A stretch of DNA of 64,000 nt, from the IMG/VR virus record IMGVR_UViG_3300026521_000003, positions 186,001 to 250,000 of that record; one strand, given 5' to 3'. Below, in pieces: positions 1-64,000 of this stretch (positions within the stretch are counted from its first letter, which is position 1; every line of letters begins with the position of its first letter). The translations under genes were made by a program, and so were the position numbers. The notes beneath the pieces are model-generated. The model was given only the letters and a program-made list of their open reading frames with translations, did no database searches and was not told where the DNA came from.

Positions 1-2
1 AA

Positions 3-662
3 GATTTATCTGATGATGAACAGTTTCAAGTTTTACGAATATATGATGTTCACTTTAGAATTGGTGCACCGATGATCACAGATGCAGAATATGATTTATA
101 TGATTCTATATATAAACAAGAAACAAATGATACTACTCCAATTATGTTTGAACCTAGTGTACAAGCTTGGGAGAAGGAAAAACATACTATTGTTATGGGT
201 TCATTGAGTAAATGCAATACTTTAGAAGAAGTAGAGAAATGGAATAATAAGCCTAATATTATTGCTAGTCATAAAGTTATATCTGAAAAACTAGATGGGA
301 TTTCTTTAGAATTGATATACGAGAAAGGTGTATTTAAAAAAGCTATTACTAGAGGAGATGGTAAAGTCGGTGAGAATATAACTGAAAATGCTATTTATTT
401 TGATGGTGTTGTAAAAGAATTAGGAGAAAAGCTAGATTGTGCTGTAAGAGGCGAGGTTATGATTTTAAAGGATAACCTTAATAGTATTAATACTATTCTT
501 TTAAGAGAAGGAAAGGATGCATTAAAGAATACTAGAAATGGTGTTGCCGGTCAAGCAACTAAATTTAAAGATAGAAATGAGGAAATATTATCTCTTATAA
601 CCTTTATTGCATATGAAATTCAAATTTTTAATATTTCTCATACAGGTGAAAATGTTCTTTAA
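3..662 (+). CDS. ligA: NAD-dependent DNA ligase, N-terminal part only (starts before the window; stops inside the adenylation domain)
   Basis: Frame open from base 3 (DLSDDEQFQVLRIYDVHFRIGAPMITDAEYD). Contains MGSL, motif I EKLDG, TRGDGKVGENIT, VRGEV, RNGVAG and FIAY. TAA at 660-662 precedes motifs IV/V and the OB, Zn and HhH domains. Confidence 0.9.
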   Translation, partial: DLSDDEQFQVLRIYDVHFRIGAPMITDAEYDLYDSIYKQETNDTTPIMFEPSVQAWEKEKHTIVMGSLSKCNTLEEVEKWNNKPNIIASHKVISEKLDGISLELIYEKGVFKKAITRGDGKVGENITENAIYFDGVVKELGEKLDCAVRGEVMILKDNLNSINTILLREGKDALKNTRNGVAGQATKFKDRNEEILSLITFIAYEIQIFNISHTGENVL

Positions 663-1102
663 GTTCTTTTAAATATACTTTCTTTCGGGTCATAACCTAC
701 GGTGGAATCATTAATCCATTGTTGGTCTGTAGCTAATCTTAATTCTAAAATTTCTGTGGTTTCAAATTCTAGATATAATAATTCCATTACAATTATAACT
801 TCTTGTTCTAGATTACCATGTGGATATGCTTCAATTCTAAGAACTTGTACTCTAGGTTCATATTTTTCAATAACTGTCTGAATTTCAGTTTTAGCTATAT
901 TACGAATTCTATTAATATTTTGTTCATGAATTAATCTATGAAGATTGGTACCATATTCTGGATCATAAACTCTTGAACCTTTTTCTGTTTTTAAAATATT
1001 TAAAATGGATCGTTTTATTAATTCTCTATCATGATCTACAAATCCATCAATACTAGATCCCTCAATAGGGAATAGTCTAAACATGCCTGTATATGTGCTC
1101 AT
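659..1102 (-). CDS. Baseplate wedge protein, GPW/gp25 family
   Basis: IKRSILNILKTEKGSRVYDPEYGTNL...IEKYEPRV is the gp25/GPW pattern. Confidence 0.85.
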   Translation of the reverse strand: MSTYTGMFRLFPIEGSSIDGFVDHDRELIKRSILNILKTEKGSRVYDPEYGTNLHRLIHEQNINRIRNIAKTEIQTVIEKYEPRVQVLRIEAYPHGNLEQEVIIVMELLYLEFETTEILELRLATDQQWINDSTVGYDPKESIFKRT

Positions 1103-1103
1103 T

Positions 1104-1487
1104 TTAATATCCTAATGCTTTTCTTACTGAATTCATAGAAGGTATTTTTAATTTTCTACCAAAGTAGAATCCTGTAAACGGATCTGTTATTCCATTTCGT
1201 TCGGCAATAATCCACCAAAATTTTGAATTACCATAGAATTTATATGATATTGCATCAGGTCTATTAGTGTATTTTGCATGGTCAATAGTCCATACATCAT
1301 CATCTAATTCTGCAATACTTAAATCGACTCTATGTTCCCATGTTTTACTTTTTGTTCCTGGTAACATATATGAAAATCTATTAACATCTCTTTTTGATGT
1401 ATCTTGAACTTTGAACCATTCTTGTTCTTGTTGAGGTACACTAGATCTGCTATCGTCGTATGGTCTTATAGGCATATCAAACTCCAT
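1104..1487 (-). CDS. Baseplate wedge protein, gp53-like (LysM-like)
   Basis: RPDAISYKFYGNSKFWWIIAERNGITDPF...LKIP; adjacent to gp25; AATAAATA upstream (1501-1508, minus). Confidence 0.8.
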   Translation of the reverse strand: MEFDMPIRPYDDSRSSVPQQEQEWFKVQDTSKRDVNRFSYMLPGTKSKTWEHRVDLSIAELDDDVWTIDHAKYTNRPDAISYKFYGNSKFWWIIAERNGITDPFTGFYFGRKLKIPSMNSVRKALGY

Positions 1488-1547
1488 TTAGTTATTTACT
1501 TATTTATTCAGTAAAATGTAAAATATTTGTATAAAGGGGAAAATCAT

Positions 1548-1979
1548 ATGCAAGACTATTTAAAAAATGTTTATAGAATACATATTGTTGATAGTCATTC
1601 ATTACCGATCAATTTAATATTAGAGGAAGTTTATCATTTATACGATACAACTGAAAGTGGTTATGATGGATGGTCAAGTAATGACAAGTCAAAAAAATCA
1701 TTAATTATTAGTCATCGTAATTGGGCTAATATAGCATTAATATCAAATCCAAAAAATAGATCTATATCTGAATTAATAGGGTATGGTGCTGAATTGGTTG
1801 AAAAATCTTTAGTTTATGACACGATAACAGATGCAACAATACAGATGGCTTTTATAGCTACAAAATTTGATGTAGGTGCAGATAAAATATATGATGTTAC
1901 TAATAATATTTTAAGTGCATCGGCTTATAAACAATTACTAAAAATATTTTATAATGATTTTCCTGAAAAAATTATTTAA
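1548..1979 (+). CDS. Hypothetical protein, C-terminal PE-tag family
   Basis: ATG at 1548 after AAGGGG; ends NDFPEKII*. Confidence 0.75.
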   Translation: MQDYLKNVYRIHIVDSHSLPINLILEEVYHLYDTTESGYDGWSSNDKSKKSLIISHRNWANIALISNPKNRSISELIGYGAELVEKSLVYDTITDATIQMAFIATKFDVGADKIYDVTNNILSASAYKQLLKIFYNDFPEKII

Positions 1980-1988
1980 GGATGAAAA

Positions 1989-2564
1989 ATGATAAGAATT
2001 GCGTTATTGGGTGCACCTGGATGTGGGAAATCGACATTAGCAGCATATGTTTTTGCTATGTTAAAAGATGAAGGATTAGATGGAGATCTCGTTCAAGAAT
2101 ATATTAGAGAACATATTAATAAGCATAAAAAAGTACCATCGATTACATTTCAATCAATAGTTTATGAGCGTCAATTAGAAAAAGAAAAGATACTGCCAAA
2201 AAACTTAGATTTCTTTGTAACAGATAGTCCTCATATTTTATCGTATGTTTATGCTGCAATGTATATAGATTATAATGATATTGATCAGGTAGAATTATTA
2301 GCGGATTTATATTTTAAATTTTTAAAAGAGAGTAGAACCGCTTATGATTTAGTTTATGTCTTGGAGCATAATCATAAACCTAATATGGAAGATGGAGTAC
2401 GATACCAATCTAAACAAGAGATGAAAATTCTTAAAAAAGGTATTCCACATTTTTTAGATATGCATAAAGTTAATTATAAAGTGTTAGATAAAGAATTGTC
2501 TACAAAAGATAGAGCTAAAAAAATAGTTAAAGATGTTAAAAAAATGCTAAAAAGTAATAAATAA
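1989..2564 (+). CDS. P-loop kinase/ATPase, NadR-like (AAA_28-type)
   Basis: Walker A GAPGCGKST, then QEYIRE, VTDSP, YDLVY and DGVR. Confidence 0.7.
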   Translation: MIRIALLGAPGCGKSTLAAYVFAMLKDEGLDGDLVQEYIREHINKHKKVPSITFQSIVYERQLEKEKILPKNLDFFVTDSPHILSYVYAAMYIDYNDIDQVELLADLYFKFLKESRTAYDLVYVLEHNHKPNMEDGVRYQSKQEMKILKKGIPHFLDMHKVNYKVLDKELSTKDRAKKIVKDVKKMLKSNK

Positions 2565-2592
2565 TACTAAAATAGTAAAGGAACATAAAAGT

Positions 2593-3237
2593 ATGAAATT
2601 AGAGCAATATATGTTTACGGAAGAAGAATATACGCAATTAGTTACAATTTTTGAAATGCAAGAAATTTTAAGAAGACCAGAATTATTAGACGAAGGATTT
2701 ATTTTAGAAGAAGGAATAACCGATACTTTTAAAAATATGATGGATACAGTTTATAAGCATTCTAATACAATTAAAAAACATGCTCATGGTGGTTTAATTT
2801 CACAAATTAAAAAAGCGACTACAAATGGATGGAAATTTTTAAAAGCTGTAGTTCAATTTTATAATAAAAAGATTACAGAAGATGAATTTAAAGCTGTATG
2901 GGAGGAATTAAAACCATCACAAAAAGAAATAATGGATTTTCTTATTAATTTAGATATGGTAACACTTCATTTAATTACCGGACCTTTACATATGATTGGA
3001 GCAATAACAGGAATTCATTTAGATCATATAGTAGCTGAAAGATTAAAAAAATCTGGAATAGAAACAGATTCTGAAGTTGGTTTGATAACAAATATTTATA
3101 ATATTGCTAAACAATTAAAAGATCGCGTTACTACAATTCTAGATGGTGAAGCAAAAGAGAAAGCTGTGGCTGCTGTAACTAATTTAGCTGCAGCACTACC
3201 AGGACCAACTCCGGAGGAATTTGGAGTTGCTTCATAA
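2593..3237 (+). CDS. Hypothetical late protein, possible head-internal protein
   Basis: AATAAATA upstream near 2557; acidic N-terminus with (L/I)xE sites. Confidence 0.6.
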   Translation: MKLEQYMFTEEEYTQLVTIFEMQEILRRPELLDEGFILEEGITDTFKNMMDTVYKHSNTIKKHAHGGLISQIKKATTNGWKFLKAVVQFYNKKITEDEFKAVWEELKPSQKEIMDFLINLDMVTLHLITGPLHMIGAITGIHLDHIVAERLKKSGIETDSEVGLITNIYNIAKQLKDRVTTILDGEAKEKAVAAVTNLAAALPGPTPEEFGVAS

Positions 3238-3282
3238 TTTATATTTTTTGTATAATTATATAAAACCAATGAAGGAATATTA

Positions 3283-3669
3283 ATGTCTAAAAATTTTGAA
3301 ATAAATTTAACACCGCAGCATGAAGAATGGATTAAGCTAATCCCAAATGCATCAAAAAATATGGATATTGTATTTAATAAACTTATTGAATATTCAATAA
3401 ACGATAATATTTTATTAGAGATTATTTCGCAAACTTTAACGGTTGCGGATTTACAAAAATTCAAAAATAGTTATTCAAAAATGCAATCAAAAAGAGCTTC
3501 GTTTATAGATGATTTAGAAATTACTAAAAAGTCTATGAAGCATATCGAAATAGTAGATGAACCAAAAATTATTGAAGATTTAGAACCTATAAAAAAAGAA
3601 ACTAAAATATCACAAAAACCAAAACAGTCTAAAAAAGTTTCTCATGGTTTTGATGAAGATACATTTTAA
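3283..3669 (+). CDS. Hypothetical protein
   Basis: ORF with AAGGA SD and upstream TGTATAAT. Confidence 0.7.
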   Translation: MSKNFEINLTPQHEEWIKLIPNASKNMDIVFNKLIEYSINDNILLEIISQTLTVADLQKFKNSYSKMQSKRASFIDDLEITKKSMKHIEIVDEPKIIEDLEPIKKETKISQKPKQSKKVSHGFDEDTF

Positions 3670-3678
3670 AGGAAAAAT

Positions 3679-3969
3679 ATGAAATTGTTATTAACTGATA
3701 AATTAACAAATGAAGAATTAATTGAACTAAAAAAAAGAGTATCCATTATGATGGGAGAAATGTTTATGGAGGGTATCACTACTGGTAGAGAGTTATATAC
3801 TGATGATCTCCATCCAGATACAGAACGTTTGATAAAAAATAGAATTGATGATATTTCTAAATATATTTTGGATGATGTTATATGGACAAGAAAACCAAAT
3901 GAAGATAATCCAGATTTAGATGAAATTGAAAAGTCTGGACCAGATCAACAAAATATTAAAGAGGTTTAA
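3679..3969 (+). CDS. Hypothetical protein
   Basis: ORF with AAGGA SD. Confidence 0.65.
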   Translation: MKLLLTDKLTNEELIELKKRVSIMMGEMFMEGITTGRELYTDDLHPDTERLIKNRIDDISKYILDDVIWTRKPNEDNPDLDEIEKSGPDQQNIKEV

Positions 3970-4334
3970 GCCTCTTTAACTTTGTCCATGTATTTAAATA
4001 TTAAATCTGCACGAGATTTTTCTAATTCTTTATATCGCTCTTGAAAATTAATTTTTTCAATATCTTCAAAATCAACATTTTCCATATTTTCTTTTAACTC
4101 TTGTGTAGTAATAAGATAAGCAACAGCAAATTTTGTAGCATCTTCTATATTTTTTGATACTGCCCACGAAGCTATAGTTAATGAGGATTCACCAGAAAAT
4201 TCTAAATATGTTTTTTCTTCATTAAAGTATCGCTCAAAAGTTCTTTTAATAATTAATATTTCATTTTTTGAATTCCACCTACCATTATCAAGGATATAAA
4301 TATCATCACCATGCTTAAACATTATTATCCCCAA
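3966..4334 (-). CDS. Hypothetical protein
   Basis: Last ORF of a minus-strand run. Confidence 0.6.
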   Translation of the reverse strand: MGIIMFKHGDDIYILDNGRWNSKNEILIIKRTFERYFNEEKTYLEFSGESSLTIASWAVSKNIEDATKFAVAYLITTQELKENMENVDFEDIEKINFQERYKELEKSRADLIFKYMDKVKEA

Positions 4335-4701
4335 TTACGGTAACTACAACACCATCTTTTACAGTAACTTTATGATTGTTTATAGAAAATGTGCCGTTTC
4401 CAATCAATTTAATTTCATCTAACTTATTTGATGGAATAATCTTATTCTGTAATTCATTTAGATCAATTCCTAGTACTCGTTCTATATAACGTAACATAGC
4501 ATGTTCACTAATTACTATATTTGATGGAGTCTTCTTTTTAAGTTTTTCTATTGCGCTTTGTAAATAGTCGATTTTTTTCTTCATAGCAGCAGATTCTTTT
4601 TGTTTCTCAGCAATTTCGATGTTTAATGTTTTTCTTTCTGCTTGAAGTTTATTTCGTCTAGTTTCAAGACCTTTCAGTTCGGCTGAATTTTTTATTGACA
4701 T
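4315..4701 (-). CDS. Coiled-coil protein with C-terminal SEHAxxRYxER domain
   Basis: N-terminal coiled coil followed by VISEHAMLRYIERV...GVVVTV. Confidence 0.65.
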   Translation of the reverse strand: MSIKNSAELKGLETRRNKLQAERKTLNIEIAEKQKESAAMKKKIDYLQSAIEKLKKKTPSNIVISEHAMLRYIERVLGIDLNELQNKIIPSNKLDEIKLIGNGTFSINNHKVTVKDGVVVTVIGDNNV

Positions 4702-5462
4702 GTTTTAACATCTCCTAATAATGATGAAATTTTTATTGGTGAAAGGCTAGTACAATGTTCTAACGATACATTAATACTATTTGAAAAAATACTATTTTTT
4801 GTATGTGTATGTCCATGTATATTGATTTCGCCCGATACATCTGTAAAAATTTCTTCTAATAAATCTGTTATCTTCCCATATTTTTTCACATCCCACTCAT
4901 TATTATTAAAAATAGGATAATGTGAAAATAATACTGTTTTGTTATCAATTTCAATAAATAAACCGTTCCAATATCTATCGATTTTTGGAGTTAGATCAAA
5001 GGTATTATTACCTATAACTATTTTTATATTTTCAATAACATCTTTCCAACCAGCTTCAATATATGTTCTTGCATTTTTTAAATCGTGATTTCCTCTTATA
5101 AGTATTTTATTACCGTTTAATCTTTTAGTTATTTCATCAATTCCTCTAAATGCAAAATCCCCAAGATGTAATACGGTGTCATTTACACCTATATTATTAT
5201 TCCATTTTTCAACTAACATTTCATCATGATAAGGTATTAAAAATTTTGCTAGTTTAGTCATACGTTCATTATTTCTTTGTTCATCGATAGGTATTGAGTT
5301 GATAAGAGATAAGAGTTCAGTACTTTCTGAAATAATATCGGTATTATAGTCTAATAGATATTCTAAACGTATAGGTTCAAATATAAGTACTCTCCAATGA
5401 CCGAAATGAGTATCGGATATAATCCAATTATCGTCATTGATTGTTGTAGATAAATCAATCAT
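4692..5462 (-). CDS. Calcineurin-like metallophosphoesterase
   Basis: Motifs SDTHFGH, HLGDF, RGNHD, SHYP and HGHTH. Confidence 0.9.
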   Translation of the reverse strand: MIDLSTTINDDNWIISDTHFGHWRVLIFEPIRLEYLLDYNTDIISESTELLSLINSIPIDEQRNNERMTKLAKFLIPYHDEMLVEKWNNNIGVNDTVLHLGDFAFRGIDEITKRLNGNKILIRGNHDLKNARTYIEAGWKDVIENIKIVIGNNTFDLTPKIDRYWNGLFIEIDNKTVLFSHYPIFNNNEWDVKKYGKITDLLEEIFTDVSGEINIHGHTHTKNSIFSNSINVSLEHCTSLSPIKISSLLGDVKTCQ

Positions 5463-5525
5463 AATTTTCCTTTAAATATTTGGAATATAATACCAAATAC
5501 AAACTTAAATTATGATTAATTATAA

Positions 5526-5798
5526 TTAAATGAGATTTTCTAAATAATCTAAAGCTTCGTCTTTTGATAAAATGATATGTTCGGCAGCAAAGATCATATT
5601 TCCAACGTCGTCTTTTGTTGCTCTATACAAGTCTGCCATTTCATCATTATTAGGTATTCTTATTGCTGCTAATGCTGCAAAATAAAAATCATCTATTTCA
5701 TCATCATCACTAGGAATATATAGTAGAATTATATATGGCGCAATAGAATCATATTCTTCAATGGCATCTATTAACATCTCTATTTGTGCTTCAAACAT
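5526..5798 (-). CDS. Acidic hypothetical protein
   Basis: ORF with AGGAG SD. Confidence 0.65.
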   Translation of the reverse strand: MFEAQIEMLIDAIEEYDSIAPYIILLYIPSDDDEIDDFYFAALAAIRIPNNDEMADLYRATKDDVGNMIFAAEHIILSKDEALDYLENLI

Positions 5799-5906
5799 AT
5801 ACTTGCTCCTTATTATCTTAATTATACAAAAATTAGATTATACTTTTTTTAATCTTTATCTAAGATTATTTATTATATAATTAATGAAAAAAAGGATTTT
5901 CTAATA

Positions 5907-6272
5907 TTGTTTAAGATAAGTAATGAAGAACTTATTATTGGTGATGGTATATGGGTCTTTAAACTAGATTTATTGGCTACATCAGTTTTAGAAATAACTC
6001 ACCCTAAATACTATATTTATAAAGGCAAATATTCGGATGATATGACAGAGTATATTTTACTTACTAATAATGGTTATGAGCTAAAAATACCGGTCACTAT
6101 ATATTTTACTCATTTAGAAACAGGCAATTATATTTTAAGATCGTCAAGACAGGATATTATCTATATTCTCAAAAATATATTAAAAAATACAACTTGTGAT
6201 ATGAGTTGTAGATTCTTAACTAGAGAATATTTGAAAACAATAGAAAAGGATTTTCCAGAATGGCTGGTTTAA
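5907..6272 (+). CDS. Hypothetical protein, C-terminal PE-tag family
   Basis: Ends KDFPEWLV*. Confidence 0.7.
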   Translation: MFKISNEELIIGDGIWVFKLDLLATSVLEITHPKYYIYKGKYSDDMTEYILLTNNGYELKIPVTIYFTHLETGNYILRSSRQDIIYILKNILKNTTCDMSCRFLTREYLKTIEKDFPEWLV

Positions 6273-6778
6273 TTGTTGAAGAATCTGGTTTAACTCCAGA
6301 TAATCTACCATATTATATTATTGTTGATGAAACTTTAGGTACACGTAATGGTTATGTTGGTGTTTTTAAAAATCATCCATATTATAAAAAGCACTATACT
6401 CATGGATTGTTAGAAATTGAAGATTACGAACAATCGATCGAATATAACATATCTGTTCATGGTGGAATAACATATAGTGGATTTTTACAGACTGAAATAA
6501 TCGGTGCGGATAATCCTTATTATTTTGGATTTGATTGTGGTCATTTAGGAGATGGAAAGATTTCTCCGGATGATATGGATTTAATTATTGCTGATACAAA
6601 ACTAGATGATAAAACCAAACAAAGATTGAAGAATAGCTATAGATCTACACATTCGCTATTTGCTAAGTATGGTGTTCTGAATTTTAATAGTCCAAATGAA
6701 AAAGTTCGTAGTAAAGAATATGTCCGAGAAGAATGTTTTAAATTGAGTTCTCAGTTAATAAAATTGGAGGATATATAA
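6260..6778 (+). CDS. Conserved phage hypothetical protein
   Basis: RNGYVGV...VHGGITYS...FGFDCGH pattern, recognised from phage hypothetical proteins. Confidence 0.7.
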   Translation: MAGLIVEESGLTPDNLPYYIIVDETLGTRNGYVGVFKNHPYYKKHYTHGLLEIEDYEQSIEYNISVHGGITYSGFLQTEIIGADNPYYFGFDCGHLGDGKISPDDMDLIIADTKLDDKTKQRLKNSYRSTHSLFAKYGVLNFNSPNEKVRSKEYVREECFKLSSQLIKLEDI

Positions 6779-7353
6779 TGTTATTTGATTTTGAAAGGCC
6801 TTTATATACAAGACAAGATTTAACTGAATATAATATTGATAGAAATAAGTTTTATTATATCGGATTTAAAAGTGGAAATCAGATTAAATCAAGACCGATA
6901 AAAATATTAGATATATATACTGTTCGATCAACTTCCACCGGCTCTAAATATTTACGTACAGACGTAAAGTGGAAATATATTTTTGAGGTTGAATCTAAAT
7001 TTAATAGGAAAATTAGAAAATTGGATTTTTGGAAGAAAATATTTGGATCTAAAAAAATATTAGATAAACCTATTACGGAAAAATATGAAATTATTTTTCA
7101 AGAAGATTATGATATGATTAACTTTTATTTGCTTGCTGAAACTCCGGAAGAAGCGGAAGTAAAATGTTTGTTGCAATTAGAGAGAAATAATAAATTATAT
7201 AATATATCTAAAAAAATAGTTATGGAATATAAGGAATTATATCCTAATATTTTTTTAAAGGTATTAGATCAAAAATATGATAAATTATGTAATGATACCA
7301 ATTATTACAGCTTTTTCAATATTTTAGATGATACAAGGAATAAACATGGCTAG
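6778..7353 (+). CDS. Hypothetical protein (degenerate internal PE-like motif)
   Basis: GGAGG SD; contains ELYPNIFL near the C-terminus. Confidence 0.65.
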   Translation: MLFDFERPLYTRQDLTEYNIDRNKFYYIGFKSGNQIKSRPIKILDIYTVRSTSTGSKYLRTDVKWKYIFEVESKFNRKIRKLDFWKKIFGSKKILDKPITEKYEIIFQEDYDMINFYLLAETPEEAEVKCLLQLERNNKLYNISKKIVMEYKELYPNIFLKVLDQKYDKLCNDTNYYSFFNILDDTRNKHG

Positions 7354-7774
7354 TTTTTTTTCAAAGTCTAACCCTAATATTTTTACATCAAAAAATACTT
7401 TTGTACATACATTAGTTTCAGAGGTCAGAGCAAACGGTAGTATTGATTTTTGGGTATTAAATAAACAACATTTAGAAATTTATAAATTTAGAGTTATACA
7501 AATATCAGATTTTGATATAACCATTGATTTGATTAATGATTTAGCTAATGAATTTATAATGAATACAACATTTGTAATTCATATGAAAAATAAAATTGTA
7601 GAGTTGATGGATGAAATACCGGGAAAAGTATATTTAAAACGATTAGATTGTTATCGAGATTTATATAGTGGTTTGAATGAAAAACTCAAAAGAGTAAAAA
7701 GTGATGATTTACGAATAGAATTAGAAGAAAAAGTAGATTACATTGAATCTACTTTTCCAGAATTATTAATTTGA
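7328..7774 (+). CDS. Hypothetical protein, C-terminal PE-tag family
   Basis: Ends STFPELLI*; true start is probably ATG 7346. Confidence 0.7.
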   Translation: MIQGINMASFFSKSNPNIFTSKNTFVHTLVSEVRANGSIDFWVLNKQHLEIYKFRVIQISDFDITIDLINDLANEFIMNTTFVIHMKNKIVELMDEIPGKVYLKRLDCYRDLYSGLNEKLKRVKSDDLRIELEEKVDYIESTFPELLI

Positions 7775-8548
7775 TTAACGTCTTTTTTTCTTTTTAATAC
7801 AACTCATAGTTTTAAAAGAGAATGTTTTGCCTTTACCAGCACATCTTTTAATTTTTGTTGCATATTTTTTTCTTTTTTTAGCCATTATTTTTCTAGATTT
7901 TTTACCTGCCACACTTCGTGCATATTTCTTAGCAGCCATACGTTTTTTCATGGATGATTTTTTAAGCATTAATCCTTCAGTTAGTCCTTCATCTTCTATA
8001 TAATCTAGCAACATTTGCCCTTTATCTGATTTTTTAAATGCTTCTGGATTTTCCATATAATCATCCCATAACATTTCAACTTCATCATCAATATATGTTG
8101 ATCCATAACATGATTTAAAATCGTCAAATGTTATAGCTTCTGCGATTAGGTTTTCATTGATAACTTTGCTTGATCCCCATCCATCGTGAGTAAAACCATA
8201 TTCATTGCTTAGTTTATCAGCGATAAAATCATCAATATCATCTTCAGACATGCCCTCTAATTCAACATCATCAATTTTTAATGTGACTGTTGTCGGAAGA
8301 TCGGCTATATCTTCTTCATCATCAGCATCCCACTTAACACCACTAATAATAATTTTAGCTTCAGCTAAATTTTCATCATCTAAAATTGAATTAAAAATAT
8401 ATTCTATATCTTCTGACAAAATATCTAATTCATTATAAGTTATAGCATTATTCTCAACCATTTCAATAATGCTTTCTATCGCCATGACATAATTTTCTGA
8501 CGTATTATTATCAGAAGTATTATTTAACATTTCTGATAATAATGCCAT
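7775..8548 (-). CDS. Acidic/basic late protein, possible prohead core or internal head protein
   Basis: Start MALLSE at 8548 overlaps the upstream stop (TAATG). Acidic body, K/R-rich tail; paralogue of 8548-9060. Confidence 0.6.
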   Translation of the reverse strand: MALLSEMLNNTSDNNTSENYVMAIESIIEMVENNAITYNELDILSEDIEYIFNSILDDENLAEAKIIISGVKWDADDEEDIADLPTTVTLKIDDVELEGMSEDDIDDFIADKLSNEYGFTHDGWGSSKVINENLIAEAITFDDFKSCYGSTYIDDEVEMLWDDYMENPEAFKKSDKGQMLLDYIEDEGLTEGLMLKKSSMKKRMAAKKYARSVAGKKSRKIMAKKRKKYATKIKRCAGKGKTFSFKTMSCIKKKKRR

Positions 8549-9060
8549 TATCTTCTCTCCATTGGTCTTGCACAACCACCTTTTCTTTTAGAATAAACCA
8601 TACCTTTTTTCTTACAAGCTTCTTTTTTCTTTTTAAGTTTTTTATCTTTAAGTTTTCTTTTCTTAGCAGCCATTTTAAGTTTAGCTTTATTTTTCATTCT
8701 GTATTTTCTAGCAGCCATTTTTGCTTTAGCTGACATTTTTTTAAGTTTCTTAGCTTCAGTTAAATCTTCTTCATCCATATCAAAATCTTCAGATAAAAAA
8801 TCGATAGTAGAATCTAAAACTTCTAATTCATCTTCATTAAGTGCATTTTCTTCAATCATTTCAATTAATGTATGTAATGCTTCAACTAATTCTTCATTAG
8901 AATCAATATCTTCCATCATTACTGTTTTTGAACAACCACATTCAGGACATCTATCACCTTCTTCACCTTCAAATTCATGACCACACTTAGTGCATTTAAT
9001 CATACTCATTTCTTCCATTAATTCACTTTCGTAGTCTACCATATCATTTAATCTAGCCAT
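8548..9060 (-). CDS. Acidic/basic late protein with CxxC-CxxC, possible prohead core protein
   Basis: TATAAATA at 9088-9095 (minus) and AGGAG SD. Shares IEM(I/V)ENNA/EENA...EL..L and LTE + basic tail with the neighbour. Confidence 0.6.
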   Translation of the reverse strand: MARLNDMVDYESELMEEMSMIKCTKCGHEFEGEEGDRCPECGCSKTVMMEDIDSNEELVEALHTLIEMIEENALNEDELEVLDSTIDFLSEDFDMDEEDLTEAKKLKKMSAKAKMAARKYRMKNKAKLKMAAKKRKLKDKKLKKKKEACKKKGMVYSKRKGGCARPMERR

Positions 9061-9087
9061 TTCTAACTCCTAATTATTATTTTAATT

Positions 9088-9095
9088 TATTTATA
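9088..9095 (-). promoter_or_regulatory. T4-type late promoter TATAAATA
   Basis: Exact TATAAATA 28 nt upstream of the 9060 start. Confidence 0.65.
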
Positions 9096-9175
9096 CTGCT
9101 AAACTTAAAATATGTAAAATAAAGATTGAAAATAGAAAAAAAGAATAAATAAAAGAAAAACTCTTAGGTAGATAA

Positions 9176-9826
9176 ATGCGATTAAATGATATTATTAATA
9201 AAGAACAGATTGATGAAAGTATGATGGGAATGATTGGGAGTATTTTTTTTATAAATGATAAAAAGAATATAATCCAAAATAACAAAACAATAGATAAAAC
9301 TAAAGAAGAAGTAGCATCAAAACCCTTTGGAGGTGTTTGCAAATATAAAAATAGTGTGTTAATACCAGAAACGCCCGAATACCGTATGAATGACGAAAAA
9401 CTTATTCGAGCTGCAGCTCAAATGTTTAGAGGTAATTGGGTTAATAATAAAGATGCTCAATCATGTTTAAAAAATGTATTGTCACATTTATTGAGCCGTT
9501 TTATATCTAAAATGGAAAATGATGTTAATGATATTGACTTAGGGGTTATAGCCGATTCATTGGCTTCAGATAAACTGGAATATGACAAAACAAATTCTGA
9601 TTTTAGAACAGTAAATAAAGTTTTTACAAGAATAAAATATCATAAAGAAAGAATTTTTGATAAGATGATTTCAGAACCTGGAAATTTTAAAGATAAGTGG
9701 GTTGATGCTAAAGAAGAATTATCAAAAGTTATTGAAAATATTTTAAAGAATGGTGGTGAAACTACAATGGCTTTGGGTCAATTAGCAGCAGAACGTTCAG
9801 ATAATATGAAAGAAAAAATAAAATAA
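9176..9826 (+). CDS. Hypothetical late protein
   Basis: AATAAATA at 9144-9151; N-terminus MRLNDIINKEQIDE. Confidence 0.65.
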   Translation: MRLNDIINKEQIDESMMGMIGSIFFINDKKNIIQNNKTIDKTKEEVASKPFGGVCKYKNSVLIPETPEYRMNDEKLIRAAAQMFRGNWVNNKDAQSCLKNVLSHLLSRFISKMENDVNDIDLGVIADSLASDKLEYDKTNSDFRTVNKVFTRIKYHKERIFDKMISEPGNFKDKWVDAKEELSKVIENILKNGGETTMALGQLAAERSDNMKEKIK

Positions 9827-9829
9827 AAA

Positions 9830-10063
9830 ATGACTATTTTAGATATGGAATTGGAGCCTCTTAGTATGCATGAATTAAGTACGTTAAAATATGAATTTAC
9901 TCAAGATTTTGATAAAATGACTACAAAAGATGCATTATCATTATTACGATTGGTAGTACCAACTATTAAAAATGATAATTATGATGATGAGAAAGTAATT
10001 TTATTATTGCGTAGACTTAATATGATACTGGATTTTAAAAATAACCCAGAATTATTAATTTAA
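9830..10063 (+). CDS. Hypothetical protein, C-terminal PE-tag family
   Basis: Ends KNNPELLI*. Confidence 0.65.
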   Translation: MTILDMELEPLSMHELSTLKYEFTQDFDKMTTKDALSLLRLVVPTIKNDNYDDEKVILLLRRLNMILDFKNNPELLI

Positions 10064-10315
10064 TCGTTCAATCGTTACACTATTCATAAATTCATTACCT
10101 AATAGGTTATTTAATCTATTAGCAGTATTTTCTATATTAATATCTTTGTTATTTAAACTACTTAATTGAAAATCAGATATTGATGGTTCTGGTATTTGGT
10201 CTTTAATTTCGGGTTGATTATTTTTAATCATTTCATCACCCCATGCTTTTTCTACCTCTCTGTAATTGGGGTCATTTAACCCTGCTAACTCTTTAATTAA
10301 ATCTAACTCATTCAT
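10055..10315 (-). CDS. Hypothetical protein
   Basis: AGGAG SD; directly downstream of the TerL C-half. Confidence 0.65.
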   Translation of the reverse strand: MNELDLIKELAGLNDPNYREVEKAWGDEMIKNNQPEIKDQIPEPSISDFQLSSLNNKDINIENTANRLNNLLGNEFMNSVTIERLN

Positions 10316-10326
10316 TTTTAAACTCC

Positions 10327-11640
10327 TTAAAATACACTAGGTAAAATATCATATTCATCAAGATCTAGATTATCATCATCTTCATCTTCAATTATCGAAG
10401 AGCCCATAGCAGCTTGTTTGGCATACATTTCTCTTTCTAATTTTTTAGCTTCTTCAATAATTTTTAATTCTTCGGCTTTTTTTTCTTCTTCTGACTTCTC
10501 TTTCTCTAAGGCTTCAGCTGCCATTCGTTTTCTATGTTGTTCAGCAGGATCTAACTCCTCTTTATCAATATTTACTATTTTCTCTTCTGGTTTAACCAAC
10601 ATCATATTATCAACTGAGAAATCTCCCTGAGCAAAATCGGCAAAAACATTCATAAGATAATAAACTATCTGAAATGCGCACATGACTCTATCATCATGGT
10701 ATCCACTTTTACCGGAATAAGTACCATTACCAGTTCTAATAAAACCATATAATTCGTCAATAAATTTCTCATCATTGATAATTAGTTTGTTATACTCTAA
10801 TAAATTTTTAAATTGTAGTGCCAATTTACTTTTCATAGTTGGATTTAAGTGTAATCCAGCTCCTTTACCATCATAAAAAATAGGTATTTCTAAATTTTCA
10901 ATTGCCTTTTCTGTCTGTGTTAGAATTTGAGCTAATCCCTCACCGATACCATTTCTTTCAAAAATCAATAATGATTCATCAGGCAAATAGTTCCACCTTT
11001 GTTGCATAAATTGTTGTAACCATAAAATCTTTTCAAATATTAGTGATGCATCCATATCTGGATCTACAATAGATCCAACTTGAAATACTTGTTTGGGGGC
11101 TATTTCCCATAAGTGTAAAACTGATGAATCTTCGCCTCCTGCACTAGGGTCAATAGTTATAATTAGAAGAGAGTCTACATGGTCTAGTTTATCTTTATAA
11201 ATCTCAAAGCCCATAATCTCTTCAATTACACCAGGAGTTTGATAAAAATCAAGAATATCAGTTTCAATTAGTGTTTTTTCAAAAGTGAGGAATTGACAAT
11301 TATGTGATTTAATTTTATTTGAAAGTAAAAAATTATTATCTGTACTTTCAACTTCGATAATATCTATCATCTGTGATTCGGAAAAGATTTCATTGATGTT
11401 GGAGATTTCTAGAATTGTATTTTCAGTTTTTAATTTCTGTCCAACCGCTAAATTATATCCTTTAATAAGTTCATTATCATCTGTCCAAAAAATATGATTT
11501 TTACTACATTTAATATTAATATCATTTTCAAATGTTATGCTTAAATATGATTTATGTTTTGATTCAGCAAGGCCTGCAAATGATTTATAGCCCTCGGTTG
11601 TTTTAATTAAGAATCGATTATTTTTTATTAAGTTGTCCAT
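10327..11640 (-). CDS. Terminase large subunit (gp17-like), C-terminal nuclease half, preceded by a split-intein C-fragment
   Basis: Residues 1-114 are intein (KSFAG, IKCSKNH, DIIEV, SHN). Extein begins CQFL and contains IDPSAGGEDSS, FERNGIG and GYHDDRVM (RNase H-like terminase nuclease). No ATPase half in the window. Confidence 0.85.
   Translation of the reverse strand: MDNLIKNNRFLIKTTEGYKSFAGLAESKHKSYLSITFENDINIKCSKNHIFWTDDNELIKGYNLAVGQKLKTENTILEISNINEIFSESQMIDIIEVESTDNNFLLSNKIKSHNCQFLTFEKTLIETDILDFYQTPGVIEEIMGFEIYKDKLDHVDSLLIITIDPSAGGEDSSVLHLWEIAPKQVFQVGSIVDPDMDASLIFEKILWLQQFMQQRWNYLPDESLLIFERNGIGEGLAQILTQTEKAIENLEIPIFYDGKGAGLHLNPTMKSKLALQFKNLLEYNKLIINDEKFIDELYGFIRTGNGTYSGKSGYHDDRVMCAFQIVYYLMNVFADFAQGDFSVDNMMLVKPEEKIVNIDKEELDPAEQHRKRMAAEALEKEKSEEEKKAEELKIIEEAKKLEREMYAKQAAMGSSIIEDEDDDNLDLDEYDILPSVF
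11299..11640 (-). mobile_element. Atypical split intein C-fragment (AceL/GOS-TerL type), 114 aa
   Basis: Has block B (CSKNH) and blocks F/G ending HN|C, but lacks block A (N-terminal Cys). Confidence 0.85.
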
Positions 11641-11679
11641 AAATCTATTTATTATAGAATATCTTAATTTTTAATAAAT

Positions 11680-11687
11680 TATTTATA
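11680..11687 (-). promoter_or_regulatory. T4-type late promoter for the TerL C-half
   Basis: TATAAATA on minus; a second AATAAATA at 11646-11653. Confidence 0.6.
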
Positions 11688-11696
11688 AAAGAGGAT

Positions 11697-11725
11697 TAAT
11701 TTAAAGGGTATATCCCTTTAAATTA
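11697..11725. terminator. Hairpin, probable terminator of 11723-12202
   Basis: TAATTTAAAGGG-TATAT-CCCTTTAAATTA, a 12-bp perfect stem. Confidence 0.6.
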
Positions 11726-12202
11726 TAAAAGTTTAGAAAGTAAAAATGTTTTATGGGTTCTGTTAGTGAATGATAGCATAACTTCATTTGATTTATTACT
11801 TTTATATAATGTAAATTCAGAATATACTTCAAATAATCTATTAATAGTATCAAAAATCTCTGCTATATTTACGTATAATTTTTCTTCATAACAATATTTT
11901 TGAAATTCTGTAAACATACTTCTATCAAAAGTTTTAAGTTTATCAAAGTTTGATAAAGATATAGCATCTCCAGGATTCGTATCAAGTGATTGTTCAACAG
12001 GTATCAGTTTATTTCTTGCTAGTTTAAATGTGCCTTCAAAATCAATTTCCTTTGCATTTGCATATACTATCATAGATTTATCATTAATTGATGTTAAATA
12101 ATTTCCATCAGACGATGTATATAAAATATTTTTATTTTTTTGTAAGGTTTTAAATCCTCTTAAAACGTCTTTATTAACCGTTTCTATTATTTCATCTGTC
12201 AT
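11723..12202 (-). CDS. Hypothetical protein
   Basis: AAGGA SD; no intein-N or ATPase motifs. Confidence 0.65.
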   Translation of the reverse strand: MTDEIIETVNKDVLRGFKTLQKNKNILYTSSDGNYLTSINDKSMIVYANAKEIDFEGTFKLARNKLIPVEQSLDTNPGDAISLSNFDKLKTFDRSMFTEFQKYCYEEKLYVNIAEIFDTINRLFEVYSEFTLYKSNKSNEVMLSFTNRTHKTFLLSKLL

Positions 12203-12277
12203 TTTCAGTTTCCTTTTAATTAAAATTATATATTATTATACAAAAATGTCAATAAATAAAAATAAAATGGTGTTGAA

Positions 12278-12436
12278 ATGTTAGAATATGTAAGAGAAAA
12301 GTGGTATAAGTTTTTAGAATTATTTCTTAAAGAAGAAAACGAAATTAAAGTAATAGAATCTGTGATAGATGATGATTTAGAATTGGATGATTGGTATTTA
12401 GATGTTGGAGCTAGAGCGGGGTTTAAGAAGAATTAA
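12278..12436 (+). CDS. Small acidic hypothetical protein (52 aa, not in the ORF track)
   Basis: MLEYVREKWYKFLELFLKEENE...ARAGFKKN*; AATAAATA at 12251 and GGTG SD. Confidence 0.5.
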   Translation: MLEYVREKWYKFLELFLKEENEIKVIESVIDDDLELDDWYLDVGARAGFKKN

Positions 12437-12448
12437 TTCTTCTTAAAC
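12421..12448. terminator. 28-bp perfect palindrome between convergent genes
   Basis: GTTTAAGAAGAATTAATTCTTCTTAAAC is its own reverse complement. Confidence 0.55.
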
Positions 12449-13294
12449 TTAAAGGTATTCTTTAGGAAGTTTAACAGCTATTTCTAAGCTATCTAAATAA
12501 TCAATCTTATCAATATGATCTAATTGAATATCTCCTTCCCCTGACCTATCTGTTATTAGATGTGCCATATAACCAACTTGATAAATGTTTTTACCTAAGT
12601 CTTCTCTATAATATAATGCAGCTGCAGTTTCTATTGTATTTTTATTAAAATATGGAGTACTAATATTTTTTCCATTTAAGTGAATAAATGATGGAATTAT
12701 ATTTACGAAGTATATTTCACCGTTATTAGGATTGTTAATAATATTATCCCATCTATTTTCCAGTCTAAGTGGTGTACTATGTTTCATAGTAAAATAATCA
12801 AATTGTTCATTGTATGACCATGTCATAGCACCAAAATTAATTTGATCAAAATACTCACATTCGTTTCTTGCTATTTCTAATTCTTCAGCAGTAATTAATG
12901 AATATTTTTCAAAAAGTTCATTCCATAATAGCATACGCTCATCTTTATTAAATACCATTAGTAGGTTTAACGCTCGAATATAATAAATATCCACTAGTGT
13001 CTCCCCACTTATAGCTGTAATAGTAGTTTCAAATGTACCATCATATAAAATCGTATTTAATTTATCTAGTAATTGTAAATATGCTTTTGAAGCAATCATC
13101 CATCTAGATTTTTTAAGGCCGGCTTTTTTCTGTACCTGTATCATACCAGTATAAAACATATATCTATTTAAATAGTCAACTTGGTATTGATTAAGCCCAT
13201 CTATTACTTTTTGTCCATCTGGATATATAATATCCTTAGCAGTTTTGCTAAGGAAATCTCTATTCATTTTTTTATTAATTATAAATTTCTTCAT
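12449..13294 (-). CDS. Virion structural protein, module B paralogue 3
   Basis: Starts MKKFIINKKMN; ends GDIQLDHIDKIDYLDSLEIAVKLP, shared with 15959-16789 and 17389-18171. Confidence 0.65.
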   Translation of the reverse strand: MKKFIINKKMNRDFLSKTAKDIIYPDGQKVIDGLNQYQVDYLNRYMFYTGMIQVQKKAGLKKSRWMIASKAYLQLLDKLNTILYDGTFETTITAISGETLVDIYYIRALNLLMVFNKDERMLLWNELFEKYSLITAEELEIARNECEYFDQINFGAMTWSYNEQFDYFTMKHSTPLRLENRWDNIINNPNNGEIYFVNIIPSFIHLNGKNISTPYFNKNTIETAAALYYREDLGKNIYQVGYMAHLITDRSGEGDIQLDHIDKIDYLDSLEIAVKLPKEYL

Positions 13295-13295
13295 T

Positions 13296-15950
13296 CTATG
13301 CTCCTATAATAGATACTGCAATATCTTTAACTGTATTGATCACACCATCATTTACAGTTAATGTAATAGTATCTGAACCAATAGTATCGGTCGCAGTATA
13401 TGTTATGATTTTATTAGTTTCATCAAATGTAACAGTACCTACTCCTGCAGTAATATTGTATGCTAGTGTATCTCCATCTATATCATTAATAGTTACATTA
13501 ATATCTGTTGTTGAATTAACTACAACTTCTATACTATCAACAGTATCAATAATTGGTGCATCATTAACAGCTAATACTGTTATTGTTAATGTTTCTGAAA
13601 CACTTCCACCTTCAAAGTCACTCGCTGTTATCACAACTGTATCGGTACCATTGAAATCATTATTCGGTGTATATATAATAGTGCTATTATCTTGATCCCA
13701 TTCAACCGAACCATTATCTGCAATACCAGTAACTTCAAACTCTCTATCATCTGTTGCTGTAATCGCAATAGTGATTGGAGTATCTTCATTCGTTTCATAT
13801 GTTAGAGGATCTATTACTAGCGTTGGAATTTGATCATTTACTGGTGTAACAGTAACATTGATAGTTTTAATTGTTTGTCCACCATCAACATCATCAACTA
13901 TAATAGTAATTGTATCTTCACCGCTAAAATCCGTATTAGGTGTATAATCTATAACTGGTGCATCTGAGTTAGAAACATTATATAATGCCGTACCATTTAA
14001 TGCTGAAATAGTGATATTACTAATGTCACTATCAATATCAGATATAGAAATAGGTATTGCAATCGAATTATCTTCTATAACGGTAGCATTATCAACTACT
14101 ACAATAGGATTATCATTTACTGGTGTAATTGTAATATCGATTGAAGTAGAATCAGTAAGACCATCAGCATCTGTTATGGTAATAGTTAAAGTATCAATTC
14201 CATTAAAGTCTGCGTTTGGTGTATAGATTAGATTAGTACCATCCCAAACTGATGTACCATTATTTGATACTCCCTCAACGGTAAATGTGCTATCAATATC
14301 ATTAAATGTAAATGGTATAGTTGTCGGTGTATCTTCATCTATTGTAATATTTGTTGCTCCAGTAATCGTAGGAGCATCATTAATTGGATTGACATTAACA
14401 TTTATAACTTTTGTAGATTCTGCTCCAAGACTATCAGTTGCTGTAATAGTAATTGTATCACTTCCATTAAAATTTGTATTTGGAGTATAACTTAATTTAT
14501 TTAAATTACTGTCAAAGGATACAGTACCATTTAAAGCACTAACTACAACAGAGGATACAGTTTCATCAGCATCAACAACTGTCATATCAACAGAAATTGT
14601 ATTATCTTCATCAACAAATAATGTGTCACTAACTGTTATAACAGGACCAACGTTTGTACCTGCTACAGTTATTGTTTGTTCTGCTGTTGCTAAGTTTCCA
14701 GCAATATCTCTAACTTCCACTTTAACTATATAATCAACACCATCTTCAAGAGCCGATATATCATCAATAGTTAAACTCCAAGTATTTGCATTTACTGTGG
14801 TAGAATATTCCTGACCATTTAAAGTAACTAATACAGGTTGATTATCTTCAATATCAATAGTTGTTCCAGAAATAACTAATGGTTCTAATTTTTCTGTATG
14901 GGTGATAAATCCATCTGAAATAGGATATATATTTACAACGCCCGGACTATTATCTGGTTCATAAGTTACAACTGGTAACGCTTCAATTTCAATATTTGAT
15001 GCATCTCTCATAGCAATTGTAAAATCTTTGAAAATATTAGGAGCTCCTTGATTTCCACTTAGAACTTCAAAATAACTGATAACATTATCATCTTCCCAAA
15101 CACCTACAGAATCAGTAAAAATAAATGATTCTTCATTAGATAATTTAGTGTAAAATTTCCCAGAGACAGCTCTTACTCTTATACTAGTAAGACCTTCTTT
15201 CATAATGAATTGAATTTTAATATATCTTGTAGAAATATCTGATAAATCAGTAATAAGTCTATCTCGTCCATATATATTTTTTTCTATAAATACAGGCTTA
15301 TTTATTATATTATAATTTATTCCATCATCAGAATATGAAATTAAGGCATAATCAATTGCATTATAATTATTAGAATCACTTTGATTTAATGTTAAAATAT
15401 ATTTTTCCAAGGATATATTTTCTTGAAGGTCGTATTTTAATATTGTTTCATTCCCTACAGCAGTTTCCAGACTAGATAAAATCATAACTGATTCATGCGG
15501 TTCATTATCGGTAATTGTGGTGATTGAAGGATATACAATATATCCTTCATAAGTAAAAATTGGAATATCTGTTGGGTATAATTCCGACTCTCTATTGTGT
15601 AGTTGAACAGCTACCCAACCAATAGTTCCATCTATTGCAAAATTAAAATCTAAAGCATCTGGCGCATGTCTTAAAATTTTTTCTTTTTTAAGTTTATCAT
15701 AGTCTGCATAAAACATTCTATTATCAAATCTAGCAATAATATTATCGCCGAAAGCACTTTCAAAAGCATGTTTATCCATAATTTCATATATTACGTCTGT
15801 TGATGGTATTGGGCCATTCATAACGTAAACTGTTGAATTCGGATAATATCTTCTAAAAGCATATATAGCTGGTGATAGAGTATTATATTTATTTTCTACT
15901 TCGGTATTAAAATCCCAAGCTATACCTAAATAATTTTTTAAAATCATCAT
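13296..15950 (-). CDS. Virion protein, module A paralogue 3, with discoidin-like insert and Ig/cadherin-like repeats
   Basis: PDALD..IDGTIGW and FTDSVGVW...FKDF...RD shared with 16792-17376 and 18174-18704. Repeated NDAP..(D/E)ED..YTPN.(D/N)FNG.DTITI units. Confidence 0.75.
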   Translation of the reverse strand: MMILKNYLGIAWDFNTEVENKYNTLSPAIYAFRRYYPNSTVYVMNGPIPSTDVIYEIMDKHAFESAFGDNIIARFDNRMFYADYDKLKKEKILRHAPDALDFNFAIDGTIGWVAVQLHNRESELYPTDIPIFTYEGYIVYPSITTITDNEPHESVMILSSLETAVGNETILKYDLQENISLEKYILTLNQSDSNNYNAIDYALISYSDDGINYNIINKPVFIEKNIYGRDRLITDLSDISTRYIKIQFIMKEGLTSIRVRAVSGKFYTKLSNEESFIFTDSVGVWEDDNVISYFEVLSGNQGAPNIFKDFTIAMRDASNIEIEALPVVTYEPDNSPGVVNIYPISDGFITHTEKLEPLVISGTTIDIEDNQPVLVTLNGQEYSTTVNANTWSLTIDDISALEDGVDYIVKVEVRDIAGNLATAEQTITVAGTNVGPVITVSDTLFVDEDNTISVDMTVVDADETVSSVVVSALNGTVSFDSNLNKLSYTPNTNFNGSDTITITATDSLGAESTKVINVNVNPINDAPTITGATNITIDEDTPTTIPFTFNDIDSTFTVEGVSNNGTSVWDGTNLIYTPNADFNGIDTLTITITDADGLTDSTSIDITITPVNDNPIVVVDNATVIEDNSIAIPISISDIDSDISNITISALNGTALYNVSNSDAPVIDYTPNTDFSGEDTITIIVDDVDGGQTIKTINVTVTPVNDQIPTLVIDPLTYETNEDTPITIAITATDDREFEVTGIADNGSVEWDQDNSTIIYTPNNDFNGTDTVVITASDFEGGSVSETLTITVLAVNDAPIIDTVDSIEVVVNSTTDINVTINDIDGDTLAYNITAGVGTVTFDETNKIITYTATDTIGSDTITLTVNDGVINTVKDIAVSIIGA

Positions 15951-15958
15951 TAATCTCC

Positions 15959-16789
15959 TTATATACTTGGTGGAGTTTTAAGTGTAAACTCAAAACTATC
16001 TATGTAATCTATAAAATCTATGTGATCGAATTTAATATCTCCATCACCATTTAAATCTGTAACTTTTAAAGCAATGTAAGATAAAAGCTGCTGCTTTCTA
16101 TCCAAGACTTTATTATATGAAGCACCGTATTGTGTACCGTCTGAATTTCTATATGGTATTACTATATAAAGATCTGTATTTCCACCTGCATCATATTCAG
16201 ATTTTATAAATCGTTCTTCTAATTTCATCGGCTTTAAAGCTTTAAAATTAACAGTATTATTTGGTACATCAATATTAATTTCAATATCATTTAAATTGAT
16301 GGTAAAACCTTGAAAAACTACATTTTCTTTTCCAGGAATCCATTTTCTAATAAATGATTGGAATCTTAAACCTTTTGTTGCACCAAATCCTTTCCAGAAG
16401 AAAGATATTTGTCGCTCAGTTTTATATTCAGAAGTAGCAATAATTCCAGGATAAGCATTGTCCATAATTATTTCAAAATCATTAGTATTGGCGTTAAATA
16501 TTAATTTATTTAAGTTATCTAATTCATCAAGACCTTCTTTAGATGTTAAGTAACATTGAAGGGGCAAAATATCCGATGGACGAAAGTTATTAATAGGCAA
16601 TAAATTATCGTACTTCAGATCTGCATAAAGTAATCCGTCATATTCAAAATGATTTCCAGACGAACCATTAAAGTATGAAGTATATTTTTTCGTCGTTCCT
16701 AGATTAAAATAATATAAGTTTTCAAAGAAATATACTATTGGATTTGGAACTCTATCTGACCATGTTTTATTAAATTGTATTTGTTGCAT
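15959..16789 (-). CDS. Virion structural protein, module B paralogue 2
   Basis: Ends GDIKFDHIDFIDYIDSFEFTLKTP. Confidence 0.65.
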   Translation of the reverse strand: MQQIQFNKTWSDRVPNPIVYFFENLYYFNLGTTKKYTSYFNGSSGNHFEYDGLLYADLKYDNLLPINNFRPSDILPLQCYLTSKEGLDELDNLNKLIFNANTNDFEIIMDNAYPGIIATSEYKTERQISFFWKGFGATKGLRFQSFIRKWIPGKENVVFQGFTINLNDIEINIDVPNNTVNFKALKPMKLEERFIKSEYDAGGNTDLYIVIPYRNSDGTQYGASYNKVLDRKQQLLSYIALKVTDLNGDGDIKFDHIDFIDYIDSFEFTLKTPPSI

Positions 16790-16791
16790 TT

Positions 16792-17376
16792 TTATACCCC
16801 CTCATACTTTGATTTATCTCTAATCATAAAAGAGAAGTCTTTAAATGAAACTGTTTCACCAGTAACACATCCAATTTTTTTCTCAAGAGTAATTACCATA
16901 TCTTCATCATTCCAAATACCTATAAAATCTGTAAACATAATATTATCTTTAGTTTCATCAATAGGTAATTCACCTTCAACTCTTTGGTGTGTCATTACAA
17001 CAGCAGCCCAAACAATATCACCATCTAGTTCAACAGTCATATCTAAAGCATCATAAGGTTTTCTTATTGATCTTTCTCTTGATGTTTCATCATAAGCCCA
17101 AATAACATCAATATTTTCTTTTCTAGTTATTAATCTATCAGCATAAGTAGCTAAAAGAGTAGCTTCATCCTCTATTGCAAAAAGTTCAGCCTCACTAGGT
17201 TTTACACCACTAAAGAAATAAAAATTATTTCCAGTAGTTGTAAATGTATGGTTATTATAAGCCACTGCAGGATATAACGCATAATCTGAACCAGGTTTTG
17301 CATCAAATCTAAATCCTCTAATTGCACTAACTGGCATAGTAGAAAGGGCATGACCATAAATATCACTAAATAACAT
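16792..17376 (-). CDS. Virion structural protein, module A paralogue 2
   Basis: PYDALD...DGDIVWAA...FTDFIGIW...FKDFSFMIRD...EGV. Confidence 0.65.
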   Translation of the reverse strand: MLFSDIYGHALSTMPVSAIRGFRFDAKPGSDYALYPAVAYNNHTFTTTGNNFYFFSGVKPSEAELFAIEDEATLLATYADRLITRKENIDVIWAYDETSRERSIRKPYDALDMTVELDGDIVWAAVVMTHQRVEGELPIDETKDNIMFTDFIGIWNDEDMVITLEKKIGCVTGETVSFKDFSFMIRDKSKYEGV

Positions 17377-17388
17377 AATGATACCTCC

Positions 17389-18171
17389 TTAGTTTAGAAC
17401 TTTTGGTAATCTAAATCTAAATCTAAAACTATCTATATAATCAATTTTATCAACATGATCGTATTTAATGTCCGCTGTTACGTCATTAATATCACCTAAT
17501 GCTACTGCTAAATACGTAGATTGTTCAACAGATACACCATTAGTATTTTTATACATATGAGTTGCAACGTAATCGCCATAAGTTCCAGATGTACCACCAT
17601 AAACTTTGTTTACTAATGGAAGAACAACTAAATATAATGCTTCACCATTTGAGTTATTAGCTTGATCGTAATAAGTTCCTAATTCAATAGGTGTATCATA
17701 TGAATATTCAATAACATCCGTTAATAGTTCATTACCTGGAATAGTAGTATCAACATAATTCATATTTAAAGCTGCAATATCAAAGTTTTTAAAATCTGTT
17801 GTTAGTGCTTTCGCTCCCGCAACTTCTAAATCAGTTACAATACCTTGAGCTACTAAATAATCTATAGCACTATTTCTTTCTAAAGCATTTTTTGAATAAA
17901 GAGTATTCATTAAAACCGTAAATTTAACAGTTCCACCAAGATTTAAATTTTCATTAAAGTTTAGTTCATTTAACTTATTAATAAGAGTTAAGTAGCTTTC
18001 CGGTACAAATAATAAAAATGGATAATCTCCATTAGTACTCATATTTTCAGTATTTGCTAAATCTGTATAAACTGTAAAACCGATATATGCATCAGGATTA
18101 GGTGCCATTATAGATGTTAGATAACTTTCTAAATAACCTTCATTCATTTTTTTATTTACTACTAAATTCAT
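17389..18171 (-). CDS. Virion structural protein, module B paralogue 1
   Basis: Starts MNLVVNKKMN; ends ADIKYDHVDKIDYIDSFRFRFRLP. Confidence 0.65.
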   Translation of the reverse strand: MNLVVNKKMNEGYLESYLTSIMAPNPDAYIGFTVYTDLANTENMSTNGDYPFLLFVPESYLTLINKLNELNFNENLNLGGTVKFTVLMNTLYSKNALERNSAIDYLVAQGIVTDLEVAGAKALTTDFKNFDIAALNMNYVDTTIPGNELLTDVIEYSYDTPIELGTYYDQANNSNGEALYLVVLPLVNKVYGGTSGTYGDYVATHMYKNTNGVSVEQSTYLAVALGDINDVTADIKYDHVDKIDYIDSFRFRFRLPKVLN

Positions 18172-18173
18172 TA

Positions 18174-18704
18174 TTAAACTCCCTCATTTGTTGAAATATC
18201 TCTTAAAATTAAAGAGAAATCTTTAAAAATATTTTTATCACCAGTTACACCAGTATATTTATCTATAATTATTGGTGAAGTTTGATCTCCCCAAGTACCG
18301 ATAGTATCTGTAAAAAGAATAATCTTTTCTGGATTAGCCATATCATCACCATCGTTTAAAATTATTGCTGCCCATCCAATAGTTGCATCAATTTCATAAA
18401 CAGTATCTAAAGCATCAACAGGTATTTTTTTAATTGTTTTTTCTTTAGTTAGTTCATCATAACTATATACGAATTGAAGATCTGCAACTTCAAAAACTTT
18501 TTTAGTTCCAAATGCATTTAATAATGTTTCCTCTGTAACTATATTGTATAAATCTTCTGTTGCTGGAATTCCACCATCAAAAAAGATAATTTTATTTCCA
18601 TCAACAGTAACATTTTTTGTTAAAGATGTACTTACATTATTAGAAACTACATTTCCAACGGGCATAAAGTGGTAACTAAGACCATAAAAATTTAAAACTT
18701 TCAT
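18174..18704 (-). CDS. Virion structural protein, module A paralogue 1
   Basis: PVDALD...IDATIGWAA...FTDTIGTW...FKDFSLILRD...EGV; late promoter upstream. Confidence 0.65.
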   Translation of the reverse strand: MKVLNFYGLSYHFMPVGNVVSNNVSTSLTKNVTVDGNKIIFFDGGIPATEDLYNIVTEETLLNAFGTKKVFEVADLQFVYSYDELTKEKTIKKIPVDALDTVYEIDATIGWAAIILNDGDDMANPEKIILFTDTIGTWGDQTSPIIIDKYTGVTGDKNIFKDFSLILRDISTNEGV

Positions 18705-18730
18705 TTGTTCTCCTTTTGTTTACTTAATAG

Positions 18731-18738
18731 TATTTATA
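18731..18738 (-). promoter_or_regulatory. T4-type late promoter TATAAATA
   Basis: Exact match upstream of the AAGGAG SD of 18704. Confidence 0.65.
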
Positions 18739-18761
18739 TTAAAATATAACTTTTTTTTCTA

Positions 18762-20483
18762 TTAAGGTGTTTTAATTTGATTCTCAGAATCACCCAAAAA
18801 TGCATTCTTAGTATATGTTTCAATACTTGCATTTTCAAAGCTATCCTCACTTTCTTTTATTACTTTAAATTCATAAGTATCACCTATTAGATTATGGATA
18901 TTAAATTCCTCTTTAATATAAGGATATTTATATTCAACCGATATAGCCTCTGTACTAATATCTTCTATAGACTCTAACTTATGGTTTGTTATTTTGTAAG
19001 TATTTTTTGCTTGTTTTTTTATACATGGGTTATTAACTATTATATCGACATTATTGAAATCAACACTCATATTTGCTCCGATTTCGGGGTGGGATATATC
19101 TATATTATCAAATACGTCTCTTGATAAGTTACATCCAATCGTTAAGTTAATATATTCTTCATAAGGAATGGTAATCGAAATATCTTTATAAACTGAATGA
19201 AATATTGATGTGACAATCTTTTCTACATGCCACCCATATGAGGCCGAACATCGATAACTATTATAATAAAGCCGACTATCGGTATTTGTATTTTTGGTCC
19301 AATCAAAACCGTATAAATCATCTATATTCGATATATAATTATAGGTGTAAAAAATTCCTCTACACTTGCCTCCTGTGGATTTAATTATGGGATAATTTCC
19401 ACCTTGATACAATCTAATAATTTCTTTTCCATTTGCTAAAATATAAAAATAATCCGACTCTTTATTCCATACACCATTACTATAAACCCGCATTTTTATA
19501 GTGATACTTCCAGCATTATATTCATTTAATTTTAATTCTAAATTAGTATAATCGTGATTTAATAATCTATGAGTAATTTTATCTTCCTGAGTTGATAATT
19601 TATTTGTGTTAGTCCACTTATTTATATCTATATTATCTAATTCATGATATATACTATTTAACCTATTACTTATATTGAGAGGGCTTACTATGTATGTGTA
19701 TTTCTCATTTTCCAGTAACCTATCCACTATTATAAAAGCCATATTATGTTGATTTAAAATTTTATACCCTATCTCTAATTTTTCAATAGCTTTAAAATGC
19801 GTACTGTCTACATACTCAAAACCTTCTATGTCTGTTACTTTAGAAGTTGTAGTTAATTTATAACTCATCCAAGTAGTATTTGTTGTATTTTCAAAAGTTT
19901 TACTTGACACCATCTCTTTATTAGTAACCAATTTAATATTTTCTTCAAGTATATGATTTTTATCAGCATATATACGTTCTATTAAATTTCTTTTACATCC
20001 ATGATATGTATGAGATAATGCATTTAAATTTAGATTTAAGTTATGCACATATATAATTATACCATCTACTGATGATTTTGTAATATAATTATAAAGAATA
20101 TAATCTATTATTAAATAATCAATATCTGTTGTAGAACTAAAACTATTTCCATCTATAACTACAAGATTATCTAAATTAAGTAGAGACTCATATTTTTTAA
20201 TTTGGTAATCAGTAAATGAAAAATCTGAAATAATTTTTTTTGATTCTGTAGTGTCTAAAATAGTTTTATTTTCTACTTTGTTTAAAATTTTTAGAAAGTC
20301 AATGTTAATTGATGATATATTATCATCATAATCAAAATCCAATGTTTCTAGTAAAATATCTGAATGTTCATTTTCATAAGCCAATAAATTATTTGAGTAG
20401 TATTTTGGAGTTAGACTTTTTGTGATATTTGAATTTTCTTCAATATTGATTTTTGGTATTATTTTTATTTCATTTGGAATCAT
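18762..20483 (-). CDS. Putative tail/structural protein
   Basis: 573-aa ORF within the minus-strand structural operon. Confidence 0.55.
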   Translation of the reverse strand: MIPNEIKIIPKINIEENSNITKSLTPKYYSNNLLAYENEHSDILLETLDFDYDDNISSINIDFLKILNKVENKTILDTTESKKIISDFSFTDYQIKKYESLLNLDNLVVIDGNSFSSTTDIDYLIIDYILYNYITKSSVDGIIIYVHNLNLNLNALSHTYHGCKRNLIERIYADKNHILEENIKLVTNKEMVSSKTFENTTNTTWMSYKLTTTSKVTDIEGFEYVDSTHFKAIEKLEIGYKILNQHNMAFIIVDRLLENEKYTYIVSPLNISNRLNSIYHELDNIDINKWTNTNKLSTQEDKITHRLLNHDYTNLELKLNEYNAGSITIKMRVYSNGVWNKESDYFYILANGKEIIRLYQGGNYPIIKSTGGKCRGIFYTYNYISNIDDLYGFDWTKNTNTDSRLYYNSYRCSASYGWHVEKIVTSIFHSVYKDISITIPYEEYINLTIGCNLSRDVFDNIDISHPEIGANMSVDFNNVDIIVNNPCIKKQAKNTYKITNHKLESIEDISTEAISVEYKYPYIKEEFNIHNLIGDTYEFKVIKESEDSFENASIETYTKNAFLGDSENQIKTP

Positions 20484-20485
20484 TT

Positions 20486-21031
20486 TTATTTTACCTCTAT
20501 TAGTTTAAGATTTACTGAAATTGAATCTATATCGGAAGTTTGGAATGTTAATTTTGTACATTCTATTTCAATCAATTCATTTTCGTTAAATGATAGTAAT
20601 TCTTCTATTGTACCATCTAAATTTTTATACGAAATAGTAATAGTTTTAGTGTCTAAACCAGTCGTATTAAATTGAAATCCTCTGATAATATCTTCAACAT
20701 CATTAGTAACGATTATACTAGAAAATCCATTCTCATCAGGGATTAACTCGATACTTTCAGATATATAGTAATCAGAAAGAATAACTTCAGCACCAAAAAT
20801 ATTGTCGGTAGTTAAAGTATATGTATTTGTATTTGCAACATCACGGATCAAAGAGGCTATTCTTATTATATCATTATCTCCTAAAACATAATCGCCAATT
20901 TCAAAGATATAATCTGATTGAAATTCTGTATCAGAAATAGGATTAAATGATAAATTCGGTAAAGTTACTTCAGCAGTAACTTTATAATCGAACCATGGTT
21001 TTTTAGTATTGTTGTTTAAAGATTTTAACAT
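20486..21031 (-). CDS. Putative structural protein
   Basis: In the structural operon; AGGAG SD. Confidence 0.55.
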   Translation of the reverse strand: MLKSLNNNTKKPWFDYKVTAEVTLPNLSFNPISDTEFQSDYIFEIGDYVLGDNDIIRIASLIRDVANTNTYTLTTDNIFGAEVILSDYYISESIELIPDENGFSSIIVTNDVEDIIRGFQFNTTGLDTKTITISYKNLDGTIEELLSFNENELIEIECTKLTFQTSDIDSISVNLKLIEVK

Positions 21032-21040
21032 TCATTACTC

Positions 21041-24000
21041 CTAGTTAATAGTTACAGATTCTATAATTTCTGTACTATCTTCATATATATTTATTTCCAA
21101 TTCAGAATCTTTTTCTATCGATAATTCTAAAGTAGTCGATGCTTCAGAATTTAGTTCTATATATGTACTTTCGATAGTAGGTTCATCCGCTGTAATTGAT
21201 GTTCCAGATATTTTAATCGTAGTGTCAGGATAGTATATAGTAGGTAAACCAACTCTTACTAATTCATTTAGATCTGCGACTTTAATTTCCTTAGTTGTAC
21301 TTACTCTAGTTCTTGTAGAAAGTATATTTATATCTTGACCTATTATAGAAATATTTTTATTTTCTTGAGATCTAACATTTGTACCATTTTTGTTTGTACC
21401 ATATGAATAAGATTCATTTACCTCAATTCTAGGAATTTTTAAGTTATTTTGACTTGGAATATTTGATCCACTTATATTTCTTCCAGTATTGATTTTAAAG
21501 TTACCATGTACTATTGGTATTTTTATATCTTTTTGTAATTGAATTCTTAATTCTTCATTCTCTTTAGTTTCAAATACTACTAAACCACCAATAAATTCAG
21601 CACTTGCTTCAAAATCTATTTCAACTATTTCATCTCTATTTTTTTGTTCAATAATATCAGTATCAAAGTAAATGGTTTCAACAGATGTAAAATCTATTTC
21701 AACTATTTCATCTCTATTTTTTTGTTCAATAATATCAGTATCAAAGTAAATGGTTTCAACAGATGTAAAATTTATTTCAACTATTTCATCTCTATTTTTC
21801 TGTTCAATAATATCAGTATCAAAGTAAATATCGGTTAATGATGTAAAATCAACAGTAACTTCATCAATATAATCTAATGCTTTTGTCCCATCTTGGTAAA
21901 CTGTAAAATCTAATTCTCTACCTGAATTTATATTAACAAATTCATCAATTTCAATAATTTGAACTTCAACTTGAGCTATAACAGTTGGATGATATGCATC
22001 CATGAATAACAATAATGTATCTAGTTCTATCACTTCCGCATCGATATAAGAAATATTATTTAGAGTATTATTACCATCATTATTAATAGCTTCACCTAAA
22101 TCGATAATATTTGTACTATTCTGAGTAATTATATTGGTAGTATTTGTATATAGTGTAACAAATTCATTTAAATCTATAATATCGAGAACATCATCAGTTG
22201 ATATAATATCAGCTATATTAGATTTTAAGCTATAATTAGATATAGGTTCAATAATTTCACTATATATATTAGATATAATATTTTCATGTGAAACGATATT
22301 TAATTTATAATTATTATCTATGGTTAGAGGATTGTCTTCAACTAATGATATATTATAAATAAAATTTGTTCTTTCAAATTCAATATTAGGCATTTCAAGA
22401 GCAATTTCCATAACCTCTAAATCTGTATTAGAAACCATATAAGGTCTTTCTTCAACTGCTAAAGAAACAAATTCATTTATGTTTAAAATATTATCTTCTG
22501 TATCACTAATTATATTTATTTCATCTGAAGATGTATTTATAAATTCTGATAATTCTATTACACCAATATTATCTAATGAAATTATCGCTATAAATTTAGA
22601 ATCTAAATTAATATATTCATTGATGTCTATTATTTCCTCAGTATCTTTAGATATATTATATGGAATTTCTATATTTGTTGAAATATATTCATTTAAATTG
22701 ATAATATCATTTATCGAATTTGATATTATTGACTTATGAATAGTTGATAGTTTCACAAAGTCATTAGGAATATCTATACTGCTTGTTTTTTCTTCCCAAG
22801 GTTCAGTAGTGATCATTGCAGGGTCAAAAATACTCTGGAATTTTATCTCTTCTAAAAATATTTCTGCCGCATCAAAACCTGTTACAGCACCAGTATTAAA
22901 AATAACAATTCTATCAGTTGGTATTATAGGTGTTATTGCACCTAATGGAGCATTTGCTGTTGTTGCATATTGAGTATAATCATCTGGAACAATAACTATC
23001 TGTCCTAGATCAGATTTTATAATATCTTCATTATATTCAATAAAAGTATTAGCTCTAGTATTCATAATATAATTATCAATAGACCCATTGATATTGAATA
23101 CGGTTGATGTATCCGTCATTATTTTGAAAGTAGCCATTGAATTAGTACTAGGTTGATCAACTCTTAGTTTATAGCTAAATGATTTAATTTTATATGGGAA
23201 CTCCAAAAATAAATATGATGGTGATTCAGAAGATGTATCGTCACTTGGATAATATTTTGGTCTAATACCATTATTGATAACACCGTCTAAAATAGTATTG
23301 TCATCACTTATATATCTACCAATTGAATCGGCTAAATTTCTAATACTTGTATTTGGTATGGTGGTCCATATTTCATCATTTCCATTTTGGTCTTTATTAA
23401 ATTCACAAATAACATTTATAGATGTATCATCTAATACTGATGGGAATATTCTAAATTCGCCAGATTCAGCATATGGGTCTAATCTCTTAATATCATAACA
23501 ACTCATTGGTTTTTCAACAGGTATCTTAGGTTGTTCTTCAACAACAATATAGTCAAAATATACGATTGGTTCTAAACTAACCTTTGCAGTTACAGTTTCA
23601 GTTCCATCGCCTTCATTATAGATTATAACACCAGAGTTATCATAAATATCAGTAACGGCAATTCTATGATTTAAGTCTGTTATAAGAGGAGTTTGAGCAT
23701 TACTAAAATCGATAGTTAAGTCGGAAATAATTTCTGTTTCAAAAATATTATCTTCAACCCAATATGAGGTAACATCATATACTTTTCCGATGTTATTTAA
23801 AATAAAACCATCTCTAATATCAATTCTTAATGTTGAGGTTGTATTTTTTAAAGTGAGTAACCAATCTAAACCTGCATTAGAATCACCCACAATCTCATCT
23901 GGTGGAGAAACTTTATATTTAATTCTTCTGATTCTATTATGTCCATACTTTGCACCTTCTACCCATAGATTACCAACTAAGTCTCCAGCTTTTAATTTTG

Positions 24001-25549
24001 TATCAGTATATACTGCTGTAGATGATAGATTTCCAGCTAAATTATCAATAGAATCATCTGGAAGAATTGCTATCCAATCTAGTAAAACTTTATCTGATTT
24101 CAAAACATTAAATGATATATCAACATAACTAGTTTCATCAATAGCTCTAACATTAACGGTACCTATTTCGGTAGGATAAAAGTATATATAACCCTCAGAT
24201 GTTGATACATCGCCATTATAAGGATTTATATCATATTTAATTTCGGACCTAACAAAATTTCCAGAAGGAGCCATTCCAATTATTGATAATGTTCCTTTTG
24301 CATTTGAAAATCGTATTTTTGCAGGTATATCTAATTGTATTACTTCTGGAGTTTCTACTATTAATTCTAAATCTTTATTAAATTTAACATGTGATATTAC
24401 CAATCTTGGTGATCTATCTATAACATTATCAACTATTTCTAATGGTTCTATATTAGATACTGCACTAGGTGTTATATATAACTCAGCTGAAAAGTTTGAT
24501 CTATCATATTCAAAACGACTTGTAAATGAAGGTAAATTATTAGTTGCATTTATAGTTAAATCTCCAATAACATTCCCTAGAGATATTTTAAATTCGGCTC
24601 CAACGTTTCCGAAAACATAATCTTTATTTTTAACGTATAAATCTTCCGGAGTTATATAAATATTACAAAATGTTACTTTTGTTGTTCCTGCAACGTTCGA
24701 TGATAAATCTAAACGATACCCCTCAATTAGTGGAGCTTTTACTTTGATCCATAATAAATTACCTTCAATATAGTAATCAAACCATTCAGTATTTAATGGT
24801 GAATCACATAAAATTTCCTCAGTAGTACCACTAATAAGAAACGGTTCATACTTAGTTGAAAGTTCATTTAATTTTATGTCGTATCCACCAGTTATAGACC
24901 TAATAGTACCAGCAAGTTGTCTGTTAAATTCATCATATGGATATAAATCATTAGCTAGTGATGATGGTAAAATACCAAGTCGCTCTCCATCAATAATCAT
25001 TACCTTTTTATAAATACTAACGACACTATTATCTGCTGCAGTAATTGTAAACTGTACATCGGTTATTGAATAATCTGATAACATATTTAAAGAAACTATA
25101 CCGCTGTTTATACTATGTGTAAAGTTTTCTGACGTATTGGTATATGATAAGGAAATGTCAAAGGGACTAGAAACCTTATCATCAGCTGTTAAATATCGAT
25201 TATAAAGATGAGACCACCTCTGCTCAACAATTTTTATATCTTGGGTATTATTAGTACTATTATAATATAGAATAATATCATCTATATCACTAAGTATTTT
25301 TCCATATACTTCTATACTGTATGAATAGTCTATAGCATCAACTTCAACTGGAATATCTAAAACTTCTCCAAGTAGTGTTTCTATATGTATTAAAGTAAAA
25401 CCTAATTGATTAGTTGTTTTAACTGTCAGTTCATCACCCGAAAGAAAATAATCTACTAAATCTTCATTATCAGCCCATATTGTATTAATAGCTACTTCAC
25501 CACCATTGGGTGAAACGATTTTAACTGTGTATGTATTATTAACAACCAT
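21041..25549 (-). CDS. Large tail fibre/baseplate-associated protein with a fibrinogen-like motif and ~26-aa repeats
   Basis: 1502 aa, beta-rich; SCYDIK...SGEFRIFP...VICEF...WT; repetitive acidic C-terminal half. Confidence 0.6.
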   Translation of the reverse strand: MVVNNTYTVKIVSPNGGEVAINTIWADNEDLVDYFLSGDELTVKTTNQLGFTLIHIETLLGEVLDIPVEVDAIDYSYSIEVYGKILSDIDDIILYYNSTNNTQDIKIVEQRWSHLYNRYLTADDKVSSPFDISLSYTNTSENFTHSINSGIVSLNMLSDYSITDVQFTITAADNSVVSIYKKVMIIDGERLGILPSSLANDLYPYDEFNRQLAGTIRSITGGYDIKLNELSTKYEPFLISGTTEEILCDSPLNTEWFDYYIEGNLLWIKVKAPLIEGYRLDLSSNVAGTTKVTFCNIYITPEDLYVKNKDYVFGNVGAEFKISLGNVIGDLTINATNNLPSFTSRFEYDRSNFSAELYITPSAVSNIEPLEIVDNVIDRSPRLVISHVKFNKDLELIVETPEVIQLDIPAKIRFSNAKGTLSIIGMAPSGNFVRSEIKYDINPYNGDVSTSEGYIYFYPTEIGTVNVRAIDETSYVDISFNVLKSDKVLLDWIAILPDDSIDNLAGNLSSTAVYTDTKLKAGDLVGNLWVEGAKYGHNRIRRIKYKVSPPDEIVGDSNAGLDWLLTLKNTTSTLRIDIRDGFILNNIGKVYDVTSYWVEDNIFETEIISDLTIDFSNAQTPLITDLNHRIAVTDIYDNSGVIIYNEGDGTETVTAKVSLEPIVYFDYIVVEEQPKIPVEKPMSCYDIKRLDPYAESGEFRIFPSVLDDTSINVICEFNKDQNGNDEIWTTIPNTSIRNLADSIGRYISDDNTILDGVINNGIRPKYYPSDDTSSESPSYLFLEFPYKIKSFSYKLRVDQPSTNSMATFKIMTDTSTVFNINGSIDNYIMNTRANTFIEYNEDIIKSDLGQIVIVPDDYTQYATTANAPLGAITPIIPTDRIVIFNTGAVTGFDAAEIFLEEIKFQSIFDPAMITTEPWEEKTSSIDIPNDFVKLSTIHKSIISNSINDIINLNEYISTNIEIPYNISKDTEEIIDINEYINLDSKFIAIISLDNIGVIELSEFINTSSDEINIISDTEDNILNINEFVSLAVEERPYMVSNTDLEVMEIALEMPNIEFERTNFIYNISLVEDNPLTIDNNYKLNIVSHENIISNIYSEIIEPISNYSLKSNIADIISTDDVLDIIDLNEFVTLYTNTTNIITQNSTNIIDLGEAINNDGNNTLNNISYIDAEVIELDTLLLFMDAYHPTVIAQVEVQIIEIDEFVNINSGRELDFTVYQDGTKALDYIDEVTVDFTSLTDIYFDTDIIEQKNRDEIVEINFTSVETIYFDTDIIEQKNRDEIVEIDFTSVETIYFDTDIIEQKNRDEIVEIDFEASAEFIGGLVVFETKENEELRIQLQKDIKIPIVHGNFKINTGRNISGSNIPSQNNLKIPRIEVNESYSYGTNKNGTNVRSQENKNISIIGQDINILSTRTRVSTTKEIKVADLNELVRVGLPTIYYPDTTIKISGTSITADEPTIESTYIELNSEASTTLELSIEKDSELEINIYEDSTEIIESVTIN
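21611..21850. repeat. Three tandem copies of a 78-bp (26-aa) unit
   Basis: Units start at 21611, 21689 and 21767, with a partial at 21845; protein unit DFTSVETIYFDTDIIEQKNRDEIVEI. Confidence 0.9.
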
Positions 25550-28500
25550 TATATTGTCTCCTCATTTAATTCAATTTCAAAAAATACTTCTGATGTATCA
25601 ATTTCTAAATAAAATAGATTTTCAGCTAAACTTTTACTATTAAACCACAATGATGCATCTATTGACTGTACAGTAAATGAATTACTAACATTGCCTGTGG
25701 AAATAATATCATTAAAATTGATTACTGTTGATCCAGGAATATCTGAAAGTAATCGGAATTCTATACTATTATTATTTACTATGCGTACTTCAACAAGTGT
25801 TGAATCATAATTATCAATTATTTCAAGAGTACCCTGTACATTTAAAATATCGACCGTATGCCAGTCTATATCAGTATTTATCAACTTATAAAGTTTATAT
25901 GACGGTAATAATAATTCATTATAATTGCAATTTATATTGATTTTTAATGATTTATGATAATCGGATATAAAAATATTTGTTGTACCTATATGATTAAAAG
26001 TTAATTCTAATTCTTGAGTTTCTTTATTAATATTAAAATCTGCTATACTATCATCATCACTCCATACCAATAAGTTGTCCCAATCATTATTATATGGGTG
26101 TAATAGTTGTATTGTTGCCTGACTTCCAATTATAACTGGAAAAAGAGTATGAGTTCTAGAAGAGTTATTGTATGGTAAATTTATATCTATATATTGTACA
26201 ACTTCAACATTAATATTTATTTCAGATTCAGAATCTGAAAAATTTATTATAGATGATCCTATATCTGTATATTGAGTATCAGTAACAAATGTAAACATTT
26301 TAGGTCTAGGCCCACCATTACGACAATCAAAATACTTATCTTCACCATTATATATACTTGCATATTTCAATCCTAAAATATTTGGATTTTCGATATTTAT
26401 ATTTAGTCCTTCTGCCTGATACTCAATTTTTAAATCTCGATAAGCAGTATTTGTGCCTTCATTATAGATAAATTCTGTTTTGGAATTCATAAATCGATAT
26501 TTGTCTATTATAAAGTTTTGTGCTTCTTGACCATTAACTGTTAGGTATTTATTAACAGTATAATATGCAGTAACTATATGTACCATAGATGGTTCAATTA
26601 ACCCATCTCTAACATTTATTTCATTGAAGTATGGATCTATGATATACATCATTCGTTCATTTAATTGTTGCTGGTATGGATTTATAACTAATTTATTTTG
26701 TGTGCAATATGTATTTATTCCTGGTTGATAACAAGGGCCTGTTGATATATCCAAAATAGCTCTATTAGAATGGCTTCTTCCATACTGTTGTAAATATGAT
26801 CTAAAACCACCAGCAGTAAGAGAAGTAGGTACAATATTATCAATATTAAATAAATCAATTTGTACTTCACCATCATCCACTATTAATTCACCTAGATTTA
26901 TCTCTTTCTCTCTATTTTCTAAACCCTTTATTCTCATATGTTTAGTGATGTATAATTTATATAAGATTTCACTTGATCCATTTACTATTTTAAATTCCTC
27001 TAAATACCATCCTTCAGTAATTTCATCAGCTGATATATTTGGCTTGATTTTTATTAATCCATTTTTATTCTCACCAGGCTCAATAGTTACAACCACTTTA
27101 TCTGAAGCTCCAATAATTGAAATTGTGTCAGCATAATAATAATTTAGAAGAGCTCCTGGTTCATCATACTCAAATGCTTTAATTACTGTATTATTATCTT
27201 TTTCAAATAAAGGGTTTGTAAAAGGAGCATTAATACTAATTGGTTCTAAAACTGAAAGAGTTGGCTCTTTAATATCTAAACTAAATGAATATGTATTTAT
27301 CCCATCAGATAAAGTTATTTCTGCTACACCTGATGTCATACCTTCTGGTAAATTTATAGTATCAAAAATTATTTTAATATTTTCTCTTTGTTCAAACTCC
27401 CCTGGAATAGGTTTACCATCAATATCTAAAACTGGAACTTCAATAATTTCTCGTTCAATTTTATAGGATAACGCACCTAATGAATCAACGATTTCTAAGT
27501 TATTTAAATCTAAGTTCATTTCTGTAATAATTATTTCTGGTTGATATGTATTATCACTATCATATACTGGAGGCAGTTTAACACAATTTTCAACATTTAC
27601 AATTATCTGTTCTCCTGTTGATGGGTTTTCAAGTAGAACTTCACAAGGATTGCCTAGTGTATCTAAATTCTCTACTAATGTCCAACCATCTGATATTAAA
27701 CCGTCTATATATGCCTGTTGTAACTCTGATGGTGATTGGGCAGGAAAAACTAAATTTTTATATTCTGCTGCAGTTATAGTGATTTTTTCACCTGTTGCAG
27801 GATTTAAAACTGTAATCATAGGGTTTGAAGAATCTATAATTTCATCTAAATTAGATAATAATGATTCTTGAGTATCGGTATTTTCCGGTAAGAAAACTGG
27901 ATCTGGATCAGTAGTACAAATAATATTTCGATCTCTTAAATAATCTTCAACATTTTGCTCAATTTTATTTAAATTTATATCATAATCAATTACTTTAGTT
28001 AAAGGGTTACGCTCTTTAGCTTCACATAAAGTTTCTATACATTGCGTGTATTCAGAACCGGAGAATTGACTACACCCATCAATTTGACATATATAATTAT
28101 TATTAACTAAAAATGAAGAAATTGTTTCTTCTTTATATTCATTGTTTAAATCTTTTGTTAATATAATTGATCTTGGATCTTTATCACATAATGATGATAG
28201 GTATTCTAAATAATCTGGATCATTAGGGTCTTTATATTCAATCAAATCAGGAAACTCACAATAAATTGAAGTTAATTGACCGGTATATGGATTCATAACT
28301 AAATGAATTCCATCTTCAGTTAAGCCATTTAAAAATAATTCCATACATGGATCATCGGGTCTAATATTTTGAGTTGCTTTAAATGGTCTAGCAGGTCGCA
28401 TACCATCAATTTCCATACTAAATGCTTTGTAGAAAACTAAAGTCTCAACTTTTGTTTGAACATCATCTTTGTTTTTAACAGCAAAAATAGATATTGAATA

Positions 28501-29076
28501 TGGGATTCTTCCTTCTGGAGAACCAGCTATAAGTTCTATACTGTCAATAACTTGCATTTGTTTAGGAGTTAATCTTATATAAAAAACGCTTTCTTTATCA
28601 TAATTATCTGGACCTAGATTAAAAATAGTTGATGAAATTTCACCATCACCAGTAGTCTGATAAAGGTCATTACCATTAAATAGGTTTTCACCTTCAAAAT
28701 TATCAGTTTCTAACCAGTTTAAATCATTAGATAGATTTAAATCTTCAAAATTACTTAAATTATATGATAGGTTGTTTCCTAAAATATCCTTGAATCTTAT
28801 TTCAGTAATAGTTGCACCTTTATCTATTCCGTATGCACCATTAACAACAAATTTTAATAATTCTGCATCTCGCAATAATAATTCATCTTCAGGATTTTTT
28901 ATTGTTGGGTTTAATTTACTATTATCGGTACAGTAAATTCTTTCAAAATCGGTATCTGACCAGAAATTGGTTGTTTGCTTTCTTTTAATAAAACCACACC
29001 CGTCATGATAAACAAAACTGTTTATTGGTATATATGATATATCTTGATCTTTACTATCAATTACATATGCTCTCAT
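25549..29076 (-). CDS. Large tail/structural protein
   Basis: 1175 aa; PCMEL...DGIHLV...SIYCEF fibrinogen-like motif; AGGAG SD. Confidence 0.6.
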   Translation of the reverse strand: MRAYVIDSKDQDISYIPINSFVYHDGCGFIKRKQTTNFWSDTDFERIYCTDNSKLNPTIKNPEDELLLRDAELLKFVVNGAYGIDKGATITEIRFKDILGNNLSYNLSNFEDLNLSNDLNWLETDNFEGENLFNGNDLYQTTGDGEISSTIFNLGPDNYDKESVFYIRLTPKQMQVIDSIELIAGSPEGRIPYSISIFAVKNKDDVQTKVETLVFYKAFSMEIDGMRPARPFKATQNIRPDDPCMELFLNGLTEDGIHLVMNPYTGQLTSIYCEFPDLIEYKDPNDPDYLEYLSSLCDKDPRSIILTKDLNNEYKEETISSFLVNNNYICQIDGCSQFSGSEYTQCIETLCEAKERNPLTKVIDYDINLNKIEQNVEDYLRDRNIICTTDPDPVFLPENTDTQESLLSNLDEIIDSSNPMITVLNPATGEKITITAAEYKNLVFPAQSPSELQQAYIDGLISDGWTLVENLDTLGNPCEVLLENPSTGEQIIVNVENCVKLPPVYDSDNTYQPEIIITEMNLDLNNLEIVDSLGALSYKIEREIIEVPVLDIDGKPIPGEFEQRENIKIIFDTINLPEGMTSGVAEITLSDGINTYSFSLDIKEPTLSVLEPISINAPFTNPLFEKDNNTVIKAFEYDEPGALLNYYYADTISIIGASDKVVVTIEPGENKNGLIKIKPNISADEITEGWYLEEFKIVNGSSEILYKLYITKHMRIKGLENREKEINLGELIVDDGEVQIDLFNIDNIVPTSLTAGGFRSYLQQYGRSHSNRAILDISTGPCYQPGINTYCTQNKLVINPYQQQLNERMMYIIDPYFNEINVRDGLIEPSMVHIVTAYYTVNKYLTVNGQEAQNFIIDKYRFMNSKTEFIYNEGTNTAYRDLKIEYQAEGLNINIENPNILGLKYASIYNGEDKYFDCRNGGPRPKMFTFVTDTQYTDIGSSIINFSDSESEININVEVVQYIDINLPYNNSSRTHTLFPVIIGSQATIQLLHPYNNDWDNLLVWSDDDSIADFNINKETQELELTFNHIGTTNIFISDYHKSLKININCNYNELLLPSYKLYKLINTDIDWHTVDILNVQGTLEIIDNYDSTLVEVRIVNNNSIEFRLLSDIPGSTVINFNDIISTGNVSNSFTVQSIDASLWFNSKSLAENLFYLEIDTSEVFFEIELNEETI

Positions 29077-29295
29077 TTAGTTCTCCTGTAAAAACGCTAT
29101 TACGTTATCTGTATCTTCTTTAGTAAAATGAAGTTGATTGAATTGTTTTTTAATATTTGATAAAAAACTAGAATCATTGACTTTGTTTAAGAGTTGTGTT
29201 TTTTCGCTAGAACTCATAATTTTACTAAGCTTTATTTTTTTAACAAGTGATAAAATAAAAGGTCTATTAATTATATCTTTGTGTAAATATGGCAT
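29077..29295 (-). CDS. Small hypothetical protein heading the structural operon
   Basis: AAGGGG SD; AATAAATA at 29321-29328 (minus). Confidence 0.6.
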   Translation of the reverse strand: MPYLHKDIINRPFILSLVKKIKLSKIMSSSEKTQLLNKVNDSSFLSNIKKQFNQLHFTKEDTDNVIAFLQEN

Positions 29296-29389
29296 TGCTT
29301 CCCCTTTTAATCTTTGTAATTATTTATTCCTACATATACTTTTTTAAATAATGAGTTTTGTATAATATAATATAAAAAAGGAAATAGTA

Positions 29390-30622
29390 TTGGATGAAAA
29401 TAATCAAAAATTAGATAATATGGATCATAGAAGTCTAGGTAATAAACTTAAACTATTTATGTTTAGTGATTCTACTCCTGGAATGCCATTTTGGCTTCCA
29501 AATGGTGCTCAACTTAGAAAAAGATTGGATGACGTAGTTTATAAAGCTCATAAATTAAGAGGATACAAACCAGTATTATCACCTGCTATGATGGAGGATA
29601 CAATGTGGAAAGTGTCCGGACATTATGAAAATTATAGAGAAAATATGTTTCCTTCGGAAGTAGAAAAAAGAGATTATTTACTTAAACCTATGAATTGTCC
29701 AGGACATGTTATTATGTATCAACATGATGTAGTATCATATAAAGATTTACCAATGAGATACTTTGAATTTGGTCAAGTGCATAGAAATGAGAATGCAGGT
29801 TCACTTCATGGTCTTTTTAGAGTAAGGGAATTTACACAAGATGATGCACATATTTTCTGTCGGGAAGATCAAGTTGAAAACGAAATTAGAAAAGTTATGA
29901 ATTTTATTGATGATTTCCTTAATACATTTGATTTTAAATATAAAATTGAATTTTCAACTAAACCAGAAAAAGCTGTAGGTGATACAGAAATTTGGGATAA
30001 AGCTGAAAATTCAATAAAAAATGCATTAGAGTCTATGGATTTAGATTATCGTATAAATGATGGAGACGGTGCATTTTACGGTCCTAAAATTGATATTAAA
30101 ATTCTTGATAATCATAAAAGAGAGTGGCAATTAGGTACTGTACAAATTGATTTTAATTTGCCTCAGCGTTTTAACTTGGAATATACTGGGTCTGATGGAC
30201 AGTTTCACCAACCAGTTATGATTCATAGAGCTATTATGGGTAGTTTCGAGAGATTTATAGGTATTCTTCTTGAACATAAAAAAGGGTTATTGCCTGTTTG
30301 GATGAGTCCAAATCAAGTAGCAATAGTACCTATTAGTGGTTCGGACGAAAAAATTATGAATTATGTATCTGAGATAAAAGAAATTTTAGAAACTAGATTA
30401 GGAGCAGATATTGTTATTTATGATGATAACAACACGCTTAATAGACGTATAAAAACAGCCGAACAAATGAAAAATCCTATTATTATGATTATTGGTGAAC
30501 AGGAAGTAGATAATAGAAGTGTTAATTTAAGACATAAGATTAAACAAAAGAGATATGAAGAATCACTACAAGATTTTATATATCATTTAGAAGATGAAAT
30601 GAAAATAACTATTGGAGATTAA
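29390..30622 (+). CDS. thrS: Threonyl-tRNA synthetase (catalytic and anticodon domains only; no N-terminal editing domain)
   Basis: DHRSLG, SGHY, LKPMNCP, HRNE..G.LHGLFRVREFTQDDAHIF, GAFYGPKID, WQLGTVQIDF and IHRAIMGSFERF. Start is TTG 29390 or ATG 29420. Confidence 0.96.
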   Translation: MDENNQKLDNMDHRSLGNKLKLFMFSDSTPGMPFWLPNGAQLRKRLDDVVYKAHKLRGYKPVLSPAMMEDTMWKVSGHYENYRENMFPSEVEKRDYLLKPMNCPGHVIMYQHDVVSYKDLPMRYFEFGQVHRNENAGSLHGLFRVREFTQDDAHIFCREDQVENEIRKVMNFIDDFLNTFDFKYKIEFSTKPEKAVGDTEIWDKAENSIKNALESMDLDYRINDGDGAFYGPKIDIKILDNHKREWQLGTVQIDFNLPQRFNLEYTGSDGQFHQPVMIHRAIMGSFERFIGILLEHKKGLLPVWMSPNQVAIVPISGSDEKIMNYVSEIKEILETRLGADIVIYDDNNTLNRRIKTAEQMKNPIIMIIGEQEVDNRSVNLRHKIKQKRYEESLQDFIYHLEDEMKITIGD

Positions 30623-30623
30623 T

Positions 30624-30917
30624 ATGAAAGATATAATTATAGGATTTGGTGCAATAATACTTTTAATAACTGGTTTTGTACTATTATTTGCTCTTATAGG
30701 AGCATTAGTTTACGGATTTGGATATATTTTAGGTTGGGCTATTAATTTAATTGTTGGTCCAAAAATATTATTTGGTATTACATTTCCTCAATTTTTTGGG
30801 GTAGTATTTTTAACAGGTGGTACTATTGCAGGTATAATTAGTAGTAACATTCAAGAAAAAAATAATAAAGCTATAGTAGAAATAACTAATAAATTAAAAG
30901 CGTATCGAGGTTATTAA
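30624..30917 (+). CDS. Membrane protein
   Basis: Two or three hydrophobic segments; GGAG SD before ATG 30624. Confidence 0.7.
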   Translation: MKDIIIGFGAIILLITGFVLLFALIGALVYGFGYILGWAINLIVGPKILFGITFPQFFGVVFLTGGTIAGIISSNIQEKNNKAIVEITNKLKAYRGY

Positions 30918-30937
30918 TCCTAAACCCTTATTTTTTA

Positions 30938-30945
30938 TATAAATA
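30938..30945 (+). promoter_or_regulatory. T4-type late promoter TATAAATA
   Basis: Exact match 22 nt upstream of 30967. Confidence 0.65.
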
Positions 30946-30966
30946 AAAGAAAAAAGGAATTTTTTA

Positions 30967-31518
30967 ATGGCTGATATTGTTTCGCAAAAGCTTGCAGAAG
31001 TATTAAATGTCGAAGATGAGATTAATGGTACTTCTAATGAATCTGAAGATAGTGTTAATCCATTGACGGAACAACCGGTTTATAGTTCATCGTTGGTTAC
31101 TCAAGCTGATATTGATGCATTTAATGATGTTGAAGCGGGAATAGGGTTGGAAAATTTTAGTAAAGTCGTCCTTATGAAATGTGCTCAAAAAGCTATGAAT
31201 GACCATGATGAATTAATAGATACAATGGCTAAAGTAGATGATTCAAAAGCTGCTAGACTTGCAGAAGTAGCAGTTTCTGCTCTCTCTAATGCATCGGATG
31301 CTGCAAAAGCATTAATGAATTTTACAATGTCTAAAGAAAAACTACAAATTGAAAAATCTAAATTAGAAATTAAATCTGTTACCATTAATAATTTAGGTGA
31401 TAATACTGGTGGAGCTATGTTAGGTGGTACCCAAAAAGAGGTTTTACAACAAATTAAAGATATGATGAATGATGATAGTGATGCTACCGATGATCCTCCA
31501 CCATTAGTAGAAGTTTAA
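30967..31518 (+). CDS. Probable terminase small subunit (gp16-like)
   Basis: Helical core AARLAEV...A..LM, then TINN and GGTQKEVLQ, resembling gp16 (PRxxEV ... GSxxEL); late promoter upstream. Confidence 0.5.
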   Translation: MADIVSQKLAEVLNVEDEINGTSNESEDSVNPLTEQPVYSSSLVTQADIDAFNDVEAGIGLENFSKVVLMKCAQKAMNDHDELIDTMAKVDDSKAARLAEVAVSALSNASDAAKALMNFTMSKEKLQIEKSKLEIKSVTINNLGDNTGGAMLGGTQKEVLQQIKDMMNDDSDATDDPPPLVEV

Positions 31519-31598
31519 AATTATGTTAAAATAATGTATAATTTTGTTTTAAGTGATATAAATATAATCGAAAAAAAAACTTAGAAGGAAATCTATAC

Positions 31599-31841
31599 AT
31601 GAATTATAAACAAATTCAACAAAAATTAAATGAAATCTCTAATAATTCTTTTCATATGCTTGGATTAGATGCATTAGAAGATATTTTAACAGATCTTGAA
31701 GAATTAAGTGAAACTGCGGATACATTAAATGAAACCGATGAAGGTGATGGAGAATACTCTGAAATTATGGAACAGATTGAAGATTTAATGTACACTATTG
31801 ATCAAGAAATAGATGCTCTAGAAGACCCAGATTTTTATTAA
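31599..31841 (+). CDS. Highly acidic small protein
   Basis: TATAAATA at 31557-31564; D/E-rich helical hairpin. Confidence 0.65.
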   Translation: MNYKQIQQKLNEISNNSFHMLGLDALEDILTDLEELSETADTLNETDEGDGEYSEIMEQIEDLMYTIDQEIDALEDPDFY

Positions 31842-31860
31842 AACCATATTTAACCGAACT

Positions 31861-31882
31861 TTAAGTAATATATTTGTATAAT
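31861..31882 (+). promoter_or_regulatory. TTAAG-N11-TATAAT early/middle promoter
   Basis: Same spacing recurs at 33953, 42071, 43459 and 59644. Confidence 0.55.
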
Positions 31883-31909
31883 AATAATAAACGTTTAAAG
31901 GTTTGTTAT

Positions 31910-32800
31910 ATGAAAATTACTTTTTTAGGTTCGGGTTCAGCATTTGTACCAATGTCTGAAAATTATCAATCAAATATTTTATTTGAAAAAACATTAACAG
32001 AAACTACATTTTCAACCCCTGAATCATCACCATTACCAATGGTCGGTGGTGTATATCCCATTGGCGAAGAAACCAAAACTTATAAACTTTTAATGGATGC
32101 AGGAACTCATATCCAAGAATCATTACTCTCTCAAAATATAGACGCAATAGATTTAGATGCAATTTTTATTTCTCATTTGCATGGAGATCATTGTCATGGT
32201 CTGGAATACATTGGATTCAAACGCTACTTTATTCCTGAATTTGGTACTAATAAACCTAAACTTCTTTTAAACAATGAAATATCAGATAAATTATGGAATG
32301 CTGTTTTAAAAGGTACAATGGGTAGTATAAATGGAAGTAGAACTGAACTAGATACTTATTTTAATGTAGTACGTATTAAACCTAGAGATGGTTTTCAATT
32401 TGCAAATATAGAATTTTCATTGATTCAGGTTCCACATGTAATCGATGATTACGAAGAAGTTCCAGCATTCGGTTTAAAATTTAAAGATGATGATATTAAA
32501 GTTTTTATTACTGGTGATACTCAATTTGATTTTTGGAGGATGATTGGACAATATGAAGACGCTGATATTATCTTTCATGATTGTGAAATGTTAGAATATC
32601 CAAATTCTGTACATGCGCAATTTCATCAGCTAAAAGAGCTACCTGCACAGTATAAACAAAAAATGTGGTTATATCATTATATGTTATATAATAAAACCTT
32701 TGAAGAATTAGAGAAAGAAGTATTGGATGCAGGTTTCGCAGGCTTAGTTAAGCGAGGTCAAGTTTTCGATACTAAATTAATAAAGGAAGAAGGAAAATGA
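31910..32800 (+). CDS. MBL-fold metallohydrolase, Apyc1 (anti-Pycsar)-like cyclic nucleotide phosphodiesterase
   Basis: MKITFLGSGSAF, LLMDAG, ISHLHGDH..GLE, KPKL, LW, GDT, IFHDC, VHA and LP...K.WLYHY. Confidence 0.75.
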   Translation: MKITFLGSGSAFVPMSENYQSNILFEKTLTETTFSTPESSPLPMVGGVYPIGEETKTYKLLMDAGTHIQESLLSQNIDAIDLDAIFISHLHGDHCHGLEYIGFKRYFIPEFGTNKPKLLLNNEISDKLWNAVLKGTMGSINGSRTELDTYFNVVRIKPRDGFQFANIEFSLIQVPHVIDDYEEVPAFGLKFKDDDIKVFITGDTQFDFWRMIGQYEDADIIFHDCEMLEYPNSVHAQFHQLKELPAQYKQKMWLYHYMLYNKTFEELEKEVLDAGFAGLVKRGQVFDTKLIKEEGK

Positions 32801-33057
32801 GTTTAAGTTATAATAAGTTAAAAGAAATAAATGCCGGCGATATATTATATGATTGCGAAGCTGGGATTAATATCGAATTTAAAGTTTTAGAAGTTCCTAT
32901 GGAAGAATACAACGAATCATTAAAAAGTAATCAGCTTTCATGGAAAGGTATAACTCCAGAAGGGGAAGAAATTAAGTTTTTAATAATTGAAAAATTTTCA
33001 CATTATGGACCGAGAATTTATACTTATAAAGCATACGCACATATAATAGGAGATTAA
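32797..33057 (+). CDS. Hypothetical protein
   Basis: ATGA overlap with the upstream gene. Confidence 0.65.
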   Translation: MSLSYNKLKEINAGDILYDCEAGINIEFKVLEVPMEEYNESLKSNQLSWKGITPEGEEIKFLIIEKFSHYGPRIYTYKAYAHIIGD

Positions 33058-33061
33058 TATT

Positions 33062-33370
33062 ATGGGTAAAAAAAATACTGAAATGGAAATTAAAGACTTT
33101 GAATACTATTTAGTAGTTATGGATAGCAGGCAAGATTATATAATTAGTTATGGGTATGAAGAATTTCCATTAATTTTGGATATAAAATATGCCTTTGAAC
33201 AAATACCTAAAGAACCAGATCTTATAGCTGCAATTCCTGATTGGCAAAAAGTTTTTGATTATGCATCAATCGAAATTATGCCACATAAAAAATTTATTAA
33301 GTACATGCTAAAACAGGAAGAAAAAGCGTTAAAACAAGATAAAAAGAAAAAAAAGAAGAAAGGTAAATAA
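33062..33370 (+). CDS. Hypothetical protein with poly-Lys tail
   Basis: AGGAG SD. Confidence 0.65.
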   Translation: MGKKNTEMEIKDFEYYLVVMDSRQDYIISYGYEEFPLILDIKYAFEQIPKEPDLIAAIPDWQKVFDYASIEIMPHKKFIKYMLKQEEKALKQDKKKKKKKGK

Positions 33371-33708
33371 TGTATTATCATCATATGCATTATAATTACT
33401 TTTCAAATGATAATAATAATTATGAAATAAAATTTTATATTTGGACGGATTACGATGATCGTATTAGGAAATATGCTATTATTGGTGAAATTGAAACAAA
33501 ATATATAGCCTATAATGAATTTACTAAGAGTAAGTTTGCAATCGATAAAAAAGATACATATCGTAATAAAGATGATTTAAAATATGAAAAATTTAAAAAA
33601 TATACACTAAAGAAGCCTTTAAAAAGTCGAATAAAATATCTTAAAACTACAAAACAGATAGAATTTCGAGATAAATTTATGAAAGAATTTCCGGAGAAAA
33701 TATTATGA
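33370..33708 (+). CDS. Hypothetical protein, C-terminal PE-tag family
   Basis: Ends KEFPEKIL*. Confidence 0.7.
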   Translation: MYYHHMHYNYFSNDNNNYEIKFYIWTDYDDRIRKYAIIGEIETKYIAYNEFTKSKFAIDKKDTYRNKDDLKYEKFKKYTLKKPLKSRIKYLKTTKQIEFRDKFMKEFPEKIL

Positions 33709-33956
33709 AAGAAATCAATGTTACGACTGAAACTATTACTAAAGAAGAAATTATAAGTTTAACATGTAATAAATGTGGTAAAACAGTAGAAGGCGATCAT
33801 GTTGCTTATGCATCGGATATTGAAACATGGACTCATGAATTTGGATATGGTAGTAGATTCGATACAGATAAATTAGAATTTGAACTATGTGATGACTGTG
33901 TTGAATCGTTTCTTAACTCATTTAAAATTCCAATAAAATTCATAAGCTCTTATTAA
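33705..33956 (+). CDS. Small Zn-finger-like protein
   Basis: CNKCG...FGYGS.FD...LCDDC. Confidence 0.65.
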   Translation: MKEINVTTETITKEEIISLTCNKCGKTVEGDHVAYASDIETWTHEFGYGSRFDTDKLEFELCDDCVESFLNSFKIPIKFISSY

Positions 33957-33992
33957 GGTGATATTTTATATAATTTAAAAAAGGATTATATA

Positions 33993-34553
33993 ATGACAAA
34001 CGCACAAAAGCATATATCAAAATTTATTAGTTTGATTCTTAGACATAACCCTAAAAAATTTAATTTTAATATTGAATATAATGGGGCTTGGGCAAATACT
34101 CAAGATTTAATCGATCTTATGAAAAACAACGGTAAAAATGTATCAATGCAAGATTTAGAAATTGTAGTTTTAGAAGATTCAAAAGGTCGTTATTCATTTA
34201 ATGATGATAAAACTAAAATTCGAGCAAATCAAGGACATTCTATTGATGTTGATCTAGGTTTTAAACCGTTAGAAAAGAATGAACTCCCAACATGGCTTTA
34301 CCATGGTACAAATAGTCGATTTGTGGATAGTATTTTAGAAATTGGATTAAAACCTATGAGTCGACAATATGTACACTTATCGGATAATATAGAAACTGCT
34401 TTACAGGTAGGAGATAGAAGGAAGAAAGATAATACTGAAACTCATATTTTTAAAATTTCAACTATTGAGGCCATAAATCAAGGGATAGAATTTTATAAAT
34501 CGGAAAATGGTGTATATCTAGCTAATTTTATTCCATCAAAGTTATTACGGTAA
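33993..34553 (+). CDS. kptA: RNA 2'-phosphotransferase (Tpt1/KptA)
   Basis: SKFISLILRHNP, KGRY, IRANQGHS, LYHGT, MSRQYVHLS and NGVYL. Confidence 0.93.
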   Translation: MTNAQKHISKFISLILRHNPKKFNFNIEYNGAWANTQDLIDLMKNNGKNVSMQDLEIVVLEDSKGRYSFNDDKTKIRANQGHSIDVDLGFKPLEKNELPTWLYHGTNSRFVDSILEIGLKPMSRQYVHLSDNIETALQVGDRRKKDNTETHIFKISTIEAINQGIEFYKSENGVYLANFIPSKLLR

Positions 34554-34559
34554 ACTAAT

Positions 34560-35057
34560 ATGAACACATTTAACTCGGATTATGAATTTACTGATGAAGA
34601 GATAAAATATTTTAAGCAAGTGAGTTTCCAACATTCAAAGCTCAAAAGAGAAAATAAAAGACAGGAAATGATTGACGGCTATGAAGAGCCAATAGATATG
34701 AATTTTAGGAAGCTTAAGCAGGGATTAAAAGTTTTTGTTACGAATCCAAGAGGGTTAATTATCCTAGGATTTATTCGTATGGCAAAATTAAGAGATTCGT
34801 ATATTGTTGAAAATGAGGACGGTATTCCTATAACACATGAAATGTTGAATCCGAGTGCAAAAATAACAAATAATAAACCTATTGTTTTTGATATTGCGAA
34901 ACCAAATCATAGGATGATATTTTTAAGTTTTAAGGAAGCAGAATTACATTTTTTACAACCCTTGTTTGATTGGCAAGAAAGATATAATGTACCTATTCCT
35001 GAAATCTTAAATAGTGCAAAGATATTAATTTCTAAGTATCCGGAAGAATTTATATAA
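34560..35057 (+). CDS. Hypothetical protein, C-terminal PE-tag family
   Basis: Ends SKYPEEFI*. Confidence 0.7.
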   Translation: MNTFNSDYEFTDEEIKYFKQVSFQHSKLKRENKRQEMIDGYEEPIDMNFRKLKQGLKVFVTNPRGLIILGFIRMAKLRDSYIVENEDGIPITHEMLNPSAKITNNKPIVFDIAKPNHRMIFLSFKEAELHFLQPLFDWQERYNVPIPEILNSAKILISKYPEEFI

Positions 35058-35067
35058 GGAGTTTATA

Positions 35068-35565
35068 ATGAAAAGAGCAATTTATGCAGGAAGTTTTGAT
35101 ATTATTCATAATGGTCATATATCAATAATAGAAAGAGCAATCAATTTATTCCCAACAAGAAAAATTACAATTATAGTTGCTAATAATCGTAATAAAAATC
35201 ATATGTTTAGTGCTGAAAAGAGAATGGCAATAGTAAAAGCTTCACTCGACCATTTATCTGATAAAGTTGAAATTATTATGTATGATGGTATTGTGAGTGA
35301 TTGGACTAATAAACACTCTGCTGATATTATGATTCGAGGATTGAGAGATGGTAATGACCTAACTTATGAATTTTCGTTAGAGCAATTTACAAGAGGTACA
35401 TCGAATATGGAAACTATTTATTTATCACCATATACTCAGCACCTAAATACCTCATCATCGTTGTTACGAATGTTTATTCAAACAAATAATTTGGATAAAG
35501 TTAAAAATTATATTTCAGAAGAAGGATTTAATACATTGTATAAAATTTTAAAGGATCGGGTATGA
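35068..35565 (+). CDS. coaD: Phosphopantetheine adenylyltransferase
   Basis: AIYAGSFDIIHNGH, K..MFS.E.R, IRGLR...D..YE and SSSL. Confidence 0.85.
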   Translation: MKRAIYAGSFDIIHNGHISIIERAINLFPTRKITIIVANNRNKNHMFSAEKRMAIVKASLDHLSDKVEIIMYDGIVSDWTNKHSADIMIRGLRDGNDLTYEFSLEQFTRGTSNMETIYLSPYTQHLNTSSSLLRMFIQTNNLDKVKNYISEEGFNTLYKILKDRV

Positions 35566-35840
35566 TATATCAATCATGCAACGTATCTCGAGGAGATAAG
35601 GATGAATATTATACATCAATAGATCTTAGTATTCAAGATAATAAATTGGAAACTTTGTATGCGCAAAAAGTTTTTGCATTAGATACAGAAATCACAATAG
35701 TACCCAAGTCAATTTTAAATGTGCTAAAACGTTACAATAAAGATTTAATTGAGCTAATTTCAACAAAGTATCCAGAAGATGAATTACGAGGTGATTTAAT
35801 TGAATTTTCTAAGTTGATGGATGTTATAAAAGATGACTAA
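35562..35840 (+). CDS. Hypothetical protein
   Basis: Overlapping ORF in the operon. Confidence 0.6.
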   Translation: MIYQSCNVSRGDKDEYYTSIDLSIQDNKLETLYAQKVFALDTEITIVPKSILNVLKRYNKDLIELISTKYPEDELRGDLIEFSKLMDVIKDD

Positions 35841-36219
35841 AAAATATATACTTGTAAAAGATTTAATACCAAATAATGAATATTTGTATCTTTTTAGTAC
35901 ATCTGGTTCTTATAGAATTATAAAAGTTAAGTATGTAATTGATAAAAAATTTGAAGTTATTATAGAAAATGAGGAAGAATCGTTATTTTATAATGAAATA
36001 CCACTTAATTTGGAATATAATGAATTTAGTATAGATTCTGAAGAAGATGGAATTGAAAATTTATATAATCTTGATGAAGAAGAAGACATCGAAATAATGT
36101 GGGTGTTAAATACTATTAAAGATTTTAAAATAGCAACAAATATAGAATTCTCAAAGTTTTTAACATTAGTTGAAAAATTAAAAAGGGATTATCCTGAATT
36201 AATAGTTAAAGGTATCTAA
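35833..36219 (+). CDS. Hypothetical protein, PE-tag family (3-aa extension)
   Basis: Ends RDYPELIVKGI*. Confidence 0.7.
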   Translation: MTKKYILVKDLIPNNEYLYLFSTSGSYRIIKVKYVIDKKFEVIIENEEESLFYNEIPLNLEYNEFSIDSEEDGIENLYNLDEEEDIEIMWVLNTIKDFKIATNIEFSKFLTLVEKLKRDYPELIVKGI

Positions 36220-36560
36220 TGAAAAAGATTTATTTTATACATGAAAATACTTCACCAATTAAGGTTGCCGGTGTATTTGTGCAGATCCCAACAGACTACG
36301 TGGTAACAGTAGGATTTATTAAAACAGAAGAAGAGATAGCACTTTCAATGGGTGATGAACCAAAAAATACAGTTTATATGTATAATGATAATATGGCTAG
36401 AGTTGAATTACATAATTTTTTACCGGGTATTGTTTTTGATAGCTATGAAGAAGGGTGTCGAGTTTTAGTTAAAATATTAAGTACTCGTATTAAATATGAT
36501 AAAGAAATTAATAAAACTTATCTTACATTATTGGATGAATTTCCAGAAGGAGTTTTATAA
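36219..36560 (+). CDS. Hypothetical protein, C-terminal PE-tag family
   Basis: Ends DEFPEGVL*. Confidence 0.7.
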   Translation: MKKIYFIHENTSPIKVAGVFVQIPTDYVVTVGFIKTEEEIALSMGDEPKNTVYMYNDNMARVELHNFLPGIVFDSYEEGCRVLVKILSTRIKYDKEINKTYLTLLDEFPEGVL

Positions 36561-36883
36561 TGTATAAAATAGGTGATAAAGTGTGGTTTTATACTTATGA
36601 TTCTGGATTACGAAAAGTCTCGATTATTAAGATAGAAGAAAATAATGTTATTTTAGAAAATGAAGATATTCTGCCTCCTGATTTACCTTTACGAGTTCCT
36701 AAAAAAGATATTTCTTTTTCTAAAGAACGTATAGAATTGTTAGCTTTCGCTGTTAATTATAAGAAAGGTTGGCTGAAGCGAGATATAGATAGAAGTATAG
36801 AAGATAATGATATTGAACAAATAAAATATCATAGGAAAATGATGGATTTATCTATTAAGGAGTTCCCAGAATTATGGGTTTGA
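36560..36883 (+). CDS. Hypothetical protein (SH3-like N-terminus), PE-tag family
   Basis: Starts YKIGDKVW; ends KEFPELWV*. Confidence 0.7.
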   Translation: MYKIGDKVWFYTYDSGLRKVSIIKIEENNVILENEDILPPDLPLRVPKKDISFSKERIELLAFAVNYKKGWLKRDIDRSIEDNDIEQIKYHRKMMDLSIKEFPELWV

Positions 36884-37152
36884 AATCAAGTAAAAGCTTA
36901 GAACCATGTAATTGTAAAATATGTGTAAGAACAAGAAAATTTAAAGCTGTTTTAAAACGTGTAACAAATGATGAAGATAAGAAATTTTTAGAAACACTTT
37001 TTGACAGTTTAAATGATCTTGAGGATGAAATGGATTATCTTGAAATATATTTAGAAAATTTAAGAACTTTATACCCAAAAGTATATAGGGAAATCCATAC
37101 AGTTGAAAAGTTAAAAAATGGTGATGAGAATTTTCCAGAATTAAACGTATAA
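36874..37152 (+). CDS. Hypothetical protein, C-terminal PE-tag family
   Basis: CxCxxC near the N-terminus; ends ENFPELNV*. Confidence 0.7.
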   Translation: MGLKSSKSLEPCNCKICVRTRKFKAVLKRVTNDEDKKFLETLFDSLNDLEDEMDYLEIYLENLRTLYPKVYREIHTVEKLKNGDENFPELNV

Positions 37153-37169
37153 AGTGGAGGTGTTTTAAA

Positions 37170-37514
37170 ATGGGTGTAGTATTAGATGGTGATAGTATAA
37201 ATGAACTTGAAGAAATGATGGATGAGTTAGATATTCCTCATTTTCCATTATTTTTATTTAATGAGCGAGATAGGACTGTCAAGGAACTTACAAAATCATA
37301 TATAGAAGATGAACTAGGTTTAGATGCATCAACTATATCATCTATATGGGAAAGCTTTGCAGAATACTTAGGACACCCAGAATTTATTATCTTTGAGGAT
37401 TCGTTATCGATGGTGAGGACATTTAAAGAACGTTTAGTAGAATTGGATCGTCTTAAACAGCAAGAAGATATTTTAAAAAGTGTATTAAAAATCTATCCAG
37501 AACATATTATTTAG
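37170..37514 (+). CDS. Hypothetical protein, PE-tag family (likely paralogue of 38104-38448)
   Basis: GGAGG SD; ends KIYPEHII*. Confidence 0.7.
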   Translation: MGVVLDGDSINELEEMMDELDIPHFPLFLFNERDRTVKELTKSYIEDELGLDASTISSIWESFAEYLGHPEFIIFEDSLSMVRTFKERLVELDRLKQQEDILKSVLKIYPEHII

Positions 37515-37522
37515 GAGTAGAT

Positions 37523-38101
37523 ATGAATGATAAAAGATTAAGAAAGCCAAATTTTCCAGATACAGACTTTGGAAAAATAATGCAAAAAGCTGATGAAATA
37601 AAATATACAAAAATTTATAATTATGAGTATTCGTATTTTAAAAAAACGCCTAATGGATTTCGAGAAGACGAATATTTGAATCATACTTATGGGGATGATA
37701 GAGATGGGTATGAGAAATGGAAATCATCGGATGATGCTATAAATTTAACAGTAGGATACTCTGGGGTTATCTCGGCTAGGGAAATCTTAAATAGTGATGA
37801 TAAATTAGTAGGGTATGTATTTGAACGTAAATTACCCGATGAACCTTGGTTAAATGATTTAAATCAAGAATTTGATAAAGCCTGGAATTTATTCTGTAAT
37901 CTTTTAGATGTTAAAGATAAAGAAACTGTTAAATATTATCTATTTAAAGATATTTATGCTTCAGTTCGAGATCGTGGTCAAGAGACAATCGAAAAATTAA
38001 ATACTATGAATAAAATTTTAGAAAAATTTGATGAATATGAACAATATAAAGATGAAGATGATAAGCAATTCATAGATTTTTTTAATAAATTAAAGGGGTA
38101 G
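37523..38101 (+). CDS. Hypothetical protein
   Basis: AGGAG SD. Confidence 0.7.
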   Translation: MNDKRLRKPNFPDTDFGKIMQKADEIKYTKIYNYEYSYFKKTPNGFREDEYLNHTYGDDRDGYEKWKSSDDAINLTVGYSGVISAREILNSDDKLVGYVFERKLPDEPWLNDLNQEFDKAWNLFCNLLDVKDKETVKYYLFKDIYASVRDRGQETIEKLNTMNKILEKFDEYEQYKDEDDKQFIDFFNKLKG

Positions 38102-38103
38102 AT

Positions 38104-38448
38104 ATGGCGGATATTTTATCACAAGATGAGATTGATAGATTGTTGGGATTAGATTATGAACTTAGTGATTTTCCAATTTATATTATTTCTAGCAAAGGTA
38201 TTATGGAAGTTACGTTTGATTCTTTAGGTGTAGAAAGTGATTCAATTGATGAATTTGATTTAAAAAATATTCTTTCTAAAAGATTCGATATTTCAAGAGA
38301 AAATATAGAAGTTTTTAGAAGTAAATTAAATGCAATTAATGCAATTCAAAGAGAATACGAAAATACAGAAAGACTTGCGAAAAAATATAATACGGCGTTA
38401 AAAAGTTTGGAAAAATATTTTGAAGAACACCCTGAATATAAAATTTAA
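38104..38448 (+). CDS. PE-tag protein with a FliM-like N-terminal CheY-binding peptide
   Basis: Starts MADILSQDEIDRLL; ends EEHPEYKI*. Confidence 0.75.
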   Translation: MADILSQDEIDRLLGLDYELSDFPIYIISSKGIMEVTFDSLGVESDSIDEFDLKNILSKRFDISRENIEVFRSKLNAINAIQREYENTERLAKKYNTALKSLEKYFEEHPEYKI

Positions 38449-38459
38449 AAAGGAATCAT

Positions 38460-38993
38460 ATGGGATTTAGAACATATATAGGTAAAATATCAAAAGAGGA
38501 ATTTAATAAGATAAAGGATAAATCATTTGAAGAAATGCCTATTTATAATGAAGATTTTGATGAAGATGAAATGCCAGGACCTTATGATTTAGTAGAAATG
38601 GTTTACGAGTTAGGAAAATATGTTAATATTGAAAAAGAAACGTACTGTCTGTTTTCAGATGATCATCTAAATGACTATTATAATCAAGACTATACTTTTA
38701 TAGGATTGACTCAAGAAGGGTTTAGATTAATAATTAATGATTATGTGGAAAATACACATAAGTATTATCAGGGTCTTTTTGATTCTATAGGTATTATTGG
38801 TGTCGATGACCAAAAAATAAAACAGCACTTTGCTTCAATGGTTATGGAGTGGAAAAATAATCCAGTAAATTTAAATTTAGATGTGGATTATATAACCGAT
38901 TCATGGAAATATGAATATGCTATTTTTGAGTTAGTTAGGTTATTTAAAGTGTTTGATTGGGATAATGATATAGCTGTTATATATGGATATTAA
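38460..38993 (+). CDS. Hypothetical protein
   Basis: AAGGA SD. Confidence 0.7.
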   Translation: MGFRTYIGKISKEEFNKIKDKSFEEMPIYNEDFDEDEMPGPYDLVEMVYELGKYVNIEKETYCLFSDDHLNDYYNQDYTFIGLTQEGFRLIINDYVENTHKYYQGLFDSIGIIGVDDQKIKQHFASMVMEWKNNPVNLNLDVDYITDSWKYEYAIFELVRLFKVFDWDNDIAVIYGY

Positions 38994-39002
38994 GGAAATA
39001 AT

Positions 39003-39473
39003 ATGGGAATAGAAATAGAACGAAAATTTTTAATTGATTTTAAAAAGATAGACTTGTATGATAAAAAAATAGAAATTAAGCAGGGATATATTCTGAATAG
39101 TCCTGAAAAGGTAGTACGTATTAGAGTTGCCGATAAAGATGCATTTTTAACAATTAAAGGTAAAAATGAAGGCGCTTCAAGACCAGAATTTGAGTACGAA
39201 ATACCATATGATAATGCTATCGAATTATTAAAATTTACTGATGATAGAATTATAGAAAAAACTAGATATATTTTGAAAATAAATAATGATATTTGGGAAA
39301 TTGATAAATTTCATGGCAAAAACGAAGGTCTTGTAGTCGCTGAGATAGAAATACCATCTGAGGATTATGATATAGAGTTGCCTGAATGGATACTTAAAGA
39401 AGTAACATCAGATACAAAATATTATAATAATAATCTTATAATTCATCCATATTCTACATGGGATAATGTATAA
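39003..39473 (+). CDS. CYTH-domain protein (triphosphate tunnel metalloenzyme)
   Basis: EIERKFL, QGY, VRIR, LTIKG, EFEYEI, EKTRY, WEID.F, AEIE and EVT.D..Y.N. Confidence 0.92.
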   Translation: MGIEIERKFLIDFKKIDLYDKKIEIKQGYILNSPEKVVRIRVADKDAFLTIKGKNEGASRPEFEYEIPYDNAIELLKFTDDRIIEKTRYILKINNDIWEIDKFHGKNEGLVVAEIEIPSEDYDIELPEWILKEVTSDTKYYNNNLIIHPYSTWDNV

Positions 39474-39494
39474 TGTTGATATATAGGAGAAATA

Positions 39495-39605
39495 ATGATT
39501 CTGGATGAGATTGTAAACATTGAAAAGATCGGTATTGAAAAAACTATTGATATTGAAGTGGATGGAGACCACCTATTTTATTGTAATGGTATTTTAACTC
39601 ATAAT
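39495..39605 (+). mobile_element. Split intein C-fragment, gp41-1-like (37 aa)
   Basis: MILDEIVNIEKIGIEKTIDIEVDGDHLFYCNGILTHN|S. Confidence 0.9.
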
Positions 39606-40100
39606 TCAGCAGCAGGTGATGTTGCTGATGTCTCAGAAGAAAATATCCAAGGGGGTATTTCTAAAATTCAAGCAGCCGATAATGTTATTGGTTTTATACC
39701 AAATGCACAATCAAGAGAAATGGGTATAATGCGAGCTAAATTCTTAAAAACAAGAGATAGTAGTGGTGTTGGTAGTACTGTTGATTTTAAAGTCGATTGG
39801 AGTACCTTAACATTTGAACCTTGGGATACAACTGGAGAGAATAATCCATCAGTTTTGAATTATGCAGCACAAGCGCAAAATGCAGCACAATCATTAAATG
39901 CAGATCAACCCTTGCAAAAAACTACAAAAGGTAAGAAAAAACCATCTGCTAGTGATTTAAAAGGTAATTCGGGTGCAGTAGTAAAATCGGATGATGAAGA
40001 TGATGATTCTAGCACATCGGGTAAAAAAACCAAAGGTATTATTAAGGGACTTGGTGGTAAAAAGAAAAAAGGACTTAACAGAGAAGTTAAGATGTTATAA
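39495..40100 (+). CDS. gp41-type replicative helicase C-terminal fragment preceded by a split-intein C-fragment
   Basis: 37-aa IntC ending THN, then S+1 and the helicase tail IQGGISKIQAADNVI...FLKTR.S.GVG. Own TATAAT (39469-39474) and AGGAG SD. Confidence 0.85.
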   Translation: MILDEIVNIEKIGIEKTIDIEVDGDHLFYCNGILTHNSAAGDVADVSEENIQGGISKIQAADNVIGFIPNAQSREMGIMRAKFLKTRDSSGVGSTVDFKVDWSTLTFEPWDTTGENNPSVLNYAAQAQNAAQSLNADQPLQKTTKGKKKPSASDLKGNSGAVVKSDDEDDDSSTSGKKTKGIIKGLGGKKKKGLNREVKML

Positions 40101-40102
40101 AA

Positions 40103-40480
40103 ATGCGAATAATATTCTATAATTATTTTGTACCTTACAGAAATTTACTTAAAAAAAATAATATTGAGCGATTTAATACTTTTAAAGAATTTCATAATAA
40201 TTGGATAAGGGATGAAGAATGTATTATAATACTCCCTGTGCAAGTATTTGATTTAGTTGGATTAGATATTCGATTCATATTACGAAATTATGGAAGAGAT
40301 GATTCTAAGAGATTTTTATTTATTGGTGATAGAAAACAAATTGAATTTGCATTAAGTCAGAATGATAAATTTTTACAAAATATTATAGATGAGGTACATT
40401 TACCAATATTATCTAATACTCTAGAAGTAACAATATTAGAAAAAATTAAATTATTGGAAAAAAAAGGTAAGAAGGTTTAA
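40103..40480 (+). CDS. Hypothetical protein
   Basis: ORF in the operon. Confidence 0.6.
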   Translation: MRIIFYNYFVPYRNLLKKNNIERFNTFKEFHNNWIRDEECIIILPVQVFDLVGLDIRFILRNYGRDDSKRFLFIGDRKQIEFALSQNDKFLQNIIDEVHLPILSNTLEVTILEKIKLLEKKGKKV

Positions 40481-40481
40481 G

Positions 40482-41645
40482 ATGTATGGTGCAAATACAA
40501 TAGTTAGAGTTTATATTGGGCCTAATGATAAATACACTTATGAACATTTGAGAAAATTTTATCATTTAGCCAAAAGACGTTGGAAAGTTGCTGATGTATG
40601 GGGAGCCGATGAAGTTATGGTTTTAGAAAATAATAGACGACATGCAAATAAATATCAGCGCTCTCTTTCTATTTTAGGTTGGATTACATCTAATAAAAAA
40701 TATTTAAAAATTGAGAAGTATTATCAGGGCTTAGTAGGTGATCCATACTATGAATATTTTGCTAAATTCTCTAAATATGTTTTGACTTGGTGGGGCTTAG
40801 GTTCTAGATTCGTAAAAAAATCATCAAAAAAAGATAGAAATATAAAATCGATACCTAATACACCAATGTTCGACCCATCAATTCATTTTGATAAGAATTC
40901 CATTATGGAAAAAATCTATATGCAGGGTATGAGTTATGATGATGCTATGAAAACCACCTTTAAAGGTAAAGCTCAACTTGCAGATATTATTAATGGTTTA
41001 ACAGATTATAATAAAAAAATTGGTATGTCTGATGAAGAAGCTTATGCTGATGCATTAAGAGTTTCGGAGATTGTGAGTAGAAACTTGGCATTAGATAAAA
41101 ATGCTCCTATGGATAATCAGTATTCGTTTTTAATAAATTATTATAATAAATTCATTGATACAACTAGACGAATTATGATGCCCTTAGATATGAATTTATT
41201 TTTTATTAAAGAAGCTCTAAAATACAATCCTAATCTTTCATTATATGTTTTAAGTCCTGACAATAATATGCATAGAATCCAGGGTATTGTTGGGGAACGT
41301 TGTGAAAATATAATGATTGCTATTTCAGCTTTTAAAGATACAAAAAAATATGATTATGAGTTTGTTTATTCGTATGGGTCTCACACCTTATTTAATCATG
41401 CTGAAAATGGTTTTATTAAAGCTAAAGATTTAAAAAAGCTCACTACAAAAACCAATAATCTTATGTATGGTTCCAAAAAATGTAAGATTGAACATAGATA
41501 TGATTCAGAATATATGTTTGACCTTATTTTAGAAGGAACACCCGCGGGAAATTATTTTCCTTGGGTCGATGCATTTCATAATGTTCAGTTATCCCCAGAT
41601 TATTCAAAAATAATAAATCTTGAAGGGAAAGATATTATAGTATAA
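40482..41645 (+). CDS. Hypothetical protein (387 aa)
   Basis: Long ORF with AAGG SD; no recognised motif. Confidence 0.7.
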   Translation: MYGANTIVRVYIGPNDKYTYEHLRKFYHLAKRRWKVADVWGADEVMVLENNRRHANKYQRSLSILGWITSNKKYLKIEKYYQGLVGDPYYEYFAKFSKYVLTWWGLGSRFVKKSSKKDRNIKSIPNTPMFDPSIHFDKNSIMEKIYMQGMSYDDAMKTTFKGKAQLADIINGLTDYNKKIGMSDEEAYADALRVSEIVSRNLALDKNAPMDNQYSFLINYYNKFIDTTRRIMMPLDMNLFFIKEALKYNPNLSLYVLSPDNNMHRIQGIVGERCENIMIAISAFKDTKKYDYEFVYSYGSHTLFNHAENGFIKAKDLKKLTTKTNNLMYGSKKCKIEHRYDSEYMFDLILEGTPAGNYFPWVDAFHNVQLSPDYSKIINLEGKDIIV

Positions 41646-41667
41646 ATAAAGGAAAAAAGGATTCTGT

Positions 41668-42069
41668 ATGTTACTTAAAAATTTAAAAACCCTTATTGAA
41701 GTTGATGAAAATGTAGATACTAAACAACCGGAAAATAATAATGTTCCTGTTAAAACAGATAAACAACGAAAATTGGATAAAGAAACTACTGATGGTATTG
41801 CTAATGAAGAACAAAATACAGCAATTAAAGTAGCAGAATTTTTAGAACCTATTCTTTCTCAATCATATGGTGCAAAAGATATTAAAGCTGAAAAATCTAT
41901 GGTTATTATTAAAGGTGTAAAAGATAAAGCGACAAACTCAGATTTTATCAATTCTGTTCAACAAGCTACTATTGCAGCTATTGGTATGGATGGTAATAAA
42001 AAATTCGATATAACTGGTCCATTTCCATTTGGTGATGGAGTAGCTATGACTTTCACTAAAAAAGGTTAA
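41668..42069 (+). CDS. Hypothetical late protein
   Basis: TATAAATA at 41641-41648; N-terminus MLLKNLKTLIE. Confidence 0.65.
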   Translation: MLLKNLKTLIEVDENVDTKQPENNNVPVKTDKQRKLDKETTDGIANEEQNTAIKVAEFLEPILSQSYGAKDIKAEKSMVIIKGVKDKATNSDFINSVQQATIAAIGMDGNKKFDITGPFPFGDGVAMTFTKKG

Positions 42070-42116
42070 TTTAAGTTATTAAAATGTATAATTCACTCTA
42101 AATATGGAGTTTAATT

Positions 42117-42668
42117 ATGCAGCGTTTATCATCAGAACACAGATCTTTATTACAAACTAATCCACTATTTTCAAAAATGATTTTTGAATTTCATGATGGG
42201 TGGTTTGAATTAATTTACGACTTGGGTATGAAAATCCTAGGTTATTGTAATGCTAAAAAAATTGAACTTCCTCAAATCCGCCAAATTAAAGAAAAATTTG
42301 GAACTCTCCGTTTTTATTATATTGATAAAACCAATGATGCACAGATTAGAGAGTGGGTTAGAGATGCTGAATCTCGATCAGAATTTATATGTGAAGAATG
42401 TGGTGAACGTGGCGAATTGAGAGTTGATAACGGCAGATGGGGAGTAGTTTGTAGTATTCATAGTTCCCCTACTTCATTATCTCTATCAGAATATCAAGAA
42501 ATGAGAACAAAAGCAGAGCATGAAGCAAGAAAATGTTCTAAATGTGGTATTGGTGGAGCAGAGATTTACTGGGATGGAGCTCAAACTATAAATTTATGTA
42601 ATCAGCATAAAGAAAATTATTCTTTATTATCTCAATATTTATCAGAACAAAAGGTTGCGGATCTATGA
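42117..42668 (+). CDS. Conserved phage hypothetical protein with Zn-binding motifs
   Basis: GWF.LI...QIKEKFGTLRFY...CEECG...CSKCG. Confidence 0.7.
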   Translation: MQRLSSEHRSLLQTNPLFSKMIFEFHDGWFELIYDLGMKILGYCNAKKIELPQIRQIKEKFGTLRFYYIDKTNDAQIREWVRDAESRSEFICEECGERGELRVDNGRWGVVCSIHSSPTSLSLSEYQEMRTKAEHEARKCSKCGIGGAEIYWDGAQTINLCNQHKENYSLLSQYLSEQKVADL

Positions 42669-42988
42669 CTGAGGCAGAAAGAAAGTTTTTATATAGTTTT
42701 AGTAATAGCATACGGGAAGCTATGTTGGAAGAACATTATATGTTGCATTTTGATGAAGAGAAAGAAGAATTTATATTTGTTTTAAGAACTGCAACAAATT
42801 GTAATACTCGGCATGCACTAACAAAAAAAGAAGTTTTAAGATGGTATTACTCGGAATTAAATAATGATGATTCTAACCTACTTAGGAATTTTTCAAATTA
42901 TTATGATTTAGAATATGATTATTTTTTATTTAAACTTAAAGAAATTATAAAAAAATATTTAAGAATATATCCGGAATATTTTGTTTAG
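42665..42988 (+). CDS. Hypothetical protein, C-terminal PE-tag family
   Basis: Ends RIYPEYFV*. Confidence 0.7.
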   Translation: MTEAERKFLYSFSNSIREAMLEEHYMLHFDEEKEEFIFVLRTATNCNTRHALTKKEVLRWYYSELNNDDSNLLRNFSNYYDLEYDYFLFKLKEIIKKYLRIYPEYFV

Positions 42989-42994
42989 GAGTAA

Positions 42995-43333
42995 ATGGTG
43001 GAAGAACGGGTTACAGGAACTTTTAAAAATATGGAACAAACATATGGTTCGATTGTTACGGAACGAACTATCAATAATGAAGTCTTATGGTCTGATACTG
43101 ATTCCATGAGAGAGTTAAGAGATCGATTAGCTACGATTCATAGTAACCAAATTGATCTTAATTTACTTGAAGAATTAAAAAGAGTATTGGCAGAACCAAT
43201 TCAAAAAACAAAAGAAGAGAGAGTTATTGATATTGTTTGTGGTGGTTTTGAAAAACATTTTAATATGTCATTAGACGAATTCAATGATATTTATAAAAAA
43301 ATTTTAGAAAATAATCCAGAAAAATTGATATGA
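42995..43333 (+). CDS. PE-tag protein carrying a PolB motif-C-like peptide
   Basis: Contains VLWSDTDS; ends ENNPEKLI*. Confidence 0.7.
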   Translation: MVEERVTGTFKNMEQTYGSIVTERTINNEVLWSDTDSMRELRDRLATIHSNQIDLNLLEELKRVLAEPIQKTKEERVIDIVCGGFEKHFNMSLDEFNDIYKKILENNPEKLI

Positions 43334-43479
43334 ATAGTTTAATAATACCCTTTGCTTTAATATATTTTATTTTTATAGTTTTAATTTATATTTCTGTTTT
43401 ATTGAGTATTTTCGTAATTAACAGTTTGACTTATCTAATTTATTACTTTAAGGCACTATTAAGAAAATTAAAACTATAA
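43330..43479 (+). CDS. Small membrane peptide (49 aa, not in the ORF track)
   Basis: ATGA overlap; MNSLIIPFALIYFIFIVLIYISVLLSIFVINSLTYLIYYFKALLRKLKL*. Confidence 0.45.
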   Translation: MNSLIIPFALIYFIFIVLIYISVLLSIFVINSLTYLIYYFKALLRKLKL

Positions 43480-43498
43480 TATAATAAAAAGGTTTTTT

Positions 43499-43912
43499 AT
43501 GGCTAAATTTAAACGATTTATGTATTCACCATTTATTTTATTTTCTGTATCAATCAGTTTATTCATTATAGGATATTTGACTCATCAAATCAATGCTGTA
43601 ATTCTGTATATGTTAGAATTTACAGTTATTTTTGAACTTGTACGAGGATTTACACATTATTTAAAAGATGGTCAGCTTAAAGTTCGATATGGTATTGATG
43701 CAGCTATTTTTTATTCTATGAAAGAATTATATATAGGATTTGTTGAATTCAAAATTGATAGTGACCCTACACTTATTATGGTAAGTTTAGTCGTCTTTGT
43801 TGTTTTAATATTCGGACGATTTATTAATTCAAAAATGATAGAAGAGAAACGTAAATATTGTAAGTATAATGATGGTACTGGTAATTGTTCTAAAGATACG
43901 TTTAAGGTATAA
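43499..43912 (+). CDS. PsiE-like membrane protein
   Basis: Four hydrophobic segments; LEF..IFELVR...Y....LKVRY.IDAAIF. Confidence 0.5.
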   Translation: MAKFKRFMYSPFILFSVSISLFIIGYLTHQINAVILYMLEFTVIFELVRGFTHYLKDGQLKVRYGIDAAIFYSMKELYIGFVEFKIDSDPTLIMVSLVVFVVLIFGRFINSKMIEEKRKYCKYNDGTGNCSKDTFKV

Positions 43913-43914
43913 TT

Positions 43915-44508
43915 ATGATTAGAGTTGATATTCAAATGGATAAAGAAGATGCCATCAGAGCTATGCTTGATGGCTATCATATAATTGAATCTACATTACA
44001 AAGTAAAAGCGAATATAATGGTGAATATTGTACTTATATAAAAGGTACTTTTAAGCGTATTTCACCAAAAGGTATATCATTATTAAATCCGAATGATATG
44101 GTTAAAAAATATTGGACAATAGCTAAACCGGTCAAAACAATGTTTCCCAGAAAAATATATAAGACCAATTTAACTACTGGAGAAATTTTAGAATTAAATT
44201 TTGTTGATGTCTATGATAATAGATTAAATGATAAAACTATTGAGAGTATTCTAATTTATAAAACATCTAATAATATTAATCCCGAGATTACTATTTGTGC
44301 AACAGTAGGAGATTATTTTCAAAATGGAAATAGATTAGTACATTTTAAAACTAAAGGTATTTATTATACTAGGACTAATGCTGTTTTTGAACTAAAATGT
44401 CATATTGATGATATTTTAAGATTGAAGAAACTTAATAAAAAGGTTCCAAAAGCCAAACTATTATTAGTTGAGAATCTTCTAGAACATTCACCAGAATTGT
44501 TTATTTAA
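43915..44508 (+). CDS. Hypothetical protein, C-terminal PE-tag family
   Basis: Ends EHSPELFI*. Confidence 0.7.
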   Translation: MIRVDIQMDKEDAIRAMLDGYHIIESTLQSKSEYNGEYCTYIKGTFKRISPKGISLLNPNDMVKKYWTIAKPVKTMFPRKIYKTNLTTGEILELNFVDVYDNRLNDKTIESILIYKTSNNINPEITICATVGDYFQNGNRLVHFKTKGIYYTRTNAVFELKCHIDDILRLKKLNKKVPKAKLLLVENLLEHSPELFI

Positions 44509-44538
44509 AAATGTATAATTTAAATAAAAAGGGCTTTT

Positions 44539-44826
44539 ATGTATAATATATATGATATAGAAATGGAATTAAATAACCAAACATTATATTCCGTTCCTCA
44601 ATTAGATGGTTCTAAAGTTGAGGCAATTATTAGGATTCTTACTGAAGAGATACGAAATCTTCAGACGTTAAATTCGACTGTCGAAACATTACAAATGGAA
44701 TTAAATGCTCTAAAATTTGAACACAAAGAATTAACAAATATTGTAGAAAATATTGGATATGATTACCCTGAAATAATTTTAAAATATCCCCAATTTTTCA
44801 CACAAAAGGAAAGTATATGCGAATAG
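44539..44826 (+). CDS. Coiled-coil protein with a sub-terminal PE motif
   Basis: YDYPEIILKYPQFF near the end. Confidence 0.65.
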   Translation: MYNIYDIEMELNNQTLYSVPQLDGSKVEAIIRILTEEIRNLQTLNSTVETLQMELNALKFEHKELTNIVENIGYDYPEIILKYPQFFTQKESICE

Positions 44827-45041
44827 AAAGTAAGATACCATTAGTTGTACAAGGCATACAATGTGATAATCCCCAATGCACTTTTAAGGAGGAAAATATT
44901 CCATTTGAAGATTATGCAGAGTGGCTAGAACGTCCATGTCCAGAATGTGGTGAAATTTTATTAACAGAAGAAGATTTTAATACTCTTAAACTTCTAATGT
45001 CGATTTCTGCAATAGCAAATAATATCGATAAAAAAGAATAA
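44817..45041 (+). CDS. Small Zn-ribbon protein
   Basis: CDNPQC...CPECGEILLT. Confidence 0.65.
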   Translation: MRIESKIPLVVQGIQCDNPQCTFKEENIPFEDYAEWLERPCPECGEILLTEEDFNTLKLLMSISAIANNIDKKE

Positions 45042-45047
45042 TATGCT

Positions 45048-45500
45048 ATGAAAATTTATACTTCGTATTATGCTAATATTAGACATATACCCGATGATTA
45101 TTTTATAGTCGCTACAAGTGGAGCAATTTCTGATGAAATAGCCTCGGTAGTTGATAGTTGGGACAGAAAGTTAGCACCATCAAAAGACATCTATTTTGAA
45201 TATAAAGATAATCCTGATTGGGAAAAATATACCAGAAGATTCAAAGAAGAAAGACTTAAAAAAATCGATTGGTTAGAGTTGTTAGAAAAATGGGAAGAAA
45301 TAGCAAATCAGAAGAATAAACCGTTAGAAAATATTGTATTGTGTTGTTATGAAAAACCGACCGAATTTTGCCATAGACACATTTTGAGCGAAGATCTCGA
45401 GAAATTATTTAAAACGGAGGTTAAAGAATTTGGATTGGATCGTCATGAGAGAGTAGACTATAAAATGCAACCAATGGCATCCACAGATTTTTTATTTTAA
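45048..45500 (+). CDS. DUF488-like protein
   Basis: IYTSYYA, LAPS, Y..RF and LCCYEKP.EFCHRHIL; ends ASTDFLF*. Confidence 0.75.
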   Translation: MKIYTSYYANIRHIPDDYFIVATSGAISDEIASVVDSWDRKLAPSKDIYFEYKDNPDWEKYTRRFKEERLKKIDWLELLEKWEEIANQKNKPLENIVLCCYEKPTEFCHRHILSEDLEKLFKTEVKEFGLDRHERVDYKMQPMASTDFLF

Positions 45501-45501
45501 T

Positions 45502-45741
45502 ATGAGTATTTTAGAAAAATCATTAGAAGAATTTATTTTTCCTTTTAGTAAATTGCGATTTGAGTTATTAACTTCACCATCAAAAAATAATATAATTCAA
45601 GCAGTAGAAACGGTTAAAAGATATTTTTATTCTAATGATTATCCACACGACAAAGATTTATATTTGGATGATTTAATTGCAATAAAAAATTATATTGAAA
45701 TTAATTATCCTATTAGTAAATTTCCAGAGTATTACATATGA
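45502..45741 (+). CDS. Hypothetical protein, C-terminal PE-tag family
   Basis: Ends SKFPEYYI*. Confidence 0.7.
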   Translation: MSILEKSLEEFIFPFSKLRFELLTSPSKNNIIQAVETVKRYFYSNDYPHDKDLYLDDLIAIKNYIEINYPISKFPEYYI

Positions 45742-46106
45742 AATATTTATGGGTGCAAAAAGGTGGTGGTGATTTTAAAATAGGTAAAGATATAACTGAA
45801 TGCAATCTGAAATTTAATCCTATAAAAATTAATGTGTCGATTGATGAAGATTTTCATAGTAATATAGAATTGCTAAAGTATTTACCTGCAGGTACTGATA
45901 CGGGATCAGGTAACTTTATTATAATGTATGTTGATACTATTGAAAAAGTACGAGTAAAATGGTATAAGTTAATTATATCTCATTATAATCATTTATTATG
46001 TTTAGGAGATTTGATTAATTTATCATCTGACTGGAGTAGTAAGATAAAAGCTATAGAAGAAGAAATAATAAATCATAGAAAGGGGTATCCAGAATTATGG
46101 GTATAA
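45738..46106 (+). CDS. Hypothetical protein, C-terminal PE-tag family
   Basis: Ends KGYPELWV*. Confidence 0.7.
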   Translation: MKYLWVQKGGGDFKIGKDITECNLKFNPIKINVSIDEDFHSNIELLKYLPAGTDTGSGNFIIMYVDTIEKVRVKWYKLIISHYNHLLCLGDLINLSSDWSSKIKAIEEEIINHRKGYPELWV

Positions 46107-46342
46107 TATATGATAGATGTAACCTTTTAGCCATGATCGATAGGGTTAAAAATAAAAAATCTATAAGTGAAATAGTTGATAGATATGGTTTTTTTAATGT
46201 ACGCAAAGAGCTATTACTTATGGATGAACTCCGAAAACTACCTAGTTTTAAGGAAGATAGAACATCAAAGCGTAGAAAAGCCCGTCTTAGTGAACTTACA
46301 TCTTATTTTTCTAAAGAGGAGTATCCAGAATTATGGGTCTAA
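46097..46342 (+). CDS. Hypothetical protein, C-terminal PE-tag family
   Basis: Ends EEYPELWV*. Confidence 0.7.
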   Translation: MGIIYDRCNLLAMIDRVKNKKSISEIVDRYGFFNVRKELLLMDELRKLPSFKEDRTSKRRKARLSELTSYFSKEEYPELWV

Positions 46343-46584
46343 ATGATGATTTAGCGAAAGAATTTAAGAATATTAGTTTTATAAATCAACTATGTATGGA
46401 ATGTATATCACCTAAAAGTATTATCGATGAATTTGAGTTGATGTTTGTTCTTCAATTTGTACGTCGTACTCTAGAATATAAAAATTTTCAATTAAGTGAT
46501 AATCTTATAAAAAATTCAGAAATTGTTTATACTTATATAGTTCATTTATATCCTGTTGACCAATATCCAGAATTATGGATTTGA
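46333..46584 (+). CDS. Hypothetical protein, C-terminal PE-tag family
   Basis: Ends DQYPELWI*. Confidence 0.7.
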   Translation: MGLNDDLAKEFKNISFINQLCMECISPKSIIDEFELMFVLQFVRRTLEYKNFQLSDNLIKNSEIVYTYIVHLYPVDQYPELWI

Positions 46585-46618
46585 TATAAATAATTATAAC
46601 CCAACTAAGGTGATAATT

Positions 46619-46858
46619 ATGGAAGAATTTTACGCTAGAATATCTCAGATTCATAGTACTTTCCAACCTGATTTAAATTCTATTGCTAAGAGAGAATTAT
46701 TTTTATCAACTATTCAATGTTGCTTAATTACAAAATTTCCACTAATAGCTCATTATGATGGATTGACTATAAATTATTATGGTGATGATATTGAAATTTT
46801 AATCGATGAAGAATTAGAACAAGAGTTAAAGACTAAATACCCAGAATCATTTAAATAA
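46619..46858 (+). CDS. Hypothetical protein, C-terminal PE-tag family
   Basis: ATG 46619 after AAGGTG; ends TKYPESFK*. Confidence 0.65.
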   Translation: MEEFYARISQIHSTFQPDLNSIAKRELFLSTIQCCLITKFPLIAHYDGLTINYYGDDIEILIDEELEQELKTKYPESFK

Positions 46859-46895
46859 TGTATAATTTTATATAAACTACTCATAAAGGTTATAT

Positions 46896-48899
46896 ATGAA
46901 AACATTAATATCATCGAATGTTATAAACAAATTTAAAGCTACAATTTCTGAAGATGAATATTTAGAAAAATATGAAATACTCAAAAATTATCAATCATCT
47001 AAAAATCAGATTCTAAAAATGAAAGAGACAGAATTTCAAAGTGAATTTTTATCAAGTATTTTTGGTGATGTATTGGGATATATTCCTAGAAATAAATCTA
47101 TTTCAAATCCAAATTTAATAGTTGAAAAGAAAATCGAGGAAGGGCAAAAGTATATTGACGGAGCTATAATTGATAAAAATGGACGTTCGAGAATTGTTAT
47201 TGAACTCAAAAGTACACATCACAAAGATTTATTAGTACAAAAAAATAGTAAAGGTGGATCTGGTTTGCATGGGTTAGCACCTATTCAACAAGCATCAATA
47301 TATTTGTTTTCTGAACCTCTTGCAGCATTAGCAGTAGTTTCTAATTTTGATTCATTAATAATTTTTGATAAAAAAGAATACTTTCGTCAAGAGTTTTCAT
47401 TGTTTGAAATGGATTATGAAGAATTTAAAGAATTTTATTTAATTTTGTCATCAAATAGTTTTTGGTCTGGACTAACAAAACTCATGATTGATCAAACTTC
47501 TGAATCTGATAAAAAAATTGATGATGAGTTTTTTATTAAAACGACTGCATTATACAGAATGCTTATGAATCAAATGGATAAAAAATATGCTGAAGACCTT
47601 TTTAATAAATTTTTAGCCTTAGCAATACTAGAAGATAATGGTTCATTACCTACAAATTTAATTAATAGTGTTTATGATAAAAAAGTAGATTTTACTACAA
47701 AAGGTAGCTTTTGGGATTTATGGTCTAATTTTTTAAGAGCCATGAAAAATGATACTACATGGCAAAAATCCCAAGGTATTAATGAAAATATTGTAAAAAT
47801 GGATGTGTGGCAAGATATATCATATTTTGGGAAAGTTAAAGTAAGTAAAGCTACTTTAGATTTACTATTAGAAATATCCAAATACGATTTATGGTCTATA
47901 CCGTTGGATAGATTATTTTTTGAAATATCTAAAGATATTTTTAATCCTTACAATCTAGTTGGTGGTGAAAATTCATTTGATTTATATAAAGATATAATGA
48001 ATGAAAGTAATCATGTTGCTGGTTTCCAAACACTTTCATTTGTTTGTAAACAAATTATGCCAAATGATTTTTCACTAATTAAGTTGTTTAACGAAATTTC
48101 ATCAGAAAAAATAGTTGTTATTGATTCATCTGAGAGCAAAATTATTATGGATCGAGTTTCATCATTACCAAATTATTTTTTAGTAGTTGATTTAGATACA
48201 CTTGAAGATATAGACTTTTTAAATAGTATTAAAAATGATGTTTTCACAATATCTATAACTGAAGAATATGATGAAATATTAGTTTTTATCCAAATGTCAA
48301 TTAAACCCGGTAATGATATATGTGTTCGCAGTATAGACAATAATGGAAATATCGATTATGAATATGAAATTAAAAGAGAAGAATTGGATAAATTTAAAGT
48401 TATGTCAATTAATGATAAAAAATGGTTAGATAAGTATAATGAAACTTCAACGTATAAGTTAAAAAATTTATTAGATGTATCATCAGAAGATAAAGCTACA
48501 ATTAGATTTAATTTTGACACCCAAATAGTTACATTATTTGACGCTGAATTAGGACTATGGGAACAATCTCTAGATGATTTTATTGATTCAGATAATTATA
48601 TTTACTTTACACCTAAAGTTGATCATGCTCATTTAATTTTAAAATCATCGGATTTTAAAAAATATCTTAAATTGACGTATGTTGATAAAACAAATATATT
48701 AGATATTCTAATCTCTGAAAAATTAATAAGTTCTGAGTTTTTAGAACGTGCTATAAAGCAAGAAGAATTAAGAAAACGAATTGATTTATTTGAATTAAAA
48801 TTAGATAAAATAAAACAAACCGATGATGAACTTAAAATTGTCGAATGCGAGTCTCAACTTGATAGATTGTATGAACTTGAAAATGAATACCGTGAATAG
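46896..48899 (+). CDS. Type IIG-like restriction protein: PD-(D/E)xK nuclease plus helical domain, no recognisable methyltransferase motifs
   Basis: E..FQ..FL..IFGDVLGY, IDGAI, IVIELKS, QASIY, VVSNF and EDNGSLP. No GxG SAM-binding or NPPY motif found. Confidence 0.6.
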   Translation: MKTLISSNVINKFKATISEDEYLEKYEILKNYQSSKNQILKMKETEFQSEFLSSIFGDVLGYIPRNKSISNPNLIVEKKIEEGQKYIDGAIIDKNGRSRIVIELKSTHHKDLLVQKNSKGGSGLHGLAPIQQASIYLFSEPLAALAVVSNFDSLIIFDKKEYFRQEFSLFEMDYEEFKEFYLILSSNSFWSGLTKLMIDQTSESDKKIDDEFFIKTTALYRMLMNQMDKKYAEDLFNKFLALAILEDNGSLPTNLINSVYDKKVDFTTKGSFWDLWSNFLRAMKNDTTWQKSQGINENIVKMDVWQDISYFGKVKVSKATLDLLLEISKYDLWSIPLDRLFFEISKDIFNPYNLVGGENSFDLYKDIMNESNHVAGFQTLSFVCKQIMPNDFSLIKLFNEISSEKIVVIDSSESKIIMDRVSSLPNYFLVVDLDTLEDIDFLNSIKNDVFTISITEEYDEILVFIQMSIKPGNDICVRSIDNNGNIDYEYEIKREELDKFKVMSINDKKWLDKYNETSTYKLKNLLDVSSEDKATIRFNFDTQIVTLFDAELGLWEQSLDDFIDSDNYIYFTPKVDHAHLILKSSDFKKYLKLTYVDKTNILDILISEKLISSEFLERAIKQEELRKRIDLFELKLDKIKQTDDELKIVECESQLDRLYELENEYRE

Positions 48900-49149
48900 T
48901 AATGGAAGAATATATTCCGAAGAAGTTATAGGAGATGCTATAACTTCTATGATTATACGTAAGAAAATAGGTGAAGGTACTATAACTGTTGATAAACTCT
49001 ATGAGGAATATTCATTTTTAGATATTGATTCAATAGTTGTTGATTTATTTAAAAAGGGTATTCAGGAAAATTATTCTGAGCAAACCAAAAAATTATTAGA
49101 AGAAATAAAAAATGATATTATTGAGCGGAGACCAGAAATTTGGATTTAG
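48883..49149 (+). CDS. PE-tag protein with a gp21-protease-like N-terminal motif
   Basis: MNTVNSNGRIYSEEVI; ends ERRPEIWI*. Start uncertain (48871 or 48883). Confidence 0.65.
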   Translation: MNTVNSNGRIYSEEVIGDAITSMIIRKKIGEGTITVDKLYEEYSFLDIDSIVVDLFKKGIQENYSEQTKKLLEEIKNDIIERRPEIWI

Positions 49150-49739
49150 AAGAACAATTTAAAGATTATATTTATATTGATGAAGCAGGTAGAGGTTGTG
49201 CTGCAGGTGAATTAGTTTTTACAGGGGTTAAAGTGATTGGTGATGTATCATTTGCTAATGATTCTAAAAAGACATCGTTTAAAGAAAGAGAAGAAATGCT
49301 TCAAAAAATACTTAATAATGTTGAACATTGTACAGTTATAACTACTGCTGAAGAAATCGATAAGATAGGCTTGTCATCTGCTATTAAAAAATCTTTAGAA
49401 ACGATAATTTTATATTTTCCGAATAGTAATTATCTTTATGATGGTGATAAAACATTCGGTGTTGATGAACCTAATTTAAAAACCTTAGTTAAAGCTGATG
49501 CAAAAATTAAAGGTGTTGGTGCGGCTTCAATTATTGCTAAGTCAACTAAAGATAAGTTGATGTTGGAACATCATGAAGAATATCCTCAATATAGTTGGAA
49601 TACTAATTTTGGATATATTACTAAAAAGCATGTAGAAGCAATATTAGAATATGGATATACTTTGTATCATAGACAATCTTATAAAATAAAAGAGATAGAA
49701 TCTGTAAGAAATAAAGAGACTACTAATATTTTATTTTAG
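49140..49739 (+). CDS. rnhB: Ribonuclease HII
   Basis: IDEAGRG, DSKK, DG, VKADA, AASIIAK, YP.Y.W..N.GY.T..H and HR.SY. Confidence 0.93.
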   Translation: MDLEEQFKDYIYIDEAGRGCAAGELVFTGVKVIGDVSFANDSKKTSFKEREEMLQKILNNVEHCTVITTAEEIDKIGLSSAIKKSLETIILYFPNSNYLYDGDKTFGVDEPNLKTLVKADAKIKGVGAASIIAKSTKDKLMLEHHEEYPQYSWNTNFGYITKKHVEAILEYGYTLYHRQSYKIKEIESVRNKETTNILF

Positions 49740-50710
49740 TTTGTTTGATAGATATAATAATCAAAATCTTTTCCATTAAATTTAAATGATATTTCCCATT
49801 CTTGTCCATCGTAAGAAGCTAATTCATCGCCTCTGTTAGTGTAGCCGTGATCAAACACCCATTTCGCAATTTTATCATTATATAGTAAATTATGTCTTTT
49901 AACTATATCAGAAAGAGCTTCATCACCAAAGTGCTCTCTATACCATTCTATCGCAGAATCATATTGATTATTTAAAATTTCAATATAATCATCTTTATTT
50001 TGTTCACATTCTTGTAATGTTTCTTCGTATAATTGCATCATTTCTGATTGCCATTCACTCCACTCATCACTATCTTCATCTTCTGGTTCTTCAGGCCATT
50101 CTGGTTCATCCATTAAATTATTTTCAATTAATTCTTCATGTAGTCTATTGATTGGTTCATTAAATTGAGGTTGTTCATTTACAGCTTCATTTTCAATCTC
50201 TTGTACATAATCATAATTATTATCTTGCATTATTGGTTCAAACCATGATCTATCAATTAGTGAATCTTCTGCTAAAATGCTTTCAACCATATTATCTGGA
50301 AATGCCTCAAATATACCAATATCATCTAATAAACTTTCAATGTGTTCTAATACTTTGGTATCAGCTTCTTCATCGGTTAAAACTAAAAATGTACCTTCTC
50401 CTTCATAATCGAATTCATCAATAGAATTATAAATTGAAGATAGATTATTAACATCTACTTCAGAATTTAGGTTGTCTTTAACATGCATTATTACAGCGAA
50501 TGCTCTGCTACTATTCCAATATTCATCATCAGCTAAAGCCATATATAGTTCAGACATTAATTCATCTGTTAAATCTTCTTCTTTGATAGTAGTTTCAGAA
50601 CTAAAAAACATTAGTGCAGCATCAATATGATTTTTAATAAGTTTTCCAATTTCTCCACCAATCTCAATATCGTTCATATTGATAGTGCCTAAGGGTGTCT
50701 TGACAATCAT
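49736..50710 (-). CDS. Acidic hypothetical phage protein
   Basis: FLVLTDEEAD...RGDELASYDGQE; AATAAATA at 50731-50738 (minus). Confidence 0.7.
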   Translation of the reverse strand: MIVKTPLGTINMNDIEIGGEIGKLIKNHIDAALMFFSSETTIKEEDLTDELMSELYMALADDEYWNSSRAFAVIMHVKDNLNSEVDVNNLSSIYNSIDEFDYEGEGTFLVLTDEEADTKVLEHIESLLDDIGIFEAFPDNMVESILAEDSLIDRSWFEPIMQDNNYDYVQEIENEAVNEQPQFNEPINRLHEELIENNLMDEPEWPEEPEDEDSDEWSEWQSEMMQLYEETLQECEQNKDDYIEILNNQYDSAIEWYREHFGDEALSDIVKRHNLLYNDKIAKWVFDHGYTNRGDELASYDGQEWEISFKFNGKDFDYYIYQTN

Positions 50711-50767
50711 ATTATTTCCTTTTTTTCTTTTATTTATTCTTAAACTTTCTTTTGATATAATAAATCT

Positions 50768-51085
50768 ATGAAAAGAAAATGTGATATTTGTAATACTGAT
50801 TATTATGTTAAAAAATCTGATTTAGCTAGAGGATGGGGATTAACATGTAGTAAATCTTGTGCAGCTAAAAAAAGAGAAAGATCTAGGAATAACTATGATG
50901 AAACAACAGTTAAAATCAATAACCTTAAAAGAAAATTATGGTTTAACAAATATAGAAGTATTGAATTAGAACTCAGAAAGAAAAATAAAAATATGACCGA
51001 TATTGAAATTTGGGTTGAAATGTATAAGATTACAAATGATGAGATATTTTTATTTGATGAAATAAAAGATATTTTCATTTTTTAA
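50768..51085 (+). CDS. Zn-finger protein with C-terminal DIFIF tag
   Basis: CDIC...RGWG..CSKSC; ends MYKITNDEIFLFDEIKDIFIF*. Confidence 0.7.
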   Translation: MKRKCDICNTDYYVKKSDLARGWGLTCSKSCAAKKRERSRNNYDETTVKINNLKRKLWFNKYRSIELELRKKNKNMTDIEIWVEMYKITNDEIFLFDEIKDIFIF

Positions 51086-51094
51086 AGGATATTG

Positions 51095-51673
51095 ATGCAT
51101 ATAATATTAACAGATCATGTAAAAAATAGAAGAAAGAAAGGTAAGATCCCACCGCAAAGATTAATAGACTTTGCAACATATCTTATAAAAGAACACGATT
51201 TAAAAAATAAAGAAGATGGCCGATATAAGTTCCGTAGGAAATCAACATCAGCGATTATTTCTAAGAAAAAAGAAAAATTCACATTTATCACCTTTTTTGG
51301 TGGTACAGGATGGTTGATTGATTCTGATGATTTTTCCGGATTTAATTGCAAAAAACAAACGGCTGAACGAGTTAAACTTTCCATAAAAAGAAGTAAAGAG
51401 AAGAATAAAAATAAAATTATAAAAGAGATTAAACCATTACAAAACCTTAATGCTGAAATAAAAGATAAACTGAAAAGAGACACTTTCAAAATTGATAAGT
51501 TGCGGGGCACTACAAAAGTAATTCTTAAAGCTATGTTTGGTAATAATCCTGAATTTTTATTTTTATCTAAATTCAAATCATACAATTTAGTTTCAATTTT
51601 AAGAAGAGATGGTGGAATTATAAAAACGATTCACAAAAATAAACTTATAGAAATAGGAGTACTAGATGGATAG
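51095..51673 (+). CDS. Basic hypothetical protein
   Basis: AAGGA SD; Lys-rich. Confidence 0.65.
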   Translation: MHIILTDHVKNRRKKGKIPPQRLIDFATYLIKEHDLKNKEDGRYKFRRKSTSAIISKKKEKFTFITFFGGTGWLIDSDDFSGFNCKKQTAERVKLSIKRSKEKNKNKIIKEIKPLQNLNAEIKDKLKRDTFKIDKLRGTTKVILKAMFGNNPEFLFLSKFKSYNLVSILRRDGGIIKTIHKNKLIEIGVLDG

Positions 51674-52175
51674 TAATGGTTTTATAAAGATGATAGGTAA
51701 AATGCAAAATATGTGGCAACCTACATATATAGATGAAGAATATGTCAAGGTTTATAAAGATATTTGGTTTGTTGATTCTAGTTATCCTTTTGAAATAACC
51801 AGAGATTATGAAATGGTTTTAAAAAATGAAGATGAAATTTTATCTCAAATTGGTTTATTACCAAATGCTCAAAAAATGGTACAAATGATGATGAATTCAA
51901 CGTACGGTAGTTACGGAGTACCATCGTCAAGATTATATGGAAACCCTTCTCATTATTATGCTCGAACGATGTCTACCAATAATTTTTTTAAAGAGTACAA
52001 ATATGAAGAAGCAGCTAAAGTAGCACAAAATGAAAAATTGATTGCTCACTATAATCATAAAATTAAAAAAGCACCAAAGAAGAAAGAACAAGTTGAACGT
52101 CTTACAAAAATTATTGAAATGCTCGAACAAGAAAACGAAGATTTTATCACAGAATATCCAGAAAGGTTTATTTAA
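51666..52175 (+). CDS. PE-tag protein carrying a PolB motif-B-like peptide
   Basis: Contains QKMVQMMMNSTYGSYG; ends TEYPERFI*. Confidence 0.7.
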   Translation: MDSNGFIKMIGKMQNMWQPTYIDEEYVKVYKDIWFVDSSYPFEITRDYEMVLKNEDEILSQIGLLPNAQKMVQMMMNSTYGSYGVPSSRLYGNPSHYYARTMSTNNFFKEYKYEEAAKVAQNEKLIAHYNHKIKKAPKKKEQVERLTKIIEMLEQENEDFITEYPERFI

Positions 52176-52642
52176 TGAATACATCAACAAATCATGTACA
52201 TACGATTAATACGATACCACTTTATCAAGCCCAACATCATCTAACACAAAAACACCAAAGTACTGGAAGAATCAAGCGTTCTTTTAATCTTGGTTCCTCT
52301 TTCCAAACCGGATATAAATATCGGGTATTAACACGATTTCCATTTAGTGTTTCTAGACATGAGGAACTTGATGAAGTAACAGTTTTTGATTTTTTTGACC
52401 GTATTACTTATCATCTTTGTGAAACGAGATTGGAAGCTGAAAAAATAAGATTGGAAGCTTTAGAAGAACATTATGATGAACAATATAAAAAATATTTAGC
52501 AGATACTTCTAAATTTAAGCGCAAATCGTATAAATTTAATGGGTATGTTTCAGTTGATGGTTTAAAGGCCAAAAGGTTACTTAATAGATACAAAACTGAA
52601 TTGAATAATTTGGAAAAGGATCATCCAGAATGGCTAATTTGA
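52175..52642 (+). CDS. PE-tag protein (paralogue of 53355-53813)
   Basis: FPF, RLEAEK.R; ends KDHPEWLI*. Confidence 0.7.
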   Translation: MNTSTNHVHTINTIPLYQAQHHLTQKHQSTGRIKRSFNLGSSFQTGYKYRVLTRFPFSVSRHEELDEVTVFDFFDRITYHLCETRLEAEKIRLEALEEHYDEQYKKYLADTSKFKRKSYKFNGYVSVDGLKAKRLLNRYKTELNNLEKDHPEWLI

Positions 52643-52980
52643 ATCATATCTTATTGCCGGAACACCGAGGTAGAACATGGCTTAATAAATGGTGGAAAAC
52701 TACTTCTTCCATTAATGAAGAAGCGTTCGATATTATACTTGAGCGAGTTAATATTTTAATAGAACGTTTTGAAATTCCTGTACAAAATCCATCAATGCTA
52801 ACCTCTATAATGGATCGAATAATTAGGAACTACAATGCTATTGTTTATGAAGAAAATGGAGAAATTATGATAGTTGATTTATTTAATTATCAAACGGAGG
52901 ATACCTATGCTTTTGGCCTTGGTAACACACCAATATTCAATAAGTATATTTTCGATAATTACCCAGAGTTATTAGTATGA
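52630..52980 (+). CDS. Hypothetical protein, C-terminal PE-tag family
   Basis: Ends DNYPELLV*. Confidence 0.7.
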   Translation: MANLNHILLPEHRGRTWLNKWWKTTSSINEEAFDIILERVNILIERFEIPVQNPSMLTSIMDRIIRNYNAIVYEENGEIMIVDLFNYQTEDTYAFGLGNTPIFNKYIFDNYPELLV

Positions 52981-53342
52981 TTGATGTAGAAGATATAAAA
53001 CCAGGTACAGTTATTGAAATTCCATTAAACTTTAAATCGCATAATTTTAGTAATTTAGTTCCTGGTTCACTAGTACTTATTTACTATGTGAATAAATTTT
53101 TGTGTTCTGGGATTGATATGAAACGTTCAAAGATGATGGGAATGGATATATCATGGGATGATTTAAAGCAGGGAGTAATTGTAGATTTTATCCCTGAACC
53201 AGAACCACTTTTTTATCATTGGGTTGGAGAAGGAAGAACTACTTCGAGTACTGATGCAGTAGAAATTATTTTAAAAAAACAAGAATATCGAAAAAAATTA
53301 GGTTTATTAATAGCCGAATTTTATCCAGAATATACTTTATAA
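52977..53342 (+). CDS. Hypothetical protein, C-terminal PE-tag family
   Basis: Ends EFYPEYTL*. Confidence 0.7.
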   Translation: MIDVEDIKPGTVIEIPLNFKSHNFSNLVPGSLVLIYYVNKFLCSGIDMKRSKMMGMDISWDDLKQGVIVDFIPEPEPLFYHWVGEGRTTSSTDAVEIILKKQEYRKKLGLLIAEFYPEYTL

Positions 53343-53354
53343 TAAGGTTTAAAT

Positions 53355-53813
53355 ATGAGTTTAAATTCACTTAATTCTAAAATCGTATCTAGTCTAGGAG
53401 TCCCACTTTCAAAGATTAGACCTTTGAATACAACAATCACATCAGCACCACCTACGGCATCATCGATGGTGATGGGAGTAGATGTAGCATCTATGTATCC
53501 AAGTAGTACTAGTTCTTATAATTCTGGTGGAAATTTAAATTTTGGCTCTTTAATAGATGTACCATATTTAGTTTCTAAAGATTTTCCATTTAAAATAAAA
53601 GTTATTTCAAAATCGGATATTAAAACTATTCAAAATAGTTTTAGTGATATGATTGATCTTATGAGTAAGTATGATGGATATGGCTCAAGATTAGAAGCTG
53701 AGAAACAGCGTATTAAAAAACTTATAGATGCCACCGTAGATATTAGTATAGTAAAAGAATTAGAAAAATCATTAGAAAACATTGAAGTAGATCATCCAGA
53801 GTGGCTAATTTAA
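53355..53813 (+). CDS. PE-tag protein carrying a PolB motif-A-like peptide
   Basis: Contains MVMGVDVASMYPS; FPF, RLEAEKQR; ends VDHPEWLI*. Confidence 0.7.
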   Translation: MSLNSLNSKIVSSLGVPLSKIRPLNTTITSAPPTASSMVMGVDVASMYPSSTSSYNSGGNLNFGSLIDVPYLVSKDFPFKIKVISKSDIKTIQNSFSDMIDLMSKYDGYGSRLEAEKQRIKKLIDATVDISIVKELEKSLENIEVDHPEWLI

Positions 53814-53836
53814 ATTAATTCATAAGTGATTTAAAG

Positions 53837-53844
53837 TATAAATA
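53837..53844 (+). promoter_or_regulatory. T4-type late promoter heading the DIFIF-tag array
   Basis: Exact TATAAATA 38 nt upstream of 53882. Confidence 0.6.
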
Positions 53845-53881
53845 AGTTAAAATTCACTATTATAGTGTATTAGGAATTTTA

Positions 53882-54703
53882 ATGATTGATTTAGATTATA
53901 TTTTTGATGATGTTAAAAATAAGACAATAACAAAAAAAGAAGCGTATGAGTTAGTAAAAAATATTGGTGATAGTATGACATTTACTACGTCTAAACATAC
54001 TAGTACTGATGTGTATGTTGAAATAGCAAAAAAAATCCCTGATGATGATTTGATTGAGACTATGATAAATTCTCAAATAGAAAATTATCGTAGTAGTCAA
54101 GGGATATATAGATTGTTAGATTTAGCTTCAAAAACTTTTTTTGAAAAAAAGTGGGATGAAGCTATCAATCAACCCGGTGGTTATTATTTAAACTATTATA
54201 AGTCAAAGCATACTGATGGAGAAAAACTGTATTATTTATGGACTCATATTTTAAAGAAAAAACCGGCAGCAAAGAATTGGAAAGAAAAACTTAAACAGGG
54301 TATTTTAAGTCATCCTAATTGTCCACCAAAGATTACAAATAGACAATTAAGGAATTTAGATAATATACATATTATAGCTTTAAATAAAAATTTAGCATCT
54401 AATCCAAAGGCTCTAAAAGCTGTAGGTGATTATGCAGCAGTATTTAGACATGATGGTATATTTGAAAATCTTACAAGAAACAAATATGTTCCTTGGGAGA
54501 AAATTTCAGAAGTTGTTGATATGAAAAATCAAGTAAAAGCCATGATGACACCTTCTGTACCTGTAACGTTTAGAAGAAAAGCTGCAATATTAGAATTTTT
54601 TAGAAGAGAAGATACTCCTGATAAAGCGAGAGAGGTAATGTATAAAATTACTGGTGATGATGAATTTTTACCTAAAGAGGTACGAGACCTCTTTATTTTT
54701 TAA
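53882..54703 (+). CDS. Helical-repeat protein, DIFIF-tag family
   Basis: LRV-like HPNCP; ends MYKITGDDEFLPKEVRDLFIF*. Confidence 0.75.
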   Translation: MIDLDYIFDDVKNKTITKKEAYELVKNIGDSMTFTTSKHTSTDVYVEIAKKIPDDDLIETMINSQIENYRSSQGIYRLLDLASKTFFEKKWDEAINQPGGYYLNYYKSKHTDGEKLYYLWTHILKKKPAAKNWKEKLKQGILSHPNCPPKITNRQLRNLDNIHIIALNKNLASNPKALKAVGDYAAVFRHDGIFENLTRNKYVPWEKISEVVDMKNQVKAMMTPSVPVTFRRKAAILEFFRREDTPDKAREVMYKITGDDEFLPKEVRDLFIF

Positions 54704-54712
54704 GGATATATT

Positions 54713-56254
54713 ATGAGAAAAAATGCAATTCAAACTAAAGAAAATATACGAGAATGGGTAAAGAATCATTTAGATTCATTCCCTTTTAAAATGAGTATTG
54801 AAGAATATGATAATTTAACGGATGGATTAAAATCATTAATTGAAAATAAATTGATTTCTATTCATAATAAGCAATACCCTAATAAAACAAAAGATTCATG
54901 GAGACATGACTATAAATTTACTAAAACAGAATTAAATAAACTTAAAATTCCAGACCCGTTTTTACCTCCAAGTAGTTTAAAACGTATTGAAAGTGGGTTG
55001 ATTAAAGCTAGACAAATAGCTGAAGATAATAAACCTATTAAGTGGGTTGATATTAATGAACGTTTAAAAAAGAATTTTAAAAAATGGGTAGATGAATACG
55101 CTGAAACATTTGATGAAGACTTTCTTGGAAGATATTTTGATGATTTACCTGAAGATATAAAATTAGAATGGATTACACTAATGGGTAAAAAGTTTGGTTT
55201 AAAAACTCCAGGAGCATTAAAAAAAGGTTTTATTTCAGCAAAAGATATGATTGACCAAGTCCAACATATGAGAATTCCTAATAATATTCATAATGCTATA
55301 TTAGATGTATTGCCGGAATCAGCATTTTTACAAACTACTAATAAATCTGATATGAAAAACTGGGATGCAAAAGAACAAGTTGCTTTTACGAAATCATTAT
55401 CTCAAGAAGAATTAAAAGCAGCACGAGAAAATAGAAAAATTGATAAAAAGCGAGTAAAACTACTAGCTAAAGCTAGAACTATTAAAAGTTTAGAATCTTA
55501 TCAAGAACTTCTTTCAGATCCTCTATTTGATAGAGATATGCTTGAAACGATTATTAAACGTATGGAGCGAAAAACAGCTTTTGATAATGGTTGGGGAGAT
55601 CAAAATAAAAAAGAAATTCTGAAATTGATTGTTACTCATCCTTTCTTATCATATGAAGATTTAAAAAGAATAGAAAAAGTAAAAGCCCCAAATTATTATG
55701 CAGGTTCACAAAAAGAGTATGTTTCAAAAGAATTAAATACTGCTCTAGCATCTAAAAAAGATTTACCTGAAAGTGATCTAATGAAGATGGTAAAAAAGCA
55801 GCAATTCGATATTAAAGTAATTGCATCTAAAAGAGATTTAAAAGAAGAAAATAGAGAAATCTTGATTACATATACTATAAAGCATCACTCACATATGCCA
55901 GCTCAATTAGAAGAAGTATTTTCTAATTTAAAGATTAAAAAAGATAAGTATAAAAAGGAAATTATAGAAGCATTATATTCAAAATATATAGAGAAAAATT
56001 GGTTAGCTAACGGAATCCGATTCTTAGAGGTTGTAGATAAATATAATTGGCTGTCTGAAATTGATGAAGAATTAAAATCAAAAATAGCAAGATCATTAGT
56101 TAAGAACTATAAAGATAATAGGATTAGTCAAGATAGATTAATAAAAATGCTAAACAAAATATCTGCAGGTGCGGATTATTTAATGAAACTATATGAAGAA
56201 ACTGGCGATGACGCTTTCTTACCAACTGATGTTAAAGACATTTTTATATTTTAG
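54713..56254 (+). CDS. Helical protein, DIFIF-tag family
   Basis: Ends LYEETGDDAFLPTDVKDIFIF*. Confidence 0.75.
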   Translation: MRKNAIQTKENIREWVKNHLDSFPFKMSIEEYDNLTDGLKSLIENKLISIHNKQYPNKTKDSWRHDYKFTKTELNKLKIPDPFLPPSSLKRIESGLIKARQIAEDNKPIKWVDINERLKKNFKKWVDEYAETFDEDFLGRYFDDLPEDIKLEWITLMGKKFGLKTPGALKKGFISAKDMIDQVQHMRIPNNIHNAILDVLPESAFLQTTNKSDMKNWDAKEQVAFTKSLSQEELKAARENRKIDKKRVKLLAKARTIKSLESYQELLSDPLFDRDMLETIIKRMERKTAFDNGWGDQNKKEILKLIVTHPFLSYEDLKRIEKVKAPNYYAGSQKEYVSKELNTALASKKDLPESDLMKMVKKQQFDIKVIASKRDLKEENREILITYTIKHHSHMPAQLEEVFSNLKIKKDKYKKEIIEALYSKYIEKNWLANGIRFLEVVDKYNWLSEIDEELKSKIARSLVKNYKDNRISQDRLIKMLNKISAGADYLMKLYEETGDDAFLPTDVKDIFIF

Positions 56255-56262
56255 GTGATATT

Positions 56263-56736
56263 GTGGAAAATGATTACAAAATTTTATTAAATGATATTAA
56301 ACAAAGTGCTAAGGGTAAAATGGTTTTTAATTCAAAAGAGATTGTGAGTCAAGAAATGTTAAGTCCTCAATTAGCAAGAATAGCTATTGATTTAGTTACA
56401 TCAAGAAGAGGAAATGAAATCTATGAACTTGCTCCAGCTGTAGCCGTAGAGATCAATGACCCAATGGTTAAAGATCATATTTTAGATGAAATTCTTAAAA
56501 ACTATTTAAATAGGCAATCGGCACCAACAGCAATTATTGAATTTCTTATTAAAAATGCTAATAAATTAGACATTGGTCTAATGGAAAAAATTTATGATAC
56601 ATCGGATGAAGATTTTAAACTTTTTTTAAGAAATATAGGACAAAAGTTTAGAGAAGATTTTAATATAAAAGTATATAATGAAACTGGCGACAAATCATAT
56701 TTGCCAGAAGAAGTAGCAAGTATATTTATTTTTTAA
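56263..56736 (+). CDS. DIFIF-tag family protein
   Basis: Ends VYNETGDKSYLPEEVASIFIF*. Confidence 0.75.
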   Translation: MENDYKILLNDIKQSAKGKMVFNSKEIVSQEMLSPQLARIAIDLVTSRRGNEIYELAPAVAVEINDPMVKDHILDEILKNYLNRQSAPTAIIEFLIKNANKLDIGLMEKIYDTSDEDFKLFLRNIGQKFREDFNIKVYNETGDKSYLPEEVASIFIF

Positions 56737-56746
56737 AGGATAAAAA

Positions 56747-57631
56747 ATGTTTGAAATAGATGAAATGGTATATAAATTAAGAAGTATTATTGATTATGAT
56801 ACAGCGATAAAATATTATAACGATGAAATAAAAATAAAGTTAAATCATGACTTTCAATATGCAGAATTATTACGCAAATATTTAGATAAAACAACAGCTT
56901 TAAAATATTGGCAAATTGGATTTGATATAGTATCTGATATAGATTCTGAATCACTTTGGTCTGATTTTGTATATCTATTAAATTCTAAATTAGCTTCTAA
57001 AAATAAAAATATCCCTTGGTTAGCATCAATGGTAAGTAATCTATCAAAAAAAATTAAAGTTGGGCATAATCTTGAAACATTAATTATGTTATTTATTAAT
57101 GTTAATTTGTTCCGATTTTATATAAAAGAAGTTCATCCAAAGTTAGACCAAGATGATTCCTATTGGGCAATATCTTCAGCAAGTAAAAATATGAATTTAA
57201 ATAATATCGATGAATTAGTTGAAATAGCAGATTATAAGCTTTTTGAACGTATTTTAAACAATGATAAGGTAATGCCTGAAAATAAATTAAGATTATTAGA
57301 GTTGTTTTTAAGAAAAACTCAATTTGGTGTTAAAAATTTTAGTAGTCTGGATTTTTTATTTTTGCTTGAAAATCATCGTCGATGGTTTAATAATGTAAAT
57401 GTTATGAATTCAACAACAGCAGCATATAGAAATTTATTACCTGATGAAAGTGTTGCAAAATTATTAACTGAAATTATAATGGATGGAGATTTTACAGATG
57501 AATCTAAATACTTATGGCTATCAAGTATGTATCAATATAAATTAAATGATACAATGGGAGTAGCATTGTATGGATTAACTCAAGATGTTAAATATCTAAC
57601 AGATGAAATTAAAGATATATTTGTATTTTAA
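56747..57631 (+). CDS. DIFIF-tag family protein
   Basis: Ends LYGLTQDVKYLTDEIKDIFVF*. Confidence 0.75.
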   Translation: MFEIDEMVYKLRSIIDYDTAIKYYNDEIKIKLNHDFQYAELLRKYLDKTTALKYWQIGFDIVSDIDSESLWSDFVYLLNSKLASKNKNIPWLASMVSNLSKKIKVGHNLETLIMLFINVNLFRFYIKEVHPKLDQDDSYWAISSASKNMNLNNIDELVEIADYKLFERILNNDKVMPENKLRLLELFLRKTQFGVKNFSSLDFLFLLENHRRWFNNVNVMNSTTAAYRNLLPDESVAKLLTEIIMDGDFTDESKYLWLSSMYQYKLNDTMGVALYGLTQDVKYLTDEIKDIFVF

Positions 57632-57642
57632 GGATGTAAATT

Positions 57643-58158
57643 ATGAGATATAAAATAAGTAGTAAATTATTGTCGGATATTGTATCTAGTTATCAAGAGA
57701 GTATGAGATTGAGTGTTGGTCCAGAAATTAAATTTGTAGATGCAGAAATTGAACATCTTACATGGGATGTACTTTTAGAAGAACCTATTTTTCTAATTAA
57801 TTATTATGGCTTTGATGAAGATATTTATGATTCTGATGGGTTTTTCTTTTGTCGGGATATTATTGGTTTTTCGATGGATGATGAAAGTGAAAATGAATTA
57901 GAACGTAGATTTGGTGTAGATAATGAAAAAGTTGAAAAACTATTTATTGAACTTTTTAAAGAATTTATATCAAATAATAGTTTACCAACTATGGACATTA
58001 TAGAAGAAATTTATTATTACAATTATAATTTAATTAAGATAATGAATGATATTGAATTTTTTAATAAGTTAGAAAATGAAGAAAAAGAGTACCTTTATAA
58101 AGTTACGAATGATACTTTATTTTTACCAAAAGACGTAACTGATATATTTGTATTTTAA
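57643..58158 (+). CDS. DIFIF-tag family protein
   Basis: Ends LYKVTNDTLFLPKDVTDIFVF*. Confidence 0.75.
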   Translation: MRYKISSKLLSDIVSSYQESMRLSVGPEIKFVDAEIEHLTWDVLLEEPIFLINYYGFDEDIYDSDGFFFCRDIIGFSMDDESENELERRFGVDNEKVEKLFIELFKEFISNNSLPTMDIIEEIYYYNYNLIKIMNDIEFFNKLENEEKEYLYKVTNDTLFLPKDVTDIFVF

Positions 58159-58172
58159 TAAGAGGCTTAAAA

Positions 58173-58988
58173 ATGACTAGAAGAAAACCAAGAAGTTTGC
58201 GAGGTAGAGTAGCAAAGAGAGGATTTAGAGAATTATCATATGATGATAAATTAGATTATATAAATAATTCACATCAAGCAGTAAGTGAATTTAGATCATA
58301 TCCTGAAGATTTTTATAATTTTCTTGATAAGATTGATTGGCATAATGTAGATTTTTGTAAAGCTTTACGGAGACCAAAGGAATTAAAACTTCTTTTAGAT
58401 CAAAAACTTTTAGACCAAAAGGCTATCGATATAATATTTTTAAATACTCATTTCTTCCCTATCTTTAAAAATCTAATTAAATTAACTAGTGAATCTAATA
58501 GTGTTATTACTAAACGTATGCTGGAATTTTTAAAGCGAGATTTTGAAAGTCAAGAACCAAAGCATAAGTTATTTAAAAAATTAGATAAAGAGGGAATAAT
58601 AGATTGGGATGTTTTGAATATGCATAGTTATTTCCAAAGTTATATGAGTTATATTTTTGGAAACTATGAGTCTTATACAGATTTCGCCAATTATTTGCTA
58701 GATTCGGATAAAATTAGTTTAAATGGTGAAACTGAACGTAGTATTTGGCATACGTTTGATATTGATTTAATGATTAAATTATTAAAAAAAGATAGAAAAA
58801 TAGCAACTACCCCAAATGTCTTTTTAGATAATGGGAATATTGATGAATTTTTTGATAAATGGCCTAAAGATAAAGTACAGGAATTTATAAAACTAGTTAA
58901 TGATAGACCGGAACTTCAAAACTGTATTATTGAAAATGCATACATATCATTATTACCAGAAGAAGTAGCAAATATATTTGTTTTTTAA
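58173..58988 (+). CDS. DIFIF-tag family protein
   Basis: Ends SLLPEEVANIFVF*. Confidence 0.75.
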   Translation: MTRRKPRSLRGRVAKRGFRELSYDDKLDYINNSHQAVSEFRSYPEDFYNFLDKIDWHNVDFCKALRRPKELKLLLDQKLLDQKAIDIIFLNTHFFPIFKNLIKLTSESNSVITKRMLEFLKRDFESQEPKHKLFKKLDKEGIIDWDVLNMHSYFQSYMSYIFGNYESYTDFANYLLDSDKISLNGETERSIWHTFDIDLMIKLLKKDRKIATTPNVFLDNGNIDEFFDKWPKDKVQEFIKLVNDRPELQNCIIENAYISLLPEEVANIFVF

Positions 58989-58998
58989 AGGATAAAAA

Positions 58999-59637
58999 AT
59001 GTTTAAATGGGATAATTCAAAAGATTATGATGCAAATGTATTTGATTATATAGTCTATTCTGATCCAGAGAAATTGGTACAAACTTTTTATAAAGATTTA
59101 TCTCTAAGAGTTGAGTTTGAAACATCGGATCCAAATAGACATATGCCAATGGTTATTAGTACTAATTCAATAATTGAAACTTTATTGCAAGAATTTCATG
59201 ATGTTTTCACAGAACAAGAATTAATAAAGATGGTTAAATTATTATTTAAATTAGATTATGAAGATAAGTATTTTATTATCCGTACTTTAAATAGAAATTT
59301 TTTGCATAATGAACTAACTATTGATAATTATATGCTTTGTCGTATTATTGAAAAAGTAACACCTAGTAAAAATATATTTACATCTGATATTGTTGATTTG
59401 ATGCATAGGAGTAAGCAATTTATTATACCTTATTTAACAGCATTTAAATATCGATTGTCCAATCATGATAAACATTTTCTTTATACTGAATTTACTGAAG
59501 ATTTTTCTGGTATGTTTGATAAAAAAATAACATACTGGATTATGGATAATATTGATGGTATTAGTAAAATGGTTATAGATTCTGGAGAAGAACTCATTTA
59601 TATACCAAAAGAAGTTAGAGAAATTTTTATTTTTTAA
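58999..59637 (+). CDS. DIFIF-tag family protein
   Basis: Ends SGEELIYIPKEVREIFIF*. Confidence 0.75.
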   Translation: MFKWDNSKDYDANVFDYIVYSDPEKLVQTFYKDLSLRVEFETSDPNRHMPMVISTNSIIETLLQEFHDVFTEQELIKMVKLLFKLDYEDKYFIIRTLNRNFLHNELTIDNYMLCRIIEKVTPSKNIFTSDIVDLMHRSKQFIIPYLTAFKYRLSNHDKHFLYTEFTEDFSGMFDKKITYWIMDNIDGISKMVIDSGEELIYIPKEVREIFIF

Positions 59638-59685
59638 GAGAAATTAAGGATATATTTAATATAATTAAAAATAAGAGGAATTAAA

Positions 59686-60393
59686 ATGAGAACGGAAATA
59701 GAAATACTTGCAGAAATTGAATCAGGTAAGATTACAATAACTGATGCATTAGAAGAAGTTCATGAAACCGGTGCATACTTACTAATACAAAAAATTGCTA
59801 ATATGGAATTGACTAAATCCGAAAGATTATTATTAATATCTCTTATACCACAAGTAGATGATGTCTTGAGTCTTAAAAATTTCTTTTTAACTTTAAAAAG
59901 TCATGATGAAATAAAATTATTTTTAGAAGAATGTAATAAATCAAATATTAGTACAAGTATATATTATGCTCTTATGATACGGAATGATATAGATAAAAAA
60001 ATCTACTTTCGTCCTATAATTGATGCCCTTGCGGGAAGAAGCCAAGAATTTGTGGGGTTGATAAAGAAACTGATAAAAAAAATAGATAATATTTTATTAT
60101 CTGATATTGAATATCTTTATAAAAATGCTGCAAGAAGGGATTTTGCTAATATTATCAACGAACATATATCAATTTTTTCAGAGGATATCATCAAGTACAT
60201 TTTTGGAATTGTAAAGGATATGGAAGATAAAAATCCTCCAGTTTCAAGACTATTACTTCATGCTTTAGATGTTCAAATTATGGACAATCCAAGAAAATAT
60301 AGTTTTGAAGATGAATTTAAAATGTATATGTATGAATTTACTGGAAATGATGAATACTTGCCAGACGATATAAAAACGATTTTTATATATTAA
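59686..60393 (+). CDS. DIFIF-tag family protein
   Basis: Ends MYEFTGNDEYLPDDIKTIFIY*; TTAAG-N11-TATAAT upstream. Confidence 0.75.
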   Translation: MRTEIEILAEIESGKITITDALEEVHETGAYLLIQKIANMELTKSERLLLISLIPQVDDVLSLKNFFLTLKSHDEIKLFLEECNKSNISTSIYYALMIRNDIDKKIYFRPIIDALAGRSQEFVGLIKKLIKKIDNILLSDIEYLYKNAARRDFANIINEHISIFSEDIIKYIFGIVKDMEDKNPPVSRLLLHALDVQIMDNPRKYSFEDEFKMYMYEFTGNDEYLPDDIKTIFIY

Positions 60394-60403
60394 AGGGGGT
60401 TTA

Positions 60404-61075
60404 GTGTTATCTAATAATAAAATTAAATTTTATAATGAAAACATACGTAAACCCCTAGAACTTCTTGGTTTTAACTCTATTCCAAGAGGTGAAACTTACA
60501 ATGAATTTTCTAAAGGTCGTAATTATAAATATAATGCGTTGATGCATATTTCTGTTCAAGTAGATTTTGAAAAATTATTATTTAAATATCGTCTTAGCTT
60601 TCCGTGGTATAGTAATTTTTCAACTATTCCAATTGCATATAAAATACTACTTTTACCTAAAAGAGAAATAGTTGTAGAATTATCAAAAGAGAATTATCAA
60701 CAAGAATTAGAAAATATTTTTTCCGAAATTGTGGACCAATTAGAAAAAAATAAAAAAGAATTTGATATTATGATTCGAGAAAAATTAAATGAAGTAGATG
60801 AAAATAGTATAGCTAAATTATTTACACCTATCAATACACCAATACTACTAAATTATTTAGATTTAGAATATACAGATTATATCAAAATTATTTTTAGTTT
60901 AAGAAAAAGATTAAAGAATTATACTGAAAAAATAACTATTCTTTTTATGCATAACATGTCTAAAAAGGGATTGAGACTTTCAACTTCTGATTTAGAATTA
61001 TTAGAAACTATTGAGTATAATAGTTCTATAAAATTTTCTCAACTTGAGGAACTTAAATCTATTTTTATATATTAA
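60404..61075 (+). CDS. DIFIF-tag family protein (degenerate tag)
   Basis: Ends QLEELKSIFIY*. Confidence 0.7.
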   Translation: MLSNNKIKFYNENIRKPLELLGFNSIPRGETYNEFSKGRNYKYNALMHISVQVDFEKLLFKYRLSFPWYSNFSTIPIAYKILLLPKREIVVELSKENYQQELENIFSEIVDQLEKNKKEFDIMIREKLNEVDENSIAKLFTPINTPILLNYLDLEYTDYIKIIFSLRKRLKNYTEKITILFMHNMSKKGLRLSTSDLELLETIEYNSSIKFSQLEELKSIFIY

Positions 61076-61084
61076 AGGTACATT

Positions 61085-62593
61085 ATGATACTAAAATCAA
61101 TGAAAGTTTATGATAAAAAATGTTTATTAGAAAATGATCAGTTAGAATCCAGTATTGTAGATAAACTGGCTAATGATAGATCAATCACTATTCGATATTG
61201 GGCTGTTTCTCATAAAAATATTAGTAGTCAGAGTTTATCTAGAGCATTGTTATCAAAAAAGAATTTTGATAGAGAACAGATTTTATCTTCAATTTTATAT
61301 AATAAAAAATTAGATTTTGAAACAAGATTAACATTCGTAGAAAAATATCTTCATAATATTGAAGTAGTACTAGATTTTTATGATATAGTTTATAATACCT
61401 CTTTAGAGGAACGAAATCAAATAATAGAAATCTTTGTTAATCGATTATTATTAAAGCAGACTTTAAAATATGAATATTTTAAATATATTCCAAGTTATAT
61501 AAATTTAGCGTTAGATGAATATTCTAAGATTTATGAAATATTTTTAAAGCGTGCACCATCAATTTTGTTAGTTACGCAAAATGGTTTTGAAAGGGACAAT
61601 CAAACATTTTCTAAAACTCAAATTAAGCAAATTTTTAAAGCTGTCGTGGATAATAATAAAAATTATGGATGTTTAGTATATGATTTAGGACCTACATATT
61701 TAAAATCAATCCCATCACATTTTTTAAATTATGTGATAAAGACAAAAAATATAACAAAAAAAGAAATTGAACTTTTTTTAATGAATGAAAATTTTAACGA
61801 AAAAATGATAATGAAAATCATTAATACTGTTGATTATGATGTACTACTAGAAATTGCTAGATCATCTATTTTAACAGAAGATATTGAACAACGGATTTAT
61901 AATAAAATAAAAACTCATGATATTGACAGTACTTTGTTCTATGCATTATTATCGAATCCAACTCATAATTTTGAAAGGTCATATGATTTTATGGTAATGC
62001 ATCATACTTATTTTACGATATCTTCAATTATGAAGTCTATTATAAGTTCAAATTACCCTGTTACATTAATTGATAAAGTCATTAATGAAATCAAAATAGT
62101 GCATCCTTTAACAGCACTAGGTTTATATATAGTAGAAAATAATACATCAGAAATATATTTAAATAAAATTTGGGATAAGTATTGGGATGGTCAAATCATT
62201 AGTTATACACCCAGATATAGAGCTTATAATAGGTTTGATAATAGTATAAAAGATACTTCATATATTATTCAGTTGATGATTACAGAATCATCACTAAGTT
62301 ATAAATTTGCGTATAAATATTATAAAGAGACTAATGAAGTTAGATATTGTAGGAATATATCGGAGTATAATTCTGATGAAATAGATAGTATATGGTCAAG
62401 TGTTAGAGACACTAATATTTTTGAATATTCTAAGAGTTATTATAATGATGCATATTATATTGAAGATGTAAAAGTTGCGTTATTAGAATATGCAAAAGAG
62501 AATAATTTATCAAAATATATAGTTGATGAATATCAGATGTTTAATAATACAAAATATATTGCTAAGGAAGCATTAGACTTATTTGAATTTTAG
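61085..62593 (+). CDS. LRV/HEAT-like repeat protein, DIFIF-tag family
   Basis: LANDRSITIRYWAVSHKN; ends NNTKYIAKEALDLFEF*. Confidence 0.7.
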   Translation: MILKSMKVYDKKCLLENDQLESSIVDKLANDRSITIRYWAVSHKNISSQSLSRALLSKKNFDREQILSSILYNKKLDFETRLTFVEKYLHNIEVVLDFYDIVYNTSLEERNQIIEIFVNRLLLKQTLKYEYFKYIPSYINLALDEYSKIYEIFLKRAPSILLVTQNGFERDNQTFSKTQIKQIFKAVVDNNKNYGCLVYDLGPTYLKSIPSHFLNYVIKTKNITKKEIELFLMNENFNEKMIMKIINTVDYDVLLEIARSSILTEDIEQRIYNKIKTHDIDSTLFYALLSNPTHNFERSYDFMVMHHTYFTISSIMKSIISSNYPVTLIDKVINEIKIVHPLTALGLYIVENNTSEIYLNKIWDKYWDGQIISYTPRYRAYNRFDNSIKDTSYIIQLMITESSLSYKFAYKYYKETNEVRYCRNISEYNSDEIDSIWSSVRDTNIFEYSKSYYNDAYYIEDVKVALLEYAKENNLSKYIVDEYQMFNNTKYIAKEALDLFEF

Positions 62594-62603
62594 TGAGGAT
62601 TAA

Positions 62604-62996
62604 ATGAAACTACATGAATTAAATGAAAAGGTTAAAATTGTTAATAAAAGTGATTTAGATATGTTTAGCAATTGGGATGCTAGATTTTGGATTGATATGG
62701 ACGATTATATAGACACAGTAAAAAAAGAAGGTGTAGAAACGGCAATTACACTTGTATCAAAAACAATCAAGAAAATAGGTGAAGAAAATTATATCACCTT
62801 AAAAAATCTTGCAGATAAAGAGAAATTTGGTGTACCAGAGTTTAATAAAGCGATAGATACCAAACATTTAAAAAGTATTGATGCTTCAAAAATAGTCATT
62901 CTTATGGATTTAGTTGATCGACGTGCTAAGATACGTAAAAGTAAATTGGAATCTGAACTTAAAAAGATTCAAAAACAAATTGATATGCTGGGGTAA
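62604..62996 (+). CDS. Hypothetical protein with MKLxELNE N-terminus
   Basis: GAGG SD; no C-terminal tag. Confidence 0.65.
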   Translation: MKLHELNEKVKIVNKSDLDMFSNWDARFWIDMDDYIDTVKKEGVETAITLVSKTIKKIGEENYITLKNLADKEKFGVPEFNKAIDTKHLKSIDASKIVILMDLVDRRAKIRKSKLESELKKIQKQIDMLG

Positions 62997-62999
62997 AAA

Positions 63000-63191
63000 A
63001 TGAAAATAAAAGATTTAAATGAAATGTTTTTAAGTGGTAATCTAGACGCTGCTCTGGATTGGGATGAAACTCCTTCAGATGTTAAGGATATGGATGGTAA
63101 TCCAAGTAAATTACCTATTCAAATACCTAAAAAATTTAAAGTAAAATATAAGAAAAAACGAAACAAAAAAAATGACACAAAAGCAGTATGA
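63000..63191 (+). CDS. Small protein with MKIxDLNE N-terminus and basic tail
   Basis: Follows 62604-62996 directly. Confidence 0.55.
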   Translation: MKIKDLNEMFLSGNLDAALDWDETPSDVKDMDGNPSKLPIQIPKKFKVKYKKKRNKKNDTKAV

Positions 63192-63840
63192 TCGAATAGT
63201 TGAACGTTCTAAAAGTTCAAGGTATTCTACAAGACAAAAAGTAGCAAAAGATCCGGATACACCTATTGAAATTGTAAACAATTTAATTCTTGATGATGAT
63301 TCTAGAGTTTCATTAGTTGCCGCATTAAATGGTAACATTGATGAGAGTACATTAGGACTTCTTTTAGAATCATACGATATATCTTCAAATATTTTTATTG
63401 AGATATATAAAAATAGAAATTTTAAAGAAAAATGGATCCCAAATTTTATCCGTATTTTGAAATCGCATAATATTTCTCCAATGTTTATAATTTATTCTAA
63501 TCGCTTTTTACAAAATATGGATGATTGGTTGAAAACTTTTGATGAAGTAATTAAAGTTCAAGAGGAAGTTGGTAGTTTAATTACTGTTTCTATCTCAAAT
63601 AAATTTTTTGTTGTATTTGTAAGAAAAGTAGGATATAATAAAAACATTTTTAAGTCTAAGGCTATATTAAAGATTTTAGATACGTTCGGCGAATTATTTC
63701 ATAATGTTTCTGGTGGTATATTTAGTGCTATATTAGAAAATATTGATGATGATGATCAGGAAGTAAGAAAAAAGATTTATGAAATTACTAATGATTCAAA
63801 ATACTTACCACAAATATTACAAGATGTATTTATATTCTAG
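63172..63840 (+). CDS. LRV-repeat protein, DIFIF-tag family
   Basis: RQKVAKDPDTPIEIVNNLILDDDSRVSLVAALN; ends IYEITNDSKYLPQILQDVFIF*. Confidence 0.75.
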   Translation: MTQKQYDRIVERSKSSRYSTRQKVAKDPDTPIEIVNNLILDDDSRVSLVAALNGNIDESTLGLLLESYDISSNIFIEIYKNRNFKEKWIPNFIRILKSHNISPMFIIYSNRFLQNMDDWLKTFDEVIKVQEEVGSLITVSISNKFFVVFVRKVGYNKNIFKSKAILKILDTFGELFHNVSGGIFSAILENIDDDDQEVRKKIYEITNDSKYLPQILQDVFIF

Positions 63841-63849
63841 GAATTAATT

Positions 63850-64000
63850 ATGAAAATAAATCAAAAAGCAAAACAAAAAGAGAGAACGAGACTATTAAAA
63901 TACATTAAAGATGATAATATTGATAGTGTAAAAGAGTTTTTATTGACCTATACTTATGATGACTTCGATAAGTTATTTAGGTATGCTTGTGAGAATGGTG
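63850..64000 (+). CDS. Partial ORF running off the window, possibly ankyrin-like
   Basis: MKINQKAKQKERTRLLKYIKDDNIDSVKEFLL...LFRYACENG; AGGA SD. Confidence 0.55.
   Translation, partial: MKINQKAKQKERTRLLKYIKDDNIDSVKEFLLTYTYDDFDKLFRYACENG

Follow-up and report, generated by a model that had tools for sequence, protein, structure and literature searches.

An exact C-terminal Pro-Glu tail on diverse small proteins of a hydrothermal vent jumbo phage

Why should about 27 small proteins of one phage, with bodies that appear mutually unrelated by sequence, all stop in the same way? The question arises in a stretch of 64,000 nucleotides (the window; G000:C1:186001-250000) of the 289,880-bp genome of an uncultured jumbo phage from a hydrothermal vent. 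A sequence-only reading of the window had listed 25 ORFs ending in PExxx*, with near-terminal copies of the motif in the ORFs that stop at 36219 and 44826; every listed stop and tail was reproduced, and both additional copies are present (Table 1). One listed member, the ORF ending at 46858, is probably false because its last residue is K and its orthologue reads YLESFN.

Table 1. ORFs of the window that carry the PE tail or a copy of its motif
Coordinates	Strand	Feature	Remarks
1548..1979	+	PE tail FPEKII*	clade core family; AAA_28 gene always directly downstream
5907..6272	+	PE tail FPEWLV*	core family; AF2 model
7328..7774	+	PE tail FPELLI*	core family; AF2 model
9830..10063	+	PE tail NPELLI*	orthologue in G001 ends YPERLI*
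33370..33708	+	PE tail FPEKIL*	
34560..35057	+	PE tail YPEEFI*	
35833..36219	+	near-terminal copy DYPELIVKGI*	body homologue in G001 ends exactly in NPEWLI*
36219..36560	+	PE tail FPEGVL*	
36560..36883	+	PE tail FPELWV*	stop region overlaps next gene start by 10 nt; IDEAL-domain likeness, from language-model features only
36874..37152	+	PE tail FPELNV*	
37170..37514	+	PE tail YPEHII*	residues 18-26 (DELDIPHF) like FtsZ C-terminal peptide
38104..38448	+	PE tail HPEYKI*	N-terminus like FliM CheY-P-binding peptide
42665..42988	+	PE tail YPEYFV*	
42995..43333	+	PE tail NPEKLI*	
43915..44508	+	PE tail SPELFI*	197 aa; tail kept in 85%-identical orthologue P0002
44539..44826	+	internal copy YPEIIL	14 residues upstream of stop
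45502..45741	+	PE tail FPEYYI*	
45738..46106	+	PE tail YPELWV*	
46097..46342	+	PE tail YPELWV*	short contigs of an RNA library match exactly
46333..46584	+	PE tail YPELWI*	no orthologue in L003
46556..46858	+	doubtful member YPESFK*	orthologue ends YLESFN*
48823..49149	+	PE tail RPEIWI*	
51666..52175	+	PE tail YPERFI*	
52175..52642	+	PE tail HPEWLI*	paralogue of ORF ending 53813
52630..52980	+	PE tail YPELLV*	
52977..53342	+	PE tail YPEYTL*	
53355..53813	+	PE tail HPEWLI*	phiKZ_IP match 21.3 bits, below cut-off of 27

The tail and its exact end

Could composition alone produce these endings? Across the whole genome, PE stands at offset 5 from the C-terminus in 28 ORFs, against an expectation of 0.86 from composition (a more than 30-fold excess), and at offsets 2, 3, 4, 6 and 7 in none. 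The hexapeptide [YFHNS]PE.[LIVFWYMK][ILV] has 23 terminal copies where 0.018 would be expected (~1,300-fold) and 11 internal ones where ~5 would; the chain ends exactly three residues past Glu in 27 of ~30 motif copies. All copies cluster within 179-240 kb of the genome. Among window ORFs of at least 60 aa, PExxx* closes 25 of 90 on the + strand and 0 of 32 on the - strand; the earlier statement that tails are confined to the + strand thus describes the window, but it reflects mere gene orientation, both strands being used in the relative locus L061.

The last residue is I, V or L in 96% of tails and the one before it hydrophobic in 89%; position -3 is L, Y or W, position -6 is Y, F or H, and positions -7 and -8 are charged. 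Further upstream, hydrophobic residues recur at -9/-10, -13, -17 and -20, which points to an amphipathic helix. The exact PExxx* end stands as first described, but the motif is longer than stated: a helical module of ~20-40 residues and not a bare six-residue tag.

Bodies, relatives and gene setting

Bodies were sorted with the last 8 residues cut off, and iterative HMM searches then left ~36 separate families with no profile links between them; the closest body-to-body BLAST match has an E-value of 0.001, and the ORFs ending at 52642 and 53813 are the sole detectable paralogue pair among the PE-tail proteins. The bodies are thus mostly non-alignable, as had been claimed. Two AF2 models (pLDDT 89 and 87) differ in the fold of the N-terminal part and match different structure clusters: the ORF at 5907..6272 is predicted to run from a beta domain to a helical hairpin (H81-93/H99-115) and the PE turn, and that at 7328..7774 from an alpha/beta domain to a hairpin (H99-116/H120-136) and a PE turn at 138-141. 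In both, the tail is a short helical turn (pLDDT ~63-87) that follows the last helix directly, without a linker. No Pfam or PHROG family was found for PE-tail proteins, recognisable enzymes lack the tail, and no described family appears to match it in database and literature searches, the last two points in agreement with the sequence-only reading.

How widely is the tail shared? Its copies are unevenly spread across the clade, from 28 in this genome to 5-6 in a 306-kb relative; at one locus of a 496-kb phage, 9 of 35 genes are tailed, on both strands. Within a family of 12 sequences of 52-65% identity, 11 extend to the tail; all of these have F and P, and 9 have E. Between orthologues 31-37% identical, P and E are among only 12 invariant columns. 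One family carries three extra residues after the motif in two lineages, which means that the motif does not strictly depend on a free carboxylate in just this place. The proteins themselves turn over fast, a usual trait of host-interaction genes: a relative with an 83%-identical capsid protein has homologues of only 3 of the 28, and identity between close relatives is 80% for PE proteins and 87% for their neighbours. Two of them bear near copies of host hub-binding peptides, one resembling the N-terminus of FliM and the other (DELDIPxF) the C-terminal peptide of FtsZ.

The genome also encodes a T4-type capsid set (Gp23, Gp20 and an S77 prohead protease), a Clp set (ClpS, a ClpA-type unfoldase of 767 aa and ClpP) and a second exact-terminus tail family, LPxEVKDIFIF*, on ~41 genes, 5 of which encode ankyrin-repeat proteins; the ankyrin repeat is a classic binder scaffold. 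PE genes lie among enzyme genes, outside the structural module; their operons have sigma-70-type TGTATAAT motifs in front. The late-type motif TATAAATA stands in tandem with TGTATAAT ahead of the long operon starting at 31599 and directly upstream of no PE gene; such promoter-like motifs are the only guide to when PE genes may be expressed.

Alternative readings of the tail

Must the tail meet a common partner at all? It is possible, though on balance unlikely, that it simply closes the C-terminal helical hairpin: Pro and Glu would start the last helical turn, the hydrophobic residues would pack on the amphipathic helix, and small proteins would be stabilised or form dimers or tetramers, for example so that N-terminal bait peptides are displayed with avidity. 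In both families with a model, the PE turn runs straight on from a two-helix hairpin, the spacing of hydrophobic residues from -6 to -20 suggests one packed face, one family tolerates the three-residue extension, and hydrophobic C-termini, if exposed, would be a liability; a helical module with an AF2-structured turn at its end therefore leaves room for a structural or oligomerisation role. However, ordinary domain families end raggedly, whereas nearly all copies here stop at one residue and the second tail of the same genome is equally exact; a structural cap also leaves unexplained why the same end sits on ~26 unrelated bodies and on zero enzymes or structural proteins.

Doubtful is the proposal that the tail, alone or with its helix, sends proteins into the prohead core to be injected alongside the DNA. 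Cleavage after Glu by the T4-type prohead protease is conceivable, and the tail would correspond, at the other chain end, to the T4 capsid-targeting sequence (CTS). T4 gp21 cleaves at hydrophobic-x-Glu, a pattern that aromatic-Pro-Glu loosely matches by analogy; the phage has the capsid set, one PE protein matches a phiKZ internal head protein, and a late-type motif precedes the operon at 31599. But that match falls under the curated cut-off, the genes lie outside the structural module behind sigma-70-type motifs, with TATAAATA directly before none of them, and a maturation step that takes off only three residues would be strange. In T-even phages, the CTS is a short terminal peptide common to unrelated hypervariable internal proteins, whose bodies act on the host (PMC3012670). 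The PE tail, too, is a conserved short terminal peptide, and its carriers are small hypervariable proteins encoded by a T4-type phage; unlike the CTS, which is N-terminal, ~10 residues long and cut off by the prohead protease, it lies at the extreme C-terminus, differs in sequence, occurs on ~27 genes instead of a handful and belongs to proteins that are at most putative virion components.

Are the bodies instead one very divergent paralogous family, with the tail as the last recognisable remnant of a single ancestor? Phage multigene families diverge rapidly, the copies are clustered, one paralogue pair is detectable, and in both members with a model the body is followed by a hairpin and then the tail. 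Descent from one ancestor is nevertheless very unlikely, given lengths of 77-293 aa, the lack of profile links between families, two models whose N-terminal folds differ and whose structural neighbours do not overlap, and three PE families that form distinct orthologous groups, each conserved separately across the clade. Neither this check, for one divergent fold, nor that of PExxx* frequency against composition, both named in advance by the sequence-only reading, refuted its idea.

Highly improbable, and already largely refuted, is a nucleotide-level signal (either translational coupling, in which the element would supply the next gene's ribosome-binding site or start codon, or some other role of the DNA or RNA) with the peptide as a by-product. 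Its attractions are overlaps with the next gene of at least 4 nt in 10 of 28 tails, an ATG embedded at Trp in 6 of 9 Trp-containing tails (the Trp is there mostly because the next start codon overlaps), purine-rich, Shine-Dalgarno-like codons at -7 and -8 in such tails, and CCA for Pro in 20 of 25 window tails against a background of 48%. However, the tail is present whether the next gene overlaps, abuts, lies 50 to 2,214 nt off or is convergent, and an RNA function needs no strict in-frame distance to the stop. The codon variation noted earlier is real (CCA 20, CCG 3, CCT 2; GAA 21, GAG 4): 10 of 18 orthologue pairs show a synonymous difference in the Pro codon (background 22%), and the residues are kept via different codons across orthologues 31-65% identical. 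Selection acts on the tail at the amino-acid level, as the sequence-only reading had held.

A candidate docking handle

The exact C-terminus, amino-acid selection, retention in distant orthologues and differing bodies (in fold, where modelled) are established. What, then, is the tail for? We favour, in a judgement that hangs in the balance, a docking handle for one shared candidate partner, carried by fast-evolving host-targeting proteins; the earlier image, in which an address label directs a whole library to a single partner, is something that we infer. The second exact-terminus tail in the same genome is a parallel case that counts for docking; against it, a linkerless structured tail may suit an intramolecular cap equally or better.

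Many clients and one pocket are familiar from carboxylate-anchored tails (PDZ ligands, proteasomal HbYX, the HslU C-terminus, the SSB C-terminal tip and the clamp-binding tails of T4 gp43, gp33 and gp55), which need terminal hydrophobics at an exact distance from the free C-terminus. None has the consensus aromatic-Pro-Glu-hydrophobic x3, and in HbYX the second-last residue must be Tyr. The phage genome yielded neither a PDZ domain nor a clamp; the PF02916 search was blank there, as was its control. Encapsulin cargo-loading peptides, also short and C-terminal, bring diverse cargo into an HK97-fold shell; they are Gly/Ser/Leu-rich and disordered, with cargo genes that adjoin the shell gene, and the PE tail, at most a putative packaging signal, is like them by analogy in being a short C-terminal peptide on diverse proteins. 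Poxvirus ankyrin-repeat proteins are variable binders coupled to one machine by a C-terminal PRANC/F-box, PRANC being a folded domain of ~50 residues that binds eukaryotic Skp1. The second tail of this phage, with its ankyrin proteins, offers a parallel in logic only: the phage elements are termini of 6-11 residues in a bacterial virus.

Which partner might read the tail? Within the docking reading, the leading candidate, rather unlikely when all readings are counted, is the ClpS-ClpA-ClpP machine that the phage itself encodes: the tail could tether an adaptor, much as the C-terminal peptide of SspB does on ClpX, or be a timed degron. Classic AAA+ degrons are unstructured. ClpX-type enzymes recognise terminal degrons (PMC12723719), and the PE tail shares with ssrA-type and SspB peptides an exact C-terminus and non-polar last residues, in a phage that brings its own Clp proteins. 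Yet it is unlike any known Clp degron, with no LAA-type or RRKKAI-type resemblance, a predicted structure and no flexible linker. ClpP is also encoded by G001, and its presence in both genomes despite a fivefold difference in tail number means that co-variation lends Clp no support. Doubtful as a partner is the prohead core, which would package the proteins for injection in the manner of T4 CTS proteins; the remainder would go to a hub of the host or some other protein of the phage.

In the docking reading, the PE tail would close a small module at the C-terminus (an amphipathic helix, then aromatic-Pro-Glu, three hydrophobic residues and the carboxylate), which is a two-helix hairpin in both modelled cases, and one common partner would read this module together with the free chain end. 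Within this clade of vent jumbo phages with T4-type capsids, the module would have been joined to many unrelated, fast-evolving accessory proteins, whose variable bodies may bind different host targets.

An exactly placed C-terminal peptide

Each PE protein is small and carries Pro-Glu five and four residues before its stop. All 25 ORFs that the sequence-only reading had listed, with their stops and tail sequences, were reproduced. Among ORFs of at least 60 aa in the whole genome, the pair occupies exactly this position in 28, against 0.86 expected from composition, and none has it at offsets 2, 3, 4, 6 or 7; for the fuller hexapeptide, 23 copies stand exactly at a terminus (0.018 expected) and only 11 are internal. 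Chance or composition is thus rejected as the origin of the tail. The C-terminally anchored sequences give the consensus [YFH]PE[LYW][LWF][IV]: 96% of them end in I, V or L, hydrophobic or aromatic residues fill -2 and -3, Y, F or H stands at -6, and -7 and -8 are charged. Farther upstream, hydrophobic residues repeat at -9/-10, -13, -17 and -20, a pattern typical of amphipathic helices. The ORF ending at 46858 (YPESFK) has the tail as listed, but its true membership is doubtful because Leu replaces Pro in its orthologue; going by this substitution, it is probably a chance or decayed member.

Is it the peptide or the underlying DNA that is constrained? In a syntenic related locus (L003; about 80-87% protein identity), the Pro codon is synonymously different in 10 of the 18 orthologue pairs that keep the tail, compared with a background of 22% of codons at identical residues elsewhere. 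The tail is also independent of the distance to the next gene, which overlaps it in 10 cases, lies within 30 nt in nine and is distant or convergent in seven. The constraint therefore acts on the peptide, as had been proposed from codon variation, and a DNA-level signal is rejected as the main cause. Such a signal does explain Trp in the overlapping cases, where it is a by-product of dual coding: in six of the nine Trp-containing tails, the ATG of the next gene sits inside L-W or E-W. The embedded ATG lies in TTATGG (L-W) or GAATGG (E-W), the two genes share 10 or 13 nt, and the codons for the charged residues at -7 and -8 of these dual-coding tails resemble a ribosome-binding site.

Orthologues retain the tail over considerable divergence. 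In a 12-member family with 52-65% identity, the tail F and P are invariant, Gln stands for Glu in two members, and none runs past the tail; in a second family (31-37% identity), P and E are two of 12 invariant columns in total. In another family the tail is exact in a 306-kb relative, G001 (NPEWLI before the stop), and is followed by three more residues here and in L003. Three tailed genes, FPEKII (upstream of an AAA_28 gene), FPEWLV and TFPELLI, are syntenic and core to the clade; the others turn over fast, and only 3 of 28 have a homologue in G001. This relative, with a capsid protein 83% identical to that of our phage, has only 5-6 tails, and two other genomes, G002 and G003, have three and one. 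A 20-kb locus on a 496-kb phage contig (GCA_029935755.1) has tails on nine of 35 genes, on both strands, and two more contigs have them on 4 of 35 and 3 of 24 genes.

A 40-column profile of 47 tails found just three weak matches, all internal, among 1.84 billion proteins; the motif has too little information for an unanchored profile search to be productive. An exact degenerate DNA pattern for YPELW[VI] plus stop gave three chance matches in IMG/VR, none at gene ends. Related-locus searches with two PE-linked queries found nothing in IMG/VR or GTDB genomes, and GenBank phages yielded neither near-identical DNA nor a protein match. The impression that no described family matches agrees with our searches of the literature, Pfam, PHROGs, PDB, AFDB and ESM Atlas, which turned up no account of this motif.

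Variable bodies and a second tail

The bodies upstream of the tail had been described as mostly non-alignable, and they are: the best BLASTP match among them is a single pair at E = 0.001. Iterative HMM searches, run without the last eight residues on 823 proteins of this phage and of five related loci, divide the tail-bearing proteins into about 36 families; within this genome they yield a single paralogue pair. None of the 25 PE proteins has a Pfam or PHROG match above cut-off. They are soluble and mildly acidic, and no TM-length hydrophobic stretch is present in any of them, which excludes a PEP-CTERM/sortase-type sorting signal; these signals need a TM helix, a basic cluster and an N-terminal signal peptide, whereas only three residues follow Pro-Glu here.

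Could all bodies be one divergent fold? The two families with enough orthologues for AF2 modelling argue in part against this. A member of the TFPELLI core family (P0003; pLDDT 89) is predicted to form an alpha/beta domain, after which come helices 99-116 and 120-136 and then a turn at 138-141; in the 5907-6269 product (FPEWLV; pLDDT 87), the predicted domain is beta-rich and leads into helices 81-93 and 99-115 and the PE turn. The modelled bodies differ, and the common part is thus, in these models, a C-terminal helical module ending in the tail. P0003 has no fold match over TM 0.4 in PDB or AFDB; in ESM Atlas, both models reach TM 0.5 at most and their nearest neighbours differ.

The PE tail is not the only exact-terminus tail of this phage. 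About 41 further genes end in (Y/F)LPxE(V/I)KDIF(I/V)F, with the stop exactly after the last Phe (FIF tail); their products are 100-513 aa long, five with ankyrin repeats and the others without a Pfam family. Variants occur in relatives: LPEKIKNLFF ends about 10 genes in G001, and LLPKNIKDVFVF ends an ankyrin-like protein in another locus, L067. The PE tail ends about 8% of the genome's genes, and the two tails together about 21%.

Two PE bodies contain host-like peptides. One begins with a near copy (MADILSQDEIDRLLG...) of the E. coli FliM N-terminal peptide, 55% identical over 30 residues and kept in the L003 orthologue. This likeness rests on direct alignment; a FliN_N HMM had no match over the genome, and a PDB sequence search with this protein found nothing relevant. 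The phage also encodes a flagellin elsewhere in its genome. The other carries DELDIPHF at residues 18-26 (DELDIPQF in the orthologue), which resembles the E. coli FtsZ C-terminal peptide DYLDIPAF; a likeness this short could be a chance match. The FliM N-terminal peptide binds phospho-CheY, and the FtsZ C-terminal peptide docks FtsA, ZipA and other partners.

Genome setting, promoters and Clp genes

The window (27% G+C) spans bases 186,001-250,000 of a 289,880-bp IMG/VR virus record with an estimated CheckV completeness of 87%. Pfam searches of the large proteins outside the window reveal a T4-type virion module (Gp23 capsid protein, Gp20 portal, S77 prohead protease, gp25-type baseplate protein and gp15) together with ribonucleotide reductase, topoisomerase, NAD-dependent ligase, DnaJ, flagellin, three ankyrin proteins and a TnpB-like gene. 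Cultured jumbo phages (Sinorhizobium Phosso, Vibrio 2.275.O and the E. coli 121Q/Rak2-like group) have capsid proteins that share only 32-35% identity with this one; the phage therefore represents an uncultured lineage. Sequencing runs containing this DNA come from hydrothermal-vent, epibiont and biofilm samples, and habitat and base composition allow no more than a guess at a Campylobacterota host; the phage ClpP, 46-49% identical to actinomycete proteins, is uninformative on this point, and the loci scanned contain neither tRNA nor tmRNA genes. Family-B DNA polymerase gave a single signal, below threshold, in a 267-aa ORF adjoined by several short ORFs; the polymerase may be split or interrupted. 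In the window, a minus-strand block of very large genes (neighbours of 1,174 and 1,501 aa) includes one whose 883-aa product has five Big_9/cadherin-like repeats and is probably a fibre or adhesin.

Two promoter-like motifs occur as consensus matches. Several plus-strand operons containing PE genes are preceded, at a distance of 27-40 nt, by the extended -10 motif TGTATAAT; the T4 late-promoter motif TATAAATA lies upstream of capsid, other structural (25-60 nt, genome-wide) and some FIF genes and never directly upstream of a PE gene. Both show non-random spacing to gene starts, and the gene at 31599 is preceded by the two in tandem. Between the PE genes lie others for a threonyl-tRNA-synthetase-like protein, Tpt1/KptA RNA 2'-phosphotransferase, cytidylyltransferase-like and CYTH domain proteins, RNase HII and AAA_28 ATPase, a combination which suggests an RNA-repair or NAD-related theme. 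A vent-biofilm metatranscriptome library holds short contigs identical to stretches of the window, three PE genes included; these are compatible with in situ transcription, and DNA carry-over is also possible.

The phage also encodes Clp proteins of its own. The ClpS gene is followed directly by that of a ClpA-type unfoldase of 767 aa, which has two rings and a VGF loop at residue 618; a canonical ClpP (present in G001 too) and a second, divergent ClpP-like protein are encoded as well, as is a DnaJ with its C-terminal domain. Jumbo phages are known to carry ClpP, ClpS and ClpA (PMC7824862).

Positions of features in the window or, where marked, in the whole genome (L numbers are loci)
Feature	Position	Strand	Remark
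Gene starts inside preceding tails	6260, 36874, 46097, 46333, 49140, 52630		
TGTATAAT sites	3249, 29359, 31535, 39467, 42085, 44512, 46859		
TATAAATA sites	30938, 31557, 41641, 53837		
Enzyme genes interleaved with PE genes	29390-30619, 33993-34550, 35068-35562, 39003-39470, 49140-49736, 1989-2561		
RNA-library contig stretches	44891-45090, 46196-46610, 47562-47763, 48815-49004, 49682-49905		
FliM-like N-terminus	38104-38193		PE gene 38104-38445
FtsZ-like peptide	37221-37247		PE gene 37170-37511
Big_9/cadherin-like gene	13296-15947	-	
FIF genes	genome 236.7-283.5 kb; window 50768-63840		First at window 50768; last to genome 283,565; L018-L020
ClpS gene	genome 159,506-159,814		
Clp/DnaJ locus	genome 159,506-162,132		L015; outside window; ClpS and ClpA-type genes
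Clp/DnaJ locus	genome 61,084-61,716	-	L008; outside window
Clp/DnaJ locus	genome 18,285-19,112		L005; outside window
267-aa polymerase-B ORF (sub-threshold) and adjacent short ORFs	genome 3,840-5,977		L005/L069

Readings of the tail

What could such a tail be for? We judge the chances to be about even that it is a shared docking module, with variable bodies that would bind targets. Three considerations favor a docking module: (i) two independent tail families are both anchored exactly at the chain end; (ii) the tails occur only on unannotatable, fast-evolving proteins; and (iii) some bodies are of binder or bait type, with ankyrin repeats and FliM-like and FtsZ-like peptides. The main rival would give the tail no more than a capping or oligomerising role in the helical module and is possible, if somewhat unlikely: in both AF2 models the tail is a helical turn continuous with the last helix, with no linker, and one family tolerates extension past it.

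A capsid-targeting role like that of the T4 CTS (PMC3012670) would make the tail a packaging signal, and we regard it as very unlikely. The T4 CTS is N-terminal and about 10 residues long, whereas the PE tail is at the extreme C-terminus, and the N-termini of the 25 PE proteins have nothing in common; the context of the PE genes also argues against this role. T4 CTS proteins occur in the head and lose the CTS to the prohead protease, which cuts after hydrophobic-x-Glu, a pattern that aromatic-Pro-Glu would fit loosely, and an S77 protease is encoded. The 53355-53810 product is rejected as a phiKZ-like internal head protein (PF12699), scoring 21.3 bits over 54 residues against a cut-off of 27.

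Other known signals were compared as well. The tail shares the extreme C-terminal position and non-polar end of ssrA-like/ClpX C-motif degrons, but these are LAA-like or RRKKAI-like, unstructured and exposed, unlike the PE consensus and its modelled helical turn. Such degrons bring about protease-dependent turnover; ClpS, ClpA and ClpP are encoded by the phage. HbYX proteasome-docking ends are hydrophobic-Tyr-any, whereas Y is penultimate in only 2 of 28 PE tails, most having L, W, F or I there. T4-type clamp-binding tails sit on DNA polymerase and late transcription factors too, in phages that encode the clamp; the polymerase-B fragments here end in neither tail; a sliding-clamp family search had no match, though its control matched nothing either. 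The IDEAL domain (PF08858) is rejected, with no match at E up to 0.1 among the 25 proteins. By language-model features, the 36560-36880 product resembles Bacillota IDEAL-domain proteins (score 0.86, 185 shared features), a likeness not reproduced with two other PE proteins, one used as its C-terminal 58 residues and one whole. Closest in logic are the T4 CTS, AAA+ C-terminal degrons and tethers, carboxylate-anchored docking tails, and poxvirus ankyrin/F-box proteins; where tested, PE proteins belong to none of these, the position or consensus differing or an HMM match being absent.

If the tail is a docking module, what does it dock to? The most concrete candidate is the phage's own ClpS-ClpA-ClpP, for which the tail would serve as either an adaptor tether or a timed degron; genome co-occurrence makes this partner conceivable, and we hold it to be doubtful. 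More speculative still, and in our view distinctly improbable, is that both tails serve to degrade host proteins in a targeted, programmable way: two libraries of modular adaptors, one of about 27 proteins with the PE tail and one of about 41 with the FIF tail, would exist, whose bodies would capture host proteins (e.g., CheY-P via the FliM-like peptide, FtsZ partners via the FtsZ-tail mimic) and whose invariant tails would plug into the phage ClpS-ClpA-ClpP. Were this true, a bacterial virus would offer a prokaryotic counterpart of the poxvirus ankyrin/F-box proteins.

In large phages, most of the small early or accessory genes defy annotation and count as "dark matter." The PE signature provides a handle for pulling down a common partner of the proteins that bear it and, via this partner, the whole effector set together. 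Should the tail prove to be a handle for docking or degradation, bacterial viruses would have a new class of short linear motif, which could become a portable tag for biotechnology and a predictor of host-targeting effectors in uncultured phages. Even as a structural cap, it would be a C-terminal module not described before, present in dozens of unrelated families of a deep-sea phage clade.

Follow-up and report, generated by a model that had tools for sequence, protein, structure and literature searches.

Three separate genes encode the large terminase

The large terminase (TerL) of a T4-like jumbo phage from hydrothermal-vent metagenomes is encoded by three separate genes, terL-N, terL-M and terL-C, whose products are most likely joined into the complete enzyme by protein trans-splicing in two independent steps. 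The window, i.e. the whole stretch of 64,000 nucleotides that was analysed, carries terL-C and derives from a 289,880-bp record of this phage, which is estimated to be 87% complete. We infer the splicing from the gene anatomy, the conservation and colinearity of the pieces, and the modelled docking of intein halves. Each piece has its own start codon, its own stop codon and its own flanking genes, and none of them passes alone as a complete terminase. The features of a T4-type terminase, namely Walker A, the Walker B Asp-Glu, the coupling motif and an RNase H-like nuclease colinear with gp17, are found across the pieces.

The terL-C gene and its domains

The gene for the C-terminal one of the three terminase pieces, terL-C, is located on the minus strand at window positions 10327-11640. 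Its ORF of 437 aa consists of IntC2 (aa 1-114; 11299-11640, minus strand), the C-part of an atypically split class-1 intein, and a C-extein of 323 residues (aa 115-437) comprising hinge, RNase H-like nuclease and acidic tail. Residues 1-114 contain the intein blocks B, F and G, lack block A and end with ...KIKSHN, followed by CQFLTFEKT. The ORF starts approximately where the strand after block A begins, and a block A with Cys or Ser at position 1 is missing. Extein residue 1 is Cys+1 (C115; codon at 11296-11298, minus strand), which is invariant throughout the family and is assigned as the nucleophile of the trans-esterification. The nuclease domain (approximately aa 158-345; 10606-11169, minus strand) is supported by a sequence and fold match to 3c6a and by invariant columns; it includes the invariant Asp164 of the TIDPS motif and the DD316-317 motif.

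A phmmer search against PDB sequences revealed the C fragment of Cat, a consensus atypically split intein (CatC, 6dsl_B), as best match of residues 9-116 (E 1.4e-6) and the gp41-1 intein as second-best match of the intein part (E 2.5e-4). Residues 221-337 match the nuclease of RB49 gp17 (3c6a, E 5.9e-4) in a sequence search, and PHROG terminase families match the terminase part. A Pfam search of terL-C gave no significant family; the domains were identified by PHROGs and by PDB sequence and fold searches. The AlphaFold2 model of terL-C (mean pLDDT 78.6) matches the fold of T4 gp17 with E 2e-13; its TM scores, by target, are 0.82 with the RB49 nuclease and 0.76 with the Cat intein. HINT-fold matches of the model include 6dsl (Cat), 6qaz (gp41-1), 6vgv (VidaL) and the RadA, DnaB and DnaE inteins (E 1e-6 to 1e-4), and the Avs3-terminase complex 8dgc is also among the fold matches. 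Besides the CatC and HINT-fold matches, IntC2 is characterized by invariant residues and by a complex model (see below).

An earlier note on this DNA had described a 114-aa intein fragment with blocks B, F and G but without A, joined at HN|CQFL to a terminase nuclease. This description is borne out by the ORF, the matches to Cat and RB49 and 27 homologues, and the assignment to the C-part of an atypically split TerL intein agrees with CatC as top PDB match and with IntN and IntC sizes that fit this class. The terL-C gene is real and probably functional.

The same note had set terL-C apart from the upstream gene by an own TATAAATA box and a hairpin, and both elements were located. The box, which resembles T4 late promoters, lies 47 nt upstream of the terL-C ATG (11680-11687, minus strand) and may serve as promoter. 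The hairpin (11697-11725, minus strand), a putative terminator with a 12-bp stem and a 5-nt loop followed by ATCCTCTTTT, overlaps the stop codon of the upstream gene (159 aa). It is the sole terminator-like site between 9800 and 12400, where 0.4 are expected. The TATAAATA octamer shows no genome-wide enrichment (127 found vs. approximately 142 expected). Its copies are nevertheless biased by position and orientation: among 314 crudely called genes, 46 sense vs. 17 antisense copies were counted within 100 nt upstream, mostly 24-50 nt from the ATG. The exact octamer is absent within 120 nt upstream of terL-N and of terL-M. Late expression may be common to all three terL genes. Two metatranscriptome contigs, X7 (11698-11874) and X8 (11712-11862), end at or near the base of the hairpin stem, which is suggestive of termination at this site, and a further contig of 195 nt falls within terL-C; contaminating DNA is a possible source of such contigs from RNA libraries.

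terL-N and terL-M supply the remaining parts of the terminase

The first piece, terL-N (202 aa; G000:C1:275194-275802, plus strand), is located 78 kb away in the phage record and comprises residues 1-169, from Walker A to ...KSLKIVY, and the 33-aa IntN1, which begins with Cys170 (...KIVY|CVDGETK...). The middle piece, terL-M (261 aa; G000:C1:279385-280170, plus strand), is found at a distance of 82 kb and consists of IntC1, an extein of 108 residues and the 41-aa IntN2. IntC1 has a length of 112 aa, or of 108 aa if translation starts at a second ATG at 279397, an alternative start suggested by homology. The extein contains CDE (Walker B) and the TSTPNG coupling motif and extends to ...KFKVEFE. 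IntN2 begins with Cys221, a residue shared by all of 28 homologues.

A Terminase_6N search of the whole 289,880-bp record resulted in a single match, located outside the window. Therefore the 64 kb hold neither an ATPase part nor the partner IntN, in accordance with the earlier note. Its proposal that the partner of terL-C is encoded far away was also correct, the partner being terL-M at approximately 82 kb. An ATPase ORF with a Cys-initiated tail, which had been sought as this partner, was found only in part: terL-N indeed carries a 33-aa tail, but it stops before the Walker B Asp-Glu and its tail belongs to another insertion site. The idea of one ATPase half and one C half is not supported, as the third gene, terL-M, carries IntC1, Walker B, motif III and the matching IntN2. 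No intact terL and no second terL signal was detected in the record, which is estimated to be 87% complete. A Gp23-type capsid gene is present, and thus a T4-type terminase is required.

Independently of the terminase, a split helicase/primase was noticed in the phage record. Its N half was not found in the record, PF03796 giving no match, and a weak match of phrog_239 considered as this N half was rejected, since it represents a ClpA/B-like ATPase. A Pfam intein match at G000 252260-252532 looks spurious.

The joined exteins are colinear with unsplit terminases

The Walker A sequence SRQMSKTT is present in terL-N, which aligns to gp17 at E 1e-16. The terL-N extein can be aligned to T4 gp17 up to the residue before Walker B (130-254 in 3ezk numbering), and the start of the terL-M extein, CDEMAFIPN, is aligned with IDECAFIPN of gp17 at 254-299. 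Since the two gp17 alignments end at and start from 254, respectively, the exteins of terL-N and terL-M abut exactly. Across junction 1 the concatenated exteins align with PX29 gp17A and, free of gaps over 278 aa at 95% identity, with P0138. Across junction 2 they align, with no gap at the junction itself, to the unsplit relatives P0152 and P0153, in which the C/G position of an ...EY(G/S)(G/C)EF... motif corresponds to C115. The three pieces tile gp17 once, with no overlap and no frame disruption, and the joined exteins amount to 600 aa (169+108+323).

Intein residues, pairing and modelled docking

Both inteins are split after block A, with 33 aa in IntN1 and 112 aa in IntC1, and 41 aa in IntN2 and 114 aa in IntC2. 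Among 27 homologues of IntC2 the class-1 residues H49, D93, H113, N114 and C115 are invariant and S46 is nearly invariant, and H49, D92, N112 and C113 of IntC1 are invariant among 28 homologues. Thus Cys1, the residues of blocks B, F and G, and Cys+1 of class-1 inteins are present together with a modelled HINT fold. A Ser takes the place of the block B Thr here, and some relatives have another residue instead of the penultimate His of IntC1, which other inteins tolerate. IntC1 and IntC2 each have CatC (6dsl_B) as top PDB match (E 1.4e-6) and share only 26% identity with each other. The short IntN tails, used as queries against the PDB, failed to retrieve the Cat N chain.

A complex model of IntC2 (aa 1-130) with the tail of terL-M (aa 210-261) reached an ipSAE of 0.73 in three runs, while the best control reached 0.01; it was computed from our own alignments, and familiarity of the predictor with the solved Cat structure may account for part of the high score. 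The modelled interface covers residues 5-13, 43-50, 89-94 and 112-115 of IntC2 and takes in blocks B, F and G as well as Cys1 with its flanks. According to the model and the sequences, the partner of IntC2 is IntN2, the tail of terL-M, and not an ATPase half.

In this phage the first pair combines a basic IntN1 with an acidic first strand in IntC1; the second pair shows the reverse, an acidic IntN2 and a basic first strand in IntC2. The same pattern is seen in the mean charges of the families: at site 1 the mean is +1.17 for residues 7-22 of IntN (n=47) and -1.84 for the first IntC strand (n=50), and at site 2 the corresponding values are -2.96 (n=54) and +2.84 (n=82). By these charge statistics, the opposite patterns appear to keep the two intein pairs apart.

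Conservation of the pieces and split states in relatives

All three piece types represent conserved metagenomic families with invariant catalytic residues. The terL-C family comprises 90 clusters of 393-439 aa with shared architecture. Catalytic residues are invariant in the sampled homologues of terL-C and terL-M (27-28). Mean identity to this phage is 70-73% for the exteins and 41-52% for the inteins. The IntC domains group by insertion site (support 100/92 for site 0 and 97/98 for site 2). In G001, a relative of 306 kb, the terminase is encoded in four pieces with three inteins. In a census of the N-family, piece A accounts for 29 clusters, IntC0 is present in 39, and 7 clusters resemble this phage; by this cluster count the four-piece state prevails in most related clusters. 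Single-protein scans of IMG/VR gave only 2 and 1 loci, so that alignment-based scans were needed.

The phage is present in vent and epibiont samples (runs X1-X4). The layout of the terL-C locus is alike in two samples, X1 and X3 (epibiont). The X1 contig covers the whole stretch and may itself be the source of the window; the X3 contigs tile the terL-C stretch with at most 3 differences, and the start codon is not formally bridged by them.

Intein 1 is part of a 4-kb cassette

An allele without intein 1, L024, aligns to G000 274999-275704 and 279721-280124. The two differ by a clean indel of 4,016 bp, which comprises IntN1, an endonuclease gene, a 435-aa ORF and IntC1. At site 1 the N-part with IntN, a free-standing Vsr-like/DUF7487 homing endonuclease gene, the 435-aa ORF, and IntC with the next part follow each other on one strand. 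The endonuclease ORF matches phrog_3339 (E 8e-139), and in the more distant relatives L106 and L112 the endonuclease gene is located immediately upstream of IntC1. No endonuclease gene was recognized among the screened genes beside terL-C. The phage does have a homing endonuclease gene, but it lies by intein 1, outside the window, for whose 64 kb the earlier note had recognized none. Because intein 1 and the adjacent endonuclease gene travel as a 4-kb cassette, the terL splits are best interpreted as selfish elements that became fixed, and not as a designed regulator.

Proposed mechanism and alternative explanations

We propose that each short IntN contributes only block A, i.e. Cys1 and the first strands, and would dock into a near-complete IntC and thereby close the HINT fold. 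Standard class-1 splicing would follow, with Cys1 and Cys+1, the His and Asp of blocks B and F, and the terminal His-Asn as the acting residues. The predicted product is a TerL of 600 aa and roughly 69 kDa, in which the junction peptides IVYCDEMAFIPNR and VEFECQFLTFEK would be expected. A mis-join of the N to the C piece would yield a protein without Walker B.

Such a direct connection is what a single trans-splicing between an ATPase half with IntN and terL-C would amount to. terL-N does have Walker A and a Cys-initiated tail of 33 aa, as had been predicted for the partner. Fused to CQFL..., however, it would give a protein that lacks Walker B, motif III and some 108 ATPase residues, exactly those that terL-M supplies between IntC1 and IntN2. 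Moreover both IntN1 and the first strand of IntC2 are basic, so that their charges would repel each other. We therefore consider this reading extremely unlikely. An origin of the split appearance from mis-joined contigs or a population chimera has to be considered for any window taken from a metagenome assembly; here it is next to negligible, as the start and end architectures recur across many samples and assemblers, in approximately 90, 60 and 80 protein clusters that are independent of each other, and the start codon, stop codon and flanking genes are separate for each piece. The layout shared by X1 and X3 points in the same direction, with the reservations given above for both contig sets.

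Decay of terL-C or of all pieces, with a working terminase elsewhere, would have followed if no N-part with an IntN or if an intact terL had been found; the 290-kb record contains such an N-part and shows no sign of an intact terL. A second, intact terL could lie in the part missing from the record, which is approximately 87% complete, and Pfam terminase models score weakly on the pieces. Such a relic is still very unlikely: the pieces tile gp17 exactly once with intact frames, the catalytic residues of ATPase, nuclease and both inteins are kept across dozens of clusters at 40-95% identity, the N-extein is 96% identical at the protein level vs. 79% at the DNA level, and the Gp23-type capsid gene demands a T4-type terminase. 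Split-intein halves bind tightly, and modelled docking is silent on chemistry, so that the halves might act as docking domains only, in a three-chain terminase assembled without splicing. Docking domains would not need Cys1 and Cys+1, the His and Asp of blocks B and F, or the terminal Asn, all of which are invariant or nearly so. The homologous AceL-TerL, GOS-TerL and Cat inteins splice in vitro (review PMC11766414, citing Thiel 2014, Bachmann & Mootz 2015), and an unexcised HINT domain of 150 aa would interrupt Walker B and the ATPase-nuclease hinge. Non-covalent assembly is thus improbable, and two trans-splicing reactions remain the preferred explanation.

Implications

If the proposed splicing is true, it provides a natural counterpart of engineered multi-segment ligation and ready-made orthogonal inteins with IntN parts of roughly 33-41 aa. 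Descriptions of natural split inteins have so far been of two halves being joined, while the gene anatomy reported here requires two ligations, and three in relatives, without cross-joining. A single essential gene can evidently gather split inteins at several places, namely the P-loop, Walker B and the hinge between ATPase and nuclease, and its pieces can scatter over 80 kb and yet be kept by selection. A more general proposal, which we regard as tentative, is that a clade of T4-like jumbo phages produces an essential enzyme from three to four pieces by tandem trans-splicing with two to three related, mutually orthogonal atypical split inteins that pair by a charge swap between the short IntN and the first IntC strand. 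For protein engineering this would mean families of short-IntN inteins, presumably orthogonal in vivo, with a simple and testable charge rule; short IntN parts are sought after, since they are accessible by synthesis. In phage annotation the split explains why terL seems to be missing or 'orphan' in this jumbo phage clade. More speculatively, fragmentation may delay the appearance of folded TerL, which is a target of Avs-type sensors.

Comparison with known split inteins and split terminases

For atypically split TerL inteins IntN parts of 25-37 aa and IntC parts of 104-122 aa have been reported (PMC11766414; PMC2677866). Like the inteins described here, GOS-TerL, AceL-TerL and Cat reside in a T4-type TerL and combine a short IntN with only block A/N1 with a long IntC that holds the other blocks; AceL and Cat also share the Cys1/Cys+1 chemistry. 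CatC is only approximately 26-33% identical to the IntC parts of this phage, and each of the three was described as a lone split intein that connects two halves, whereas two occur here in one protein. The exteins of Cat have Glu at -2 (PMC11766414) and C-E at +1/+2 (PDB 6dsl). By sequence, these exteins and the QQEH|C split of phage PX29 seem to fit site 2, that of terL-C, better than site 1.

PX29, a cultured T4-like Aeromonas phage (Straboviridae, GU396103), has a gp17 split at the same site as terL-C. Its 17A ends with ...QQEH|C and a 33-aa tail annotated as 'putative N-intein', and 17B holds a C-intein that ends in THN|C and leads into the nuclease; the annotation places a GIY-YIG endonuclease in frame ahead of this C-intein. 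In contrast to our phage, PX29 has a single split, 17A and 17B are adjacent in the canonical 16-17-18 order, and identity to terL-C is approximately 25%.

The two halves at the GOS locus are neighbours, separated by a homing endonuclease gene (Dassa 2009, PMC2677866). Site 1 has the layout of such fractured genes, except for the extra 435-aa ORF between the endonuclease gene and IntC1. Site 2 differs from it, with halves 82 kb apart on opposite strands and no recognizable endonuclease among the screened neighbours of terL-C.

Our literature searches found no description of a multi-split natural protein or of a multi-piece terminase; a paper on the jumbo phage MIJ3 was discarded as precedent, as it concerns a PolB split intein and not a terminase. 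The closest parallel is engineered three-segment trans-splicing (PMC12707363, PMC7090010), in which a middle polypeptide is likewise flanked by the IntC of one pair and the IntN of a second. Those systems are laboratory designs, whereas terL would be a natural instance of tandem trans-splicing, with a four-piece relative and two to three related short-IntN inteins.

Anatomy of terL-C

The last gene piece of the large terminase, terL-C, is a single open reading frame of 437 aa on the minus strand (window 10327-11640). Residues 1-114, the intein fragment IntC2, end in ...KIKSHN and are followed directly by CQFLTFEKT. In a sequence search against all PDB chains, residues 9-116 of terL-C had as top match 6dsl_B (E 1.4e-6), the C fragment of Cat, a consensus atypical split intein; the gp41-1 intein was the next match to terL-C. 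Residues 221-337 matched the nuclease domain of RB49 gp17 (3c6a) in the PDB sequence search, and residues 157-339 were matched by PHROG terminase families. An AlphaFold2 model based on an alignment of 27 homologues (mean pLDDT 78.6) was used for a fold search, in which it matched T4 gp17 (E 2e-13) and the RB49 nuclease (TM 0.82 by target), and its N-terminal domain matched the Cat, gp41-1 and VidaL inteins. His49 of block B, Asp93 of block F, His113-Asn114 and Cys115 are invariant among 27 aligned family members, and a Cys-1/block A segment is absent from the 437-aa ORF and this alignment. The ORF, the PDB matches and the alignment thus confirm the description in the earlier note: blocks B, F and G, no block A, and the junction HN-CQFL (in junction motifs the hyphen separates intein and extein).

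Two genes upstream of terL-C, an 884-aa ORF (window 13296-15950, minus strand) contains many tandem repeats of about 95 aa sharing motifs such as 'VNDAP...' and 'YTPN.DF.G.DT'. Its product probably has a structural role or lies at the surface. The only PHROG match was faint.

Upstream signals and transcripts

Both signals that had been claimed 5′ of terL-C are present. A terminator-like hairpin with a 12-bp stem (window 11697-11725, minus strand) is the sole such site within 2.6 kb, and a TATAAATA box (window 11680-11687, minus strand) lies 47 nt 5′ of the ATG. Over the whole 27% G+C genome this octamer shows no over-representation; upstream of genes, 46 copies are sense and 17 antisense, and the distance to the start codon is mostly 24-50 nt. 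Because of this bias in position and orientation, it is reasonable to regard TATAAATA as a putative T4-type late promoter. A 195-nt metatranscriptome contig falls within terL-C, and RNA contigs from the gene upstream end at the base of the hairpin stem or close to it, which is weak evidence, since RNA libraries can carry DNA.

The phage record and its samples

The window covers positions 186001-250000 of an IMG/VR virus record (G000) that is linear, 289,880 bp long and 87% complete according to CheckV. Among its gene products is a major capsid protein of the Gp23 type (E 5e-80), and the record therefore represents a T4-like jumbo phage. A further gene encodes a 774-aa ClpA/ClpB-like AAA+ chaperone (G000:C1:159808-162129, plus strand). 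Near-identical DNA occurs in hydrothermal-vent and epibiont metagenomes. A contig of one sample, which may be the window's own source, spans the terL-C locus in one piece; contigs of another tile it with at most 3 differences, none formally bridging the start codon.

Two further terminase pieces

A search of the entire record gave only one match to Terminase_6N, at 275.4 kb. It belongs to terL-N (G000 275194-275802, plus strand), a 202-aa ORF with the Walker A motif SRQMSKTT, which aligns to T4 gp17 (E 1e-16) up to one residue before the Walker B Asp-Glu. After ...RGKSLKIVY a block-A-like tail of 33 aa (CVDGETKITV...) extends to the stop codon. An ATPase ORF with a Cys-initiated tail had been expected as the partner of terL-C, and terL-N does carry such a tail; nevertheless it breaks before Walker B, whereas IntC2 is inserted at the ...QE(Y/H)-C(E/Q)F... 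hinge ahead of the nuclease.

By a pattern scan across all six frames, a third terminase gene, terL-M, was located (G000 279385-280170, plus strand; homology allows a second-ATG start at 279397). It begins with IntC1, 112 aa ending in GLISHN (108 aa if the second ATG is used), continues with 108 extein residues from CDEMAFIPN, aligned to IDECAFIPN of gp17 and containing MIVTSTPNG, and after ...KFKVEFE ends in a 41-aa tail (CLDEETKVDV...) to the stop codon. terL-M thus carries the partner IntN of IntC2, 82 kb away and on the opposite strand.

The exteins of terL-N, terL-M and terL-C add up to 169+108+323 = 600 aa; T4 gp17 has about 610 aa. In local alignments the concatenate runs across junction 1 against P0138, a relative with fused N and M exteins (95% identity, no gaps), and against gp17A of Aeromonas phage PX29, and gap-free across junction 2 against P0152 and P0153, which are unsplit there. 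The earlier note took terL-C for an orphan C-half; on this evidence it is instead the third and final piece. A reading of terL-C as a relic was rejected, given invariant catalytic residues and conserved families for every piece type.

Pairing of the intein fragments

Complex prediction for IntC2 (terL-C 1-130) and the terL-M tail (210-261) was carried out in three runs with three controls. The score was 0.73 in 3/3 runs, the best control giving 0.01; the calibration of this mark was 58 out of 80 for solved complexes and 2 out of 110 for mismatched pairs, which is only a rough guide here with self-made alignments. On the terL-M side, the modelled interface comprises Cys1 and its flanks (219-234); on IntC2 it takes in residues 5-13 together with blocks B (43-50), F (89-94) and G (112-115). 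Because the Cat complex is already solved, the score is read as likeness only, and the model shows a predicted resemblance to that complex rather than proof of binding.

IntC1 and IntC2 are only 26% identical. Across families, the pairs at site 1 (Walker B) and site 2 (the hinge) carry opposite charge patterns: IntN residues 7-22 have a mean charge of +1.17 (n=47) at site 1 and -2.96 (n=54) at site 2, and the first IntC strand has -1.84 (n=50) and +2.84 (n=82), respectively. This would fit selection against mis-pairing, which would delete Walker B.

Conservation and architectural variants

The terL-C family comprises 90 clusters (43-95% identity, nearly all 420-440 aa), the terL-M family about 60 (250-275 aa) and the N-type pieces 84. 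Identity to the phage's own pieces is 70-73% for exteins and 41-52% for inteins; although the inteins diverge more, their catalytic residues are invariant. Querying the whole library with only IntC2 gave 151 representative clusters at an E-value cut-off of 0.001; of the 150 matches listed, 102 have the domain at the extreme N-terminus.

Intein content varies. P0138 lacks intein 1 and has IntN2; in P0152 and P0153, IntC1 leads into an M extein fused to the C extein; and in P0149, site 2 holds a contiguous mini-intein. P0143, P0155 and 39 clusters of the N family have an additional IntC within the P-loop (site 0; ...SHN-TT...). Its counterpart is a 113-120-aa piece, represented by 29 clusters, that terminates in SRQMSK-C plus about 33 aa. 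A 306-kb relative has four dispersed pieces of 113, 250, 262 and about 441 aa at 185, 169, 230 and 201 kb, two of which are adjoined by a GIY-YIG gene and a Vsr-like endonuclease gene. By this count of N-family clusters, the four-piece state is commoner within the clade than the three-piece state. In a maximum-likelihood tree 92 IntC domains grouped by insertion site (support 100/92 for site 0, 97/98 for site 2), indicating three old site-specific lineages with the same unusual split point.

Mobility of intein 1

Directly downstream of IntN1 lies an unusually long homing endonuclease ORF of 711 aa (G000:C1:275838-277973, plus strand; phrog_3339, E 8e-139; DUF7487 and a Vsr-like nuclease). Mom-like and YunG-like regions are present near its C-terminal end. 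A contig from another metagenome aligns to the record at 274999-275704 and 279721-280124 and thereby defines a clean 4,016-bp insertion containing IntN1, the endonuclease gene, a 435-aa ORF and IntC1. This lysine-rich ORF (G000:C1:278018-279325, plus strand), located between the endonuclease gene and IntC1, had no match in Pfam and PHROG searches. In more distant relatives the endonuclease gene directly abuts IntC1. This corresponds to the 'fractured genes' reported by Dassa et al. 2009 (PMC2677866), who described a GOS terminase intein with an unusual break and a 122-residue C part missing only motif N1.

Other split inteins and paralogues

A second, unrelated split intein is encoded at window 39495-40100 (plus strand), where a classical IntC of 37 aa (MILDEIVNIEK...GILTHN-SAAGDV; gp41-1 intein match, E 9.5e-6) precedes the C-terminal part of a primase/helicase (phrog_239, E 6e-9). 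No N half carrying the matching IntN turned up in the record. A family-B DNA polymerase is split between G000:C1:4431-5249 and 25461-26630 (both plus strand, about 20 kb apart): one ORF reads ...SDTD-SVTKDATIE... into an IntN of roughly 100 aa, apparently starting with Ser1, and the other begins with an IntC of roughly 40 aa ending in ...ILVHN-SCYF. Counting TerL as well, three essential genes of this genome therefore contain no fewer than four split inteins.

Forty ORFs of at least 100 aa end in a common tail, ~(F/Y)LPxE(V/I)K(D/S)IF(I/V/L)F plus stop. They extend from window 50756-64000 (plus strand) to 273.8 kb of the record, nearly all in one same-strand tandem array (236.7-273.8 kb), and make up a large group of paralogues in which this terminal signal is conserved.

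Comparison with known systems

Anatomy, conservation and modelling make it very likely that TerL is assembled by trans-splicing. The proposal of the earlier note, trans-splicing from genes at least 10 kb apart, thus holds for the distance, but its two halves are replaced by three pieces and two inteins. No natural protein is known to depend on two or three split inteins while its pieces are spread over tens of kilobases, and no description of one was found in the literature, the coverage of which was incomplete and leaves novelty unproven. The splicing-active atypically split terminase inteins AceL-TerL (25 + 104 aa), GOS-TerL (37 + 115) and Cat (30 + 104) (PMC11766414) are precedents, as is Aeromonas phage PX29, with an annotated 17A/17B split at the hinge site occupied by IntC2; thus the intein of IntC2 on its own belongs to an already known type.

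What the first reader, a model, noticed from the sequence alone, without database searches (positions are those of the whole stretch)
38104..38448. Phage protein begins with the CheY-binding peptide of the flagellar switch protein FliM
Seen: N-terminus MADILSQDEIDRLL on a 114-aa PE-tagged protein that is otherwise unrelated to FliM. Known: the FliM N-terminal LSQxEIDALL peptide binds phospho-CheY, and Campylobacterota FliM begins MA(D/E)ILSQEEIDALL (recalled). The probable paralogue 37170-37514 has only a degenerate version (VLDGDSINEL). Inference: a CheY-P sponge that alters motor switching or chemotaxis in infected cells, possibly limiting superinfection by flagellotropic phages or changing dispersal. 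With the PE tag it could instead route CheY to another partner.
Basis: partly seen in the sequence, partly recalled or inferred. Interest (0 to 1): 0.8.

Follow-up and report, generated by a model that had tools for sequence, protein, structure and literature searches.

The report
Phage protein wearing FliM's CheY-docking peptide
A small protein of an uncultured giant phage starts with an exact copy of the short peptide that the bacterial flagellar switch protein FliM uses to catch the chemotaxis signal CheY, and the same peptide heads unrelated small proteins of other phages, including cultured Campylobacter phages, so phages of this bacterial group probably interfere with the host's flagellar control.

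Summary
ORF 38104-38448 (+) encodes 114 aa starting MADILSQDEIDRLL and ending HPEYKI, behind a good ribosome-binding site.

- **Specificity:** In a scan of species genomes, MADILSQxEID at an ATG opened a FliM-sized or locus-truncated ORF in all 120 hits. About 105 were Campylobacterota, and 9 of 9 sampled ORFs were FliM by Pfam.
- **Conservation:** Six syntenic orthologues keep the head at 88% pairwise identity, against about 25% for the rest of the protein.
- **Recurrence:** The same head sits on at least five unrelated bodies in phage contigs. One of these is a "hypothetical protein" present in 29 Campylobacter phage records (CP220, NCTC12673 and others). Ten further small non-FliM proteins carry it in metagenomes. 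Full-text searches found no description of this.
- **Function:** It is inferred, not shown. The most likely role is a cytoplasmic decoy for partners of the FliM N-terminus: CheY-P, or FlhG, which binds the same motif and controls flagellar number and division site in Campylobacter.
- **PE tail:** It is real, found on 24 of 98 ORFs, and specific to this phage lineage.

The parts
38104..38448 (+). Gene for the 114-aa head-bearing protein (stop codon 38446-38448)
   Evidence: ORF list and translation. Identical protein on IMG/VR contig IMGVR_UViG_3300026521_000003 of 289,880 bp.
38104..38145 (+). Head, residues 1-14 (MADILSQDEIDRLL): a copy of the FliM N-terminal EIDAL peptide
   Evidence: The only PDB hit of residues 1-22 is the FliM N-peptide co-crystallised with CheY, 4IGA_B. 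All 120 genomic matches to MADILSQxEID open FliM-sized or locus-truncated ORFs, and 9 of 9 sampled are FliM by Pfam. 11 of 14 columns are invariant in six orthologues. The AF2 models put an extended stretch at 1-6 and a helix at 7-14, at low pLDDT.
38146..38175 (+). Linker, residues 15-24 (GLDYELSDFP), acidic and of low model confidence
Evidence: Orthologues carry DVVED or DVVDDD here, which is the acidic linker of Campylobacterota FliM.
38176..38427 (+). Body, residues 25-108: beta-hairpin, short helices and a long C-terminal helix; fold unassigned
   Evidence: AF2 models of pLDDT 67-71 and pTM 0.33-0.41. Foldseek against PDB gave no hit below E = 1.
38428..38445 (+). PE tail, residues 109-114 (HPEYKI): [FYH]-P-E-x-x-[ILV] at the free C-terminus
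   Evidence: 24 of 98 ORFs in the window end this way, against 0.45% of internal 12-mers. The tail is conserved in orthologues (HPEYKI, YPEHRI, HPEYTL, NPEYTI, HPQHLI).
38093..38098 (+). Shine-Dalgarno-like AAGGGG, 5 nt before the ATG
   Evidence: Sequence. Conserved as AAGGG or AAAGGA in orthologous loci.
37170..37514 (+). Probable paralogue (114 aa) with a degenerate head (MGVVLDGDSINEL) and a YPEHII tail
   Evidence: Alignment A1 at 19-20% identity. blastp E 0.002 to 5e-5 in a nine-sequence database. hhalign E 0.0014.
37523..38101 (+). Conserved upstream neighbour (192 aa, unknown function) that always precedes the head gene
   Evidence: Same order in L001, L003, L140 and L143. No family, PDB or Atlas lead.

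Best explanation
The gene encodes a small cytoplasmic host-takeover protein of a large myovirus-like phage that most likely infects a flagellated member of the Campylobacterota. Its first 14 residues reproduce the EIDAL peptide at the N-terminus of FliM. In the motor, this peptide is the high-affinity capture site for phosphorylated CheY. In the phage protein it is presented at the free N-terminus on a flexible acidic linker, as it is in FliM. The proposed mechanism is competitive mimicry. Made in quantity in the infected cell, the protein binds CheY-P in the cytoplasm, and possibly FlhG as well. CheY-P then no longer reaches FliM, the motor stays in its default rotation state, and chemotactic reversals stop. 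Shown here: the motif identity, its near-exclusive association with FliM in cellular genomes, its selective conservation, and its recurrence on unrelated phage proteins. Inferred: binding to CheY-P, the effect on switching, and the benefit to the phage. Candidate benefits are altered dispersal of the infected cell, or lower susceptibility to further flagellum-dependent phages.
For: (1) Residues 1-22 hit only the FliM N-peptide crystallised with CheY (4IGA_B) in the whole PDB.
About 105 are Campylobacterota. 9 of 9 sampled are FliM by Pfam, and the Pfam model starts only at about residue 40.
(3) Six syntenic orthologues: head identity 0.88 against 0.24-0.27 for the rest. 11 of 14 head columns are invariant against 3 of 79 body columns (p 2e-9). 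Synonymous/non-synonymous changes are 5/1 in the head against 13/24 in the body. Ser6 is encoded by both TCA and AGT.
(4) Invariant in nine phage proteins of at least five body types: M1 I4 L5 S6 Q7 E9 I10 D11 L13 L14.
(5) A profile of the phage heads retrieves, apart from phage proteins, FliM fragments (PF02154, named FliM by NCBI and JGI).
(6) Literature: FliM_N is the high-affinity CheY-P capture site (PMC7957414). CheY binds the EIDAL motif (PMC6946799). An E9K change in the motif disturbs chemotaxis in Vibrio (bioRxiv 10.1101/2022.04.21.489128), and E9 is invariant here.
(7) The gene lies in a one-strand block of small genes that includes counter-defence-type genes (Apyc1, Tpt1, CYTH), typical of host-takeover regions.
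Against: No binding, co-fold or expression evidence could be obtained. The body and the PE tail are conserved within the family, which a pure sponge does not need. Position 12 is Arg in this protein, where 115 of 120 FliM have Ala. Natural FliM does tolerate Q, E or L there, and orthologues carry Ala. One orthologue has Ser in place of D11. FliM_N binds CheY-P only with moderate affinity (general knowledge), so a decoy must be abundant. The host is inferred, not identified. The same motif also binds FlhG, so sequence alone cannot name the target.
Confidence: 0.45

Rival explanations
1. The head targets FlhG, not CheY. FlhG is a MinD-like ATPase that binds the EIDAL motif of FliM or FliY. It limits polar flagella to one per pole. 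In Campylobacter, which lacks a Min system, it also prevents division at the poles. A decoy would pull FlhG off the C-ring and disturb flagellar number and division-site control. This would resemble the cell-division inhibitors of other phages.
For: The EIDAL motif is reported as necessary and sufficient for FlhG binding in Shewanella putrefaciens. In C. jejuni, FlhG controls flagellar number and polar division, and fliM mutants make minicells and extra flagella (PMC6946799). The head-bearing phage proteins are concentrated in phages of Campylobacterota, the group where FlhG has this added division role.
Against: Direct FliM-FlhG binding was not detected in Vibrio by size-exclusion chromatography, and has not been shown for Campylobacterota in the papers read. 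No benefit to the phage is evident. Nothing in the sequence separates this reading from CheY binding.
Confidence: 0.2
2. The protein is a two-ended adaptor or address label, not a sponge. The head docks on CheY-P or FlhG, both concentrated at the flagellated pole. The PE tail or the body docks on a second partner shared with the other PE-tailed proteins of this phage. Either the host protein is delivered to that partner, for example for degradation or sequestration, or the phage protein is taken to the cell pole.
For: 24 of 98 ORFs in the window share x-P-E-x3-COOH at a fixed distance from the C-terminus, against 0.45% of internal 12-mers. The tail is also frequent in related phage contigs (10/42, 17/46, 6/9, 5/6) and absent from six other phage loci. 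The body and tail are conserved in all six orthologues. The same head is fused to at least five different bodies, as expected of a targeting module.
Against: No receptor for the PE tail is known or was found. No REC-domain, MinD-like or recognisable protease gene lies in the 64 kb window. Head-bearing proteins of other phages have no PE tail, so the head works without it.
Confidence: 0.15
3. The head binds some other receiver-domain protein. Candidates are a host response regulator outside chemotaxis, a receiver domain of a defence system, or a phage-encoded one in the 226 kb of the genome outside the window.
For: FliM-like peptides appear to be discussed for CheY-like domains outside chemotaxis. 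This rests only on the titles and abstracts of two PorX papers listed, which were not read. The gene lies among counter-defence-type genes.
Against: The head matches the host FliM peptide residue for residue, including the acidic FliM linker in orthologues. This argues that the natural FliM partners are the targets. No receiver domain was found in the window.
Confidence: 0.07
4. The head is a relic of a captured 5' end of fliM, or a chance amphipathic helix, with no function of its own.
For: Phages do pick up host gene fragments. Some head-bearing proteins carry up to 20 residues identical to host FliM.
Against: The head is conserved far above the rest of the protein (p 2e-9), with synonymous turnover. 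It recurs on unrelated bodies in several phage groups. There were 0 chance matches in shuffles. Nucleotide comparison gives no sign of a recent capture for the window's gene.
Confidence: 0.03

Closest known systems
FliM N-terminal peptide (FliM_N, EIDAL motif) of the flagellar switch
   Same: Same sequence signature (I-L-S-Q-x-E-I-D-x-L-L) and same position at the extreme N-terminus. It is followed by a flexible acidic linker, and the predicted conformation is extended and then helical. It is identical over 12 of 14 residues to the commonest Campylobacterota FliM head, MADILSQEEIDALL.
   Different: It is not attached to a FliM middle domain or a SpoA domain, so it cannot be part of the C-ring. 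It is encoded by a phage. Ala12 is replaced by Arg in this copy.
EIDAL motifs on FliY and FliN, for example Bacillus FliY (a CheY-P phosphatase of the switch)
   Same: These are examples of the same peptide used outside FliM to recruit CheY-P or FlhG.
   Different: Those proteins are switch components with CheC-like and SpoA domains. The phage protein has neither. Neither PF16973 (FliN_N) nor any CheC family appears among its Pfam hits at E up to 1.
phrog_8774: 121-128 aa hypothetical proteins of Campylobacter phages (CP220, CP21, CPt10, NCTC12673 gene 149, CP81, PC14, F-series)
   Same: Small phage proteins that start MA[QMH]ILSQEEIDALL. Their hosts are Campylobacterota, and their function is unknown.
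   Different: Their bodies have no detectable similarity to the window's protein, and they lack a PE tail. They are analogues that share a module, not homologues.
Phage proteins that switch off a host motility organelle, such as the type IV pilus inhibitors Tip and Aqs1 of Pseudomonas phages (from general knowledge, not checked here)
   Same: A small early phage protein directed at the host motility machinery. Superinfection exclusion is the usual rationale.
   Different: Those proteins bind the pilus ATPase and do not mimic a host peptide. No flagellar-switch or chemotaxis decoy of phage origin turned up in the literature searches.

Membership tests
FliM (flagellar motor switch protein) | N-terminal EIDAL / CheY-binding peptide | tested here: met
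   MADILSQDEIDRLL against the FliM head consensus MADILSQEEIDALL from 120 genomic FliM. The only PDB hit is the FliM peptide 4IGA_B.
FliM (flagellar motor switch protein) | FliM middle (CheC-like) domain, PF02154 | tested here: not met
   No PF02154 hit at E up to 1. Genuine FliM score 176-275 bits.
FliM (flagellar motor switch protein) | C-terminal SpoA domain, PF01052 | tested here: not met
   No hit. The protein is only 114 aa.
EIDAL-motif ligands of CheY-P / FlhG (functional class) | Consensus LSQxEIDxLL at the free N-terminus on a flexible linker | tested here: met
   Sequence. Start codon supported by the SD and by orthologues. Low-pLDDT residues 1-20 with a helix at 7-14.
EIDAL-motif ligands of CheY-P / FlhG (functional class) | Selective conservation of the motif | tested here: met
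   Head identity 0.88 against about 0.25 for the body. 11 of 14 head columns invariant against 3 of 79 body columns.
EIDAL-motif ligands of CheY-P / FlhG (functional class) | Physical binding to phosphorylated CheY | not testable with these tools
   The structure tool takes single natural sequences only, so no co-folding was possible. There is no biochemistry.
EIDAL-motif ligands of CheY-P / FlhG (functional class) | Physical binding to FlhG | not testable with these tools
   Same limitation. Literature only.
phrog_8774 (Campylobacter phage head-bearing proteins) | Match to the family profile over the whole protein | tested here: not met
   No PHROG hit for the window's protein at E up to 0.01. 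CP220 and PC14 proteins score 195-236 bits.
PE-tailed small proteins of this phage lineage | [FYHN..]-P-E followed by exactly three residues, the last one I, V or L, at the C-terminus | tested here: met
   HPEYKI. 24 of 98 ORFs in the window and 5/6 to 10/42 ORFs in related contigs share it.

The most novel reading that the evidence does not exclude
Phages of Campylobacterota carry a portable FliM-head module that they graft onto different small proteins. In this jumbo-phage lineage it is combined with a second portable module, a C-terminal P-E-x3-COOH docking tail shared by about a quarter of the small proteins. The head-plus-tail protein would then be a viral adaptor that hands a host signalling protein (CheY-P or FlhG) to a common phage-controlled hub. 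That would be a bacterial-virus counterpart of the short-linear-motif mimicry and adaptor hijacking known from eukaryotic viruses.
Probability: 0.15. Interest if true: 0.9.

Novelty: new variant of a known kind. Interest (0 to 1): 0.8.

Why it matters
If the head binds CheY-P or FlhG, this would be the first phage-encoded decoy of the flagellar switch that the literature searches could find. It would also be a clear case of short-peptide mimicry of a host protein by bacterial viruses.

It gives a testable function to a "hypothetical protein" conserved in all 29 matching Campylobacter phage records. These are phages studied as biocontrol agents, and some depend on motile flagella for infection.

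It also opens the question of why infected Campylobacterota cells should stop reversing, or mis-count flagella and division sites. The test system already exists: C. jejuni with phages NCTC12673 or CP220.

The PE tail suggests that this phage lineage uses a shared docking signal on many small proteins, which is unexplained in its own right.

Tried and rejected
- **Known phages:** Megablast and tblastn of the region, the target protein and a 667-aa ORF elsewhere in the window (46896-48899) against INPHARED phages found no relative.
- **Protein families:** Pfam, PHROG and PDB sequence searches of the whole protein gave only chance-level hits, such as Prp8 and Sec20.
- **Fold:** Two AF2 models reached pLDDT 67 and 71, with pTM up to 0.41. 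Foldseek against PDB gave nothing below E = 1, so no fold is assigned.
- **ESM Atlas:** Scores were 0.75 or lower. The FliN_N, FliM and CheC clusters among the named hits are a lead only. The Atlas gave nothing for the upstream neighbour.
- **Host identification:** The ThrRS-like gene in the Atlas gave mixed phyla. Sample and run accessions were not found in any paper. Nucleotide comparison of heads with 120 fliM 5' ends showed no clear recent capture.
- **Spurious locus:** L006 from the viral scan was a false match in a 3,226-aa protein.
- **Other registers of the head:** ATG plus one codon and ATG plus three codons before the [IVM]-L-S-Q motif gave 0 hits in IMG/VR.
- **The 152-aa head-bearing protein of GC 51% (L010):** It has no relative among cultured phages.
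- **Promoter and terminator scan:** Uninformative in this AT-rich DNA.

Full report
**1. The observation**

ORF 38104..38448 on the + strand encodes 114 residues. They begin MADILSQDEIDRLLGLDYELSDFP and end EEHPEYKI. AAGGGG lies at 38093-38098, 5 nt upstream of the ATG, and overlaps the end of the preceding gene. Orthologous loci keep a similar purine-rich box, and one of them starts with GTG at the same codon. The peptide is therefore the real N-terminus. The back-translated pattern for I-L-S-Q-x-E-I-D-x-L-L occurs once in the window and in none of 100 dinucleotide-preserving shuffles. The rest of the protein shows no FliM domain and no significant match in Pfam, PHROGs or the PDB.

**2. What the head matches**

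With residues 1-22 as query, the only hit in the whole PDB is chain B of 4IGA. That chain is the FliM N-terminal peptide of Thermotoga maritima crystallised with CheY (E 0.92, weak but unique).

- Every stretch opens an ORF that is either cut by the locus end or complete, and 101 of the 102 complete ORFs are 326-378 aa long.
- The one short exception, 202 aa, still carries PF02154.
- About 105 of the 120 records are titled Campylobacterota: Sulfurimonas, Sulfuricurvum, Sulfurospirillum, Helicobacter, Campylobacter concisus, Arcobacter, Nautiliales, Hydrogenimonas and Wolinella. The others include Mucispirillum and relatives, a few Firmicutes and single MAGs of other phyla.
- Nine of nine sampled ORFs are FliM by Pfam; eight have PF02154 plus PF01052, and the truncated 202-aa one has PF02154 only.
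- The Pfam FliM model starts only at about residue 40, which explains why family scans cannot see the head.

In cellular genomes this peptide is therefore, as far as sampled, a FliM signature. No small non-FliM protein was among the hits.

**3. Conservation in orthologues**

Six syntenic orthologues were found. They are the window's protein, P0002 (78% identical; contigs L001 and L002), P0004 (L003), P0026 (L140), the L143 protein and P0032. Where flanks exist, the same 188-192 aa gene precedes the orthologue. In L001 and L003 the same downstream gene, beginning MGFRTYIGK, also follows it.
- Mean pairwise identity is 0.88 for residues 1-14 and 0.24-0.27 for the rest.
- 11 of 14 head columns are invariant, against 3 of 79 ungapped body columns (Fisher p 2e-9).
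- Between the window and L001, codons 1-24 show 5 synonymous and 1 non-synonymous change. Codons 25-114 show 13 and 24 (one-sided p 0.04).
- Ser6 is encoded by TCA in some orthologues and AGT in another.

Two variations deserve mention. Position 12 is Arg in the window's protein, where 115 of 120 FliM have Ala; other orthologues have Ala, and natural FliM also shows Q, E or L there. One orthologue has Ser in place of D11.

**4. The same head on other phage proteins**

A scan of IMG/VR for M-x-x-[IVM]-L-S-Q-x-E-I-D-x-L-L at an ATG found 12 stretches:
- the window's own contig;
- a 143-aa protein of a second 114-kb phage contig from the same metagenome as L001, which has an unrelated coiled-coil body;
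- 121-aa proteins of Campylobacter phages CP220, CP21 and CPt10;
- 128-aa proteins of Campylobacter phages PC14 and NCTC12673, and a 45-aa truncated relative of these in CPt10 (L018);
- a 168-aa protein on a 146-kb contig of GC 33%;
- a 152-aa protein on contigs of GC 51%;
- one genuine FliM on a contig labelled viral.

tblastn showed the Campylobacter phage protein in 29 INPHARED records, all annotated as hypothetical. In NCTC12673 it is gene 149, AEA86491.1. It forms phrog_8774, of unknown function.

Beyond residue 16, similarity is detectable only within the window's family and within the Campylobacter phage family. Across nine proteins of at least five body types, the only invariant positions are M1 I4 L5 S6 Q7 E9 I10 D11 L13 L14. 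A profile of these proteins retrieved the phage families, followed by a long tail of FliM fragments. It also retrieved ten further small non-FliM proteins with unrelated bodies. These start with up to 20 residues identical to Campylobacterota FliM, including its acidic linker; examples are MADILSQEEIDALLDVVDDD and MADILSQEEIDALLEVVDDE. Two of them were traced to phage-like contigs. Other registers of the motif gave no hit in IMG/VR. The head therefore behaves as a portable module, used mainly by phages with low-GC, Campylobacterota-type genomes.

**5. Anatomy of the protein**

Two AF2 models (pLDDT 67 and 71) agree on the layout:
- an extended stretch at residues 1-6 and a helix at 7-14, both at low confidence;
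- a poorly defined linker;
- a beta-hairpin around the conserved FP motif;
- the tail.

An extended-then-helical peptide on a flexible tether is what FliM_N is described to be. No fold match was found.

The C-terminal HPEYKI belongs to a striking set. 24 of 98 ORFs in the window end in x-P-E plus exactly three residues, the last one I, V or L. Only 0.45% of internal 12-mers carry the motif. The tail is also frequent in the related contigs L001, L139, L140 and L143, and absent from six other phage loci, including the Campylobacter phages.

The proposed paralogue at 37170-37514 has the same length, FP motif and tail, and a degenerate head. The homology is weak but plausible.

**6. Context and host**

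The window is part of a 289,880-bp IMG/VR contig. It has GC 27% and no close relative among cultured phages. It encodes a gp25-type baseplate wedge and a sheath initiator, so it is probably a myovirus-type jumbo phage. It also encodes a DNA ligase, RNase HII, a ThrRS-like synthetase, Tpt1/KptA, an Apyc1-like protein, CYTH and DUF488.

The head gene lies in a long one-strand block of tightly packed small genes, which is typical of host-takeover regions. No receiver-domain or MinD-like gene is in the window. The other 226 kb were not read.

The host is inferred to be a member of the Campylobacterota. The basis is the head itself, the FliM-type linkers of the orthologues (the DVV[DE]D type, common in Sulfurimonadaceae) and the low GC. 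This is an inference, not a demonstration.

**7. Mechanism**

Established knowledge read here:
- CheY-P is captured by FliM_N, the high-affinity site, which acts like a fishing line and raises CheY concentration at the low-affinity switching sites (PMC7957414).
- CheY binds the EIDAL motif (PMC6946799).
- An E9K change in the motif disturbs chemotaxis in Vibrio.
- The same motif is reported as necessary and sufficient for binding FlhG in Shewanella.
- In C. jejuni, FlhG controls both flagellar number and the block on polar division, and fliM mutants make minicells and extra flagella.

A free cytoplasmic copy of the peptide should compete with FliM for these partners. My best estimate is a CheY-P decoy that freezes motor switching (0.45). 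A FlhG decoy comes second (0.2). Third is an adaptor that uses the head as an address and the PE tail as a second docking site (0.15).

The benefit to the phage is speculative. Firehammervirus phages of Campylobacter depend on motile flagella for infection (PMC8713573), so changing motor behaviour could affect superinfection. Yet the capsule-dependent Fletchervirus phages carry the head protein too, which does not favour that single rationale.

**8. Comparison and membership**

The protein is not a FliM. Two of the three defining features, PF02154 and the SpoA domain, were tested and are absent. It belongs to the functional class of EIDAL-motif peptides by sequence, position and conservation, but the binding that defines the class could not be tested. 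It is an analogue, not a member, of phrog_8774. It is a member of the lineage-specific PE-tailed set.

**9. Novelty**

Full-text searches found no description of a phage-encoded FliM-head or EIDAL protein. The searches combined phage with FliM, CheY and mimic; Campylobacter phage with FliM; and EIDAL motif with phage. The library lacks most subscription journals, so prior notice cannot be excluded. I rate the finding a new variant of a known kind: a known docking peptide, newly found as a phage-borne module. Interest is high because it is general, unexpected and directly testable in C. jejuni with existing phages.

**10. Limits**

The host is not identified. The models are of low confidence.

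Noticed in passing
window, 24 ORFs on the + strand, e.g. 1527-1979, 5907-6272, 33370-33708, 34560-35057, 35833-37514, 42665-42988, 45502-46858, 51666-53813: About a quarter of the ORFs end in [FYHN]-P-E plus exactly three residues, the last one I, V or L (FPELWV, YPELWV, HPEWLI and similar). Only 0.45% of internal 12-mers carry the motif. It is equally frequent in related contigs (L001, L139, L140, L143) and absent from six other phage loci. The fixed distance to the free C-terminus suggests a docking or degradation signal read together with the carboxylate. No receptor was found.
   Followed up: partly
window 39495-40100 (+): This ORF opens with what looks like the C-terminal block of an intein (…GILTHNS). 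It continues into the C-terminal part of a DnaB-type primase/helicase (phrog_239, E 6e-9). It may be a split or intein-interrupted helicase gene.
   Followed up: no
window 29390-35565 and 39003-39473, 45048-45500 (+): The same block holds host-interference-type genes: a ThrRS-like class II synthetase, an Apyc1-like anti-Pycsar metallo-beta-lactamase-fold protein, Tpt1/KptA RNA 2'-phosphotransferase, a cytidylyltransferase-like protein, CYTH and DUF488. The order is conserved in L001 and L002.
   Followed up: partly
L144:6001-7626 (protein P0003, 541 aa): A cellular protein in a housekeeping neighbourhood carries about ten tandem copies of (V/M)L(S/T)QEEIDRL separated by acidic, proline-rich spacers. 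A hydrophobic, possibly membrane-spanning stretch follows. It may be a multivalent CheY-P or FlhG binding scaffold.
   Followed up: partly
L141:1-194 (-) and L141:10001-10720 (+): A 43.6-kb phage-like contig (RNA ligase, DNA methylase, many small one-strand ORFs) carries a 239-aa head-bearing protein (P0120). It also carries a separate 240-aa gene with a genuine FliM middle domain (PF02154).
   Followed up: no
L005:10001-11093: In a second phage from the same metagenome, the head-bearing 143-aa protein lies a few genes downstream of a glycine- and proline-rich repeat ORF, among genes that are not annotated. It and the next two coiled-coil proteins end in similar tails (…TINFE, …IAKFE, …IVNFGN). 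This may be another shared C-terminal motif.
   Followed up: no
L014:909-1271 and L018:1016-1150 (Campylobacter phage CPt10): CPt10 has two head-bearing ORFs. One is the 121-aa CP220-type protein. The other is a 45-aa ORF whose sequence matches the start of the 128-aa Fletchervirus-type protein.
   Followed up: no
window 13296-15950 (-): An 884-aa protein with five Big_9 and cadherin-like Ig repeats lies in the minus-strand block of large ORFs (10327-29076). Its domain content suggests an adhesin, and it is a candidate receptor-binding fibre. The baseplate (gp25) and sheath-initiator genes found in the window were not located.
   Followed up: no
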